Shown here one piece after another: positions 1 to 53,935 of a DNA stretch of 53,935 nucleotides (position 1 is the first letter of the stretch; each line of letters begins with the position of its first letter). The DNA lies in the NCBI GenBank assembly GCA_046290225.1, contig JBKAGE010000009.1, forward strand, positions 1 through 53,935, in the 5' to 3' direction. A model generated the notes under the pieces. The model worked only from the letters and a program-made list of their open reading frames with translations. It did no database searches and was not told where the DNA came from. The DNA comes from Bradymonadia bacterium. GTDB taxonomy: Bacteria; Myxococcota_A; Bradymonadia; UBA7976; UBA1532. A program made the position numbers and the translations under genes.

Positions 1-48
1 CAGCCGCACCGCACGCTCTCGGACCTCTTTTGAATACCTCTTGCTCAT
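1..48 (-). CDS. IS3-family transposase OrfA, N-terminal fragment
   Basis: ATG at 48 gives MSKRYSKEVRERAVRL, a typical IS3 OrfA HTH start; runs off the window. Confidence 0.85.
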   Translation of the reverse strand, partial: MSKRYSKEVRERAVRL

Positions 49-98
49 GACCCCATTCTCTCAATTTCTGGGGTCTCCGGTAAACCCGGGGCGATTCA
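1..98 (-). mobile_element. Left end of an IS3-family (IS51/IS6110-like) insertion sequence, truncated by the window edge
   Basis: Reverse complement of 70-98 reads TGAATCGCCCCGGGTTTACCGGAGACCCC, resembling IS6110-type termini (TGAACCGCCCCGG...CCGGAGAC), and is followed by an OrfA-like start. Confidence 0.85.
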
Positions 99-216
99 CC
101 GTCAACGCGTATGTCTCTTCTGACTTTGAGCCCCTGGCCCCATAAACCTGAGGTTGGGCTGACACGAAGTTGTGCCTGGACGTTCCCGCAGAGAACGCCC
201 GAAGAGGAGTATATCA

Positions 217-600
217 ATGACGAAAGATGTTTCCCAAGTAGAGCCAGACACTGACTGGTCAACGAAGCAGAGGCTTGTGTATGCCGGGCTGTGGTTCGTG
301 GTTGGGGTAATTGCGCTGTGGGTAGCTTCGAGGTGGCTGACGTGGGATGAGTTAAAGCTCCCAGCGGCAATTATGTGGTTTCTGTTGGTAGCCGTCTTCG
401 TGCCACACCACTTACTCAGTACTGGCCCCTCTCATTATTTTAAGTACCGGCTCAGCCTTGAGGGGCGTGACACCGAATCATCCCAAACTCGAAAACCCGC
501 CAATCATCCTCACTCGCAGAGTGGGTCGACTCCAGCCTGCGAATCGGACTCGGCGACAAAGTCCCCATCAGCCCCACGAGATGAGCCACCCCATCCGTGA
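217..600 (+). CDS. Small hypothetical membrane protein (WLTW motif)
   Basis: RBS GAGGAG before ATG 217; two hydrophobic segments; similar to 5735-6124. Confidence 0.6.
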   Translation: MTKDVSQVEPDTDWSTKQRLVYAGLWFVVGVIALWVASRWLTWDELKLPAAIMWFLLVAVFVPHHLLSTGPSHYFKYRLSLEGRDTESSQTRKPANHPHSQSGSTPACESDSATKSPSAPRDEPPHP

Positions 601-800
601 GCTTCAAGCTGATCTGAGCTCACCAGACACTCTCACCAGCACCACGTGCCCGTAGAGATCAACCTCCTGCAGATTCGGGCTGACACCAGCATCAGGCTCC
701 ACGTTCTTCAGCTGACGAGCCGGCGCACGACGCGCTCGCTCAACGCTCAACGGGCGTAGGCGCTTCATCGCGCCTGCGCCCTCAGACAAGGAGCTCTCCT

Positions 801-2411
801 ATGTCCACCCGCCGCAGCATGCTGCTGGTCTCCGCTCTGTTCCTCCTCGCCGGGGGCGCCTGCAACAAGGATCCCGACCCCAAGGCCGAGACCCTCGTGA
901 TCTCCATCTCTTCCGACAGCACCATCTTCAACCCCTTCTCGCCGAGCTTCTCTCGCATCGGCCAGCACGTCACCGGCCGACTCATGCGTGTCGACTCCAG
1001 TGGGCAGAGTCACCCCAGCATCGCTCAGTCCATCCTGCCCGAGCCGGGCAGCCACCACTGGATCATCGAGCTCAATCCGCAGGCCCAGTTCTTCTCGTCT
1101 GCCGGCGCTGACCCGGTCACTGTCGAGGACGTGATCAGCAGCATCACCGCCTACGCCAACCCCAAGACCGGCAGTACCTACGCCGGAGCGCTCGAGAGTG
1201 GTGGCTATGCCGGCGTCGAGCGCATCGACGAGCGATACGTGCGTGTGAAGTTCGACCGTGCCTGGGCCCCTGCGCCGAGCTACCTCGGCGCCCTCGGTGT
1301 GTGGCCGACCAAGCTCGTCACCGGGCTCGTCGCCGAGCCCGATCTCAAGGTGCCCGCCCTCGAGCTGGTGGGCGCTGGCCCATACCGGATCGTCGAGTAC
1401 CAGGCCAAGGATCACGCCGTGCTCGAGCCCACGGGCGAAGGTGTAGCCTACCGGTTCGAGGTCATGGAGCCCACCGCCGCCGCGACGGCCATGCGCCGTG
1501 GTGAGATCGATCTCGTCTATGCCGAGCCCAACCTGCAGGCTGCCTACCGCAAGATGCCTGGGGTGACCCTCATGGGGTACGACTACCACGAGGTCATCTC
1601 GCTCTCGTGCCGTGCCGGCGCCACCCCCGCCGAGCCGAAGCGTCAGAAGCTGTGCGAGGCCCTGTTCCTCTCCGTGGACGCCGAGGCGATGCGCACCGCC
1701 GTGGCCGAGGTGGGCTCCGCGCCCGCCAAGGGTCGCCTCTTTGCTGAGCAGGACGCAGCCTTCAACGCCCCCGATGCCGAGAGCATCGTGCCCGGTTTCT
1801 CTCCCGAGAAGGCCAAGCAAGCCCTCGATGCCGCCGGCTACGCTGTGGGTCCCGATGGTCAGCGACGCAAGCCCGATGGCAGCCCCCTCATCGTGGGCAT
1901 CGTCACCTACAGCTCGATCTCCGAGTACCCCAGCCTCGCCTCGCGCTTGAAGTATGACCTCGAGCGACTGCTGAAGGTGAGCGTCGACGCTCGGGTCGTC
2001 GACTACAGCCAGTACATCGAGGTCGTCTCCGGCCGTCGCGCCGACGTAGATTGGACCTTGCTGATCGCCGAGTGGCCCTTCCACAAGGTCTTCGATCCCA
2101 CCCTCGCCGAGTCCATCGCCAGCAGCTCCAACCCCACCAAGGGGAGCGGCCGTAACTACGTCGGCGTGCAGGATCCGCAGATCGACGCCCTCGTCTCCGC
2201 CGCGGACGCCGAACTTGAGCAGGGCCGCCGGGCAAAGCTCTTCGCCAACATTCATCGGCGCCTGCTCGCCGAGCGATGGGTCAAGCCCCTCTACTTCGCC
2301 CGCGATGCCTGGATCGTCTCTGAGCGTGTCACTGGCTACGACCCCGCGGACACCAACTTCAAGCACACCCTCGAGCAGTTCCCCGAGCGGCTCCATCTCA
2401 AGAGCCGCTGA
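801..2411 (+). CDS. ABC transporter substrate-binding lipoprotein, peptide/nickel family 5 (OppA/DppA-like)
   Basis: RBS AAGGAG; lipobox-like LAGGAC; VGAGPY motif; 'PEKAKQALDAAGY' and 'NYVGVQDPQIDALV' segments typical of family 5 binding proteins. Confidence 0.85.
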   Translation: MSTRRSMLLVSALFLLAGGACNKDPDPKAETLVISISSDSTIFNPFSPSFSRIGQHVTGRLMRVDSSGQSHPSIAQSILPEPGSHHWIIELNPQAQFFSSAGADPVTVEDVISSITAYANPKTGSTYAGALESGGYAGVERIDERYVRVKFDRAWAPAPSYLGALGVWPTKLVTGLVAEPDLKVPALELVGAGPYRIVEYQAKDHAVLEPTGEGVAYRFEVMEPTAAATAMRRGEIDLVYAEPNLQAAYRKMPGVTLMGYDYHEVISLSCRAGATPAEPKRQKLCEALFLSVDAEAMRTAVAEVGSAPAKGRLFAEQDAAFNAPDAESIVPGFSPEKAKQALDAAGYAVGPDGQRRKPDGSPLIVGIVTYSSISEYPSLASRLKYDLERLLKVSVDARVVDYSQYIEVVSGRRADVDWTLLIAEWPFHKVFDPTLAESIASSSNPTKGSGRNYVGVQDPQIDALVSAADAELEQGRRAKLFANIHRRLLAERWVKPLYFARDAWIVSERVTGYDPADTNFKHTLEQFPERLHLKSR

Positions 2412-2461
2412 AGACCTCATCAGAGACCCTTACACCTGCCATACGACCCCAGGGAGAGATC

Positions 2462-3364
2462 ATGTGGGAAAAAGCCTTCGTTTACGTCACCAGCTTGATC
2501 GTGGCCCTCGGGCTCGCGTTCTTCACGCTGTACCTCTCCCCGAGGGATCCAGCGAACCCCGCCCCTGAGATCGGTCAGTCGCCTGGCGCGCACCAAGTGC
2601 AGGTCGAGGGGTGGGCCAAGGCCGAGCTCGTCCTTGACAGGGTCGTAGCCGGAGAGGCCTACGCCTACAACCGGACCCCGGTGCTCGACGTCATCGTCGA
2701 TCGGCTGCCCACCACCCTCGCCATCACCATCCCGGGCATGTTGCTCGGCGTGTTGCTCGGTTTCTTGTTTGGCTCAGCGGCAGCCCGTTGGCGGCACCGC
2801 ATCACCGGCAAGATGCTCTTCGGCGTGGCCCTCGTGGGGGTGATCGTGCCCAGTCCGGTCTGGGTGGCCACTGCCCGAGTGGTTTGGGATGAGTTGATCT
2901 ACCCCGTGATGGCGTGGATGGGGGTGAGCGGCGGCGCGTCTGATGCCATCGCGGCCTGCCTCACCTTTGCGCTGATCGCATTCCCCGCCATCGCCATTCA
3001 TCAGTGCGCCGCCATCACCCGGGCGCTGCACCAGCCCGACGTTCAACTCGCCCGGGCGCTGAAAGCAAAGAGCTCCACCCTCTGGCGGTGGCTGATCTTG
3101 CCGCGCTCCAAGCCCTACTGGAAGACGCAGCTGAGCCTTCTGTGCGTCTCCGTGTTTGAGGGATCGTTGCTCATCGAGAGTGCCTTCAACTGCAAGGGGC
3201 TTGGCCTCACGTCCTTCGACGCCGTGGGCCGCTCCGATGCTGCCTTGGTCCTGATCCTCGTGGGGCTGACCTGCTCCCTCGTGAACCTGGGCGTGCTGGC
3301 CTCTGGGGCCGCCACCGCCAACGACGCTTCCGCCCGAACGCCTCAAGCCGCAGGAGCCGCCTGA
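2462..3364 (+). CDS. ABC transporter permease (OppB/DppB-like), divergent
   Basis: 'PVLDVIVDRLPTTLAI' and 'LLIESAFNCKGLG' motifs; multiple TM helices; operon position. Confidence 0.85.
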   Translation: MWEKAFVYVTSLIVALGLAFFTLYLSPRDPANPAPEIGQSPGAHQVQVEGWAKAELVLDRVVAGEAYAYNRTPVLDVIVDRLPTTLAITIPGMLLGVLLGFLFGSAAARWRHRITGKMLFGVALVGVIVPSPVWVATARVVWDELIYPVMAWMGVSGGASDAIAACLTFALIAFPAIAIHQCAAITRALHQPDVQLARALKAKSSTLWRWLILPRSKPYWKTQLSLLCVSVFEGSLLIESAFNCKGLGLTSFDAVGRSDAALVLILVGLTCSLVNLGVLASGAATANDASARTPQAAGAA

Positions 3365-5679
3365 TGTCCGTGAAGACCTGGTTTCGACGCAACCACCACC
3401 TGGCCAAAGCCCTTGGGCTTTGGGGAAGCCTCGCCGTGCTCCTCGTGCTGGCTCTGATCACCAACGTCGCTCAGGGCGGCCGTGGGTTTGCCCTGCCCTC
3501 GAGTGACTACTGGCTGGGCACTGGCGCCGACGGAGTGCCCTTGGCAGAGCTGCTCGCTCAGGGCGCGTGGCGCAGCATCTCCGTTGCGGTGTTGGTCACC
3601 GTGCCAGCCCTCGCCATCGGCTACCTCGTCGGAGGCATCTGGGCCTTGCGGCGCGCTGATCTCAAGTGGCGCGGTGCACTCTCGGTGTTGACTCTGTCGT
3701 TCCTCGGGCCCACGCCGCTCTTGCTGATTCTCGCCGTGGTCTACGCGCTGCAGGGCCACGACGGGCCATGGATCATCGCCCTCGCCATCACCGTGGTGGC
3801 GTGGCCCGCGATCGCTTTGCGTGTTCACAACGAGATCAAGGGGCTCGAGTCCGAGGTGTGCATCCAGCAGGCGCGGCGAGATGGCGCGACGGCCTGGGAT
3901 CTACTGCTCAACGAGTGCCTGCCGCTGCTGATCCCCGTGCTCAGCGCTCTCGGTGTGCTCACGTCGATCTCCGCCATCACCTCTGAGGCTACGATCAGCT
4001 ACCTCGGTGCCACCTCAGGCCGGTCCTTGGGCGCCCTGCTCGCGACGACCTCGGACGCTTTTACTCAGGGGAAGTACGGTGCCGTGGTCAACTTGCTGCT
4101 CTGCGTCGGAGGTACGCTGGCGATCCTGGTTGGTGGTCTCTACCTGCTGCGCAACTGGCTCGACGATCGTCGAGTGATGAGGGCGATCCCCGAGATGGCC
4201 ACCGATGCCCAACACACCACCCTCGCCCAAGATGGCTGGATGGTCTCGGTGAAGCACCGCAGCACTGGCGTGCCGTTGGCGCTGGATGCTGCGATCCCTT
4301 ATCGGCCCGGTGAGATCACCGTGATCGCTGGGGGGTCGGGCTCGAGCAAGACGATCACCACCCAAGCCATCGCAGGCGCCCTCGACCCCGCGCTGAAGGC
4401 GAACGTGACGTCTCGTCTTCCGAGTCAGCTGTCGATCCTCTATGTGCCGCAGGGGCTCCAAGAGCTCTTCGCGCCTCACCGTACGGTGGATGACTACCGT
4501 GACATGGCGGGCCTGACCGAGCTGCAGATGAAGGCGATGATCACCGAGATGGGGTTGTCGGAGGCAGAGTTACGCGATGCCCACGGCGAGCCGAAGCGCA
4601 TGGGCGCTTTGAGTGGTGGTATGGCTCAGCGACTTGCCGTGGGGTTGATCACCGCTGCTCGAGAGCCCGACGTTCTCATCCTCGACGAGCCCGTCTCTGC
4701 CCTCGACGACGAGAACGCGAGCCGCCTGGGCCGTGCGGTTCGTTTGTGGCTCAAGCGACACCCCCAAGCTGCAGTCATTGTCGTCAACCACCGCATCGAG
4801 TGGACGCGGGCCTACGCCGATCATGTGGTCTTCATGAATCACGGGCGCTCGGTGTGGAATGGCACCCTCAGCGCCTTTGACGCCCTTGGTGCTCAGACGG
4901 CGCCCACGGCTCTTCGACCTTACATCGAGGCCATCGAAGTGTTGGCTGGCACCACCGTCTCGAAGGCGCCGGCCACCCATTACACCACCGACGAGGTTGT
5001 CCTGAGCGTAGCTGATGTCACGCTCCAATACCCTGGCGCGTCGACGCCGGTGTGCTCGGGGTTGAGCTTTGATGCGAGGCGGGGGGAGATCAAAGCCCTC
5101 GTGAGCCCCAGCGGGGGTGGTAAGTCGACGCTCCTCGACGCCATCGTTGGCAACATCGTTCCTCATGAGGGGGATATCCGCATCGCCGGAGCCGCGCCTG
5201 ATCGCCGCTCATTGCGTTTCCGTCAACGCGTGCAGCTGTGCCCTCAGAACCCTGCGCTCACTCTCAATCCCCATGTGACGGTGGGTCGAGCGCTTCATCG
5301 CGCAGCCAAGCGTCGCCACGTCGTCGAGCATGGGCGGTGGATGGTGGCCGTGGAGGCTGCTTGTCTCAAGGCGGGGCTACCTCTTGAGGCGCTTGGCAAG
5401 ACGCCTCGAGAGCTGAGTGGAGGTATGCGGGCCCGTGCCGGGTTGGCGCAGGCGCTCCTTGGGCAGGTGGAGTTGCTGCTCGCCGACGAGATGACCGCCG
5501 GCTTGGATCCCGAAGTCGCCCTGATGGTGCTCGACACCCTCAAGTCGTTGAGCGCCCGCGATGGCCTCACGATCGTGATGGCCGCTCATGATGTGGCCCA
5601 CGTTCAGCACCTCGGAGCTGGGATCATCTCTCTGACGCCGGGCGGTCAGTTGCGCTCCAGGATCGAGGTGAGTGCCTGA
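3364..5679 (+). CDS. Fused ABC permease (OppC-like) plus two ATPase domains (OppD/OppF-like)
   Basis: 'PSSDYWLGTGADG' OppC motif and TM helices; NBD1 GGSGSSKT/LSGGMAQR/LILDEPVSALD; NBD2 SPSGGGKST/LSGGMRAR/LLADEMTAGLD; TGATG coupling to upstream gene. Confidence 0.85.
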   Translation: MSVKTWFRRNHHLAKALGLWGSLAVLLVLALITNVAQGGRGFALPSSDYWLGTGADGVPLAELLAQGAWRSISVAVLVTVPALAIGYLVGGIWALRRADLKWRGALSVLTLSFLGPTPLLLILAVVYALQGHDGPWIIALAITVVAWPAIALRVHNEIKGLESEVCIQQARRDGATAWDLLLNECLPLLIPVLSALGVLTSISAITSEATISYLGATSGRSLGALLATTSDAFTQGKYGAVVNLLLCVGGTLAILVGGLYLLRNWLDDRRVMRAIPEMATDAQHTTLAQDGWMVSVKHRSTGVPLALDAAIPYRPGEITVIAGGSGSSKTITTQAIAGALDPALKANVTSRLPSQLSILYVPQGLQELFAPHRTVDDYRDMAGLTELQMKAMITEMGLSEAELRDAHGEPKRMGALSGGMAQRLAVGLITAAREPDVLILDEPVSALDDENASRLGRAVRLWLKRHPQAAVIVVNHRIEWTRAYADHVVFMNHGRSVWNGTLSAFDALGAQTAPTALRPYIEAIEVLAGTTVSKAPATHYTTDEVVLSVADVTLQYPGASTPVCSGLSFDARRGEIKALVSPSGGGKSTLLDAIVGNIVPHEGDIRIAGAAPDRRSLRFRQRVQLCPQNPALTLNPHVTVGRALHRAAKRRHVVEHGRWMVAVEAACLKAGLPLEALGKTPRELSGGMRARAGLAQALLGQVELLLADEMTAGLDPEVALMVLDTLKSLSARDGLTIVMAAHDVAHVQHLGAGIISLTPGGQLRSRIEVSA

Positions 5680-5734
5680 CACGGGGATTGGGATGAGCGT
5701 TTACAGAGTGAAACCTCAAACCAGGAGTGCATCA

Positions 5735-6124
5735 ATGTCACACTACACACACGGCGCTGACGTGAAGGTCGACAAGGTTGGTTTGTGTGTCCGCATCGGG
5801 TTGAGAATTGCCCGTGCTGCCGCGTGGCTCGTGGTGAGCGCTGTGTTGCTCTATGGGCTTTGGGTGTGTGCTGAGTGGTTGACTTGGGAGAGGGTGAAGT
5901 TCGCCGTCACGTTCGTGTGGATGGTGTTGGTCTTTTCGTATGAGGCCGCCTGGGATTATGTGGGCTTGTGGGCCATTGCCTTGGTGCCGCTCGTAGGTAC
6001 CATCTGGCTCTGGTTCCCCATCTGCATCTGTGCGTTCAAACTCGCCCTGTATGGCGCCATGCTCTTCGTGGGGTGGGGGGCTCTTGTCTACGCGAAGGAC
6101 GAACTCCTCGGCTGGGCCGAGTGA
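5735..6124 (+). CDS. Small hypothetical membrane protein (WLTW motif)
   Basis: RBS CAGGAG before ATG 5735; strongly hydrophobic; similar to 217-600. Confidence 0.65.
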   Translation: MSHYTHGADVKVDKVGLCVRIGLRIARAAAWLVVSAVLLYGLWVCAEWLTWERVKFAVTFVWMVLVFSYEAAWDYVGLWAIALVPLVGTIWLWFPICICAFKLALYGAMLFVGWGALVYAKDELLGWAE

Positions 6125-6169
6125 GGAAGTATCTTGTGAGGGCTTTCAAGCCCCAAACTCAAAACCATC

Positions 6170-7569
6170 TCAATGCAGCCCACCATCCTCATCGGCCCCA
6201 CCTTCCGGCTCCGCCCCTCCCGTCGGACGCGGCGGTAGATCCCCCAACAGCGCCTCCAGCTGCGCAGCCTTCTCCGCGTACACCGCGCTGAACCCCAGCG
6301 GCAACTCTAGCAGGTTCCGCAGCTCCTTCGGATCATCCTTCAGGTTGTAGAGCGCCTTCGCCCCCGTCGAGCCGTCCACGATCAACTTGTAGTCCCCGTC
6401 CACCACGGCGTGTTGCCAGCTCTTGCGGAACCCCGTCGCCATGAACTGGGGCCGTGACTCCAGCGGCTTCCCCTGTGCAGCCGGCAGCAAACTCTGCCCG
6501 CTCAGCCCCAGCTCCTCCAGGGCCCCGGGATCGATCAGATCCACCAGCGTCGGGAAGATGTCCACCGTGCTCACCGGCGTGGACACGCGCCCTGCTGTCC
6601 CGCCCGGCAGGCGGATCATCAGCGGCGCCCGGACCAGCTCGTCGTGCAGCGTACAGCCGTGCCAGTACCCGCCGTGATCCAGGAACTCTTCCCCGTGATC
6701 CGCCGTGACGATGACCACCGTGTTGTTGTCGAGGCCCAGCTTCGTCAGCTGATCGAGCAGGCGTTTGATCTGGTTGTCGAGGTAGGCGATCTCCCCGTCG
6801 TACGCCGCCTTCACCTTGTCCAAATCCGAATCCGACAGCACGCGGCCGTGTGTGCGGCGATCACAGCCGATCCCCTTGCCGCCGCGGCCCGTGCGATCCG
6901 ACTGTTCGTACAGGTTGCGGGCCTCGCGGATCGGCGGGTGAGTCGGCGAGAAGGGCACCGACTCGCGGTACTTGTATTTGTCGTGGGGATCGAGGTTGTG
7001 CACCACCAGGAAGAAGCTGCGGTTCTTGTGGCGGCCCAGCCAGGGCAGAGCCTTGTTGTAGATGAAGCTCGCGTCGCCGTCCCACTCGTAGAGTTTGAAG
7101 CGGGCCCCCTGCAGCATGCCGAACTTGAAGTGGGGGTTCGTATAGAACATGCCCACGTCGTAGCCGAGGTTGGCGAAGAACTCGGTCATCGTGAAGACGC
7201 GGTTCGGCAAGCGATCGGCCGTGCGCTCCGAATACACCTTGTGCTCGTGCACGAATTGGCCGCTGAACATCGAGGCCAGGGCCGAGCGGGTCCATGAGGA
7301 GGCCGAGTAGGCCCGCTCGAAGACCACGGATTGCTTCGCCAGCCCGTCTAGGGTGGGGCTCGTGGGCCGCTTCGTGTAGCCGTACGCCCCGAGGTGATCC
7401 GCCCGGAGCGTGTCGATGATGAGCAGCACCACGTTGGGCGGCTGAGTGTCTGGTGGTGGCTTTTGAGGGCCCTGCGCCGCGGCCACTCCAGCGCCGAACA
7501 TCAGACCCCAGAGCAGCGCGAACAGCAGCGGTCGCGAGCGCACGTGCGTGGCCGGTGAGCGTCGATCAG

Positions 7570-7573
<4 letters not shown>
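6170..7573 (-). CDS. Secreted sulfatase-like protein (alkaline phosphatase superfamily)
   Basis: PNVVLLIIDTLRADHL, SWTRSALASMFSG, DPHDKY, YDGEI and TADHGEEF motifs; signal peptide. Confidence 0.9.
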
Positions 7574-9987
<2,414 letters not shown>

Positions 9988-10016
9988 CTCAAAGGACCTT
10001 TACGCTCCCGCCCATC

Positions 10017-11204
10017 ATGCGCATGCCATCTACACGTCGAATGTCCGCCCTGGTGACGGCGGTGAGTTGTGCTCTGGCGGCCACAGCCAGCGCCGACACA
10101 CCAGCACTGATCCTGACGCAATCTCACCTGGTCAAAGTGAACGGGAAGTTCAAGCCCGGCGCCGCGAAGCTGCACGTGCTCGAAGGCGTCGGGGGCGAGG
10201 TGAAACAGACCACGGTGGAAGATCCCGACTCCAACGTCTTCCACAAGGCCCTGCCCTGGCGGAGCGGCCTGCTCACCGTGGGTGGGATGAAGGCGGCCCT
10301 GAAGCACTGGACCCAGAACAAACAGGGCCAATGGACCGCCCGCACGCTCTGGATCGGAGAGTTCGGTGGGCGCTTCGACCGTCTGCGCGATCTGGAGATC
10401 GGTGACGTGGACGGCGATGGCGCCGACGAGCTGGTCATGGCCACCCATGATCAAGGCATCGTGGCCATTGGTGATCCCACAGGGGACGATCCGAAGCGTT
10501 TCACGGTCGATGTGCAGACCCATGGCCGCACCCCCGACACCTTCGTGCACGAGATCGAGCTGGGCGATGTGGACGGCGACGGCCGCAAAGAGGTGTATTG
10601 CACGCCCTCTGATCGCAACAAGAAGTCTGGTACGGGACAGAAGGGCGGCGTCGACCGCTACACCTTCGTCGATGGGGTCTGGCGTCGCTCGAAGGTCATC
10701 CGCTGGAAAGACGCTCACGCGAAAGAGATCCTGGTGGCCGACGTGGACGGCGACGGCACTGACGAGCTCTACGCTGCCCGAGAGGCCCGATCCGGGGGGC
10801 CGAACACTGTGGAGGTGGTCCGCCTGATCCCCGAGGGCAAGGGCTGGGCCTCCAAGACGGTGGCCACGCTGCCTGATCGCCTGGCGCGGTTCCTCGTGGC
10901 CGGCGACGTCGATGGTGACGGCAAGGTGGAGATCGTGGCCTCGACCTTCAAGGGCGGCCTCTGGCTGCTGCGCCAGAAGGGGGACGGCACCTTCGGCAAC
11001 ACCTTGATCGACGCGGACTCTGGCGGCTTCGAGCACGCGGTGCATGTCGACGACCTCGACGGTGACGGCGCGCTCGAGATCTACGTCGCCGCCGACACGC
11101 AGCGGGCGCTGCGGCGCTACGTGTGGAATGGTCAGGGCTTCGACCGTACGAAGGTGATCGACTTGCTGCCGGGCCACATTACGTGGAGCATCGGTCGGAA
11201 GTAG
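10017..11204 (+). CDS. Secreted FG-GAP/VCBS repeat beta-propeller protein
   Basis: Five (G/A/D)D(V/L)DGDG repeats; signal peptide. Confidence 0.85.
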   Translation: MRMPSTRRMSALVTAVSCALAATASADTPALILTQSHLVKVNGKFKPGAAKLHVLEGVGGEVKQTTVEDPDSNVFHKALPWRSGLLTVGGMKAALKHWTQNKQGQWTARTLWIGEFGGRFDRLRDLEIGDVDGDGADELVMATHDQGIVAIGDPTGDDPKRFTVDVQTHGRTPDTFVHEIELGDVDGDGRKEVYCTPSDRNKKSGTGQKGGVDRYTFVDGVWRRSKVIRWKDAHAKEILVADVDGDGTDELYAAREARSGGPNTVEVVRLIPEGKGWASKTVATLPDRLARFLVAGDVDGDGKVEIVASTFKGGLWLLRQKGDGTFGNTLIDADSGGFEHAVHVDDLDGDGALEIYVAADTQRALRRYVWNGQGFDRTKVIDLLPGHITWSIGRK

Positions 11205-11231
11205 CGCTGCACTGGCCGCTCGAGGAGCCTC

Positions 11232-12029
11232 ATGAACCGCGACGACTTTTTCGCCCACCTCTGGCAAGACTTCACCCACATCGCCCCTGCCGCCGCGGCC
11301 CTCAAAGCCGCCCTCCTCGCCGATGGGGAGCAGGTGATCAACGATCACGTGGCCTTTCGCACCTTCGACGTAGGGCCCTGGCGCCTCGACGCCCTCGAGC
11401 CGCTGTTGCTTGAGCTGGGCTACACCCGCTTTGCCCCCTATCAGTTCGAGCAGAAGCGGCTGCGGGCCTTCGGGTACACCTGCCCCGGCGCGCCGCGCAT
11501 CTTCCTCTCCGAGCTCGAGACCGCGAAGTTCAGCGAGGGCCTGCAGCGCACCGTGGCCGAGCTCGTGGCGCAGATCGACGACGGACCTCTCAGCGCCGAG
11601 CTCTTCTGGAGCGGTCGGCCCTGGGCGCCGGTGCATCACGAGACATGGCAGGCCCTGCAGTCAGAGAGCGAGTACGCCGCCTGGGTGGCCGCCCATGGGC
11701 TACGGGCCAATCACTTCACCGTGAGCGTCAACGCCCTCTCCGAGCCCCTACGATCGCTCGAAGCCATCTTGCGCTACGCCGAGGGGCAGGGCCTGCAAAT
11801 CTCCGAGTCGGGGGGCCGCATCAAGGGCAGCGCCGAGGTGTTGCTCGAGCAGGGATCCACGGTGGCTGATCGCGTGCCGGTGGAGTTCGCGGATGGCACG
11901 CACGTGGTGCCCAGCTGCTACTACGAATTTGCGCTGCGTCATCCAGACGAGACAGGAGCGCTCTTCGAAGGCTTCGTGGCACGGAGCGCTGATCGTATTT
12001 TCGAATCTACGCACGTGGGTGGTCACTGA
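11232..12029 (+). CDS. DUF1338 family protein (HglS/YdcJ-like VOC-fold dioxygenase)
   Basis: INDHVAFRTF, ESEYAAW, ANHFTVSVN and CYYEFA motifs; RBS GAGGAG. Confidence 0.85.
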   Translation: MNRDDFFAHLWQDFTHIAPAAAALKAALLADGEQVINDHVAFRTFDVGPWRLDALEPLLLELGYTRFAPYQFEQKRLRAFGYTCPGAPRIFLSELETAKFSEGLQRTVAELVAQIDDGPLSAELFWSGRPWAPVHHETWQALQSESEYAAWVAAHGLRANHFTVSVNALSEPLRSLEAILRYAEGQGLQISESGGRIKGSAEVLLEQGSTVADRVPVEFADGTHVVPSCYYEFALRHPDETGALFEGFVARSADRIFESTHVGGH

Positions 12030-12112
12030 GAGGTCCTCCGAGAAGGCTGCCCACGTAACGCCTTCGACCTTCCGCCGTACCCATCGCCACATCCACACGA
12101 ACACGAGACCTG

Positions 12113-12937
12113 ATGAAGACTCGCTTTTTGCCGATCATGGCCCTCTTCTGTGCTTCCTCTGCTGCCGCCGGTGGCTGGACTCAGCCCGCCGGTGACGCCT
12201 ACCTGAAGGTCTGGCACCGCAGCCTCGTGGGCAACGCCGCGTACACAGCCGATGGTGAGGTGCTCGATCTGTCGGAGACCTACATCGACCAGCTCACCCA
12301 GTTCTATGGCGAGGTGGGCCTCACCGATCAGCTGACCCTCGTGTTCCAGGGGGCGCCGGTGGGCTACGCCGCGTACGGCGACGAGAGCACCACCTATGTG
12401 GGGGCGACGGGGGCCGGCCTGCGAAGTGGCATCGCCGTCGGCAAGCTCCGTCTCGCCGTGGAGGGCCGCTACAGCTACGCCCCCGACGTGGGAGAAGATG
12501 TGCTCGCTGCAGAGCTGGTCGATGATGTGGCCATCACCTACGTGCCCACAGTGGAGACCCACGCGATCCAAGGGGATCTCCAAGCAGGGTACCCGCTCTC
12601 CTTTGGCTGGGTGACAGGGAACGTGGGGTACCGCTGGCACAGCCGCGAGGGCCTCGACGCGGCCATCGTGGGCTTCGCTCAGCTGGGCTGGCAGGCGTCG
12701 AAGACGGTTCAAGCCGATGTGCACTTCAACCTCTGGGAGCCTCTGGGCAGCGTCGAGGTGACCAACGTGGCCGGCGCGGGGCAGACCCGCTACCTGGGCC
12801 TGGGTTTCGGCGGCAGCTGGTGGCTCAACGAGGGTTTTGCGCTCAACGCGGGGCTCGAGGGGGTGGTGTACGCGGAGAGCAACGCGGCGACCCCGACGCT
12901 TACGTTGGGCGTCGAACATCGCGGCAGCTGGTGGTGA
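12113..12937 (+). CDS. Secreted hypothetical protein, probable outer-membrane beta-barrel
   Basis: Signal peptide followed by GGWTQP; alternating amphipathic strands; aromatic C-terminus. Confidence 0.6.
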   Translation: MKTRFLPIMALFCASSAAAGGWTQPAGDAYLKVWHRSLVGNAAYTADGEVLDLSETYIDQLTQFYGEVGLTDQLTLVFQGAPVGYAAYGDESTTYVGATGAGLRSGIAVGKLRLAVEGRYSYAPDVGEDVLAAELVDDVAITYVPTVETHAIQGDLQAGYPLSFGWVTGNVGYRWHSREGLDAAIVGFAQLGWQASKTVQADVHFNLWEPLGSVEVTNVAGAGQTRYLGLGFGGSWWLNEGFALNAGLEGVVYAESNAATPTLTLGVEHRGSWW

Positions 12938-12984
12938 GTCACTGCTCGTGGAGCAGCCGTGGTGCTGAGCTGAATTGGGCTTAA

Positions 12985-13501
12985 GCGTAGGTGATGGCTG
13001 GGCCCTTGTAGGCAGTCATCGCTTCGCTCTGACTGCGTAGGCAGCTCTGTCGGCCGGCCTTCGGCCCGCCTTGGAGCTGCGTACACGTCGGCACACTCGC
13101 TGGCGCGAGCAGGCCTCCGGGTAGGCAGGGTCGCTCAATGCTGACGCATTGATTGCTCGCTCCCCTGCGTAAAAAGTCAGTTCTGGTGTGACTTTGCACT
13201 GATTCCGGCGCTGCTGGGGCTTTCGCCGAGCATTCACACTCAGAGGCTTGCAGGTTCGCGGTAGGTCGAATCCCGGCGGGGTTCAGCAACGAGATACAGA
13301 AGAAGCTCTTTACGCAGGGGAGCGAGCGAAAAGGGCGAAGCCCTGAGCGACCCTGCCTACCCGGAGGGGTGTCCGCGCAAGCGGATGCCCGAACGTGTAC
13401 GCGCCAGACGAGGTTGCCCGAAGGGCGACCGAAGGCCGGGCGCCTACGCAGGCAGAGCGCAGCGATGACTGCCTACAAAGGCTCAGCCACCGCTTGCATC
13501 A
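12985..13501. repeat. Palindromic intergenic element, family A copy 1 (REP/REPIN-like)
   Basis: Nested inverted repeats, e.g. perfect 24 bp 13114-13137/13344-13367 and 19 bp 13155-13173/13309-13327, around a ~135 bp core; inverted homolog at 29617-30136. Confidence 0.92.
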
Positions 13502-13589
13502 TTGACCATCCAAGCTTTCCAGCCCTTGCGCACAGATTCTTTTGTGTGCAAACGATCTGACCTCCAATCGTCACCACGAAACGAGGTCC

Positions 13590-15026
13590 ATGGGCACCAT
13601 CGCCGCCAGCTTCATCGCGTGTCTGCTCGTCTTCACTCTCATCGGGGTGATGTCGTCCAAGGCTAAACAGACCACCACCGAAGACTACCTCGTCGCCAGC
13701 CGGAACATCCCACCGTGGCTTGTGGCGCTCTCAGCTGTATCGACCAACAACAGCGGATACATGTTCGTGGGCCTCATCGGCTTCACCTATGCCTATGGGT
13801 TGTCGTCCATCTGGCTCTCACTCGGGTGGCTCGTCGGTGACTTCCTGGCGTGGTTCGTCGTGCACAAGCCCTTGAGAGAGTCTTCAGGCACTGCCAACGT
13901 CAGCAGCATCCCCGGGTTCCTCGCCCACGATCGACAGCAGGGCAACTCCCGGCTCATCGCCGTGATCGCCGGGTTGATGACGCTGGCCTTCCTCAGCGTC
14001 TACGCCGCCGCGCAGCTCAAGGCCGGCAGCAAGGCCCTGCACGTTATGTTCGGGTGGGAAGAGAGCCTCGGCGCCATCATCGGCGCCGTGCTCGTCGTGG
14101 TTTATTGCTTCTCCGGTGGCATCCGCGCCTCCATCTGGACCGACGCCGCCCAGTCCATGGTCATGATCGGCGCCATGTTGATGCTCGTCGTCGTCGTGGC
14201 CATGGAGTTCGGTGGACCTGATGAGTTGTTGGCGCAGCTCGAAGCCATCGATCCCCAGCTCGTCACCCTCACACCCCCCGATGCCGAGTGGGGCCTCGCC
14301 GTCTACATCCTCGGGTGGCTCGCCGCGGGCATTGCCGTCGTGGGGCAGCCTCACATCATGATCCGCACCATGACCCTCGATGATCCGGCCAAGATGGGCC
14401 GTACGCGGAACATCTACTTCGCCTGGTACTTGCCCTTCACGATCCTCGCCATCCTCGCAGGCCTCTACAGCCGTGTGTTCTTCGAGGATGGGGGCATCAC
14501 CTCATCCTTCGACGCCGAGCTGGCTTTGCCCACCATGGCCATGGGGTTGCTGCCCGAGGTCCTTGTGGGCTTGATCCTCGCCGCCCTCTTCGCCGCCACC
14601 ATGTCCACCGCCGACTCCCAGTTGCTCTCGTGCTCCGCAGCGATCACCCAGGACGTTGCTCCCACGCTCAACCGCAGCTATTTCGCTTCGAAGATGGCCA
14701 CCATCGGGGTCACTCTGCTGGCCCTCGCCGTGGCCCTGTTCGGATCAGGCAATGTGTTCACCCTCGTGGTGCTGGCGTGGTCCAGCCTTGGGGCAGGGCT
14801 CGGGCCGTTGATGTTCGTCAGGGCCAAGGGCAGATCTGTGTCGCCGGCCCTCGGCGGGACCATGATCGTGGCCGGAGTTGCCACGGTGCTGGTCTGGAAG
14901 TACGTGCTGGAGTGGGGCGGCGGCCTTTACGAGGTCCTGCCGGGCATGCTGGCGGGTTTCCTGATTTACGCAGTGGGCAGCGCGATGTCGCCTCAGCCGG
15001 TCAAAACGGCTTCTTCTCGAGCCTGA
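13590..15026 (+). CDS. Sodium:solute symporter (PutP-like)
   Basis: DYLVASR, SAVSTNNSGYMFVG, GGIRASIWTD, GQPHI and AATMSTADSQLL motifs; many TM helices. Confidence 0.92.
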   Translation: MGTIAASFIACLLVFTLIGVMSSKAKQTTTEDYLVASRNIPPWLVALSAVSTNNSGYMFVGLIGFTYAYGLSSIWLSLGWLVGDFLAWFVVHKPLRESSGTANVSSIPGFLAHDRQQGNSRLIAVIAGLMTLAFLSVYAAAQLKAGSKALHVMFGWEESLGAIIGAVLVVVYCFSGGIRASIWTDAAQSMVMIGAMLMLVVVVAMEFGGPDELLAQLEAIDPQLVTLTPPDAEWGLAVYILGWLAAGIAVVGQPHIMIRTMTLDDPAKMGRTRNIYFAWYLPFTILAILAGLYSRVFFEDGGITSSFDAELALPTMAMGLLPEVLVGLILAALFAATMSTADSQLLSCSAAITQDVAPTLNRSYFASKMATIGVTLLALAVALFGSGNVFTLVVLAWSSLGAGLGPLMFVRAKGRSVSPALGGTMIVAGVATVLVWKYVLEWGGGLYEVLPGMLAGFLIYAVGSAMSPQPVKTASSRA

Positions 15027-15070
15027 GCTTTCCCTTGAGGGGGGGCGACCGGCTTCGCTACCGTGCGCCC

Positions 15071-15583
15071 ATGCGGTTGCACATCCTCACCTTGATCGCC
15101 CTGCTCGCGGGCTGCGCCGAAGACAAGCTGCCCCCGAGCCCCATCGGCCGACAAATCGCCCGTGGAGAGCAGGGCCTCGTCACCTCGGTGCAAGATGGCG
15201 ACACCTTCCGCGTGACCCTCGAAGACGACATCTCCGTCTCGGTGCGTGTGCTCGGAGTGGACTGCCCGGAGAGCAGCTTCAACGCCAAGTGCGAGCGTGA
15301 CGGCGCCGAGGGCCGGCGACCCTGTGAGGAGCAGATCCCCCTCGGTCAACGGGCCACCGTGCGGGCCCGAGCGCTGCTCAACGGACAACAAATCACCCTC
15401 GAGCCCGGCGAGAACGGCTTCGAGTGGGACACCTTCGGGCGTCTCCTGGCCTATGTACGCCTCCCCGACGACCAGGACTTCGGGTTGGTGATGTTGTCCG
15501 AGGGGCTGTGCAGTGACTTCAGCTGGCGTTATCCACATCCCCGCCAGGGGCCCTATCGCGAGGCTGACACCCTCGGCCCTTGA
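15071..15583 (+). CDS. Thermonuclease (SNase-like) lipoprotein
   Basis: Lipobox LLAGC; VQDGDTF, VRVLGVDCPE and DTFGRLLAYV motifs. Confidence 0.9.
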   Translation: MRLHILTLIALLAGCAEDKLPPSPIGRQIARGEQGLVTSVQDGDTFRVTLEDDISVSVRVLGVDCPESSFNAKCERDGAEGRRPCEEQIPLGQRATVRARALLNGQQITLEPGENGFEWDTFGRLLAYVRLPDDQDFGLVMLSEGLCSDFSWRYPHPRQGPYREADTLGP

Positions 15584-15616
15584 GCAGGCCGCCGATCCCG
15601 CTCTACTCTCCCCGCC

Positions 15617-16159
15617 ATGAAGACGATCTCGATCATGTGTGCGCTGCTGGCCCTCTGGGGCTGTGACGATGGCGGCGATGAGTCGTCCCCCGGTGGTGCT
15701 GGTGGGATGGGTGGTGTTGCCGGTGGTGGTTCGGGTGGCGGTGGCTCTGGCGGCACCTCGATGATGCCCGACGCGGCCATGGGCTCCATCGAGCTGGGTA
15801 CGGGCTTCCGGAGCTTCGAGTCTCTGGAAGACGGCCAGGAGGTGCCCATCATCGCAGGCATCCAAGGGGGCTTTCACATCTGGGGGGCCATTCGGGGTGA
15901 GCACTTCGATGGCTCTGAAGTGCGGATGCTCTTCGAGCTGGTGCAGGACGGCGAGGTGGTGGGCGGCGCCAACTACATCGACTTCATCACCCCCGACGAT
16001 GATGGGATCTACGAATATCCTGCCGTGGCCGTGGTCTTCGACGAGGCCAACCCCAACCTCTACGAGGACAAGCCCACCTTGATGCGGGTGCAGCTGACCG
16101 ACGCTGAGGGGCAGGTGCTCACCGACGAGATCACCCTCGACCCGTTCTGCTGTGAATAG
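15617..16159 (+). CDS. Hypothetical lipoprotein with Gly-rich linker
   Basis: ALWGC lipobox, Gly-rich spacer, acidic globular domain. Confidence 0.75.
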   Translation: MKTISIMCALLALWGCDDGGDESSPGGAGGMGGVAGGGSGGGGSGGTSMMPDAAMGSIELGTGFRSFESLEDGQEVPIIAGIQGGFHIWGAIRGEHFDGSEVRMLFELVQDGEVVGGANYIDFITPDDDGIYEYPAVAVVFDEANPNLYEDKPTLMRVQLTDAEGQVLTDEITLDPFCCE

Positions 16160-16187
16160 ACTCTGAGCTGTGAAACGTAGAAGGGGG

Positions 16188-16584
16188 GCGGACGGCCGTG
16201 CTTGGGCACCGCCTGTAGCGGACGACCGCGCTGCGCGCCGTCTGTAGCGGACGCCTGCTGCGGCTTCGCCTTGCAGAGCTGTAGCGGACGCCGAGTCTGC
16301 CTTCGGCAGCCTGAGCTGTAGCTTTCTAAGAGACTTTTGGTGTGCCTGGTGGGTTTCTCAACCCAGGTAGGGGCTTACGCCGGAACTGGTGTGTCAGGGG
16401 CCAACAGCATTGGCGGTAGATGAACCCACACACGCCCCCCTCAACTGATCTTCAAAAAAGCTACAGGGAATTTGCCGTAGGCAAATGAGCGTCCGCTACA
16501 GCTTTCGCCGAAGGCGAGGCGTCCGCTACAGGCGCAGCGCAGCTGGGCCGTCCGCTACAGGCGGCCCGAAGGGCGGCCGTCCGC
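16188..16584. repeat. Palindromic intergenic element, family B copy 1 (CTGTAGCGGACG arrays)
   Basis: CTGTAGCGGACG at 16213, 16242, 16279 (plus partials); inverse CGTCCGCTACAG at 16490, 16520, 16549; hairpin spacers; ~135 bp core; second copy at 36813-37206. Confidence 0.93.
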
Positions 16585-16666
16585 TCACACTGCGTGGCAT
16601 GTGTGGCACACCTCCTGCTCTCCGAGCGCGGGCCTGACAACAGGCCAGATGTGGATCGGAGTCCCC

Positions 16667-17470
16667 ATGTTCAAGTTGTTGATCGCGTGTTGCGCCCTCT
16701 CTCTCTGGGCCAGCAGCGCTTCCGCTCAAAGCCGTGTCGATTGCTTTGCTGTGCTCAAAACCCCCGGTGACCAGCTCATCTTGAGCGACGAAGAGGCCTG
16801 TAACCGGGCCACCATGCCTTACTCCACCTTCAAAGTGCCCCTGGCCCTCATGGCCATGCAGGCCGGGGTGGTGAAATCCATCGAAGACGAGATCGAGTGG
16901 GATCCGAAACAAGATCCGGCGCGGGGATGGTGGCCTGACAGCTGGCGTGGATCCCAGAACCTGAGGGCGGCGCTGCACAGCTCCTCGGCGCCCTACTTTC
17001 GCACGCTGGCGCGATCCATGGGCCTTGTGCCCATTGCCAGAGCATTGAAGCTGTTTCGATATGGCAATCGACAGCTCGACCCCACCATCTTCCCTGGTCG
17101 TGTGTGGGTAAAGGGGCCCCTGGCCATCTCGCCTGTGGAGCAGCTCGACTTCCTCAAGCGGGTGCACACGCGTACCCTGCACGGCGTCGACGACGCGCAC
17201 ATCGAGCAGCTCGAGGCCGCCTGGGTCGACACCGCGCCGGGGCTGGAGCTGTTCGCCAAGAGCGGCACAGGGGCCCTCGGCGACGAGATGGTGGGGTGGT
17301 ATGTGGGCTACACCGTACACAATGACGAGACCCACTACTTCGCGTTGCGCCTCGTGGGGCCTGATGTGAAGTCCGTCACGGGATGGCATCGGCGATCAGA
17401 GGCCCGGCGGCTGCTCGTGAAGCACAGTGCATGGCCTGCAGAGGTCAAACTCGACGATCTGTCACAGTGA
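16667..17470 (+). CDS. Class D beta-lactamase-like / penicillin-binding transpeptidase domain protein
   Basis: PYSTFK (SxxK), YGN, WVKGPLAISPVEQ, KSGT and GWYVG motifs; signal peptide. Confidence 0.88.
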   Translation: MFKLLIACCALSLWASSASAQSRVDCFAVLKTPGDQLILSDEEACNRATMPYSTFKVPLALMAMQAGVVKSIEDEIEWDPKQDPARGWWPDSWRGSQNLRAALHSSSAPYFRTLARSMGLVPIARALKLFRYGNRQLDPTIFPGRVWVKGPLAISPVEQLDFLKRVHTRTLHGVDDAHIEQLEAAWVDTAPGLELFAKSGTGALGDEMVGWYVGYTVHNDETHYFALRLVGPDVKSVTGWHRRSEARRLLVKHSAWPAEVKLDDLSQ

Positions 17471-20095
17471 CCAGATGGGCCCCTCGGCGCCCTCGCGCTC
17501 TGTGAGCGAGACCATCGACGAGATCGTGCGGGCCGTGGCTTCATCGGTGAGGATCTCACCGGGGCGCGCCTGGTTGCGCAGCTGCGAGGCGCGGTAGACC
17601 ACGGTGCCCACCGCTGTGTAGTTCATCCGCTCTTCAGTGCCTACATTCCCCACCACCGCGGGCCCCGTGGCCACCCCCACCCCGATGTGCATGCGGGGCC
17701 ATTGAGGGTGCTCTGTGTTGAGGCGATCGATGGCCTGCACCATCGACTGCGCCGCCTGCACCGCCGACCATGGATCATCCTCGTGGGCGAAGGGTGTGCC
17801 GAAGAGAGCCATCACTGTCTCTTTGATCAGGGCGTCCACCATGCCACGGTGGGCCGTCACCGCCGCCACCACCGCCTCGTAGTATGCGTTGAGCCAAGCA
17901 ACGACTTGCTCTGGCTCGCCGAGGGCTTCGAGATCTGGGTGGCTGCCCGGGCCCTCTTCGCCGGTGAGGGCGATGAAGGCCACAGTCACCTTACGACTCT
18001 GGCCGCTCAGGGTCACCGCCTGGCGGGTGAGCAGCAGATCCTCCACCACCTCCGGGCCCACATAGCGGCGGAAGCTGTCCACCAGCAGCTCGCGCTCCGT
18101 GATGTCGTCCGCCAGGATCATCACCCCACGGATCATCCCCTCGGCGTCGCGGTAGAGACCCCCTCGGGCCATCACCGCCCGGAGGCGCCCCTGGGCTGAG
18201 CGCAGCGACACCTTCGTCGGGGCCAGGCGGCCGCGGCTCTGCACTTGTCGGATCAGCTCCGAGATCTCCACCCCCTTGATGAGGCGCAGGGCGTCGAGCA
18301 CGTGGCGGCCCACCAGATCTGCAGAGTCCATGTCGAGCAGCGACGTGAGGGCAGGGTTCACCGCCCGGATGATCCAGGTGCTGGCGTCGATGACCATCAA
18401 GCCCGTGTTGATGCTGCTCAACACGTTCTCGTAGAAGTCGCCCGACTCTGCAGGCACGCCGATGTCGGTGGCCTCGTCGGCGAATTGAGAGACGTCGAGG
18501 GCCGTCTGCTCGTCATCGACTGGCTGCCCGAGCTGCACCAGATCGAGGGTCTGACGGGGTTTGACCGGCATCGGCAAGGGCTCGGTGGGGCCGCTCGGGG
18601 TCGAGCCTGCTCCGGTGGCCCAGAATTGCTCGTAGCAACGGCAGATCACCCGGGCCATGTGCCAGAAGTGGGCCTCGAGCGTGGACCAGTGATCTTCCAG
18701 GCTGCGGCGCTCTTTTGCCATGAGGCCGCCGCGACCACCCTCTGCAGCCCAGCTGCGCAGCGCCGGGAACACACAGCTGAAGGCTCCCATGAGATCGTGC
18801 AGCTTCACCACGTGGCCCGTGGCCCGGAAGCGCGCCTCCATAAAGGCCGTCAGGGCGCTCTCGTCGGGCTCGGGGTGCAACGCCCACAGCACGAGCTCCC
18901 GTGCGTTTCGGCGGGAGAAGGCCTTTGGATTCTGACGCCAGGCCAGCATCTGGCGCTGCACCGTCTCGATGATCTCGTCGAGCAGCGTGTCAGCCCCTGA
19001 CCGCAGCAGATCGAAGGTCTCTTCTGCGCCTTTGCGGGCCCCGGCCCACATCGCTCCGAGCTCCTGGCGCATCGAGAGCGACTCCAGATCGCGGCGCATG
19101 GCCGCCACCTGGTCGTAGCGTTGGGCGGGATCTTTCGCGATGGCCCGATCGACGACCTGCTGCAGGCCCTCGATGACCGGCCCTGCACCCATCGATGCAG
19201 CGAGGGGTGGGGGGGAGTCTTGAATCTGCTTCAAGATCACTGAGATGGCGTGCTCACCGCCTACCGCCTGAAGGCCCGTGAGCATCTCGTAGAGCATCAG
19301 GCCCAGGGCGTAGATGTCGGCGCGGTGGTCCACCTCTACCCCACGGATCTGCTCCGGGCTCATGTAGTTCGGCGTACCGCTGAGGCTGCCGGTGAGGGTG
19401 ATGGGGGCCGAGTCGCGCTCGTGTCGTGCTCGGGCGATGCCGAAGTCCACCACCTTCACCAGCTCCGCGCCCTCGGGGGTCTGGATCAGCATCACATTGG
19501 CGGGCTTGAGATCGCGGTGCACCACACCGTGGCGGTGGGCCTCCTCGAGAGAGCGGGCGATCTGGCAGGTGAGGGCGATGGCCCGCTCTGGGCTCAGCGC
19601 GCGGGTCGTCGGATCTTGCATCACCTGCAACAGCGTGGGGCCCTCGATGAACTCCATGGCGATGAACAGCTCGCCGCCCTGGCCTTCGCCGAAGTCGTAG
19701 AGCGTCACGGTGTTCGGGTGCCTCAGGCGGCTGATGACCCGGGCCTCTCGGCGAAAGCGCGCCTTGGCCTGGATCGTGGCGTCGTTGACCTGTGAATGGG
19801 GCAGGTTCGGATCGGCGAGGACCTCGGCCCGGAGCAGCTTGATGGCCACGCGGCGGCCCACGGGCAGCTGGATCGCCTCGTAGATTGTCCCCACGCCCCC
19901 TGTGGCCACATGCCGTACCAGGGCGAAACGCTCCGCAAGCAGCCGTCCGATGTGTCGATCTCGTTGGTGCGCTTCGAGACCGTCGGCGTCGAGGTAGACG
20001 CCCTCACCGCAGTGAGCGCAGACCATGATCTCCTCGTCTGCGCGATGGTGATCGCACAGCGGGCAGCGCCAGGGGTCATGATTTAAGGCAGACAT
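17462..20095 (-). CDS. Ser/Thr protein kinase with N-terminal Zn ribbon, helical and PAS domains and a degenerate class III cyclase domain
   Basis: [25 protein letters not shown] and [12 protein letters not shown] '[13 protein letters not shown]...VNPA'; C-terminal '[15 protein letters not shown]'. Confidence 0.9.
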
Positions 20096-20228
20096 TGCGC
20101 ACCAGCATACACAAGATGGTATCTGCGCACCCCCCAGATCAGCTAACGTGTTTCTGGCGAAGATTGCTGGGGATACAATCTTCCATCGGGCACATTTTTC
20201 GGGCTGGTTTCGAGATGCGGGAGAGGGC

Positions 20229-22601
20229 ATGTCGAAGGAGAGCACGACGCTCGCAGGGCGGATCGAAGAGATCGAACAATTACGTTCGATGCTGGCCGAG
20301 CAGGCGGGCACTGAGCGGATTGATTTGCTCCTCGAGTTGGCGCCGAGACTCAGAGAGTTACACCCGGAAGAGGCGCTGAGCTGCGCAGCGGAGGCTGTGC
20401 TCCATTGTGTCGAAGCCAGGCGTCACCTCGAGCTGGTGGAGGCCACCCGAGAGGCGGCCATTGCCGCTTTAATGCTGGGCCGACAGAACGAAGCCCTCGA
20501 CTGGATTAATCAGGGCCTCCCACGGGCGGGCATCGCGCAGGCCCACAACAAAGTCGTCTTGTTGCTCAACCTGCGGGGCATCGCCCTCGATCAGCAAGGC
20601 GCCCCTGTCGACGCCATCGAGTCCTATGTCGAGGCCCTCTCGTGGGCCAGCCGCCATTGCCCCACGATGGATCTCGGCCGCATTCACAACAACCTTGCCA
20701 TGTCGTACTGGCGCCTTGGTGAGAGCGAAGCTGCCCTCGAGCAGCACCAACGGGCGCTCACGTGTGCCGAGCATGCCGGTGACCGGCGGCGCATCGGCAT
20801 TTCATTGCTCAACATCGGGGTGCTGCAGCGCGACTGCGGCTCGCTCGATGCCGCCCTCGCCAGCCTCACCAGAGCCCTCATGAGTTTCGAACGGGTGGAG
20901 GCGCCGCGCTCTGTGGCGCGGTGCCTCTCAGCGCAGGGCCGCATCTTCGGCGCTTGGGGTGCGTGGCAGCGGGGCGCCAGCCTGTGTGAAGAAGCGGCAG
21001 CCCGATCAGTGTGGCTTGGTGACGTCGCCGGACAAATCGAGAGCCTCGCCGATCTCGGTCATGTGCTCGCCGAGGCTCAACCGTGGGCAGCAGTACAGCA
21101 TCTCAAGCATGCCCTCGATCTCGCCGAGGGCCGGTCCATGTGGGTCGAGGTCCGTGACATCTCGATCCACCTCGCCGAGGTGTATGCGGGCCTCGGCGTA
21201 TATGACGAGGCGTGGCGACTTCAGAAGCAGGTCACAGAGGTCTCCACCCGTTTGCTCGATCAGGAGAAGAACGAGCAAATCAGCAGGCTGAGGGCGCGAC
21301 ACGAGTTCGAGGTTGCCCGTCTCGAGCAGACCCGCCTGTTGCAGGACAACGCCGCCCTCGTAAAAGCCAACGGGGAGATCCAGGCTCAGGCCGACGCGCT
21401 TTCTCGCGCCCGAGACGCCGCCCTCGTCGCCGCACGGGCCAAGAGCGAATTCCTCGCGGTGATGAGTCATGAGATCAGGACCCCGCTCAATGGTGTCATC
21501 GGCATGGCGGAGTTGCTGCTCGGCACCCGTCTCGACACCGAGCAGCGGCAGTACGTGAACTTGCTCAAGGCCTCTGGAGACGGGCTGCGCCACACCCTCG
21601 ACAGCATCCTCGACTTCTCCCGGCTCGAACAGGGGGGCGTCACCCTCGAGTGCCGACGGTTCAACCCCGCCCGAACCCTCGCGGGCTGGCTGGAGACCCC
21701 ACGGCAGATGGCCCAGGAGCAGGGGCTCACCTGCACCCTCGACATCGCCCCCGACGTGCCCAAGGAGGTCGCGGGTGATGATCACCGGATCCGGCAGATC
21801 CTCGACAACCTGGTCTACAACGCCATCAAGTTCACCGAGTTCGGCCACATCATCGTGCACCTGAGCGCCAGCGAAGAGTCAGGCAAGACCCTCTTGAGCT
21901 ACGTTGTGCGCGACACCGGCGCCGGAATCCCCGCGCAGGCTCAGGGCACGCTCTTTGAGCCCTTCACTCAGGCCGACTCGAGTACGACTCGACGGTATGG
22001 CGGCAGCGGCCTCGGCCTCGCCATCGTCGGTCAGCTCACCGAGCTGATGGGCGGCTCGATCTCCGTGGAGAGTACGCTCGGTGAAGGCTCGACCTTCACG
22101 GTGACTCTGCCGCTCAAAGCAGCTGCTGTCGGCAGCCTCGAAGCTGAGGAGAGCCCTGCGCCACAGCTTAGCGGGCGCATTCTGCTCGCAGAGGACAACC
22201 CGGTGAATCAGACGGTGACGCGGCGACTTTTGGAGCGCGCCGGGCATACTGTGGTGGTGGTGGAGGATGGTCAGGCAGCGGTCGTCGCCGTCGAGCGCGA
22301 CCACTATGATCTGGTCTTGATGGACTGTCAGATGCCGGTGATGGATGGCTATGAAGCCACACGGACCATCCGTGCCCTGCCAGGGCCGGTGGCCTCCATC
22401 CCCATCGTTGCGCTCACCGCCAATGGTCTCGATGGCGAGCGTCAGCGGTGCTTCGACGCAGGCATGAACGACTATTTGAGCAAGCCGGTGAACCCCAAGC
22501 GGCTCATCAAGCGCATCAGCCGATGGCTGCCTGATCTCGTTGCGCCCGCATCAGTTGGCGCAGGCGTCGAGGGGCCCGGCGGGGTCGACTGGCGGCAGTG
22601 A
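20229..22601 (+). CDS. TPR-containing hybrid sensor histidine kinase/response regulator
   Basis: TPR repeats; [16 protein letters not shown]-box; N, G1, F and G2 boxes; receiver LLAEDN...[11 protein letters not shown]...SKP. Confidence 0.95.
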
Positions 22602-23241
22602 TGCCCACGAAGCCCGGCACCGCACAGAAGGCGACGTAGGTGTTGTCGGGCATCTGAGCGCAACTACAGAAGAAGTCCTGAGGCACCTCTTGCCAGGTCA
22701 GCTGACCCTGAGCATCGTTCCAGCAAATCGCTGATGGATCGGCACCATCGAACTCGCAGCAGCCCTGATCCTGGAAGTCGCAGGCCGTACCGATGGCACA
22801 TGGATCGGAGCTGCCTGCATCGGGGATCTCAGCGTCGGGGATTTCGGCGTCGGGGATCAGGGCGTCTTCGGCGAAAGCGAAGTCCTCCTCGACCTGTGCA
22901 TCCCTGGCAAAGGCTGTATCCGGCGGCTCGAAGGCGTCGGAGATCTCAGCATCGCTGATCATTGCATCGGGGGTGGAGACCTGGGCGTCCTCGACGCCTG
23001 CATCCATCCCGCCGCCAGCGCCGCCACCACCTGCTTCTCCACCGGCACCGCCGATTTCGCCGCCAGCGCCTGCTTCGCCACCGGCACCACCTGCTTCTCC
23101 ACCGGTACCGCCGATTTCGCCGCCAGCGCCGCCGGCGATCATCCCGCCTTCGCCACCGGCCTCTTCCGCAGTGTCGTCACAGCCAAAGCCCGCAAAGAGC
23201 AGGGCGTTTCCGATGATGAGCCCTGTGCGTACCTTCTTCAT
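22516..23241 (-). CDS. Lipoprotein with Gly-rich and PDA repeats and a Cys-rich C-terminal domain
   Basis: FAGFGC lipobox; GGEAGG repeats (DNA duplication ~23027-23070/23087-23130); Cys cluster; RBS GAAGGT. Confidence 0.75.
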
Positions 23242-23291
23242 GGTGCTCTACCTTCTCCCATCCATGCATGGGCATACGTTGACACGGACAA

Positions 23292-24140
23292 TCACTCTGG
23301 AGCAACTGAGAGGTCCTCCACCGCCGTAGAGAGGGGCAGGCCCAAGTGGGCGAACCTTCGGGGTATTCGCACGTTTACGCCGTGCATGTAAGCCGCTTTG
23401 AATGCCTCGGACGGGGGGATGCCGAGCTGCACGAGCTCGGCGGCGAGGGCTGGATCGTCAAAGGCCGCGGCTTCGTCGGGCTCCACCACCGCCCGTTGAC
23501 GCATCTGGCGCTGGTACGCCTCTACGAAGGCTCTTACGACATCATCGCCGGGCCAGGGCAGCCAGTCTTCTGTTTGCCCTGCGCGCATGATCTGCAACAG
23601 CACCTCACCGAGGCGGGCATGCAATGACTCGTCAGCGGCGATGCCGTTCAGCGCCTCGCGAAACGGGCTCGGTGGCAGAGCGCTCACGGCGTGGCCGATG
23701 AGGGCCAGGGCCACACCTTCGCCACATGCCAGGGTGCCGGCGATCATCTGCCATGTCTGGGTGTCCACCGGCTGAGGGCTGCGGGCTTGCTGGAGCTCGT
23801 CGATCTCGAAGGCCACCTCGCCATCGGCACCGAGGGCCCGGGCGCAAGCCATGCACAGGGCGGTGTGCTGCTGCTCCTGCAGCTGCATCATCAGGGCCAG
23901 CTCCTGTACATCCATGGGGGCGTTGAGATCCACGAGCAAGCCGTGGAGCCGTCGAGCCACCATCACCCCGATGTATTCAGCCCGGGCGCGATCGAGCCAG
24001 CCTCGGCGGGCGAGCTCGAGAGCGGCGTCGCTGAACCCCTCGGGCGGATCGATGTGAGGCCGTGGCCGCAGCCAGCGGTTGAGGCCAGAGTCGGCACTCA
24101 CGGGTGAGTCTTCGAGCATCAGGCCCAGGAGATCGTTCAT
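23292..24140 (-). CDS. Ferritin-like (di-iron) domain protein
   Basis: W..R..AEY, QEQQH, ACGEGVA and IAADESLH give an E...ExxH...E...ExxH pattern. Confidence 0.75.
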   Translation of the reverse strand: MNDLLGLMLEDSPVSADSGLNRWLRPRPHIDPPEGFSDAALELARRGWLDRARAEYIGVMVARRLHGLLVDLNAPMDVQELALMMQLQEQQHTALCMACARALGADGEVAFEIDELQQARSPQPVDTQTWQMIAGTLACGEGVALALIGHAVSALPPSPFREALNGIAADESLHARLGEVLLQIMRAGQTEDWLPWPGDDVVRAFVEAYQRQMRQRAVVEPDEAAAFDDPALAAELVQLGIPPSEAFKAAYMHGVNVRIPRRFAHLGLPLSTAVEDLSVAPE

Positions 24141-24168
24141 ACTGCCTCGTCACATGTCACAGGAGTCG

Positions 24169-24939
24169 ATGATGGACGTCGTTCAATATAACCGCACCGC
24201 GTGGGATCGAGAGGCCGAGAAGGGCAACCGCTGGACGCTGCCGGTGACGCCGGAGCAGGTCGCCGAGGCTCGAAACGGGCCGTTGAAGGTGGTGCTCACC
24301 CCGCAAAAACTGGTGCCCGAGACCTGGCTGGGGCCCATCGAGGGCCGCGATGTGCTCGGTCTCGCCTGCGGAGGCGGTCAGCAAATGCCTCTCTTCGCCG
24401 CAGCAGGCGCACGGGTCACCGTCATCGACAACTCGCCGGCCCAGATCGCCCGGGACGCCGAGGTGGCCGAGCGCGAAGGGCTCGAGATCACCACCGCGTT
24501 GGGCGACATGGGTGATCTGAGTCGGTTCCCCGATGCGTCGTTCGATTTGATCTTCCACCCGGTCTCCAACTGCTTTCGGCCTTCGATCCACGAGGTTTGG
24601 CGTGAGGCACATCGCGTGTTGCGCCCTGGGGGCAGGCTGTTGTCGGGTTTTTGCAAGCCGGTGTTGTTCCTGCTCGATCCCGAAGCAGAGAAAGAAGGCC
24701 GCGCTGAGCTGAAGTTCAGCCTGCCCTACTCTGATCTCGACGTGAGTGAGGCGGATCGCATCCGCTGGTTTGGAGATGCACCGCTGTGCTTCGCCCACAG
24801 CCTCGAAGCGCAAATCGGCGGTCAAATCGCCGCGGGGCTGGTCTTGAAAGATCTCTTCGAGGATGCCGCCACAGGTGACGACGTGATGGCGAAGCACATG
24901 CCCGCCTTCATGGCCACCTGGTCACAGAAGCCCGGCTGA
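24169..24939 (+). CDS. Class I SAM-dependent methyltransferase
   Basis: VLGLACGGGQQ, FDLIFHPVS and RVLRPGG motifs; RBS AGGAG. Confidence 0.92.
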   Translation: MMDVVQYNRTAWDREAEKGNRWTLPVTPEQVAEARNGPLKVVLTPQKLVPETWLGPIEGRDVLGLACGGGQQMPLFAAAGARVTVIDNSPAQIARDAEVAEREGLEITTALGDMGDLSRFPDASFDLIFHPVSNCFRPSIHEVWREAHRVLRPGGRLLSGFCKPVLFLLDPEAEKEGRAELKFSLPYSDLDVSEADRIRWFGDAPLCFAHSLEAQIGGQIAAGLVLKDLFEDAATGDDVMAKHMPAFMATWSQKPG

Positions 24940-24960
24940 AGGTTCGGCGCGCTGCCGCGC

Positions 24961-26415
24961 TCAGAGCCCGACGAGGGCCAGCAGCAGCGCCACCCCATAG
25001 CCCGTGCCCCGCTCTTCCCGGGTCGAAGGCCCCGCCATGTCGACGTGCAGCCACGGCCCTTCGTAGCCGGCGCCCATGAGGTGCTCGTACACGAAGAGCC
25101 CCGCGCAGCTGCTCTGAGCGTTCATGCGATCTTTCACGCTGTTCTTCATGTCGGCCACGGGGCTCTTGAATTCTTTGCGGAAGAACTCAGGGGCCCAGGG
25201 CAGGGGGTGCACCAGATCACCGGAGCGTTTGCCGGCGGCGATGGCGCGATCTTCGAGATCGTCGTTGTTGCAGACCACACCTGCGTGCAGCCGCCCCGTG
25301 GAGACCATCTGGGCCCCGGTGAGGGTGGCCACGTCGACGATCTCGTCGGGCATGAGGTGCTGGGCGGCGTAGGCCACGCCGTCGCCGAGCACGAGGCGCC
25401 CCTCGGCGTCGGTGTTGTTCACCTCGACGGTGCGGCCCGAGTACAGGGTGAGCACGTCGTCGGGACGGATCGAGCGGGGGCCCACGGCGTTCTCCGCGAG
25501 GCAGAGCACGGCGTGCAGGCGATCCTTGAAGCCCATGCGCACGGCGGCGCAGAAGGCGGCGAGCACCGCGGCAGAGCCGCCCATGTCCGACTTCATGCCA
25601 GGCATGCCGGTCTTGGGTTTGATGCTCAAGCCGCCGGTATCATAGGTGATGCCCTTGCCCACCCAGCACACCGTGCGCTCCGCCTCAGCAGGGGCGTGGG
25701 TGAGGACCACCAGGGCCGGCGGATGCTCCGCAGCGCGGCCGACCCCCCAGAGGCCACCGAAGCCGCGATCGGCGAGGGCCTGACCACGGATGACCTCGAT
25801 CTCGGCGCCGACGCTGGCGGCGAGCTCCATGGCGAGATCGACATAGGCGTCGGTGTGCAGATCGTCAGGGGGCGTGTCCACGAGGCGAGCGGCCAGCTGT
25901 ACGCCCTCGGCGGCGTGCTGAAGCTGCTTCAGGGTATCGGCGTCGTCGATGGGGCCTTCGGGGCCCAGCAGGCCGATGACGACCTCGCGATCTTCAGCGC
26001 CGTTCTTTCGGGAGTAGGTGGGCCAGATGCGGGCCAGGGCGCAGACGCTGGCGAGGGCATGATCCGCCGAGTCGAGGGCCACGATCACGCCGAGGGGGCC
26101 CTTGCTCGGGGCCTGAGCCACCAGCCGGGTGAGGGCGTGAGGCTTCGCGGGGCTGTTGTGCCGTGAGATCTGCTCCGGCAAGGCCGCCACCAACACCCGC
26201 TCCACGGGCCCGTCGAAGAGCCAGGTCGACGTGGCGGCGCCGCGATCTCCCGGGCTGAGGCTGTCGAGCAGGCGGGGCCATGCCGAGGCCAGCGCTTTGG
26301 GCAGGTAGGGCTGCAGCGCCTCGCTGCGGAGGCTGGGCAGCGTGCCGGCGAGCTGCAGCGCCCTGGCGTCATCGATCACATGGTCGGGGGAAACGAGGCG
26401 GATGGTCGAAGTCAT
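24961..26415 (-). CDS. M17 leucyl aminopeptidase family protein, NPEPL1-like
   Basis: GKGITYDTGG, MKSDMGG and NTDAEGRL motifs; SRHNSP and ADMKNSV.DR.NAQSSCAG segments. Confidence 0.92.
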   Translation of the reverse strand: MTSTIRLVSPDHVIDDARALQLAGTLPSLRSEALQPYLPKALASAWPRLLDSLSPGDRGAATSTWLFDGPVERVLVAALPEQISRHNSPAKPHALTRLVAQAPSKGPLGVIVALDSADHALASVCALARIWPTYSRKNGAEDREVVIGLLGPEGPIDDADTLKQLQHAAEGVQLAARLVDTPPDDLHTDAYVDLAMELAASVGAEIEVIRGQALADRGFGGLWGVGRAAEHPPALVVLTHAPAEAERTVCWVGKGITYDTGGLSIKPKTGMPGMKSDMGGSAAVLAAFCAAVRMGFKDRLHAVLCLAENAVGPRSIRPDDVLTLYSGRTVEVNNTDAEGRLVLGDGVAYAAQHLMPDEIVDVATLTGAQMVSTGRLHAGVVCNNDDLEDRAIAAGKRSGDLVHPLPWAPEFFRKEFKSPVADMKNSVKDRMNAQSSCAGLFVYEHLMGAGYEGPWLHVDMAGPSTREERGTGYGVALLLALVGL

Positions 26416-26571
26416 GGTGAGGCTTTCTCTCGGCGGGCGGCGGGTCACGGGCGTTGCTACGACCTCTAACCCCGCCCCCGCCCCGAATCAACCCTTCGAC
26501 AATGACCGCTCGATGACACCTGTTTGTCACACCGTCGACAAAGAGACTGTGGTGAGCCATCATGCTCTGCC

Positions 26572-28146
26572 ATGACGACATCCCATCATCATTTGTTGTT
26601 GCCCGAGGGCCTGGAAGATCAGGCCGTCCTCACTGCCCTCGCCGGGTTGGACGCTGTGGGCGCCGTGGTGGACGATTTGTCTGCCATCACCGCGAAGCAG
26701 ATCTATCTGGACACCTTCGACTGGCGTCTGCATCGGCGAGATCGCACGCTGCATCTCGAGCCTGATGGTGATGAGGGCCGTCTCGTCTGGTCAGCACGAG
26801 CTTCGGGGCGCGCTCTGGTGTCGATGCCCGCTTCGGGGCAGCCCCCTGTCTGGGGGCCCGATCTCCCCGAGGGCGCCATCCGTCGGGCCGTCGTGCCCAT
26901 GCTCGATGTACGCGCCTTGAGGCCAGTGGTGACCTTCGAAGGTGTGTTCCGACCCGTGCTGCTCTGTGATCCCCTCGGTGAGATCGTGGTGCGGGTGATC
27001 TTCGATCGTCTGCATGCACGCAGCTTGGCAGGTGTGAAGCAGCGTCTCAGGGTCGAAGTGCCTCGAGGCATACGACTCGAGGTGATCCCCGGTGGCGAGG
27101 GGGTGGGCGAGGCGGCCCTCGAAGCCCTCGTGGCCCTCGGGCTCATGCCGTGTGCCTCAGCCCTTGACCGTGCGTACACAGCCATCGGTGTCATCCCTGC
27201 TGGCTGGAGCACGCGGCTCGACTTCCCCCTCGAGCCCACGAGCCGGTCAGATGACGCGGTGAAGCAGATCATGCTGCACCTGCTCAAAGTCATCGAGGTC
27301 AACGGCGTGGGGGTGCAACAGAACATCGACATCAAGTGCCTGCACGATCTGCGGGTGGCGACACGCCGCACCCGCTCGGGCCTGAGCCGGATGAAGGGCG
27401 TGCTCCCCGAGAAGACGGTGCTCTGGGCCAAAGAAGAGTTTGCCTGGTTGCAGCACGTCACTGGCCCGGCGCGAGATCTCGATGTCTTCGCCTGTGAGTT
27501 GCCGCGGATGACCGCAGATCTGCCCCTTGGGCTGCAATCAGGTGTGGCGCCCCTGGCGGCGCTCATCGACGAGCATCGGGTGGCCGAGAACGCCAAGGTG
27601 CACGCCGCGGTGCGATCAGATCGTTTCGCCGAGCTCGTGGCCCGCTGGCGCAAGGCGATGGAGAAGAAGGCGCCCAAGAAGCCCAAAGCACCCGATGCCC
27701 TGACGCCCATCGCCGAGCTGGCGTCGGTCCGTATCTGGAAGATGTACCGTCGAGTGCTCAAAGAGGGCCGGCTCATCACCGTCGACTCTCCAGTGGAGCA
27801 AATGCACGAGCTGCGCAAGACGGTGAAGAAGTTGCGCTACCTCCTGGAGTTCTTCCGTCACCTCTATCCACGGAAACAGATGTCGAAGTGCGTCAAAGCG
27901 CTCAAGCAACTCCAGACGCTGCTCGGCCACCTCAATGATGCTCAGGTGCAGCACGACTTCATGTTGGCGTTGGGTGGATCGCTGAAGAGCAATGGCCAGG
28001 TGCCCCCAGAGTCGCTGATGCTCGCTGGGGTGTTGATGGCCCGCGCCCTCGAGGCCCTTGAGGCGGGCCGGTTGAGATTCCAGGCGCGGTTCGAGGCCTT
28101 CGACACCCCCGAGCACTACGCTCTCTTCGAGGCGCTGTTCCGCTGA
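26572..28146 (+). CDS. CHAD domain protein with N-terminal CYTH-like region
   Basis: YLDTFDWRL; LHDLRVATRRTRS, ARDLDV, HELRKTVKKLRYLLE and LQTLLGHLND CHAD motifs. Confidence 0.9.
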   Translation: MTTSHHHLLLPEGLEDQAVLTALAGLDAVGAVVDDLSAITAKQIYLDTFDWRLHRRDRTLHLEPDGDEGRLVWSARASGRALVSMPASGQPPVWGPDLPEGAIRRAVVPMLDVRALRPVVTFEGVFRPVLLCDPLGEIVVRVIFDRLHARSLAGVKQRLRVEVPRGIRLEVIPGGEGVGEAALEALVALGLMPCASALDRAYTAIGVIPAGWSTRLDFPLEPTSRSDDAVKQIMLHLLKVIEVNGVGVQQNIDIKCLHDLRVATRRTRSGLSRMKGVLPEKTVLWAKEEFAWLQHVTGPARDLDVFACELPRMTADLPLGLQSGVAPLAALIDEHRVAENAKVHAAVRSDRFAELVARWRKAMEKKAPKKPKAPDALTPIAELASVRIWKMYRRVLKEGRLITVDSPVEQMHELRKTVKKLRYLLEFFRHLYPRKQMSKCVKALKQLQTLLGHLNDAQVQHDFMLALGGSLKSNGQVPPESLMLAGVLMARALEALEAGRLRFQARFEAFDTPEHYALFEALFR

Positions 28147-28165
28147 GTGTAGCCATGGGGCGCGC

Positions 28166-28651
28166 TTATTCGCCCGCCTGCTCTGCGGGGGTCCAGGTGT
28201 TGAACGGATGCTTGACGAGCTGAGAGTTGAAGAAGCGCCCGTGGGCGGTGACCTCGACGCCTGCCCACTCGGGCATTTCGAAGGCCTCGTCTTCCGAGGT
28301 CAGCTCGATCTCCGCTATGATCAGCCCGGCGTTGTCGCCGGTGAACTCGTCGATGACCCACTCGTGGTCGCCCACCATGACAGTGTAGCGCTGCTTGTCG
28401 ATGAGAGGCCCTGTGCACAGGGTCTCGAGCATGGCGCGGGCGTCTTCTGGGGGGATGCTGTATTCGAACTCTGCCCGGGTGGCCCCCTGGCTGGGGCCCT
28501 TGATGGTCAGCTTGCCCTTGGGGCCGGCCATGCGCACGCGCACGGTCATGCCGTCCTGGTCGGCGAGGTAGCCCTGAAGGTAGTGTACACCTTCGCTGGT
28601 GCGCCATGTATCGCCACGCACCAGGTATTTACGCTCGATCTCGGTGGCCAT
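28166..28651 (-). CDS. CYTH domain protein (triphosphate tunnel metalloenzyme)
   Basis: EIERKYLV, QGYL, VRVR, LTIKG, EFEY and AEIEL motifs. Confidence 0.93.
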   Translation of the reverse strand: MATEIERKYLVRGDTWRTSEGVHYLQGYLADQDGMTVRVRMAGPKGKLTIKGPSQGATRAEFEYSIPPEDARAMLETLCTGPLIDKQRYTVMVGDHEWVIDEFTGDNAGLIIAEIELTSEDEAFEMPEWAGVEVTAHGRFFNSQLVKHPFNTWTPAEQAGE

Positions 28652-28779
28652 GATGTCCTTTCTGCGGTGGGGCGCCCTGGAGGGCGTTGTCTTGAAACCC
28701 CGCCGCACACGGCGCATGCTTCCGCCCCATACCCAAGTGTGCGGAAGGCTGCGCGATCGTGACTGAGTGGAGGCACAGA

Positions 28780-29598
28780 ATGATCGGCAGGGCGAGCGAT
28801 CTGTTGATCGCGGAGCGGACGGTGATCTTCGCCATCTTGCTCAACGCTCTGACGATGTTCGTTGCCGGGTTCTACTCTGAGGGCTCACCGGCGGCTCGGG
28901 CCCTCGACTTCGTCGACGTGGCCTGCATTGTGTACTTCCTCGTGGAGGCGATCCTCAAGATTCGTCGCTTCACTTTCGCAGGCTACTGGGCCAGTGGGCT
29001 CAACCGCATCGACTTCGCTGTGCTGCTGGTGAGCATGCCGGGCATCGTGGTGCCCATGGCAGAACTGGAAGGGCTGAGCGTGGTGCTCCTGCTGCGCATG
29101 AGCCGCCTGGTGCGCATGGTGCGCCTGCTCCGCTTCGTGCCTGATCTCGATCGCCTGCTCGCGGGGATCCGCCGCGCCTTGCGGGCCTCGGTGGGGGTGT
29201 TCCTGGCCATGTCGGTGCTGCTCTTCATGCTGGGCATGGGGGCGCACCATTTGTTCCGAGACTTTGCCCCGGAGCACTTCGGGGATCCGCTGATCTCCCT
29301 GTATTCGATCTTCAAGGTGCTCACCATCGAGGGCTGGCACGAGATCCCTGATCTGATCGCCTCCCGAGCGGATCATGTGATTTGGGGCACGCTGGCTCGG
29401 GTGTACTTCTCGGTGGCGGTGGCCCTGGTGGGGCTCCTGGGGCTGTCCCTGGCGAACGCGGTCTTCGTCGACGAGATGCTGGCGGACAACCATTCTGATC
29501 TGGAAGCGAAGGTCGACGCGCTGACGGTGGAGATCCGCGCTCTGCGGGCGGATGTGCTCGCTCGAGATGCTTCTGCAGAGGATCAGGCGCAGGGCTGA
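28780..29598 (+). CDS. Prokaryotic voltage-gated cation channel (BacNav/Cav-like)
   Basis: S4 LRMSRLVRMVRLLR; pore filter TIEGW; C-terminal coiled coil. Confidence 0.88.
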   Translation: MIGRASDLLIAERTVIFAILLNALTMFVAGFYSEGSPAARALDFVDVACIVYFLVEAILKIRRFTFAGYWASGLNRIDFAVLLVSMPGIVVPMAELEGLSVVLLLRMSRLVRMVRLLRFVPDLDRLLAGIRRALRASVGVFLAMSVLLFMLGMGAHHLFRDFAPEHFGDPLISLYSIFKVLTIEGWHEIPDLIASRADHVIWGTLARVYFSVAVALVGLLGLSLANAVFVDEMLADNHSDLEAKVDALTVEIRALRADVLARDASAEDQAQG

Positions 29599-29616
29599 GC
29601 ATCTGGCGATTGGCTG

Positions 29617-30136
29617 TGATGCATGTCATGGCTGGGCCCTGGTAGGCAGTCATCGTTGCGCTCTGCCTGCGTAGGCGCCGTGCCTTCGGTCGCCCTGCGG
29701 GCAACCTCGTCTGGCGCGTACACGTTCGGGCATCCGCTTGCGCGGAACCCCTCCGGGTAGGCAGGGTCGCTCAATGCTAACGCATTGTTTGCTCGCTCCC
29801 CTGCGTAAAGAGCTTCTTCTGTCTCTTGTTGCTGATGCCCGCCGGGATTCGACCTACCGCGAACCTGCAAGCCCCTGCGTCTCAACGCTCGGTGTTAGCC
29901 CCAACAGCATTGGAAACAGCACACAGCCACACCAGAACTGGCTTTTTACGCAGGGGAGCGAGCAAACAATGCGTCAGCATTGAGCGACCCTGCCTACCCG
30001 GAGGCCTGCTCGCGCCAGCGAGTGTGCCGACGTGTACGCGACCGACGAGGCGGCCCGAAGGGCTGCCGAAGACCGGGCGCCTACGCAGGCAGAGCGCAGC
30101 GATGACTGCCTACAAAGGCCCAGCCATCACCTTCGC
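29617..30136. repeat. Palindromic intergenic element, family A copy 2 (inverted relative to copy 1)
   Basis: Same nested stems as 12985-13501, with the core in reverse-complement orientation. Confidence 0.92.
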
Positions 30137-30291
30137 CACTGTAAAATAGATTAGATGATGCTATTTATAGCAATTGAGATGCTAAATAAATCTTTTGATG
30201 GGCTGATGATGCCCGTTTTACCTCAAAACGGCTGGCACACCCTCTGCAATACACAGAATGCGAAACAGAGATTCGCTCAAAGGAGCTTGCC

Positions 30292-30933
30292 ATGCGTCGC
30301 CTGTGTACCCTGCTCATCGCCCTCGCCACCTTGATCCCCACCTTCGCCAGCGCATGCTGGTCCGGCATCTACCTGAGCGGTGAGCGACTCACCATCCGCG
30401 TCGCCGAAGACGACCTGCAATGGACCCCCGAGCTCGCTCAGAAGATGGGCGCTTTGCTCATACAAGGGGAAGCCTTGTTACCGCACGGCGTACAGGTCGA
30501 GGTCGATTTTGGTCAGGCCGAGATCTGCGAGGGCCCTGACCATTGCCGCATCCTCGAAGGCGTCACCCTCGACAACCTGCTCAGCCGGCTCGCCCTCGAG
30601 ATGAAGCTGCCTGCCAGGGCCATCAAAGAGGTGCAGGCCATGGAGACGCCTGTCTATGTCGTGCGGATCCCCACCGATGACGTGGCCCACGTCGCTCGGC
30701 AGATCAACGCAGACGACGCCTACCTGCACGGGAACATGGAGGTCGGTGACTTCCCCGGGCTCACAGCCCAGGCCTTGCCGGTGGTGAAAGATGAGATTTG
30801 GGTGGGCACCTTCATCGACAAGTTCGACGCCGAGAAGGCCGCTTGGGCGCTGATCAAGATGGGGCACAGCCCTGTGGTCCATCAGCTCGGTACCCCCTTG
30901 AAGAAGCACCAAGCCGTGAGTCACAAGCGCTGA
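30292..30933 (+). CDS. Secreted hypothetical protein, possible C-terminal SPOR-like motif
   Basis: RBS AAGGAG; signal peptide ending ASA; 'IWVGTFIDKFDAEKAAWAL'. Confidence 0.65.
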   Translation: MRRLCTLLIALATLIPTFASACWSGIYLSGERLTIRVAEDDLQWTPELAQKMGALLIQGEALLPHGVQVEVDFGQAEICEGPDHCRILEGVTLDNLLSRLALEMKLPARAIKEVQAMETPVYVVRIPTDDVAHVARQINADDAYLHGNMEVGDFPGLTAQALPVVKDEIWVGTFIDKFDAEKAAWALIKMGHSPVVHQLGTPLKKHQAVSHKR

Positions 30934-31222
30934 GAGGTCCTAACAAAACAGCTCCCGTCGCCAGGGGCGCAGCGCTGTTGAGTGCAGCCAGACGAAAGTA
31001 CCCCACGGGCAACTCTTCGCTCCGTCGGCTTCGCCTTTGTCGACTTCGAGTTGTCTGGCAAAGCCAGATACCATCGTCTGTCTGCACTCAGCACTTCGCG
31101 AGACATCCAAAACCGTCCTCGACGATGCTTTAAAGGCGCTAGCCGGCATCGCCTGCGGGTGTTCTGGATGTCTCACTCGTACCTCACGCCCCTGGCTCGG
31201 TCCGTCGTTCTGTTAGGACCTC
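30934..31222. mobile_element. MITE-like element with terminal inverted repeats and TGA target duplication
   Basis: Termini GAGGTCCTAACAAAAC / GTTCTGTTAGGACCTC (one mismatch); TGA at 30931-30933 and 31223-31225; long internal stems; no credible ORF. Confidence 0.8.
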
Positions 31223-31238
31223 TGAGTCTCGGCAGGGC

Positions 31239-32255
31239 TCACCAGATGCAGCGACCATCGTGGGACTTGGGCACCCCAGCGCCGGCCCGGGCGCAGTCGT
31301 TGCTGTACGTGCGGCCATCACAGCCGCAGACCGGATCGTAGACCTGGGGGCAGAGCACAGCCTCGTTGGAGACGCACACACCCGCCGCATCCGCGATGCC
31401 ACAGCCCTGCACCTCAGCGTAGCTGCACATCAGCCCCTCGCCGCACACCAGGCCTGCAATGCCTCCGCAGAGATCACCGAGACCCGGCGCGGGGCGATCC
31501 GGCTCCGGGCATGCTTCGTTCGAGACGACGTCGACGCCTGCACCAGCGGCATGGCAGATGTTGCTGTAGGTGTTGCCGTCACAGCCGCAGACCGGGGCGT
31601 AGAGCTGGCTGCAGAGCTCCGGAGAGGGCGTGCAGACACCTGGGCGATCATCAGCGCCGCAGGTGTCGCCTTCCCAGTCACAATAGAAACCCTCAGGGCA
31701 TGCCTCGAGACCACGGCTTCCACAGAGCTGGGGCGCAGGCTCGCACCCTTCACCCACACACGCCGTGGTCAAGGTGTAGGCACCCTCAGTGGGCAGACTG
31801 CGCTGCATGAACTGCCAGGTGCTCGCCAACACGAGGTACGACCCCTCGGCGAGATCGAGATCGAGGCAACTGTCGTACTGACTGGCCACTTTGTCGTCGG
31901 CACAGTCGTCATTGTGCTCGAGATACTGCCAGCCTGCAGGGCCCTGGCTGTAAATCACCATGAAGCTGTCCGCGCCATCGGCCCCTTCTAGGGTCAGGCT
32001 GACACCCTTGGTGCCCTCGGCGGTCAATTGATACAGGTGATAGGGCAGCAAGGTGGAGAGGCTGTGCGTACGGGCCTCGTCGAGGCCGATCTCACCTTGG
32101 TATGCGGTCTCGCCGTCGGCCTTGTTGCTCACGTGAGCCAGGCCGTCGACCTGGGACAGATCTGCTTCACGCTTGGATTCGGTGGCATCCCCACAACCAC
32201 CGATGACCAAAGCACCCAGCACGCACGCGGACAGACGCAGATGTGTACGTCGCAT
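31239..32255 (-). CDS. Lipoprotein with PPC-like domain and two Kazal-type domains
   Basis: VIGGC lipobox; HNDDC; two 'C..(L/V)Y.PVCGCDG.TYSN.C' Kazal motifs. Confidence 0.88.
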   Translation of the reverse strand: MRRTHLRLSACVLGALVIGGCGDATESKREADLSQVDGLAHVSNKADGETAYQGEIGLDEARTHSLSTLLPYHLYQLTAEGTKGVSLTLEGADGADSFMVIYSQGPAGWQYLEHNDDCADDKVASQYDSCLDLDLAEGSYLVLASTWQFMQRSLPTEGAYTLTTACVGEGCEPAPQLCGSRGLEACPEGFYCDWEGDTCGADDRPGVCTPSPELCSQLYAPVCGCDGNTYSNICHAAGAGVDVVSNEACPEPDRPAPGLGDLCGGIAGLVCGEGLMCSYAEVQGCGIADAAGVCVSNEAVLCPQVYDPVCGCDGRTYSNDCARAGAGVPKSHDGRCIW

Positions 32256-32385
32256 CAGACCTCTCCTTCTGATTCTTCTACTTCAGTGCGATGTTCGGAT
32301 GGGCGTATCAGCCGGTACGCCTATGGGGAGAGGGCATTATCACATTCGCAGATGACTGACGATAAATTATCGGGGCCGCTGGAGA

Positions 32386-33759
32386 TCAGCTCGAAGGGGT
32401 CCGCATCGTCACGAATTCTTCCGCGGCGGTGGGGTGAATGCCCACAGTAGCGTCGAACTGCGCCTTGGTGGCGCCGCATTTGAGGGCGATGCCCACGCCT
32501 TGAATGATCTCGGGGGCGTCGGCGCCGGCCATGTGAGCCCCCACCACCCGATCCGTGGCAGCGTCGACGATGAGCTTCATGAAGGTGCGCTCCGTGCTCC
32601 CTGAGAGGGTGTGCTTCATGGGGCGGAACTCGCTGGTGTAGATCGTGACGTCGTCGAGGGCGCTACGGGCCTGGGCTTCAGTGAGGCCCACCGTGGCCAT
32701 GGGGGGCTGAGTGAAGACGGCGGTGGGGATGTCGGCATAGTCCATCACCCGGCTGCCGTCGCCGAAGAGCTGGTTCACCAGGACCATGGCCTCTTCGATG
32801 GCCACCGGGGTGAGGTTCACACGATCGGTGACGTCGCCGAGGGCGTAAATCGAGGGCACCGAGGACTGGTAGTTGTCGTTCACCACGATGGCCCCGTTGG
32901 GCTTCATCTCGACACCGATCTCTTCGAGGCCGAGACCCTTGACGTTGGGCTTGCGGCCGATGGCGTAGAGCACTGCGTCGGCGGGGAGGGCGTCGCCGTC
33001 GGAGAGGGTGCACAGCAAACCGTCGTCGGTGCGATCGACGCACTCGATGATCTGGTTGAAGTGGATGTTGATGCCCTTCTTGCGCATCTCTTCGGTGACA
33101 AAGCTGCGCAGATCATCATCGAAGCCCCGAAGCAGGTGTGCCCCACGGTAGATGAGGTCGACCTGAGCCCCGAGGCCGTTGAACACGCCGGCGAACTCAA
33201 CAGCGATGTAGCCACCACCGGCGATAACGATGCGCTCGGGCATCTGCTCGAGGGTGAAGACGTCGTCGCTCACCATGCCGTGCTCGCGGGCGCCAGGCTC
33301 AGATGTCGTCGAGGGGCTGCCTCCAGTGGCTACGAGAATATGTTTCGCGGTGTAGCGCTTGGGCCCCTCGTCGGTGGCCACCTCCACTGTGTGGGCGTCG
33401 ATGATTTTGGCCCAGCCGTGGATGATCTGAACCCCGGCGCCTTTGAGGATGCGCTCGTAGATGCCGTTGAGGCGGGCGATCTCTTTGTCTTTGTTGGCGA
33501 TGAGGGTGGGCCAGTCGAAGGTGGGCTTGCCCTCGAGGGTCCAGCCGAAGCCCGCGGCCTCTTCGAAGGCCTCGTGGTAGTGGCTCGCATAGACCATGAG
33601 CTTCTTGGGCACGCAGCCCACGTTGACGCAGGTGCCTCCGAGGCGCTGACCTTCTGCGACGGCGACGCGGGCCCCCGTCGCTGCGGCCATGCGGCTCGCC
33701 CGAACCCCGCCGGAGCCGGCGCCGAGGGTGAAGAGGTCGAAGTCGTACTGCTCGCTCAT
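32386..33759 (-). CDS. gor: Glutathione-disulfide reductase
   Basis: GAGSGGVRASR, GGTCVNVGCVPKK, GGGYIAVEFA and GIHPTAAEEFVTM motifs. Confidence 0.93.
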   Translation of the reverse strand: MSEQYDFDLFTLGAGSGGVRASRMAAATGARVAVAEGQRLGGTCVNVGCVPKKLMVYASHYHEAFEEAAGFGWTLEGKPTFDWPTLIANKDKEIARLNGIYERILKGAGVQIIHGWAKIIDAHTVEVATDEGPKRYTAKHILVATGGSPSTTSEPGAREHGMVSDDVFTLEQMPERIVIAGGGYIAVEFAGVFNGLGAQVDLIYRGAHLLRGFDDDLRSFVTEEMRKKGINIHFNQIIECVDRTDDGLLCTLSDGDALPADAVLYAIGRKPNVKGLGLEEIGVEMKPNGAIVVNDNYQSSVPSIYALGDVTDRVNLTPVAIEEAMVLVNQLFGDGSRVMDYADIPTAVFTQPPMATVGLTEAQARSALDDVTIYTSEFRPMKHTLSGSTERTFMKLIVDAATDRVVGAHMAGADAPEIIQGVGIALKCGATKAQFDATVGIHPTAAEEFVTMRTPSS

Positions 33760-33826
33760 GATGCTTCCTTCAATGATGTGCCGAGGGGAGGATGCGTCAG
33801 GGTGGGGGGAAGGTCCAGGCTGGGGA

Positions 33827-34939
33827 TCACTCGAGATCCCGGGCCACGCGAAAGCCAGTGAGCCACGAGGGGAGCCGCTGCAGACCAAAGCCACGTCGGT
33901 GGGTTTGCAACTCGCCCAGTTGAGACAGCAGGTGGCCCCCACGAATGGCGCGTCCTTCCAAGTGATCCGGGCTCGGTTGCGACCGAGCGCTCTGATCTGC
34001 TGGGGCATCCATGTAGCTGTCGTGCCAATAATCGGCGATCCACTCCTCGACGTTGCCTGCCATGTCGCACACCCCTTGAAGCGTATTGCCGTCGGGCAGG
34101 CTGCATACAGGCGCCGTGATGCCCGTGTTACAGCCGGGTTGCTCGACGAATATGCCGTCCTCGGTCAGGAAGCTGGTGCCGATGTGAGCCAGCTCACACG
34201 TGGGCTCGGCGATGCCCCACGGGTAGAGCGGGTCGAAGGGTATGCCTTGCCCCTTGGCGACATACTCCCACTCCACCTCGCTGGGCAGGCGGCCGCCCAC
34301 CCACTCGGCGAAGTCCACGGCCTGGGACCATGTGACGCCGTTGATGGGGTGTTGCTCGCGGCCTTCCGTACCCCAGTTGAAGAGTTCACCGTCGGCAATC
34401 GGCGGGTCACAGGCGTTGGCTTCTACGCAGGCTGCATATTGCTCGACGGTGACTTCGGTGCGGCTCATCTCGAAGGGTTCGACGTTGATGAAGCGCAGTG
34501 GGCGCTCGTTCGGGACCTCTGCTTCCGTATTGCCCATGGTGAAACCATCTCCTGGAAGCACCACCCAGGCGATGAGCGCCGCAGGATCTATGGGCTCGGC
34601 ATCTGGCAACATGGCATCTGGAAGTGCTGCATCCTCGAGTTCTGCATCTGCCGGCTCTACAAGAGCGTCGCTGGGGGGCTGCTGCCCGGCATCGGACTCA
34701 CCAGGGGCCATGTCGAGCAGTCCGCCATCTGAAGCGAGCGACATGTCGGAGAGTGACGCCATGTCAGGCGTCGTCGCAGCGTCAGCACGCCCGGTATCAG
34801 TTTGTTCAGCGTCAGGGCCCGTATCGGTGGACGATGGAAAAGTTGGCGGCTCTGGATCGAGGCAGCCCGCGAGCATCAAGAGCCCGACTGTGAATGTGAG
34901 AGGTGTCGTGCGAACACCTCTGAGCGTGCGATCCCACAT
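33827..34939 (-). CDS. Lipoprotein with formylglycine-generating enzyme (SUMF1/EgtB/PvdO-like) domain
   Basis: LAGC lipobox; FTMG, TEVTVEQY, RLPSEVEWEY, DMAGNVEEW and GFRVAR motifs. Confidence 0.9.
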   Translation of the reverse strand: MWDRTLRGVRTTPLTFTVGLLMLAGCLDPEPPTFPSSTDTGPDAEQTDTGRADAATTPDMASLSDMSLASDGGLLDMAPGESDAGQQPPSDALVEPADAELEDAALPDAMLPDAEPIDPAALIAWVVLPGDGFTMGNTEAEVPNERPLRFINVEPFEMSRTEVTVEQYAACVEANACDPPIADGELFNWGTEGREQHPINGVTWSQAVDFAEWVGGRLPSEVEWEYVAKGQGIPFDPLYPWGIAEPTCELAHIGTSFLTEDGIFVEQPGCNTGITAPVCSLPDGNTLQGVCDMAGNVEEWIADYWHDSYMDAPADQSARSQPSPDHLEGRAIRGGHLLSQLGELQTHRRGFGLQRLPSWLTGFRVARDLE

Positions 34940-35102
34940 CGGGTGTCACTCCTTGGCGGCGCTCAGTATATGCACATGGGTTCGGGTTGTTCCCGCTCAA
35001 TGTGCACCGAGCTGTTGCCGATGTGGGCCATACGTTGCAGTCTCCCCGTGTCCGCCGGGCTGATCATGCAGGCCCGGGGAGAGCAGGAGGAGCGAGCCCG
35101 TC

Positions 35103-36809
35103 ATGCGCCAGCGATTGATCCAGGTGGAACACGGCCCCAAGGGGTCGCTGCAGATGGAAGGGGCCAGCGCCCGACGCCACGGCGGGATACACCTCTTGCA
35201 CTTAAGCGGGGGTCCGTACGATCGGGCATTTCAACATGGCACCCTGCTGCGGCGTCAGATCCCCGAGGGCCCTCTGCCCCTGTTCAACCGCTATCTTGAG
35301 ATCTTCCTGAAGCAGTCCCGAGCCCGGACCATGGCGCCGGTGATCCTCGAATGGCTCCAGCGCCGCGTGATCCCCCGCATCGAGGGGCAGTTCTCGCCTC
35401 GGCTGCGGGCGTCGATTGCCGGGATGGCCGACGGATCGGGTGTGCCCGAGTCCGAGGTTTCTGCTGCGTACGCCATGCCTGAGGCCATGCTGGCCCTGGT
35501 GGCCCGCTACGGCCGCATCACCGGCAAGTCCATCGCGCTGCCGCCGATCTATGGCTGCACCACTGCCATCGCCGGCCCGACGAAGACGGTGCGCAAGCAG
35601 TTGTTGCATGCCAGAAACTTCGACTTCTTCGGTATGGATCGCTGGTCGGCGCACCCGGTGGTGGCGTTCCACACCCCGGAAGAGGGCTTGCGGCATGTGT
35701 CGGTGACATCAGCGGGCATTGTCGGTGGCGGCATCACGGCGATGAACGAGAAGGGCGTGGTGTGCACCGTGCATCAGCACTTCCCTCGTGAGTTGAACTT
35801 CGATGGCCTCTCTGTGGGTGAGCCTGCAGAAGAGGTGGTGCGCCTGGCCAATTCGGTGGAAGAAGCTGTGGCGGTGCTCGACCAGCACCAGACCATCGGC
35901 ACCTGGACCTACCTGATCTCCGATCGCAACGGCGCCGTGGCCTACGAAATGTCGGCCATGGGGCGTCGTGTGGTCCCCATGACCGATGATCTGCTCGGCT
36001 ACGCCAATGTGATGATGCACCCCGATCTGCACACCGCGGAGCTGGAGTTCTACACCCCATATGTGCGAGCGAATCACGCCCGCCTGGTCCGCGTGCAGCA
36101 ACTGCTTCGCAGCCGTGAGAAGCACGATGAAGGTGGCATGGTGGAGATCTTGTCGGACCGCTACGACGAGGTCTCTGGTGGCAACGTGGCCTTCGGCCCC
36201 ACCATCGCCTCGGTGCTCGCCGCGGCGAGCGTGGTGTTCCGCCCCGCAGACTGCCGCCTCTGGGTGAGCAGCGGGGCTGCGCCGACCTGTTATGGCCCCT
36301 ATGTGGGCTTCGATCTCAAGCAGCAGGGGCCCAGCGGCAAACCCAAGCGCTTCAACGGCCCGCTCGAACGAGACGATCCGGCGCTCCGGGCCATCCGGCT
36401 GTATGCCGAGGGGGCGGGTGCGGCTCTCACGCTCGACGACGTGGCCCAGGCGTCGGCTCTGATAGAGCAGGCGGTCGAACTGCAGCCCGAGTCGCCGATG
36501 TACCGACTCGTGGCGGCCATGTTGAGGGTGAAGCTGAACCACGGTGAGGCTGCCCAGGCCCACGTGAAGACGGCGCTCTCGCTCACCTCTCGCCCCGATG
36601 TCACCGCGAGGCTCCAGCTGACGTTGGGATGGGCTCTCGATCTTCAGGGGGAGCGCCGAGAGGCGAAGGCGGCCTATGCCGAGGCGCTGGCTCTCGAGGC
36701 CCGAGATGCTGATCTGCGGCACTGGGCCAGGTCAGGGCGTCTGCGGGCGATGACTGCGCGCCGGGCGGCGCATTTGCCCATCGAGTTCGTGTACGGCGGG
36801 GTGGCGTAG
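35103..36809 (+). CDS. C45-family Ntn hydrolase/acyltransferase with C-terminal TPRs
   Basis: G-CTT autoprocessing site, HARNFDF and AMNEKGV; TPR-like helices at the C-terminus. Confidence 0.85.
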   Translation: MRQRLIQVEHGPKGSLQMEGASARRHGGIHLLHLSGGPYDRAFQHGTLLRRQIPEGPLPLFNRYLEIFLKQSRARTMAPVILEWLQRRVIPRIEGQFSPRLRASIAGMADGSGVPESEVSAAYAMPEAMLALVARYGRITGKSIALPPIYGCTTAIAGPTKTVRKQLLHARNFDFFGMDRWSAHPVVAFHTPEEGLRHVSVTSAGIVGGGITAMNEKGVVCTVHQHFPRELNFDGLSVGEPAEEVVRLANSVEEAVAVLDQHQTIGTWTYLISDRNGAVAYEMSAMGRRVVPMTDDLLGYANVMMHPDLHTAELEFYTPYVRANHARLVRVQQLLRSREKHDEGGMVEILSDRYDEVSGGNVAFGPTIASVLAAASVVFRPADCRLWVSSGAAPTCYGPYVGFDLKQQGPSGKPKRFNGPLERDDPALRAIRLYAEGAGAALTLDDVAQASALIEQAVELQPESPMYRLVAAMLRVKLNHGEAAQAHVKTALSLTSRPDVTARLQLTLGWALDLQGERREAKAAYAEALALEARDADLRHWARSGRLRAMTARRAAHLPIEFVYGGVA

Positions 36810-36812
36810 GGA

Positions 36813-37206
36813 GCGGACGGCCGCCCTTCGGGCCGCCTGTAGCGGACGGTCATCGCCTTACGGCGACAGCCTGTAGCGGACGCCTGCTTCGGCTTCGCCT
36901 TGCAGAGCTGTAGCGGACGCCGAGTCTGCCTCCGGCAGCCTGAGCTGTAGCTTTTTAGAGAGTTATGGTGTGTCTGGTGGGCTTCTCAACCCAGATTGGG
37001 GCTTACGCCGGAACTGGTGCGTCATTGGGCCACAACGTTCGCGGTAGATGAGTCAACGCCCCCAAACTGATCTTCAAAAAGCTACAGGGAATTTGCCGTA
37101 GGCAAATGAGCGTCCGCTACAGCTCTCGCCGAAGGCGAGGCGTCCGCTACAGACGGCGCGTAACGCGGTCGTCCGCTACAGGCGGTGCGCAAGCACGGCC
37201 GTCCGC
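36813..37206. repeat. Palindromic intergenic element, family B copy 2
   Basis: CTGTAGCGGACG at 36837, 36871, 36908; inverse copies at 37111, 37141, 37170; fills almost the whole gap between two convergent stop codons. Confidence 0.93.
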
Positions 37207-38145
37207 TCAGTACGTCGGCTCGACGTAACCCTCACCGAATTTGCTCTTCCCTTCCGCCTCGTCTGCTGCGGCGGCCGCGTCAGCCTGTGACTTGGTGATC
37301 CAGGCGGCGCTCGCTGCCGGGGCCAGTGCCACGAGAGAGGTCACCGCCACCGCTGGCAGCGTCTTGGGCACCAGGGTGGCCACTGCCGCGGCCAGGGGCG
37401 CCGTGCTCAACAAGATCATGCTGGTCACCGGCAGGCCCGGATAGGCGTAGTGGTGGGCGTAGACCAGTACCCCGATGTAGCCCGTGAGCAGCACCGCCAC
37501 TCCACTGTGGCCGGCCTTCAGGTGAGGCCATCGCCAGCTGATGAGGGCCGCCATGCCGGACGCTGCGGCGAGGGCGCCGAGCAGCTGCGCCAGCTTGGCG
37601 CTCGAGCCCAGCAGGGCGGTGACTGCGGCGCCGATGCTCGCCACGCAGATGGCGGCGAAGATGGCCGGAGAGGCCGCCCGGACCTGCGCGCGATCCACCC
37701 CGAGCCAGAGCAGCAACGCCAGGCCTGCAGGCGCACCGACGTGCAGCAGCAAATCACTGGCCGTGGTCCATGTCTGCTCGATGCTCGTGGCCAGGGTCAG
37801 ATAGATGATCGCCCCAAGGCCGATGGCGATGGCCGGCATCACCCGAGCGATCCCTTGAGATTCCTCGCCGCGATCGAGGGCGGCGAAGAGCCCGAAGATG
37901 CCCAGCAGCAAGAAGGGCAGCCAGGCGCCACCATCCGTGATGGGCCAGTCGGGCAGCCCACCGGTGATGCCGAAGTAAGATCCGGCCATGCCCAGGGCGA
38001 TGCCCGCGGCGAGAGGCCAGCGCCGAGCGCGGGACCCCCGACCGCCGGTGAAGTGGCCCACGAGGGCGAACACGATCACAGAGAAGGCGGGCAGGATCGC
38101 AGTGAAGATCGCGCCCTTGATTTGCAGCGAGGTGGTGGCATCCAT
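37207..38145 (-). CDS. Hypothetical integral membrane protein
   Basis: Many hydrophobic helices; RBS GAGGAG. Confidence 0.75.
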   Translation of the reverse strand: MDATTSLQIKGAIFTAILPAFSVIVFALVGHFTGGRGSRARRWPLAAGIALGMAGSYFGITGGLPDWPITDGGAWLPFLLLGIFGLFAALDRGEESQGIARVMPAIAIGLGAIIYLTLATSIEQTWTTASDLLLHVGAPAGLALLLWLGVDRAQVRAASPAIFAAICVASIGAAVTALLGSSAKLAQLLGALAAASGMAALISWRWPHLKAGHSGVAVLLTGYIGVLVYAHHYAYPGLPVTSMILLSTAPLAAAVATLVPKTLPAVAVTSLVALAPAASAAWITKSQADAAAAADEAEGKSKFGEGYVEPTY

Positions 38146-38222
38146 CGGGGAACTCCTCGAAATGTGGGTGTGCGATCAGAGGGTGGGGCGTGGAGGAAGG
38201 AAGAAGTCAGTCTCGAAGAGGC

Positions 38223-38789
38223 TTACTTCTTCTTGATGCCCTCGAGGGCCAGGGTGATCTTCACGTCGTGGCCCAGGCCGTCGGGCATGTACTTCACGCC
38301 GTAATCCATGCGGTTGATGCTGAAGCTGGTCTCGAAGCCGGTGCGGTGGTTGCCCCAGGGGTCATCGCCCTCGCCGGTCTTCTTCACGTCGATGGTGATG
38401 TCCTTGGTCACCCCGCGGATCGTGAGCTTGCCTTCGACCTTGAACATGTCGTTGGCGCCGGGCGTGACCTTGGTGCTCTTGAAGGTCATCTTGGGGAACT
38501 GCTTCACGTTGAAGAAGTCGGGGCCCCGCAGGTGATCGTCCCGCTTCTTGTTGTTGCTGTCGATGCTGGCGACGTCGATCTCGATGTTGATGCTGCTGTT
38601 GGCGCCGTCGAGGTTGTACTCACCCTTGATGGCGTTGAAGCGGCCATGGGTATCGGCGATGCCGAGGTGTTTGACGGCGAAGTTCGCCGCGGCGTGGGTG
38701 TCGTCGATGGCGTAGGTGTCCGCCTGAGCCTGGCTGGCGAAGAGCGCGGTGAGGGCGAAGAGGCCAGCGGTGAAGGTCTTGAGGGACAT
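38223..38789 (-). CDS. YceI family periplasmic protein
   Basis: Signal peptide; YAIDDTH, HLG...GRF, RDDHLRGPDFFNV, LTIRGVTK and INRMDYG motifs. Confidence 0.93.
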   Translation of the reverse strand: MSLKTFTAGLFALTALFASQAQADTYAIDDTHAAANFAVKHLGIADTHGRFNAIKGEYNLDGANSSINIEIDVASIDSNNKKRDDHLRGPDFFNVKQFPKMTFKSTKVTPGANDMFKVEGKLTIRGVTKDITIDVKKTGEGDDPWGNHRTGFETSFSINRMDYGVKYMPDGLGHDVKITLALEGIKKK

Positions 38790-38971
38790 CTTGGTACTCC
38801 TGTGCAGGAATCTGTTGCGTATGCAAATGGGTGCGGCACGCATTCGAATAAGCTCGTCGGTGCTGCGGAAAGGATGATGCTCACCCTGTGCAGATGTTGC
38901 GAGCGCTCAAATGAAACACTGTGTTTCGCTGGTGAAGGAATGCGTCGAAATATGGTGTGTCGGTGGGGGGC

Positions 38972-40573
38972 TTACCAGGGATCTGGCAAGTGCACCGAGC
39001 CTTGGGTCTCGAAGTGGAATCCCAGGCTGAGCTCCTTGGCGCGCCCCGGGTGCAGAGTGACTGGCAGGATCACCAGACCATCGACATCAGGTCGGGGATC
39101 ACCCTCAGAGCAGTACTGGCTCGAGGGCACCACCTTCACTTGCTTCAGCTCGCTCACGGGCATGCGCAGGGCGAGGTGGACCGTCTCGGGGCCTTCGCCA
39201 GTGCTCGCCAGCTCGACCTCGTGCACGAAGTGGGTGCGATCCCGGCCGAGCATGCGATCTTCCACCCGACGCCGGCGGCGATGGCGCACGACGAAGCGAT
39301 CATCGCTGCCAAATGACAGCTCGAAGGCTTCGCCGCCGCCGATGTACAGCAGATCGCCCGTGCCCACGTATGCGCCGTCTCGAAGCAGGGTCACGGGACC
39401 TGCGAGCAGAGGGGTGCTCATGGGGTTGTGCATGCTCGCCCGCAGGTAGACGTGGGTGCTGGCTTCCGGGCGCACCACCAGATCGAGCTCAGCGGCTTCG
39501 GTGAACTGCCCGACCGCCACGCGATGAGGGCGCCCGTCGCTGGGGATGCTCACTGGCCCCGAAGGCCGAAGCACTCTGATCTCACCACCATCGTCTACCC
39601 CAGGGACCGTGGCGCCGGCGTCGTCACGGCTGATGGCTTCGGTGCGATGGGTCACGCTGATGGTGCGCTGCTCCTCCGGGGTCTTCGCCCGCAGATAGAG
39701 TCGATCTTCGGAGAGATCGGGCAGGCGGGCGCCAGCGCCGGGGCGGGCTGTGCTCAACACCAGCTCGACATCGGACCAGTCTTCGCCCGTGCGTTGCCAC
39801 ACCGTGGCGAAGATCTGCCATGCGATCCGCGGGCCCTCGTCGCCCTCTTCGAGGTGAGCCTCGTGGGCAGGGCGCCACAGGGCGCAGGGCGTCACCGCCG
39901 ACAGCTTCAAGGGGATCTCGCCCCCATCACCTGTGACCTGCAGCGTCACGTCGGCCACCATGACCTGCTCAGTCTGGCGTCGGCCGTCCACCAGGTCTCG
40001 AAGCTGCTCCAACGACTCCTCAGCGTGCCACTGGGCTTCACGGCAGGTGTGCAGGCGGGCGTCGGCGGACTTCAAAGCTTCGGTGAGGCGGTCCACAGCG
40101 GCGGACCATTGCTCAGGATCCCCCTGGTCCGTCCAGAGGGCGCGGCCCACCTGGCCGGTATAGCGATTGAGCAGCGCCGCCGTGGCTTTGCGTTGCTGCA
40201 GCGCCCGGGTGTACCGCTGGCGGGCGGTCTCTAGATCCTGCTCCGCCGCTTTGATCTGAGCGGCGAGCCCCTTGAGCCGGGCAGGGGTGTCCTCCGCTGG
40301 ATCCTCTGCCTCGACGTCGACCCAGCGACGCTCGATGTGGATGTCCTCCACATGGGCTGCCACCCCTTGGGGGGGCTCGAACCAGGCTGAGACGAGGCGA
40401 TCGACGATCAAGGGCGAGAGGCCTTCGATCTTCACCTGTGTCGGGCCCTTGGGGAGCGAGAGCGAGGCGCTTCGAAGCACTTCGCCGCGATCTTCGAAGA
40501 GGGTGATCCGGGCGATGGGCAGATCGGCCGGGCCCAACGAAAGATGACTCTGTGAAATCACGCGCTCACTCAC
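38972..40573 (-). CDS. DUF4140/DUF4139 (MuiA-like) protein
   Basis: IARITLFEDRGEV, coiled coil, WRPAH, QRTGEDWSDVELVLSTARP, IPSDG; GTG start overlaps the upstream stop. Confidence 0.88.
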   Translation of the reverse strand: MSERVISQSHLSLGPADLPIARITLFEDRGEVLRSASLSLPKGPTQVKIEGLSPLIVDRLVSAWFEPPQGVAAHVEDIHIERRWVDVEAEDPAEDTPARLKGLAAQIKAAEQDLETARQRYTRALQQRKATAALLNRYTGQVGRALWTDQGDPEQWSAAVDRLTEALKSADARLHTCREAQWHAEESLEQLRDLVDGRRQTEQVMVADVTLQVTGDGGEIPLKLSAVTPCALWRPAHEAHLEEGDEGPRIAWQIFATVWQRTGEDWSDVELVLSTARPGAGARLPDLSEDRLYLRAKTPEEQRTISVTHRTEAISRDDAGATVPGVDDGGEIRVLRPSGPVSIPSDGRPHRVAVGQFTEAAELDLVVRPEASTHVYLRASMHNPMSTPLLAGPVTLLRDGAYVGTGDLLYIGGGEAFELSFGSDDRFVVRHRRRRRVEDRMLGRDRTHFVHEVELASTGEGPETVHLALRMPVSELKQVKVVPSSQYCSEGDPRPDVDGLVILPVTLHPGRAKELSLGFHFETQGSVHLPDPW

Positions 40574-42680
40574 GGCGGTTGCCTCCCTGAACCTCCGTCC
40601 GAGCGGGGAGGGTGATGGCGTAGTCATAGGCGATGTCGGTGGCGCCATGAGCAGGCACTGACACACGCCAGTGCAGCCCGCCTTCCAAAGCGTCACCGCG
40701 AGGATCGCGATCGTCGCACATGGGGGTGGGGGTGCTGCTCACCAGCTCGACGTGCAGATCCTTCGTGTTGGCATCGGCGACGGGAAGCCGGTCGTAGACC
40801 ACCACCTCGATGGGGGTGTCGAGGGCAGAGCGCACTGTGAGCACCACATGATGATCGACCCGGGTGGTCTGGCTCATCAGCCCCTTGTCGGACTGTTGGG
40901 TGTCCACCCGTCGGGCCACGACGCGCACATCGGGCTCGAGCCCCAGGCTCAAGGCCAGCTCCGCCCCGCCTCCGGTGCCTCTTAAACGGGCGGCGGTCCG
41001 GAACGTGCCGTCCACCGTCACGTGGAGCGGCCCCTCGGGCAGTGGGATCTGCTCCGGGGTCGTCAGGCGACAGAACGTGAAGACGTCGTTGCTCTCTCGG
41101 GGCACGGTACGGCACTCCAGGCGGGCATCGCCCTCCTGGCGGTGTACGCCCACACGATGGAACGCCCCGTCGGCGGGGACCTCGTGCTGACCCTGAGCGG
41201 GGTAGGTGTGCTGAAAGTGGAATCGGCCGAGATCTGAAGTGCCGGGCGGGAGCGGCGCGTGTCGAAGGCGCGCAGCTCGCTGCTCCAGAGCATCCATGGC
41301 TCGGCGCAGAAGCTCTGGATCAGAGACCGATTGCCCCTCGAGGAGCGCCCAGAGGTGCTCGAAGGGGTTCATGGGCTGCAGCGTGCCCCTCAGCGGCTCG
41401 TCGGCACCGGCGAGCCGCATCCAGGCATATCGCAAGCGAGGGGGCAGCGAGGAAGATGGATCAGGCGGTCCGCCGCCGTAGACCTGCTCTTGGAGCACAG
41501 GCGCGCCGCCTCCACCCGAGCCAAAGCTGGGGACCATGCCTCTGCTCTTTTTGGCCATGGGTGCGCGCACCACCGTGTCGTCCATGTCGAGCATGGGGGC
41601 CATGGCCGCCTGCGCTGGGGGTGGTCCGCCAGGGGGGGGCATGGCGGAGGGCACTGTGTCGCGATCGCGCCTCAATTCCAGAGAAGACATCACCATCGTG
41701 GCGCCTTCTGTACGATCTGTGTGGCCTCCGTCATCCTCATCGGCGGGGGCCGGGCTACGCTCTCCAGGAACGAGGAGTGCCGAGATCAGGGGCGAGGGTG
41801 GTGGCTTCTGGTCCACCGCCTCGTGGTAGTCCACGAAGAGGGTGGGCAGATCAGTGGGCAAGGGCCGAAAGCCCTTGCTCCTGTTGGGCTGAGCCGCGCC
41901 GATGCGCCATGAATCCAGAGCGGGCAGGGTGGTCTCCCGGCTGAGATCTGCCGTAGAGAACGCCAGCGCCGCAGAGCGCCAGTCCTCCCCGGTGGCCTGG
42001 GCCACCAGAGCAGCGAGGATCAAGCGGGCCCGGCCTTCGGCCAGCTCGAGGCGGTAGGTGGGCACCCAGCGGGCCGCAGCGACGAAGTACTCCACTTCGA
42101 AGTCCACGGGCTGATCCGGGCTGATGTCACCTTCGAGGGTGAACGTCACCCCTCGAGTGAACCGTGGGGGCGTCTGATCGCCCTGGTCTTCCCGGTTGAG
42201 TTGAGCCAGCGCTTCCTCGAGCGCTTCGCGGCGGCGGGTGAGATCTCTGCGGGCCTCGTCGAGGGCGCCGAGTCGTTCTGCAGAGAAGCTCTGGAGCGCC
42301 AGCCAGCGCGTGGGATCAGGCAGCTCCGGGGGCATGCGCTCTGGAGGGGCCGAGGGTGACAACCCCTCGAAGCATTTCGCCATGGCGTCGAGGCTGCGGG
42401 CCTCGTCGGCGATTTGCTCTGCCTCGAGCCCCAATGCCCGACGGCGGGCCTCGGTGCTGGAGACCTGACCCTTGTGACCTTCCACGTGGCAGGTCTCTCT
42501 CAGATGTCGAACCACCCCCTGGGCAGGACGGACCCGCAGGCTCTGTGCAGAGAACAGCAGGGGCAGGCCCCCCACCGACACCTGCGACGAGATCGCCTGA
42601 CCGGTCCGCACCACCAGGGCGCCATTTCGAAACACGGTGACCCGATCGATGCGGGTCTCTACAGGTGTGAAGTCAGCCAT
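40566..42680 (-). CDS. DUF4140/DUF4139 protein
   Basis: [28 protein letters not shown] and VPADG motifs. Confidence 0.88.
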
Positions 42681-42828
42681 GAGGTGGAGCGTACTACCAC
42701 CCTTCGGCCAAGAGAAGATCACGCCATGGATCTGCGGCCATCTGGTGTCTGAGGCATCAAAGGGTGTCGTGGCCGGTGTACACGAGTACACTCGCCGCCC
42801 ATCACCGCTCACCGAGGAGATCGAGCAG

Positions 42829-43194
42829 ATGTCGACCCGGCCCTCCAAAGACCTGGACTTCTTCCCCAACCCCAACCCCGAGCGCAATTACGAGATCTTC
42901 TTCGATTGCCCGGAGTTCACCTGTCTGTGCCCCAAGACCGGCCAGCCCGACTTCGCCACCATTCGCATTCGGTACGTGCCCGACGAGAAGTGTGTCGAGC
43001 TCAAGTCGCTCAAGCTCTACCTCTGGAGCTACCGCGACGAGGGCGCGTTCCACGAGGCCGTCACCAACAAGATCTTGAGCGATCTCGTCGCCGTGACGGC
43101 GCCGCGCTTCATGGAGGTCGAGGGGGATTTCTACGTCAGAGGTGGGATCCGGACGGTGGTCACCGCCCGTCACGGCCAGCGGCCGGAGAGCTGA
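42829..43194 (+). CDS. queF: NADPH-dependent 7-cyano-7-deazaguanine (preQ0) reductase, short type
   Basis: [15 protein letters not shown] and ELKSLKLYL QueF motifs; FHE; RGGI; RBS GAGGAG. Confidence 0.96.
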
Positions 43195-43211
43195 GCCCGT
43201 AGCGTCGAGGC

Positions 43212-43266
43212 TCAGCGCGCAGGAGATTCAGCGCGCAGGAGATTCAGCGCGCAGGGGACTCAGCGC
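43212..43266. repeat. 16-bp tandem repeat (TCAGCGCGCAGGAGAT, three copies plus a partial)
   Basis: Units start at 43212, 43228 and 43244; the partial at 43260 coincides with the stop codon of the convergent gene. Confidence 0.9.
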
Positions 43267-46200
43267 CGGCGGCGGCGCAGCCCCAGGGCCCCGAGGGCCA
43301 TCAGCATGCCGAAGAGCAGACCAGCAGGGCCGCCGCGGGCCGCCGAGGTGGAGCAACTCGCGGGGTTCGAGCCGGCCACGAAGCCCGGATCGTCCTGACC
43401 CGGCACCCCACCGTCGGGGTTCCCGCCGCCGTTGGGCACCAGCGGATCATCATCCGTGCCATCGTCGATGCCGTCGCCGTCGGTGTCGGGGTTCAGGGGA
43501 TCAGTCTCCCCAGGGTCCACCTCACCGTTGGCGTTCTCGTCTTCCACACCATCAGGCAGGCCGTCGCCATCGGTGTCGGGCACGCGGGGGTCAGTCTCAC
43601 CGTCGTCCACCTCACCGTTGGCGTTCTCGTCTTCCACACCATCAGGCAGCTGATCGCCGTCGGTGTCGGGGTTGTTCGGGTCCGTCTCGCCCGTATCGAA
43701 GTTGCCGTTGCCGTTCTCGTCTTCGATGCCGTCGGGCAGGCCATCGTCGTCGGAATCGGGATCGAGGGGATCAGTGGGGTTGTTGCCGTTCACCTCGGGG
43801 CCATCGTTGATGCCGTCGCCGTCAGTGTCGGGGTTCAAGGGGTCAGTCTCGCCCTCGTCCACCTCGCCATTGCGGTTCACATCTTCTTCGCCGTCGGGCA
43901 GGCCGTCGTCGTCGGTATCGGGGTTGTTCGGATCGGTCTCGTCGTCGTCCACCTCACCGTCGCCGTCCACATCCTCGAAGCCATCAGGCAGGCCGTCGTC
44001 GTCGGTATCGGGGTTGTTCGGGTCCGTCTCACCCTCATCGATCATGCCGTCGGCGTCTTCGTCCTCCACGCCGTCGTCGAGGCCGTCGTCGTCGGTGTCG
44101 GGATCGAGGGGATCCGTGGGGTTGTCACCGTTCACCTCGGTGCCGTCGTCGATGCCGTCGTCGTCGGTGTCGCGATCATTGGGATCCGTGCCGATCTCCG
44201 TCTCTTCGAGATCCGTGAGGCCGTCACCATCGGTGTCGTTCACCACATCGTCCACGGGATCGAGGGGGTTGCGGCCGCCGTTGACCTCGCTGCCGTCAGG
44301 CTCGCCACCATCATCGGTGTCGGGGTCCCGGGGGTCGGTCTCGCCCTCGTCCACAGTGCCGTTGGCGTTCTCGTCTTCTTCGCCGTCTTCGAGACCGTCG
44401 TTGTCCGAGTCGGGATCACGGGGGTTGGTCTCCCCATCGTCTACCCGGCCGTTGCGGTTCTCGTCCTCGACACCATCAGGGATGCCGTCGTCATCAGTGT
44501 CGGGATCCCGGGGGTCAGTCTCCAGCGGATCCACCATGCCGTTGCGGTCCGTATCCTCAGTGCCGTCGGGGATGCCGTCGTTGTCGGTGTCAGGGTTGTT
44601 CGGATCAGTCTCACCCTCGTCGAGGTTGCCATCCTGGTCCGCGTCCTCGACGCCGTCGGGGATACCATCGTCATCGGTGTCGGGATCAGTGGGATCCGTG
44701 GGGTTCGAGGCAGTGGTCTCGGTGCCGTCGGGGATGCCGTCGTCATCAGTGTCGGGATCATCCGGATCAGTCTCACCGGGGTCGACCATGCCATTGCCGT
44801 TGGGATCTTCCCGGTCATCGGGCAGGCCGTCGCCGTCGCGATCACCACTGCCGCCCATGTCGTCGTCGGGGTTGTCCACGGGGTTGCGGCCGCCCTCGAC
44901 CTCGCTGCCGTCGAGCTCGCCACCATCGTCTGTGTCGGGATCTCGGGGGTTGGTCTCCTGACCCTGGTCGAAGTTGCCGTCGCCGTTGGCGTCTTCCTCG
45001 CCGTCGGTGAGGCCATCATCGTCAGTGTCCTGGTCGAGGGGGTTCGTGGGGTTGTTGCCGTCCACCTCGATGCCGTCGGTGAGGCCATCACCGTCGGTGT
45101 CGGGGTTGGTCGGATCAGTCTCGCCCTCGTCCACTGCGCCGTCTTCGTCGCGGTCCTCGCGGCCATCTTGCAGGCCATCACCATCAGAGTCGGGGTTGCG
45201 GGGATCGGTGCCCGCCTCGCCGTTCACCTCAATGCCGTCGTTGAGGCCATCGTCGTCGGTGTCGCGATCAGCAGGGTTGGTCTCGTCTTCGTCGAGGTTA
45301 CCGTCGTTGTCGGCGTCCTCGACACCATCGAGCAGACCATCGCCGTCGGTGTCACCTCGAAGCGGATCAGTGGGGTTGTTGCCATTCACTTCGACCCCGT
45401 CGGTGAGATCGTCACCGTCAGTGTCGGGGTTGTTCGGGTCGGTCTCCCCAGGATCGATGTCACCCGTGCGGTTCAGATCTTCCTGGCCATCCTGAAGGCC
45501 ATCATCGTCGGTGTCGGGATCGAGGGGGTTGGTGGGGTTGCCGCCAAGCACCTCAGTGCCGTCGTTGAGGCCGTCGTTGTCGGAGTCGGGATCGAGGGGA
45601 TCCGTCTCGTCCGGATCGCGAACACCATCGCGGTTGGCGTCTTCCTCGCCATCCTCGAGGCCATCGTCGTCGGAATCGGGATCAGTGGGATCTGTCTCGT
45701 CTGGGTCACGATTGCCGTCGCGATCACGGTCCTCGGTGCCGTCGGGGATGCCGTCGCCGTCGGTGTCGGGGTTGTTCGGATCGGTCTCTCCAGGATCGAC
45801 CATGCCGTTGCCGTTGCGATCCTCGATGGGATCCGGGAGGCCGTCGCCGTCGGTGTCGAAGATCTCGTCCTCGCCGCCGACGTCGATCACGTTCACCGGC
45901 GCGTCGCACTGACGACACAGCGCGCGATCGGTGAGGGCCCGGGCACCAAAGACCCAGGTGTCGTAGATTTGGGGAATGTCACGGGCCTGGCCACCCTCCG
46001 GGGGCACGCGGCGGGGCTGCACCCAGCGACGACGCTGGCGGGGGATCAGACCAGAGCCTTCAGGGAGCACCTCCACAGCATCAGAGCCGTCGACGAGATC
46101 AACGTCAGTGCGGATGGGGGTGTCGTTCCAGTACATTTGCAGCGGAGAGAGCGCGCCATTGGCGCCGGCCTGCTCCGAGATCACCATGCCCTGGGCGTTG

Positions 46201-47468
46201 TCCTCGATGTCCACCATGGGCAGGTGGGTCTCGCCGGCGAGCAGGCGCAGCTGGAACCGGTACTGGCCGGGGGCCACCACCTGGCCGTTGGCGTCGGTGC
46301 CGTCCCAGGTGACGCGGTTCTCGCCGATGACGGCCTGGCCGACCATCTGGGCGTCCACCGAGCCGTCGAAGACGTTATCCTGGTTGGTGTCGACGGTGAT
46401 GCGGTATCGGCCGGCGATGTTGCTCACGAAGGTGAAGTCGCCAGTGTCCTGAATACCATCACCGTTAGGGGTGATGGTGTTGGTGCCGGCCTCGTCGTTG
46501 AACTCGACGGCATCCATCTGAGGCGCTGCCGGTGCCGCAGGGGCTGGATCGGGGTAGTTCAGGTAGATGCTGTACTGACGACGGACCGCCTGAGTGGCCC
46601 CAGCGCCATCGAAGCCACAATCGCCGGCGCCGTCGGGATCACCATCACGGCACCAGCTCTCGCTGGGGTGATCGGTGATGCCCACCTCGTTCGCCAGCAG
46701 CTGGTAGCGGAAGCCCCGCATCTGCTCGAAGTCGATGACGAAGACGTGGGCGCCGGTCGCTTCGGCGGTGGTCACGGGCGCCACCGCGAAGAAGTCGGCG
46801 TCGGTGCCATAGGCGAAGCGGTGGGCGTTGAAGAACCAGTGTTCGCTGTTGAGGCGGCCGCCGGCGGTGTCCTGGCCGTTGGCGTCGAGGACGTCGACGG
46901 CGAAGTAGCGGGTTGAACTGCCGCTGCCGATGGTGAGCGTCTCGGGCTCACCGGCGAAGTTCACCTGCCACTGACCAGGCCGATCAGCGACGAAGTCGAT
47001 GTAGTTCCCCGGGCCCGTCTGAGCGTTGCAGTAGCCTGCTGCGCCGTTGACAGCGAAGGCCTGTACACACCGCCCCTGGCCGGCCCCCCCGGCGAATGGG
47101 GCGTTGGAGCCCACGGCACGGCACTGGCCGTTGGCGCCCTCACAATCGTTGTCGTTGTTGCACAGCACGTCGACAGGCGGGGAAATCAAAATCTCCGCCC
47201 CGACTCGGTGATCGACGAGGTTCTCGTGGGCTTGCCCAGGAGACTCGTCCACCGGCACGTCGGCGTCGACGTCGGCCTCTTGTACTCCATCGTCGCTGGA
47301 GCACACGCGGATGCGCTCTCCAGCGGCTTGGATGTTGACGTTCAGAGTGCTGTTCCCCTCCAGCCCCTGACTGTTGCCGAGCTGTGGTGAGCCCTCTGGG
47401 AGTGCCCAAGCACTCACAGGCAGCAGCACGGTGGCTGTCGCCACCAAAATCCGGGCACGTGTCTTCAC
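43260..47468 (-). CDS. Large surface protein with FlgD-Ig-like domain, thrombospondin type 3-like Ca-binding repeats and a MYXO-CTERM-like tail
   Basis: Signal peptide; ITPNGDG...WDGTDANG...GQY; long run of D(T/S)DxDGxxDG.E / GETDP repeats; C-terminal Cys + TM + RRRRR. Confidence 0.9.
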
Positions 47469-47641
47469 AGGCGCTCTCCCTCAAGTTGGACAGACGGACC
47501 ATTGTGATCCAGCCGGTCACATCGAAGCAATCGCCGTAGAGCCCTGTGGGTGAGGCTACAACGGTCTACACGTCAGTTAATGTAGTTTTGTGTGCGTATA
47601 AATGCAAAGAATCGAGCGAAATGGGATCGATGCGATCCGCC

Positions 47642-49144
47642 TTATGGGGTGGGCGCGCGCTCGATGACCAGCTGCCCGATGGCTCGGAGCAGTTCTACCT
47701 GGCGCCCGAGATCACCCACCACGAGCCTGACGTGACCGACATCGGCGGGCATCTGGTTCCATGTGGCGTCCACTGTGTGCCAGCGATGCCCGTCGGGTCC
47801 CTGAACAGCGATTTCGTTCCAGGCATGATAGCCAAATCGGCCTTCTTCAGATCGAGGTACGAACCACACGAGCCCCGCCACGACGCGAGTGGGCACCCCC
47901 CGAGCGCGCGCGAGGGCTGCGAAGAGTACGCTGTGCTCGTTGCAGTCGCCTACCCGGGTCTTCAAGACCTCGAGTGCGCTGGGCACGCCGATGACCCGTT
48001 GCTGGGTGATGTGTCTTTTGAGCCACTTCGAGATGTCGGTGGCCACCTGCACTGTGTCGTCGCGCCCCTCGGTGATCTCCCTGGCGAGGGCTACGATGTC
48101 CGGATGATCTGCCTGGATCAGGGCTGTGGCTTCGAGGTGCGTGTTCAAGGTGGTGGGCAGCTTCAGGCCTGTAGGAGGTGGCTCCTTGTGGATCTCGAGC
48201 TTGCCCGTTTGTGGATCGAACCGCTGACGATCACCGTCCAGATCCAAGCCCTGAAACGAGATCCCCGAGAGGGAGAGCGCCAGCGAGTTACGCTTGCGTA
48301 TGTCGCCAGGCATGTCGTCGACCTTGATGAGGGTCTTCTCGAAGAGGTCCACGGCCTTTTGTGGGCCAAAGGAGACCCCCCAGCGGGCCTGAGCCTCGGT
48401 CTCTCGAATCGCCACCATCCCCATGGCGAGCTGCTGCTTGAGGATCTCGCCCCGAGGGTTGAGCCATGCGTCGAGCACCAGGCCACCGATGCGCTGTTTG
48501 ATGCGGGTGGTCTCCACGATTTGCCCGAGGGCGCTGATCGTCTCGGGGCCCACCACCTCGATCTCCACAGCTTGCTCTTGCTGAGTGATGGGATCGAAGA
48601 GCCCCAGAGTGAAGGTCTCTCCAGGGATGAGCGTGCGCTGCCCCAAGGCTGGACCGAGGGTGGCCTGGAGGGCAGGTGGTCGACTCAACGGGATGAGGCG
48701 GGTGGACTCGCTGCCTGCAGTGTCGAGGGTGAGCTTCAGGGTGAGGTCGGGCGCGACGCCTTCGACCTCACCTTCGCCTGAGAGCTCTGCAGGGCCGGCG
48801 TCGACAGAGAAGGTGAAGCGCTTCAAGGTGAGGGCATCATCGGTGTACGCGTCAACCTCGAGTTCGAGGTGTTGCTCCACCGACATCATGGACAGCCGCA
48901 TGACGGACTGCACTTCGAGATGCCAGCCGTCGTCGGTGCGCTGCCGCTCGGTGCGGGTGTAGCCCACCTTCTCCGATCCTGCGTAGACGCCGAGCCATTC
49001 GACCCCTGGTTGCAGCTCAGGGCTCGACGAGAGGGCAGATTCGATGACCTTCTGCTCGGCATCGAAGCGCTGCACCAGCACCACGAGGCCCACGCCGAAG
49101 ATCCCCCACATCGCCAGCCCGAGAGCATCCCATCGACCCATCAC
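47642..49144 (-). CDS. Transglutaminase-like domain protein, membrane anchored
   Basis: GDCNEHS, YHAWNE and VDAT give a Cys-His-Asp triad; N-terminal TM. Confidence 0.9.
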   Translation of the reverse strand: MMGRWDALGLAMWGIFGVGLVVLVQRFDAEQKVIESALSSSPELQPGVEWLGVYAGSEKVGYTRTERQRTDDGWHLEVQSVMRLSMMSVEQHLELEVDAYTDDALTLKRFTFSVDAGPAELSGEGEVEGVAPDLTLKLTLDTAGSESTRLIPLSRPPALQATLGPALGQRTLIPGETFTLGLFDPITQQEQAVEIEVVGPETISALGQIVETTRIKQRIGGLVLDAWLNPRGEILKQQLAMGMVAIRETEAQARWGVSFGPQKAVDLFEKTLIKVDDMPGDIRKRNSLALSLSGISFQGLDLDGDRQRFDPQTGKLEIHKEPPPTGLKLPTTLNTHLEATALIQADHPDIVALAREITEGRDDTVQVATDISKWLKRHITQQRVIGVPSALEVLKTRVGDCNEHSVLFAALARARGVPTRVVAGLVWFVPRSEEGRFGYHAWNEIAVQGPDGHRWHTVDATWNQMPADVGHVRLVVGDLGRQVELLRAIGQLVIERAPTP

Positions 49145-49320
49145 AGGTGGCGCCCCACAGGGCGAAGTTGGCGCATATGCGAGGGGAGACTTATGTATGA
49201 AAGATGCTCTGATGAAGCCTTGTTCAGGTGCTTGACTGAACGGGTGTGCAGCGTTAGGGTGAACCTATCAAGACAGGGGGCCCCAGTGAATGGGAAGCAG
49301 CCCCTTCCCCTCGCTTCGCG

Positions 49321-51738
<2,418 letters not shown>

Positions 51739-51749
51739 GAGGAGGGCTG

Positions 51750-53690
51750 ATGAAAGCAGCAGCGATGACCACTGACTACACCGCAGAAGACATTACCGTC
51801 CTCGAAGGCCTCGAGCCTGTTCGCAAGCGTCCGGGCATGTACATCGGTGGGGTGGGCAAAGACGGCCTGCACCATCTCGTCTGGGAGATCGTCGACAACT
51901 CCGTCGACGAGGCGATCAACGGCCACGCCACGACGATCACGGTGACCCTGCACGAAGAGGGTCGCAGCGTCACCGTGGAAGACAACGGTCGCGGTATCCC
52001 CGTGGGGCCTCACCCCAAAGACGGCCGCAGCACCCTCGAGGTGATCCTGACGACGCTGCACGCCGGCGGAAAGTTCGAGGGCAAGAACTACAAGACCTCA
52101 GGTGGTTTGCACGGTGTGGGCTCGAGCGTGGTGAACGCCCTCTCGGTCTGGATGGTGGCGAAGGTGAAGCGCGGTGGGGTGACCTACGAGCAGCACTACA
52201 GCAAGGGCCACCCCGAGTCAGATGTGAAGAAGGTCGGCCCTGCCCGTGGCACGGGTACCTCGATCAGCTTCGCACCTGATCCCGACATTTTCCCCAAGAC
52301 CCGCTTCGATCCAGAGATGATCGCCAAGCGTCTCGATGTGAAGACCTACCTCAACAAGGGTCTGCGCATCGTCTTCCGCAATGAGGCAGCCACCGACGGC
52401 CAGCCCCGTGTGCAGGAGTTCCGTCACGAGGGCGGCATCGTCGAGTACCTGACGGATCAGATCTCGGAGAAGAACCGCAAGCCCATCCTCGACCAGAACT
52501 ACGTCTACGAGCGCGACGACGATGATGGCAGGGTGGAGCTGGCCTTGTGCTGGACCGAATCCACCGACGTGCTGGTGCACAGCTTCGTGAACGGCATCCC
52601 CACGGCAGGGGGTGGCACCCACGAGTCGGGCTTCCGCGACGCGGTGAACCGCGCTCTACGCGATTACATCGACGCCCACGAGCTGACACCACGTGGGGTG
52701 ACGATCACCCCAGACGACATCCGCGAGGGCCTCACTGCAGGGCTCAACCTCTTCATCGGTGATCCGCAGTTCCAGGGTCAGACGAAGGAGAAGCTGAACA
52801 ACCCGGAGGTCCGCACCTGGCTGGCGAGCGGCCTGAAGGCGGCTCTGGAGGCCTGGCTGCATCAGAACCAGACACAGGCGCAGGCCATCGTCACCCGCAT
52901 CATCCAGTCCTGCCGCGCCCGCTCGGCGAGCCGCTCGGCGGCCAAGGCTGCACGGCGCAAGAGCCCGGTGAGCCACCGCCTGAACCTGCCTGGAAAGCTG
53001 GCAGACTGCAGCAACACGGATCCGATGGAGAGCGAGCTGTTCCTGGTGGAGGGTGACTCCGCAGGCGGCTCGGCGAAGCAGGGCCGCGATCGCCGCACGC
53101 AGGCGATCCTGCCCTTGCGGGGCAAGGTGCTCAACGCGGAGCAGGCCACTGAGCGCAAGGTGCTGGCGAACGCGGAGCTGTCCGACATCGTAAAGGCCCT
53201 GGGCTGCGGCCTGGGTAAAGACTTCGACGCGGATCGCCTGCGCTACAACCGCATCATCCTTCTGATGGATGCCGACAGCGACGGCCACCACATCGCGACG
53301 TTGCTCCTGACCTTCTTCTACCGCTACCTCCGCGGCCTCATCGACGGCGGCCACGTGTTCATCGCGCAGCCTCCGCTCTACCGCATCGACATCGGGAAGC
53401 AGACCTGGTGGGCGGAAGACGACGCGGACAAGGCCCGCATCCTGAAGCGCCACGGGAAGAAGGGGAAGCCCGAGATTCAACGCTTCAAGGGTCTCGGTGA
53501 GATGATGCCGGCGACGCTCTACAAGACGACGCTCGATCCGAAACACCGCCGCTTGCTGCAGGTGACGATCCCCGATGAGCACCGCCTGATCACTGAGAGC
53601 ACGATTACGGATCTGATGGGTCGCGACGCTCACGCCCGCTTCGAGTTCGTGATGGGCCAGGCCCACCTCGCCGAAGAGCTGGATATCTAG
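51750..53690 (+). CDS. Type IIA DNA topoisomerase subunit B (GyrB/ParE family)
   Basis: [50 protein letters not shown] and RFKGLGEM motifs; RBS GGAGG. Confidence 0.95.
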
Positions 53691-53696
53691 AGCTCC

Positions 53697-53851
53697 GGCG
53701 CGGAGGTGGCGTTAGCCGCCGTGACGCCGGCGATCTCCCGCCCAGCTGCGACCTTTCCGTCCTCGGCGCAGCGCTGCTGCGCCTGCGGGTGAAAGCCCGC
53801 ATCTGGACGAGACCTCACCGACCTCACGACGACTGCCGCCACCTCCGCGCC
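53697..53851. other. Folded intergenic element closed by a perfect 15-bp inverted repeat
   Basis: GGCGCGGAGGTGGCG (53697-53711) / CGCCACCTCCGCGCC (53837-53851) with internal stems. Confidence 0.55.
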
Positions 53852-53935
53852 TCCGGTACGTCAGGCCAAGCCTGTTTGAACATGTCAGATGAAAGGTGCT
53901 GACCATGTGAATTGCTCGTTCGACATGTAGACCGC

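What the first reader, a model, noticed from the sequence alone, without database searches (positions are those of the whole stretch)
12985..37206. Two unrelated palindromic repeat families share one conserved three-box core: candidate undescribed non-coding mobile/ssDNA system
Seen: four intergenic elements in ~24 kb. Family A and B arms share little beyond GTAG, yet all four ~130-bp cores carry ASTTHTGGTGTG-N24-WGGGGCTWWCRCCG-N25/26-RTTSGCGGTAG. Boxes are at 13179/13215/13254 (A1), 16333/16369/16409 (B1), 36961/36997/37037 (B2) and, on the minus strand, 29928-29939/29890-29903/29854-29864 (A2). The 24-nt spacer length is invariant while its sequence differs between families, and cores are bounded by A/T tracts. 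Established: GTAG REPs and REPINs are mobilised by RAYT HUH nucleases, but I know of no described conserved cargo core shared across REP families. Inference: the core is a functional module (protein-binding/nicking site, single-strand origin, or RNA scaffold with variable segments) carried by interchangeable arms. No cognate enzyme lies in this window.
Basis: partly seen in the sequence, partly recalled or inferred. Interest (0 to 1): 0.9.

Follow-up and report, generated by a model that had tools for sequence, protein, structure and literature searches.

The report
Modular hairpin repeats, gene-less cassette copies
These four hairpin-forming inserts belong to a genome-wide family of non-coding repeats behind stop codons whose arms and core are swapped between copies like modules, and the same arms elsewhere in the genome enclose a small four-helix-bundle gene, which points to a mobile element of unknown mechanism and not to a guide-RNA system.

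Summary
The boxes are real and exactly placed. The genome holds 36 A, 26 B and several hybrid copies, mostly behind stop codons. A and B cores are homologous, and the boxes are better kept than the rest within each family. The spacers are family variants, 23-26 nt, not captured sequence. No HUH/RAYT gene was found in the assembly. Both four-helix-bundle (PF05635, rRNA-IVS/Avd-like) genes of the genome lie inside inverted arm pairs: one, frameshifted, between two full A arms, the other in a third family. In family A, cores and arms are inherited independently, and arm hybrids switch in or near the boxes. One low-depth contig of a relative lacks A1. Best reading: gene-less, module-shuffling members of the four-helix-bundle cassette family with REP-like arms. 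The moving enzyme and the job of the boxes are unidentified. This scan noted filled and empty four-helix-bundle cassettes before on other DNA; I found no paper on them in the library searched. New here: REP-like arms and one constrained core shared by several arm types.

The parts
12938..13521 (.). Element A1, full insert including the degenerate G/T-rich outer flanks; begins right after the TGA at 12935-12937
   Evidence: One contig (depth 2.6) of run X2 joins 12937 to 13522 with 5 other letters between; stop codon checked
12985..13178 (+). A1 left arm: GTAG-footed hairpin units with TNC-looped side hairpins
13179..13296 (+). A1 core with box 1 (13179-13190), box 2 (13215-13228, a 3-bp stem with a 4-nt loop) and box 3 (13254-13264)
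13297..13495 (+). A1 right arm (inverted, with different side-hairpin modules)
16186..16332 (+). B1 left arm: tandem units of a fixed 10-nt word plus a variable capped hairpin
16333..16446 (+). B1 core with box 1 (16333-16344), box 2 (16369-16382), box 3 (16409-16419)
16447..16590 (+). B1 right arm
29940..30136 (-). A2 left arm (element on the minus strand)
29822..29939 (-). A2 core with box 1 (29928-29939), box 2 (29890-29903), box 3 (29854-29864)
29625..29821 (-). A2 right arm; its outer end lies 27 bp behind the stop of the ion-transport gene ending at 29598
36811..36960 (+). B2 left arm; starts 2 bp after the TAG at 36807-36809
36961..37068 (+). B2 core with box 1 (36961-36972), box 2 (36997-37010), box 3 (37037-37047)
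37069..37209 (+). B2 right arm; abuts the stop of the convergent gene

Best explanation
A and B are two families of dispersed, non-coding foldback inserts (arm - core - inverted arm) that sit behind stop codons. They are the gene-less form of a cassette whose gene-bearing form has a four-helix-bundle (PF05635, rRNA-IVS/Avd-like) gene between the same arms. SHOWN: copy number, position behind genes, A-B core homology, constraint on the boxes, strict strand polarity of the hairpin loops, the gene inside A arms, and mosaic inheritance of arms, hairpin modules and core. INFERRED: the element acts as a single strand folded into a rod with capped side hairpins. The four-helix-bundle oligomer binds those hairpins as an accessory factor for a catalytic partner supplied in trans, which is not identified; candidates are a reverse transcriptase or host recombination enzymes. 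Copies exchange half-elements and cores by recombination or gene conversion, the shared boxes being the only homology between arm families and so the usual switch points. The boxes are then a cis signal inherited from the common ancestor of A and B, not guides. About 0.65 for the family link, about 0.35 for the accessory-factor mechanism.
For: 2 of 2 PF05635 genes of the genome (3 matches, two of them the halves of one frameshifted gene; TIGR02436 over cut-off) lie between inverted arms: C77 between two complete A arms, C72 between family D arms. Interiors of paired arms are 0.37% of the genome. In other genomes of the class, 28 of 42 testable PF05635 loci have inverted flanks, against 0 of 100 small control genes of this genome. 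Genome G059 has arms of the same design as B (fixed word plus capped hairpin) round its four-helix-bundle gene, and 7 of 10 other arm loci viewed are gene-less doublets. Module exchange: in A, core distance is uncorrelated with arm distance (Mantel r -0.12 and -0.04); the five closest core pairs (0-2% apart) have arms 3-25% apart. Near sites within the A core are more compatible than distant ones (0.54 vs 0.71, 0 of 5000 permutations). 0 of 26 B elements carry the same module string in both arms. Hybrids: A arm-core-B arm (C82:48336); E-family arm joined to an A half at box 1 (C47), before box 2 (C46) and at box 3 (C81); B arm-box 1-E arm (C43). Polarity: loops read TNC on the inward strand 256 times in A and 144 in B, against 1 and 1 in the other sense. 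Position: 34 of 62 between convergent genes (background 206 of 2554), 3 of 62 between divergent genes (background 882 of 2554). Avd binds a UNCG-capped stem-loop (bioRxiv 2023.10.23.563531, section read), and PF05635 resembles Avd (PMC10053308, passages).
Against: The gene inside A arms is frameshifted and single, and no gene was found inside B arms, so it could be a passenger captured by the same arm swapping. No catalytic partner was identified; multi-copy elements are collapsed at contig ends in this 83-contig assembly, so one may be hidden. The core shows no reproducible homology to the gene, its leader or trailer and no relatives outside this lineage. Column conservation correlates only weakly between A and B (Spearman 0.19, p=0.06). 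In B the core does track the right arm (Mantel r 0.48). There is no adenine-biased mutagenesis as in Avd-RT retroelements. The outer A units have the build of GTAG REPs (PMC3733652, parts read), and Y1 genes occur in 70 of 113 genomes of the class. The empty site rests on one contig at depth 2.6 and gives no direction. The inverted-flank control comes from another genome than the tested loci, and kin are not independent.
Confidence: 0.55

Rival explanations
1. A and B are REPIN/BIME-like doublets made by a RAYT (HUH Y1) nuclease that has been lost or is unassembled. The core is a conserved extra-REP spacer and the four-helix-bundle gene is captured cargo.
For: A-arm units are GTAG-footed stems with inner GC-closed loops like GTAG-3 REPs, and REP dimers with conserved spacers are described (PMC3733652, parts 2-3 read). 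The GC-TNC-GC loops (116 in A, 60 in B) fit DNA GNA triloops on the other strand (recalled). Position behind genes matches REPs. Y1 genes are present in 9 of 27 same-family genomes.
Against: PF01797 0 hits, NF047646 0 hits. tblastn with 52 candidate frames from kin found no Y1 gene, and two profiles built from them gave no hit. The flanks of 45 Y1 loci show no A/B similarity. In bioRxiv 2021.07.10.451892 (passages) the REPIN spacer is highly variable and repeat density depends on RAYT. The same arm design without GTAG flanks four-helix-bundle genes in G059.
Confidence: 0.22
2. RNA-level element: the transcript of the upstream gene folds into the rod, RNase III trims it as for rRNA intervening sequences, and a reverse transcriptase with the Avd-like protein copies it to new 3' ends. 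The boxes are RNA signals.
For: IVS arms are cut by RNase III and can hold heptamer repeats next to the S23p ORF (PMC4990558, abstract and Discussion read). C(UNCG)G loops lie on the strand read from the adjacent gene (140 in A, 84 in B), the loop type of the Avd-binding RNA. The genome has two retron-type RTs and contig ends that look like group II intron ends (recalled pattern).
Against: No covariation in the core on either strand; no adenine bias. The retron locus has its own ncRNA-like region, where BLAST found nothing like the elements except a 46-bp collapsed A arm between the RT genes. GC-TNC-GC loops do not form C(UNCG)G.
Confidence: 0.15
3. One reading: the core is a scaffold whose 24-26-nt segments are variable guides or captured spacers.
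For: Three constrained boxes with near-fixed spacing; 46 and 50 distinct spacer sequences among 57 copies.
Against: Spacers align to a family consensus with ordinary transition-rich variation. Best match outside the elements is 21 of 23 nt at E 0.075, or 17 of 17 at E 0.005, among 114 queries. Lengths vary. The 7 viral hits of a two-box pattern are one phage coding sequence without arms.
Confidence: 0.03
4. Ordinary MITEs of a DDE insertion sequence.
For: Long terminal inverted repeats, dispersed copies, a strain-level empty site, and several collapsed IS types in the assembly.
Against: No sharp ends or target duplication seen. Outer flanks are private to each locus yet match arm to arm (0.70 vs 0.54 identity, p=3e-6). 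The IS ends at contig tips did not match A or B arms (one search lists none there except truncated A copies).
Confidence: 0.05

Closest known systems
ORF-bearing intervening sequences (IVS) of 23S rRNA with S23p / PF05635 / TIGR02436 (PMC4990558)
   Same: A four-helix-bundle gene in the loop of a stem made by inverted, internally repetitive arms; the gene decays while the stem stays; mechanism of spread unknown.
   Different: Here the sites are the 3' ends of protein genes, not rRNA. Nearly all copies lack the gene and carry a ~115-120-bp non-coding core. Arms are 140-200 bp, built from capped hairpins. RNase III excision was not tested.
REPINs / GTAG REP dimers / BIMEs with RAYT (PMC3733652; bioRxiv 2021.07.10.451892)
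   Same: GTAG-footed hairpins, inverted doublets, TNC loops, position downstream of genes and between convergent genes, hybrid dimers.
   Different: No RAYT found; 400-580 bp, not about 100 bp; spacer constrained and shared by two arm families; a four-helix-bundle gene, not a transposase, lies inside the arms.
DGR accessory protein Avd (bioRxiv 2023.10.23.563531; PMC10053308)
   Same: Protein family resemblance; Avd binds a UNCG-capped stem-loop, a loop type frequent in these arms.
   Different: No RT next to the gene, no template/variable repeat pair sought or seen, no adenine-biased variation.
Bacterial MITEs (ERIC, YPAL, Correia, Bcr1; named in PMC3733652, details recalled)
   Same: Non-coding, structured, multi-copy, next to coding sequences.
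   Different: No target duplication or sharp ends seen, no cognate transposase, modular arms.

Membership tests
REPIN/RAYT system | GTAG-tagged palindromes in inverted doublets, extragenic, multi-copy | tested here: met
   clear for A units; in B the hairpin follows a 10-nt word, not GTAG directly
REPIN/RAYT system | Cognate RAYT gene flanked by the same repeats | tested here: not met
   none in the assembly (99% complete, 83 contigs, collapsed repeats missing)
REPIN/RAYT system | Cleavage of the single-stranded repeat by RAYT | not testable with these tools
   needs biochemistry
Four-helix-bundle (IVS-type) cassette | PF05635/TIGR02436 gene between inverted arms of the family | tested here: met
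   family A at C77 (frameshifted) and family D at C72 (intact):
Four-helix-bundle (IVS-type) cassette | Such a gene between B arms | tested here: not met
   no B-B pair holds a gene; B is linked through its core and its arm design
Four-helix-bundle (IVS-type) cassette | Core derived from the gene or its leader | tested here: inconclusive
   one alignment at p=0.002 among 36 tests, not reproduced on 47 foreign genes; profile best E 0.18
rRNA intervening sequence | Located in an rRNA gene | tested here: not met
   all 62 A-A and B-B copies lie between called protein genes; Rfam 0 in the window
rRNA intervening sequence | Excised by RNase III | not testable with these tools
   needs RNA
Diversity-generating retroelement | Adenine-specific variation | tested here: not met
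   per-base rates in cores A 0.105/C 0.101/G 0.128/T 0.111 (family A) and 0.13/0.16/0.14/0.09 (family B)
Structured ncRNA / guide scaffold | Covarying base pairs shared by the copies | tested here: not met
   only a 3-bp box-2 stem is common to A and B, with no two-sided changes
DDE MITE | Target-site duplication and sharp terminal repeats | tested here: not met
   (by eye on 62 flank pairs; one empty site)

The most novel reading that the evidence does not exclude
The four-helix-bundle (Avd-like) family is the protein part of a widespread, undescribed mobile system that works on folded single strands. In this genome it has spawned dozens of gene-less copies whose arms are exchangeable docking arrays of UNCG/GNA-capped hairpins. 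The three boxes are the cis signal (priming, nicking or strand-switch site) at which half-elements are exchanged and new copies are made by a borrowed reverse transcriptase or nuclease.
Probability: 0.25. Interest if true: 0.85.

Novelty: new variant of a known kind. Interest (0 to 1): 0.55.

Why it matters
How ORF-bearing intervening sequences spread, and what their four-helix-bundle protein does outside retroelements, is open (PMC4990558, Discussion). This genome offers one intact gene, several arm families and over 60 natural variants of a gene-less copy with three constrained boxes. That is a ready set of substrates and natural mutants for binding and mobility tests. It also shows that GTAG-tagged, REP-looking repeats need not have a RAYT partner.

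Tried and rejected
Rfam, gathering threshold, whole window: 0. Relatives: strict core pattern 0 of 60 other genomes; B element by BLAST 0 of 30. GTDB scans: core pattern 0; B-arm pattern 6 hits, all unrelated tandem repeats on reading. JGI metagenome scans: two-box pattern 0, A-arm 20-mer 0. IMG/VR: 7 hits, one phage coding sequence, rejected as chance. Enzyme searches in the own genome: PF01797, NF047646, PF02371, PF13366 all 0; PF04986 0 with a silent control; a HUH motif scan gave 11 frames, none convincing. The retron RT locus was examined and rejected as the source. Core as a short ORF: no frame is open in more than 17 of 35 A or 7 of 26 B cores. Core as remnant of the four-helix-bundle gene or leader: not reproduced. 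Core as the promoter-like word found upstream of those genes: 2 of 62 cores. Family D core related to the A/B core: no score. A first attempt to list family E with a loose pattern returned mostly coding noise and was dropped. Sequencing runs: no RNA holder listed. A second joint in run X1 across the B1 core (16337 to 16515) has unknown letters between and was not used. Paper searches that found no description of four-helix-bundle genes with repeat arms outside rRNA; REP/REPIN searches. The library lacks most subscription journals, and no supplements were read; the REPtron/TIRtron lists in the supplements of PMC3733652 could bear on the RAYT rival.
Full report
Observation. The twelve boxes are in the window exactly as stated. 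The window is contig C9 of an 8.58-Mb, 83-contig, 99% complete assembly; an earlier scan note calls the organism an uncultured Bradymonadia bacterium (not tested here). The three-box pattern has 19 strict and 57 relaxed matches in the genome and none in the reversed genome. BLAST with arms and cores gives 100 loci; 68 hold a box 2-box 3 match, of which 36 have A arms on both sides, 26 B arms, 1 an A and a B arm and 5 are partial. A and B cores are homologous: an A-only profile lifts 25 of 26 B cores above the best of 520 shuffles, a B-only profile 35 of 35 A cores above the best of 700. The two consensus cores agree at 35 of 37 box columns and 23 of 61 others. Within each family the boxes are better kept than the rest (A 0.95 vs 0.82, p=3e-7; B 0.89 vs 0.83, p=0.02). 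The boxes were defined on four of these copies, so the test is slightly circular, and column conservation overall correlates only weakly between the families (0.19, p=0.06). The first spacer is 24 nt in 42 of 57 copies, 25 in 14 and 23 in 1.

Anatomy. Each element is arm, core, inverted arm, and folds into one long rod. A arms are strings of GTAG-footed stems; B arms are repeats of a 10-nt word, each followed by a hairpin drawn from a shared pool, and no B element (0 of 26) has the same string in both arms. Hairpin loops have strict polarity: TNC on the strand reading inward 400 times, the opposite sense twice. This fits DNA GNA triloops on the other strand (recalled) and, for the CC-TNC-GG class, UNCG tetraloops in RNA. 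Box 1 begins inside the arm end, and box 2 is a small capped hairpin of a kind also seen in arms. No covarying structure is shared by the cores on either strand. With a simple gene caller of my own, 34 of 62 elements lie between convergent genes against 206 of 2554 gaps, and 3 of 62 between divergent genes against 882 of 2554; arms start at or shortly behind stop codons.

Module exchange. In family A, core distances do not follow arm distances (Mantel r -0.12 and -0.04), and the five closest core pairs (0-2% apart) have arms 3-25% apart; in B the core follows the right arm (r 0.48) and weakly the left (r 0.18). Within the A core, linkage decays with distance. Five hybrids join an A or B half to another arm family at or near a box (C82, C47, C46, C81, C43), and 12 of 130 arm pairs in the genome are mixed, 2 of them with a called gene between. 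The outer 30 nt of A elements match arm to arm within a locus more than between loci (0.70 vs 0.54; 9 of 36 at 0.9 or more), a sign of arm-to-arm correction (inference). Ectopic gene conversion alone could give much of this, so it shows interchangeability, not the enzyme.

Mobility. One contig of a marine metagenome run (X2, depth 2.6) joins 12937 to 13522 with five other letters: an empty site for A1, with no target duplication and no direction. The B1 bin has depth 27 against about 1-3 in the neighbouring bins, as expected of a multi-copy repeat in that relative, though depths of all laid contigs are summed. Near-identical cores at different loci indicate recent copying. The elements were not found in 60 relatives, 30 genomes of the order, GTDB, or JGI metagenomes.

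Partner gene. No Y1/RAYT, IS110 or GxxExxY gene was found; the Y2 search had a silent control. Multi-copy elements are collapsed at contig ends, so absence is not proven. Reading a longer A-A locus showed a frameshifted four-helix-bundle gene between two complete A arms at C77; the only other PF05635 gene of the genome is intact and lies between family D arms at C72. Paired-arm interiors are 0.37% of the genome. PF05635 occurs in 48 of 113 genomes of the class. I fetched 49 of the roughly 140 listed matches (29 chosen by the tool, 20 by me); 7 were too near contig ends, and 28 of the other 42 have inverted flanks, against 0 of 100 small genes of this genome. The arms differ from locus to locus: hexamer to 9-mer runs, or word-plus-hairpin units. 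Genome G059 has B-like arms round its gene, and 7 of the 10 other arm loci viewed are gene-less doublets with short centres that lack the three boxes. In G062 one arm word was found only at the gene itself, so gene-less copies are not universal. The core is not a detectable remnant of the gene: one alignment at p=0.002 among 36 tests was not reproduced on 47 foreign genes.

Mechanism. Shown: a dispersed, strand-polarised foldback family whose arms also carry a four-helix-bundle gene and whose parts are shuffled. Inferred: the folded single strand is the substrate, the four-helix-bundle oligomer binds the capped hairpins as an accessory factor, a catalytic partner comes in trans, and the boxes are the conserved cis part where halves are exchanged. 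The basis for the binding step is analogy: PF05635 resembles Avd (PMC10053308, passages), and Avd is a pentamer that binds a UNCG-capped stem-loop and is needed by its RT (bioRxiv 2023.10.23.563531, passages and one section). Against an Avd-RT copying mode, there is no adenine bias. The main rival is a REPIN family whose RAYT is lost, with the gene as cargo: A units look like GTAG-3 REPs (PMC3733652, parts 2-3 and passages), and Y1 genes are found in 70 of 113 genomes of the class, though none of 45 Y1 loci fetched has A- or B-like flanks. An RNA-level, IVS-like reading is third (PMC4990558, abstract and Discussion).

Novelty. In print I found the IVS ORF, REP dimers and Avd, but no account of four-helix-bundle genes in repeat arms outside rRNA (open-access library only). 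I reached the link from the sequence before consulting the scan's notes (reading recorded). Those notes, unchecked AI text, report filled and empty cassettes with heptamer arms in many other genomes, so the link is not new to this scan. What this case adds is REP-like hairpin arms of 140-200 bp, a constrained core shared by several arm types, and measured decoupling of core and arms. Verdict: real, a new variant of a known kind, mechanism open; interest 0.55.

Noticed in passing
window 30930-31226: Another palindromic repeat, of a smaller family (about 7 copies by clustering), between two convergent genes; it has no three-box core.
   Followed up: no
window 53690-53935: A family E arm (115 segments in the genome) that breaks off into a sequence found at several contig ends. 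Other contig ends carry what looks like a group II intron 3' end (recalled pattern) rejoining family E at the same point, so an intron seems to target family E.
   Followed up: partly
G000:C79:177700-181433 (L032, L033): Two convergent retron-type reverse transcriptase genes with an upstream ncRNA-like inverted-repeat region; a 46-bp collapsed A arm lies between them.
   Followed up: partly
G000:C34:360670-361333 and C78:372536-373095: The same ~165-190-bp MITE with short terminal inverted repeats and an apparent TA duplication has inserted into an A core and into a B core.
   Followed up: partly
G000 family D (84 segments), e.g. C72:82100-83450: Hexamer-run arms with their own conserved core, unrelated to the A/B core; one pair holds the intact four-helix-bundle gene; two kinds of IS-like contig ends break into these arms.
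   Followed up: partly
L038-L086, 160 nt upstream of four-helix-bundle genes: A promoter-like word (GCAAC or GCGAC, 15-17 nt, then CGA) precedes 20 of 46 genes against 2 on the reverse strand.
   Followed up: partly
L049 and L050: Four-helix-bundle genes at what appears to be the same site between two flagellar or type III export genes (names recalled) in two genomes, with different repeat arms.
   Followed up: no
G000:C35:489958, C77:18778, C49:26723: Arm-only doublets with no core at all, so the core is not needed for a copy to persist.
   Followed up: partly
window 43260-47444 (-): Large repetitive secreted-type protein with TSP3-like and Ig-like repeats.
   Followed up: no

Follow-up and report, generated by a model that had tools for sequence, protein, structure and literature searches.

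Among described systems, the GTAG REPs, BIMEs and REPINs with their RAYT/TnpA-REP enzymes come closest to the repeat analyzed here, which we call family A. According to the available portions of four accounts (PMC3733652, PMC3333891, PMC3116915, PMC8266576), these repeats are extragenic, multicopy and mosaic, carry inverted GTAG-tagged hairpins, show a convergent/tandem bias, are restricted to species and leave no duplication. Family A shares all of these properties, the lack of a duplication being seen at one empty site. It departs from the same descriptions in its size of 500-580 nt, with four modules per arm instead of one or two 20-40-nt REPs, in its unlike side hairpins, in an oriented core common to two arm families, and in a strict G..A loop rule on the strand that does not carry GTAG. 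No RAYT was found with it.

Three other systems share some features with family A. TIRtrons/TIRYT, which are Y1 genes in long inverted repeats (available portions of PMC3733652), and the relatives' loci L049, L062 and L063 have long inverted arms and internal hairpins, and at relatives' IS200-like Y1 loci G..A-capped hairpins lie beside the gene. Unlike TIRtrons, family A has no GGGGWSAS motif in its arms as judged by eye, and no copy contains a Y1 gene. The hairpins d(GCGNAGC) and d(GCGNNAGC) at the phage G4 and ssiA priming sites and the N4 promoter, as given in part of PMC13037366, belong to the same class of loop and closing pair, including the exact GCGNAGC. At those sites the hairpins are single or few and mark an origin or promoter, whereas family A has eight or more per copy and is dispersed. 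Bacterial MITEs (NEMIS/Correia, ERIC, RUP and Nezha, as covered in the available portions of PMC3733652) are likewise non-coding and dispersed with terminal inverted repeats, but family A is larger and modular, its ends fade, and no target duplication is seen at the one empty site. Neither family A, nor a G..A loop rule for REPs, nor the presence of four-helix-bundle genes within long inverted arms is described in the literature covered, mainly main texts outside subscription journals; a related family might appear among the REP consensus figures of PMC3733652.

The window, that is, the whole stretch of 53,935 nucleotides that was analyzed (contig C9), comes from a genome of 8.58 Mb with 64% GC, assembled in 83 contigs with 99.4% completeness. 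Copy 1 of family A, a non-coding repeat of about 500-580 bases, lies at 12938-13521 between a 274-aa gene without a Pfam match and a sodium:solute symporter gene. The preliminary description had placed a branched rod at 12985-13501; the element is found there, but it is longer, with degenerate tails reaching approximately 12938 and 13521. These limits are those of a stretch absent from a related strain. A 227-base contig of run X3 matches 12861-12937 with 2 differences and 13522-13663 with 5 differences and 1 gap, with five other letters between the two parts. In it 584 bases are absent and no target duplication is visible; it is a single contig with a depth of 2.6, and the absence could be a deletion. 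Run X2 contained family A pieces with other module alleles. Cover of the two families A and B differs among runs X1-X3 (family A pieces but no cover of B in X2, the reverse in X3), and missing cover was not counted as evidence. Gene order at the site is not kept in eight relatives, which are therefore unusable as empty sites. No promoter- or terminator-like site was found in copy 1, an Rfam search of it gave no match, and a 102-aa frame over its left half had no Pfam match. Elsewhere in the window, 43260-47468 (-) encodes a 1402-aa protein with many Asp-rich repeats of 30 and 54 codons.

As with GTAG REPs, BIMEs and REPINs, family A is an extragenic, multicopy palindrome. A blastn search of the genome contigs gave 56 intergenic clusters, 36 of which cover at least 450 bases and are near-full. 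These 36 copies are the basis of the loop and allele counts; the other 20 are partial, chimeric, at contig ends or insert-bearing. Copy 2 lies in the window at 29617-30136 (-), inverted relative to copy 1 and 88% identical to it over 517 nt.

Each family A arm consists of four hairpin modules, from H4 (outermost) to H1 (innermost), with constant segments holding GTAG or GTAC between them; an oriented core of about 140 bases separates the two arms, and tails lie outside them. In copy 1, a degenerate left tail of 70 nt (12938-13007, +), whose similarity to the consensus drops outward, is followed by the left arm (13008-13170, +) with modules H4, H3, H2 and H1 and GTAG/GTAC tags at 13008, 13037, 13081 and 13121. 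Its G..A loops are on the - strand: GAA in H4, as the loop of a two-pair GCGNAGC mini-hairpin (13021-13027), GAA in H3 (13056-13066), GCCA in H2 (13096-13109) and GTCA in H1 (13135-13152). The oriented, non-palindromic core, common to family B, occupies 13171-13311 (+) and contains three motifs of fixed spacing at 13185-13264, a three-pair hairpin with a GAAA loop (13218-13227, -) and a fifth GTAG (13261-13264, +). The right arm (13312-13476, +) holds H1 to H4 with CTAC/GTAC at 13357, 13397, 13444 and 13473, and its G..A loops are on the + strand. The three right-arm hairpins named in the preliminary description are all present there: H1 with loop GAA (13332-13344), an allele unlike that of H1 on the left, H2 with GCAA (13372-13385) and H3 with GAA (13416-13426). 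H4 is again a two-pair GCGNAGC mini-hairpin, with loop GCA (13457-13463, +), and a degenerate right tail of 45 nt (13477-13521, +) ends the element. The left-arm loops had been described as complements of those on the right. They are complements of the G..A class, but not of the loop that they face, because facing modules usually differ.

The GTAG tags at 13008, 13037 and 13121 and the GTAC at 13081 each stand 5' of a module, in the position of the REP tag (GTAG/GTGG 0-2 nt 5' of the hairpin), and family A tags are partly able to pair into the stem. The REP descriptor given in the available part of PMC6006769 is a unit of 20-40 nt whose basal stem is 7-20 pairs long and paired throughout. Family A modules measure 30-50 nt, have basal stems of 4-6 pairs with internal loops, and are not compact units of that type. 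In the tails, the share of bases agreeing with the consensus drops within 60 nt from 0.6-0.98 to about 0.3 (93 ends), so that the outermost bases are the least conserved. Rough mapping of the tail ends gave no preferred CT. A tail profile found no free-standing tails, and the tails are therefore not a target motif.

Loops were read on the strand on which each arm is the 3' arm, in the 72 arms of the 36 copies, and 284 of 288 could be parsed. All of them end in A: 183 are GNA (GAA 136, GCA 43, GTA 4), 65 are GNYA, 17 are GNRA and 19 are other (CTCA 11, AAA 4, TTCA 2, ACA 1, TAA 1). The earlier observation that the loop interior varies and G...A is kept thus extends over 36 copies: 265 of 284 loops are of the C-G-closed G(N)A or G(NN)A class of the d(GCGNAGC) mini-hairpin, a count in which the copies share ancestry and are not independent. 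By distinct site-loop types, 20 of 26 are G..A. In the genome background, 9% of the C-G-closed triloop hairpins in genes and 24% of those between genes have GNA or TNC loops. Three main stem alleles occur at H1, three at H2 and five at H3, with the pairs kept in each; the stem covariation quoted in the preliminary description is real and is found in copy 2, on the - strand. Family B, with unrelated modules, keeps the same rule (121 of 151 loops G..A in 39 arms; 22 AAA). The proposed strand polarity was also confirmed. Hairpins with a stem of at least 4 pairs and a C-G-closed G..A loop numbered 3 on the + and 0 on the - strand in the right arm of copy 1, and 0 and 3 in the left arm, so that each strand has them in its 3' arm. 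Mirror symmetry between the strands is automatic in an inverted repeat, and only the polarity is informative; when the bases of the right arm were shuffled 20,000 times, no shuffle contained 3 such hairpins.

Judged from the loop sequences, the preference appears to be a DNA rule and unlike the RNA rule, with G-N-Y-A over G-N-R-A (65 vs 17). GCGNAGC and GCGNNAGC are described in the available part of PMC13037366 as extraordinarily stable as DNA and much less so as RNA, and as poor binders of SSB. On the opposite strand, a UNCG reading is impossible at H1 and H4, where the closing pair would be C-C, and has at most two pairs at H3, as judged from the alleles. At 20 tandem sites the core had the same orientation as the neighboring genes in 11 cases and the opposite one in 9. 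The pattern of a structured RNA, with GNRA/UNCG loops on one strand and a fixed orientation to genes, is thus not that of family A. Folding energies do not tell DNA from RNA. The DNA fold of copy 1 had z values of -17.8 and -16.5 for the two strands, with rods predicted on both, and the RNA fold had -18.8 and -17.9. The comparison of DNA and RNA folding suggested earlier therefore showed that both strands fold far better than shuffles, but it did not separate the two. The preliminary description had named random or RNA-type loops across many copies as the result that would speak against selection on folded single-stranded DNA. The loops were neither, and the GNRA minority, the exclusion of UNCG and the lack of a core orientation argue for such selection.

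In 31 of 35 family A copies, at least two of H1-H3 are unlike alleles in the two arms, and H1 stems agree between arms in 4 copies where 11.5 were expected (p 0.003). Facing modules are unlike in 54 of 58 cases in family B as well (17 copies). The median length of the longest perfect match between the arms is 39.5 bases (range 19-167). Because facing modules are unlike, the predicted rod is branched: they would be left out as side hairpins while the constant segments pair across. The unlike modules may result from selection against long perfect palindromes, or they may simply descend from an ancestor whose arms already differed, with crossovers later. For neighboring modules, all four allele combinations are seen, and alleles are found in either arm. 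Pairwise identity of family A copies is 73-97% (mean 84%), with no identical pair, and seven short copies are, by eye, internal deletions at short shared sequences. The left and right tails of the same copy are closer to each other than tails of different copies, with similarity values of 0.84 vs 0.72, 0.59 vs 0.42 and 0.41 vs 0.33 for consecutive blocks of 14 bases. The difference (permutation p at most 0.0001) implies copying from arm to arm, which correction of quasi-palindromes by template switching would bring about.

A profile of the family A core finds the centers of family B. Forty columns are conserved to at least 85% in both the 36 A and the 25 B cores, and the three core motifs keep a constant spacing, with 51 exact matches of the pattern in the genome. 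Family B comprises about 44 genomic clusters with 3-5 hairpin modules per arm and constant GTAG linkers between them. Its two copies in the window, 16185-16590 (+) and 36810-37210 (+), have their other GTAG-tagged module arms around the homologous core, with the core motifs at 16339-16419 and 36967-37047. A chimera of B arm, core and A arm was found at C82:48338-48770 and one of A arm, core and third-family arm at C46:37757-38145; a partial chimera lies on C81. Closed pairs of A arms number 37, and the rods predicted for copy 1 are those of an inverted doublet that folds as one long hairpin. By eye there is no codon pattern in the core. Consensus folding of the cores gave weak structure, and most loops of the core hairpin are GNAA, a sequence that also fits GNRA. 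An 84-copy 16-mer resembling the core proved to be a coding repeat.

The genome also contains other repeats. Family D, at window 53697-53851, is a palindromic repeat of about 150 bases with GTTA/GTCA loops and 61 clusters; it often adjoins A copies, and its arm occurs in chimeras with the A core. At C36:153145-154952 (L154:646-2453), two inverted family D-like repeats enclose three small genes beside a duplicated gene end, and one of the three resembles, by eye, a small multidrug efflux (SMR) protein. A repeat of about 300 bases at window 30930-31226 (41 clusters) has sharp 40-base inverted ends, loosely resembling integron attC cores, and an apparent 3-base duplication; we take it to be like an IS5-type MITE. 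Insertions of a related element interrupt an A core (C34:360960-361136) and a B core (C78:372695). Hexamer-armed repeats at C50:55559-57127 and C80:28-1588 contain inserts of about 1.4 kb with 400-aa frames, which by eye are probably IS4-type insertion sequences.

Family A was found in none of the 40 relatives searched, 24 of them of the same family, and in neither the plasmid nor the phage collections. Family B gave only 20-45-base matches, in 12 of 112 class genomes, with E values no better than 0.001. A search of 185,579 species genomes for the core pattern gave chance matches (41 loci, all lacking arms close by, with profile scores of at most 8.6 bits), and a 19-mer search of metagenomes gave 3 matches, all in coding DNA without arms. 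Genes flank 42 A cores on both sides, in convergent arrangement at 19, tandem at 20 and divergent at 3, compared with 9% convergent, 64% tandem and 28% divergent in the background of 3391 gaps, both based on crude gene calls. REPs show the same convergent/tandem bias in placement (available portions of PMC3733652). No strand bias relative to GC skew was seen (21 of 40).

The genome was also searched for candidate enzymes. No Y1 HUH transposase was detected with PF01797, NF047646 or two custom profiles built from 30 and 28 relatives' proteins, and no cognate RAYT gene flanked by the repeat was found in the 83 contigs (99.4% complete). Searches for Y1_Tnp, REP_Tyr_transpos, PDDEXK_3, Transposase_20 and DUF559 gave no match in the genome; the Y2_Tnp profile had none either, which carries no weight, as its control also matched nowhere. 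A GIY-YIG search returned one 625-aa frame. Of 122 long inverted repeats surveyed in the genome, 21 have large inserts, and none encloses a Y1 gene in the manner of a TIRtron. In the class, 70 of 113 genomes have a Y1 transposase. Of 30 IS200-like loci returned from relatives, 28 were used, one with a stop and one of a long type being left out. G..A hairpins accounted for 31 of 58 hairpins within 400 nt of the Y1 gene and for 3 of 38 further out, and occurred at 12 of 28 loci. At locus L049, inverted arms of 220 nt surround the Y1 gene with the polarity of family A. None of the relatives' Y1 arms was homologous to A or B, the core profile gave one weak match of 10.9 bits on those loci, and GTAG is on the G..A strand in these arms, opposite to family A. 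As a group, L049, L051, L053, L061, L062 and L063 are solitary IS200-like genes in inverted arms of 80-240 bases, several with G..A mini-hairpins and GTAG/TTAG feet.

A pair of reverse transcriptases on C79 was also considered and rejected. A 40-base A remnant lies in the gap between the gene ends, which we take as ordinary convergent placement, and the core profile has no match there. The convergent genes (C79:178175-181442; L150, L151) encode 540 and 453 aa, each downstream of a SWIM-finger-like gene, and a 537-base non-coding stretch precedes one of them. Presumably they resemble myxobacterial retron-type enzymes.

Family A could be the gene-less form of a cassette with a four-helix-bundle gene, whose spread needs that protein and host enzymes and no HUH transposase. 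We consider this doubtful. The genome has two PF05635 genes, and both lie in long inverted arms. One, frameshifted, stands in the place of the core in an A-armed copy (C77:107005-107859) and is the only gene found inside A arms; the other is in a hexamer-armed family (C72). The gene type is also the sole one found to replace an A core, inverted repeats flank several of the relatives' four-helix-bundle genes, and a Y1 enzyme was not found. On the other hand, the A-armed gene represents 1 of 56 matches and is frameshifted, the relatives' arms are short, of hexamer or heptamer type and not A-like, and free exchange of arms around cores makes gene capture an easy explanation. The family has, to our knowledge, no known catalytic activity. 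The protein (TIGR02436, 23S rRNA IVP) is presumably Avd-like. An extended form of the same idea, to which we would give a similarly small chance, would unite families A and B in a HUH-free mobile system, with the 140-base core as functional site, the arms as an SSB-resistant branched single strand and the four-helix-bundle protein as its own factor. If true, this would reveal a new way for DNA to move and, for the first time, a concrete role of a widespread protein family whose function is unknown. The two loci of this genome (L020:1239-2093 and L021:1149-2244) have arms of different repeat families. In the relative G008 (L027, L031, L033), near-identical four-helix-bundle cassettes occur at four places, several of them 5'-truncated, which suggests that they moved recently.

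Family A might also be a chromosomal element kept by the host, in which the core binds a host protein, the arms adopt a cruciform or single-strand structure where transcription units end, and copies spread and mix through recombination alone. BIME-1 of E. coli has a central protein site. The core motifs and spacing common to two families with unrelated arms (40 columns at 85% or more), the strong bias to gene 3' ends and the free shuffling of modules agree with such a role. It is nevertheless unlikely, given that family A was not found in 40 relatives, and given a core with chance matches only in 185,579 species genomes, the empty copy 1 site in a close strain and the fact that recombination alone does not readily make new sites. 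Selection of the structure as RNA, for example as a transcribed stabilizer or a terminator-like fold, is very improbable. RNA is predicted to fold as strongly as DNA (z -18.8, -17.9), copies lie downstream of genes, and the GNAA of the core loop is also a GNRA form, but triloops and GNYA dominate, the core is unoriented to genes, and neither an Rfam match nor a promoter- or terminator-like site was found. Movement as double-stranded DNA, in the manner of a classical MITE whose terminal inverted repeats are bound by a DDE transposase, has no better prospect. It would account for long terminal inverted repeats on non-coding, dispersed copies, and other small repeats of the genome look MITE-like (window 30930-31226). 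The outermost bases of family A are, however, the least conserved, the reverse of the sharp ends of DDE elements; no duplication is seen at the empty site, and the loop rule would remain unexplained.

With copy number, loop rule, covarying stems, mosaicism, a shared core and one empty site as observations, we favor, with a probability of roughly 55%, an orphan REPIN/BIME-like element that was moved as folded single-stranded DNA by a Y1 enzyme acting in trans, now lost or unassembled. In such a process, a strand would become single, probably at the replication fork, and the G..A-capped mini-hairpins would fold first. The constant GTAG-containing arm segments would pair next, and the unlike modules would protrude, giving the predicted branched rod on either strand. 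From what is known of the family, a Y1 HUH tyrosine transposase would most likely recognize the tagged hairpins in trans, nick loosely defined sites in the tails and move the strand without target duplication. Its gene would have been lost from the lineage or lie outside the assembly. Modules would be shuffled, arms swapped around the shared core and one tail copied onto the other by recombination, both among copies and from arm to arm, as the observed patterns suggest. Single-strand folding in vivo, the enzyme and its cut sites belong to the inferred part of this outline.

The REPIN/BIME-like reading is favored by the loop rule with 3-5 covarying stem alleles at H1-H3, by the same rule in family B, and by GCGNAGC and GCGNNAGC being far more stable as DNA than RNA and poor SSB binders (PMC13037366, in part). 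Four tags per arm with GTAG on the strand of the pyrimidine loops recall many GTAG REPs, in which GTAG is on the strand with pyrimidine loops (loops TY; available portions of PMC3733652), and the reverse tags C/T-G-C-C-T-A-C are near the iREPII cut consensus of E. coli TnpA-REP (PMC3333891, in part). REP-like placement, an empty allele without duplication, fading ends, the G..A hairpins beside relatives' IS200-like Y1 genes and the arms of L049 point in the same direction. As described in the available portions of PMC3333891 and PMC8266576, TnpA-REP of E. coli needs GTAG, acts on single strands only, cleaves at CT, at variable distances to either side, and is able to capture neighboring genes; by analogy, such behavior would fit the faded ends, missing duplication and cargo of family A. 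Against the same reading are the failure to detect a Y1 gene in this nearly complete genome, and relatives' Y1 genes without A/B flanks and with GTAG on the opposite strand. The tags are partly in stems, the basal stems have 4-6 instead of 7-20 pairs, and there is no CT preference in a rough mapping and no strand bias. With a maximum identity of 97% and no identical copies, movement need not be ongoing. The empty site is one contig with a depth of 2.6 and maybe a deletion, and the only gene in the arms is not a transposase. Since no cognate enzyme was found and the basal stem is not of the compact type, family A was not classed as REP/REPIN; most likely it is a variant of that kind with no enzyme in hand, to which it adds the modular arms, the shared core and the empty site.

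Family A bears on the spread of REP-type repeats and on the level, DNA or RNA, at which their folds act. It offers an unusually clean signature of selection on DNA folding, in the form of many independent stem alleles under one non-RNA loop rule. Its module swaps and arm-core chimeras are a natural set that separates the roles of arm and core, and a site of presence and absence is available in addition. If the enzyme is truly absent, these would be repeats that persist or move without a RAYT.

Follow-up and report, generated by a model that had tools for sequence, protein, structure and literature searches.

Bacterial intergenic repeats built as modular mosaics, in which inverted ends surround a middle that can be exchanged, include the neisserial dRS3/RS and the streptococcal BOX sequences; their likeness to the elements treated here, taken from their general description, is a lead. 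Among the closest described systems are the GTAG REP sequences with their BIMEs, REPINs and REPtrons, in which CT precedes GTAG, inverted arms surround a conserved spacer, many extragenic copies lie near stop codons and mismatches in the stem are conserved (PMC3733652, PMC8266576 and PMC6006769). REP dimers with conserved spacers were found within 20 bp of convergent 3' ends (PMC3733652), and the transposase TnpA-REP cuts at CT and requires GTAG (PMC8266576). Another related group comprises the intervening sequences (IVS) of 23S rRNA genes that carry an ORF of the S23p/PF05635/TIGR02436 type between complementary arms and are excised by RNase III; structures of the protein are available (2GSC, 2RLD), and the family is described as having no known catalytic activity (PMC4990558). 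Gut-1 (RF01706), described as a non-coding RNA of unknown function, alternates a constant short word with variable hairpins (PMC2864571). Targeting in DGRs requires that a stop codon be closely followed by a GC-rich DNA hairpin whose loop reads GRNA (PMC3240598), and the DGR protein Avd is a basic pentamer binding DNA as well as RNA (PMC5758913). Finally, mini-hairpins of the types GCGNAGC and GCGNNAGC are reported to be extraordinarily stable in DNA and much less so in RNA, and they occur at single-strand priming sites and at an N4 promoter (PMC13037366).

Here we describe a repeat element, B1, that combines traits of several of these systems. It lies in a window of 53,935 nt, i.e. the whole stretch of DNA that was analysed, which represents contig C9 of the 8.58-Mb Bradymonadia assembly GCA_046290225.1 (64% GC, 99.4% complete, 83 contigs).

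Results

Layout of B1 and distribution of its family

B1 (16188..16586, without strand assignment) is a complete fold-back element of a repeat family that we call B, with the layout O4-O5-P3-I1 / core / I2-P1-O2s-O6. The inverted arrays of a 12-bp repeat proposed in the first-pass annotation are present as exact copies of the linker CTGTAGCGGACG at 16213, 16242 and 16279 on the plus strand and at 16490, 16520 and 16549 on the minus strand, and the element extends slightly past them, from GCGGACG at 16188 to CGTCCGCTC finishing at 16586. The left arm on the plus strand begins with the terminal shortened linker (G)GCGGACG (16188..16194) and continues with the outer module O4 (16195..16212), a bottom-strand hairpin with a G.G mismatch and a rare CCAA loop variant, the first complete linker (16213..16224), the outer module O5 (16225..16241) with a c(GCA)g loop on the bottom strand, the second linker (16242..16253), the penultimate module P3 (16254..16278), whose bottom strand has a bulged T and a c(GAA)g loop, the third linker (16279..16290) and the innermost left module I1 together with the shortened linker CTGTAGC (16291..16322). 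The core of about 140 nt (16323..16459, plus strand) is unstructured and homologous to the core of a second family, A; it contains block 1, TGGTGTG, common to both families (16338..16344, plus), a mini-hairpin GC-GNNA-GC on the bottom strand approximately 32 nt past block 1 (16372..16381, minus) and block 3, GCGGTAG (16413..16419, plus), after which differing right ends of the core start. A shortened linker and the innermost right module I2 with its c(GTA)g loop on the top strand (16460..16489, minus) lead into the right arm (16490..16586, minus), in which the three linkers alternate with P1 (16502-16519), O2s (16532-16548) and O6 (16561-16577) before the terminal CGTCCGCTC. With RNA parameters both strands of B1 are predicted to fold into a long rod (z ~ -13).

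The neighbouring genes lie outside the element. An upstream ORF of 180 aa without Pfam family (15617..16159, plus) has its stop 28 nt before B1, and directly after B1 an ORF with a transpeptidase fold begins (16601..17470, plus), which resembles class D beta-lactamases but remains below the curated cut-off (NF012161, 127 bits vs 250). The second of the two B elements in the window, B2 (36811..37208, again without strand), carries six further exact copies of CTGTAGCGGACG between 36837 and 37181 and fills the gap between two convergent genes, being 3 and 0 nt away from their stop codons. The innermost left hairpin loop reads GAA in B1 and GGA in B2, as first annotated. The 12 matches in the window, a number reached in 0 of 100 shuffles, compare with 0.34 expected. 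Elsewhere in the window, a 1402-aa ORF on the minus strand (43260-47468) contains many repeats of 90 and 162 nt, presumably calcium-binding ones.

The first-pass annotation regarded the family as refutable if only these two copies existed. Counting the linker over the genome, as it had proposed, gave 197 exact copies in 45 clusters, including 28 two-armed elements with a core, while letter-permuted 12-mers reached a mean of 2.7 and a maximum of 58. The remaining clusters, among those listed, are single arms, truncated copies and arm-to-arm deletions. Core-less copies at C35:489986, C77:18805, C82:20938 and C49:26734 have left and right arms fused at short shared words, which is expected from deletion across a long hairpin.

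Contigs from four marine sequencing runs of three studies carry arms together with core parts in which other letters occur; therefore the family is present outside the assembly GCA_046290225.1. No DNA match to the element was obtained in 40 relatives, and the core pattern had 0 matches in the genome contig collection searched. The tandem 12-mer pattern matched nine times in metagenomes; the matches listed are unrelated, mostly coding repeats, and none of them fits the core or arm profiles. A core model gave 10 weak matches in 8 of 100 genomes of the class, none of the seven inspected having inverted arms, and 10 short matches in 9 of 400 genomes of the phylum, none with arrays. One pattern match without arms was found among viral sequences, and Rfam gave nothing at gathering score for element and window, just four chance-level matches.

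Arm grammar and hairpin rules

From its outer end inwards, an arm starts with a shortened linker (T)G-AGCGGACG, followed by between one and three outer modules (O), a single penultimate (P) and a single innermost module (I), and then by CTGTAGC and the core. The usual end of a copy, (T)G-AGCGGACG, has the outside G in 42 of 46 ends and the preceding T in 26 of 46. The order O(n)-P-I applies to 46 of the 56 arms by a strict parse and to 53 of 56 after hand correction of chance upstream matches and mismatched linkers. The spacers had been annotated as unique and self-complementary. Their self-complementarity holds (17, 25, 18 and 17 nt), but the same modules recur at many loci: the catalogue of spacer modules suggested by that annotation comprises 270 entries, 256 of which belong to 16 recurring classes, and rarer types complete a kit of about 20. 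A CRISPR-like guide array with unique acquired spacers is therefore ruled out by this recurrence. The combination of modules differs in all 28 elements. Some modules prefer one side, with I1 on the left in 27/28, I2 on the right in 22 of 26 parsed and P1 on the right in 21/28 elements. No coordination between left and right B arms was detected, since the choices are independent both in length (equal in 12/28 vs 13.4 expected) and in outer class (the same on both arms in 4 vs 4.7 expected).

The loops follow the rule c(GNA)g or c(GNNA)g on the strand opposite GTAG. Of the 261 loops on this strand (14 unclassified modules left out), 256 have a C-G closure, and the loop types include 164 GNA (GAA 86, GCA 37, GGA 26, GTA 15), 35 AAA, 35 GNRA and 10 GNYA types; the C-G-closed triloops end with A in 200 of 202 cases and accept any of the four letters in the middle. 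Covariation is located in the modules, where three classes appear with both A...T and G...C at the first and last base. On the strand reading CGTCCGCTACAG, outer modules keep a G.G mismatch and P modules a bulged T, and module variants yield G-T wobble pairs on the same strand. Six nucleotides, CGGACG, separate GTAG from the covarying module stem; an alternative register in which the stem adjoins GTAG is possible only for the A...T variants. The arms of family A obey the same rule in 272 of 314 loops on the TAC strand and in 0 of 261 on the GTA strand, and many of their loops are non-GNRA tetraloops. This loop and strand rule, taken together with the DNA-specific stability of such mini-hairpins, suggests that selection acts on the hairpins in the form of single-stranded DNA, on the strand without GTAG and so in the 3' arm of either strand.

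Placement of the copies

A crude gene caller placed 14 of the 27 B copies between convergent genes, 12 between tandem and one between divergent genes; it classified 265 of 1827 background gaps as convergent. Arms facing a gene end start at -3 to +12 nt from the stop codon in 29 of 40 cases, and in seven the TGA within the terminal TGAGCGGACG itself provides the stop. All 27 B copies examined are situated between protein-coding ORFs, and the window has no Rfam match to rRNA. Tested at three junction positions, the 18 elements with both ends parsed showed no target duplication, apart from one 2-nt match. A sigma-70-like promoter was not found in the element, and the one terminator-like site, on the minus strand, falls in the range of the shuffles (0.5 +/- 0.8). 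A secondary role as transcript 3' end or two-way terminator is likely.

Core and kinship of families A and B

The first-pass annotation interpreted the core as structured, based on an apparent compensatory change (cctgg...ccagg in B1 vs tctgg...ccaga in B2). This did not withstand comparison of more copies: the outer pair is Watson-Crick in only 9 of 27 cores, 7 of 27 have all pairs of the 5-bp stem, and in the covariation analysis that it had proposed 264 of 500 shuffles of a 16-copy alignment reach the observed number of two-sided changes. For the two strands of 26 distinct cores, the structure conservation indices (SCI) were 0.22 and 0.19 and the mean z -0.37 and -0.24, so that a structured core, as RNA or DNA, was rejected. 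The single structure retained is the mini-hairpin GC-GNNA-GC, present in 64 of 69 cores, with three pairs and 100% of cells paired in 16 copies. Family B cores have a mean identity of 79.5%; no significant coding or helical periodicity was found (best p 0.77), and change is not adenine-specific (A 0.118, C 0.157, G 0.136, T 0.087). DGR-like mutation is hence ruled out. The reverse transcriptases of the genome are retron-type and not DGR-class.

The blocks TGGTGTG, mini-hairpin and GCGGTAG follow each other at fixed spacings of about 32 and 39-40 nt, and all three also occur in the core of family A, whose arms are unrelated. Family A has about 45 copies in the genome with arms delimited by GTA words. 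Two of them, with approximate ends and no strand assignment, are in the window, A1 (12985..13510; GTA-delimited hairpin arms, core 13170-13314) and A2 (29608..30141; core 29804-29948 on the minus strand). An earlier core search was seeded with both A and B cores, hence a profile made from A cores only served as independent test; it detected 25 B cores, six at E<0.01 and the best at 2e-5, and had four other matches, all with E>1. Moreover, a complete B arm, the core and a complete A arm form one hybrid element in contig C82, and at C35:507933 a left half of B is joined to a third type of right end. Families A and B thus share a core with three blocks at fixed distance and exchange arms. Four-gamete incompatibility is common (241 of 302 distant site pairs in B), and linkage falls with distance in A (rho -0.33) but not significantly in B; this pattern fits exchange among copies, and recurrent mutation also contributes.

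Beyond the outermost GTA, family A copies show a consensus fading over 40-60 nt, for instance at 12985-13510, C50:18052 and C77:40027. In 31 elements the two ends of the same copy resemble each other more than ends taken from separate copies do (0.625 vs a shuffle mean of 0.506 and a maximum of 0.553 in 5000 shuffles), so that either copying or correction of one end from the other appears to have taken place; such likeness was not seen in family B.

Genes between inverted arms and search for a mobility enzyme

A scan for inverted arms not more than 4 kb apart yielded 132 pairs genome-wide. Inside A, B or C arms it found only two genes of the PF05635/TIGR02436 type and one transposase-like ORF. 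In contig C77 a frameshifted four-helix-bundle gene stands between two full family A arms and is joined where the core normally starts, and in C72 an intact one lies between arms of a third family, C. These two are the only PF05635 matches in the genome, and both are between inverted arms. In family B no copy was found whose arms enclose a gene; the link of this family to the gene passes through family A. The C72 protein has a pI of 9.0, and its model (pLDDT 95.5) best matches 2GSC and 2RLD (TM 0.87-0.88), followed by DGR Avd (TM 0.71-0.80), which by Z-score is level with generic helical bundles (Z 13.7-14.8). Inverted matches between the flanks were detected at 8 of 12 PF05635 loci in relatives. 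In a GTDB set of 73 loci, 60 of which had enough flanking sequence, 31 of the 60 had inverted arms, and the controls gave 1 in 60 for mismatched pairs and 0 in 57 for far flanks; these arms are short tandem arrays of 6-7 nt and not hairpin kits, and none of the loci matches the A/B core. Our literature search, with most subscription papers outside reach, found no paper tying a PF05635-type gene to dispersed repeats.

Family C, for example at C72:82266-83361 (L031), has (GGCACG)n arms around a variable core of about 220 nt and includes 49 paired and 26 unpaired arm matches, which come within 300 nt of 30 contig ends; its core shows no detectable kinship to the A/B core. A 387-aa transposase-like ORF is inserted in a family C core with a short duplication at C50:55581-57087 (L213). 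Of the 88 occurrences of the word AAGAGAGTT, 77 come after a hairpin, 13 at the inner end of B arms and 64 at the outer end of C arms; the word is possibly a site common to the families.

A rayt gene flanked by the repeat, for which the first-pass annotation had recommended a search, was not found, and no Y1 gene was detected between arms within 4 kb. PF01797 (Y1) had no match in the 99.4% complete genome, the control being positive in 6 of 14 genomes, and a profile built from 22 Y1 proteins of the same family reached a best E of 0.87 against six-frame ORFs. Y1 genes are present in 9 of 27 other genomes of the family; among 16 of these loci that were checked none has module arrays and two have short inverted repeats. 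No B arm is placed within 300 nt of a contig end. Since the assembly is split into 83 contigs, a RAYT gene could be missing from it. Further searches of the genome gave no match for PF13366 (GxxExxY), PF02371 (IS110) and PF04480 (DUF559), none for PF04986, though its control also matched nowhere, and one for PF01541 in a 625-aa frame at C35. The genome encodes two reverse transcriptases (RTs), both scoring best with retron models; two convergent genes of this type (L094, L095) enclose a small family A remnant at C79:178718-180977.

Other repeats of the genome were also recorded. An element of about 160 nt with GAGCACCATAAAC ends and flanking TA interrupts one B and one A core (C78:372744-372903 and C34:361000-361150), and its middle resembles an inverted-end repeat of the window (30930-31226) with AGAGGTCCTAACAAAACAG ends, the end word of which matches five times genome-wide. 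The palindrome at 53697-53851 of the window belongs to a further family with CTGC.CGCCTGCG hairpins. Related arms occur at C34:562150, C36:153145-154952 and C46:55004, and the pair in C36 encloses two ORFs, one of which we take to encode a small multidrug-transporter-like protein.

Discussion

The A/B system is a lineage-restricted variant of composite palindromic repeats with an unusually clear set of rules. Family B is likened to REPINs or BIMEs in its way of working, because it has CT-GTAG, inverted arms around a conserved middle, many extragenic copies near stop codons and conserved stem mismatches. Unlike these, each arm is an array of three to five units whose order is fixed and which come from a set of about 20 modules, stability resides on the strand lacking GTAG, and one core serves two unrelated arm families. 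The CT regarded as cleavage site of REP sequences (PMC8266576) precedes GTAG in the linker, whereas GTAG is found 6 nt from the stem instead of 0-2 nt before it. The first-pass annotation had inferred a REPtron with the transposase gene replaced by a structured core. This view is supported by CT before GTAG, the inverted arms, the extragenic position behind stop codons and a layout of arm, cargo and arm that allows a gene to stand instead of the core; however, the gene in that place encodes a four-helix bundle (in family A) and not a RAYT, a Y1 gene was not detected, the stable loops are opposite GTAG and the core is unstructured. Two of the features defining a REPtron, GTAG adjoining the stem and a rayt gene, are accordingly missing from family B. 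In the main texts of the REP literature examined we have not seen an ordered combinatorial arm or a core common to unrelated arm families.

The ORF-bearing 23S rRNA IVS resemble family A in contig C77 and family C in C72 by a gene within complementary arms, but the elements described here are not in rRNA genes, have hairpin kits as arms, are mostly gene-less and follow a loop rule that points to DNA. The resemblance to Gut-1 concerns the layout only, as family B has another word, occurs in another lineage and has no RF01706 match. With the DGRs, the C72 protein shares the Avd fold, and the DGR hairpin behind a stop codon parallels the B hairpins; unlike DGRs, the genome has retron-type RTs and cores free of adenine-specific change. 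This parallel may serve as a lead.

At a probability of roughly one half, we regard B1 as a gene-less, non-autonomous derivative of a four-helix-bundle fold-back cassette that is copied as single-stranded DNA behind stop codons. The best reading of its kinship to the PF05635 cassettes would run via family A, judged from the shared core sequence, the A/B hybrid and the gene in C77. The element may be copied while transcription or replication leaves it exposed behind as single-stranded DNA. The sites recognised would be the core blocks together with the mini-hairpins in the 3' arm of either strand; an Avd-like basic pentamer, the predicted partner, could bind these sites and recruit a putative nicking, priming or repair activity. 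New combinations of modules and core segments would arise when copies undergo in-register exchange at the constant linker. More generally, these elements could represent a class of mobile DNA without transposase of its own, in which an Avd-like pentamer recognises mini-hairpin arrays and a shared core, host enzymes of nicking, priming or repair copy the cassettes behind stop codons, and modules and cores are traded between arm families; this generalisation is tentative. The copy number and arm grammar, the loop and strand rule, the placement without target duplication and the inverted arms at PF05635 loci speak for the gene-less cassette. Against it count that no gene-bearing B copy was found, that the family A gene is frameshifted, that the GTDB arms are short tandem arrays with no match to the A/B core and that Avd ties with generic bundles by Z-score. 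The PF05635 protein has no known catalytic activity and therefore may be a passenger.

Such a passenger role is part of an explanation in which REPIN/BIME-type GTAG repeats were spread by a lost or unassembled RAYT, CT cleavage with strand transfer shuffled the modules and the four-helix gene was cargo. The CT-GTAG in every linker, the cutting at CT and the need for GTAG known from TnpA-REP, the REP dimers near convergent 3' ends, the lack of target duplication and the Y1 genes in other genomes of the family speak for it. We nevertheless consider it unlikely, given that neither PF01797 nor the Y1 profile found a candidate in an almost complete genome, that no B arm lies at a contig border and that none of the 16 Y1 loci checked in the family has module arrays. 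GTAG is distant from the stem, the stable loops and the wobble pairs are on the other strand, the linkers of family A have only GTA in common, and blind exchange at CT would lose the O-P-I order. The element might also act mainly as RNA, as a 3'-end rod cut by RNase III or a two-way terminator similar to the 23S rRNA intervening sequences, and spread via an RNA intermediate with the Avd-like protein and an RT in trans. The excess of copies between convergent genes, the rod fold, the terminator-like site, the RNase III excision of ORF-bearing IVS (PMC4990558) and the two RT genes are in line with this proposal, which is rather improbable in view of GNA triloops and GNYA tetraloops that suit DNA, RTs of the retron type, core changes that are not adenine-specific and a terminator count inside the shuffle range. 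A DDE-transposase MITE whose terminal inverted repeats are long and composite would account for inverted arms, a non-coding centre, many copies and the sharp outer ends of family B, but this reading is largely refuted by the absent target duplication and hence very improbable. Moreover, the two arms of one copy are made of different modules, the ends of family A fade over about 40-60 nt, and the sole transposase-like gene enclosed by arms of families A, B or C was inserted later, in a family C core.

Collectively, the genome offers three multiplied families, two of them with a gene-bearing copy, and its approximately 270 modules are a natural mutation scan of a hairpin with C-G closure, A as last loop base, a free middle base and a G.G mismatch or bulged T on one strand only. 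These rules supply ready substrates and negative controls for binding or mobility assays. The findings bear on the spread of REP-like repeats without RAYT and on PF05635, for which structures have been solved without a function. If a class of mobile DNA without own transposase exists as outlined above, it would provide PF05635 with a function and rRNA intervening sequences, heptamer-armed repeats and Gut-1-like arrays with one explanation.
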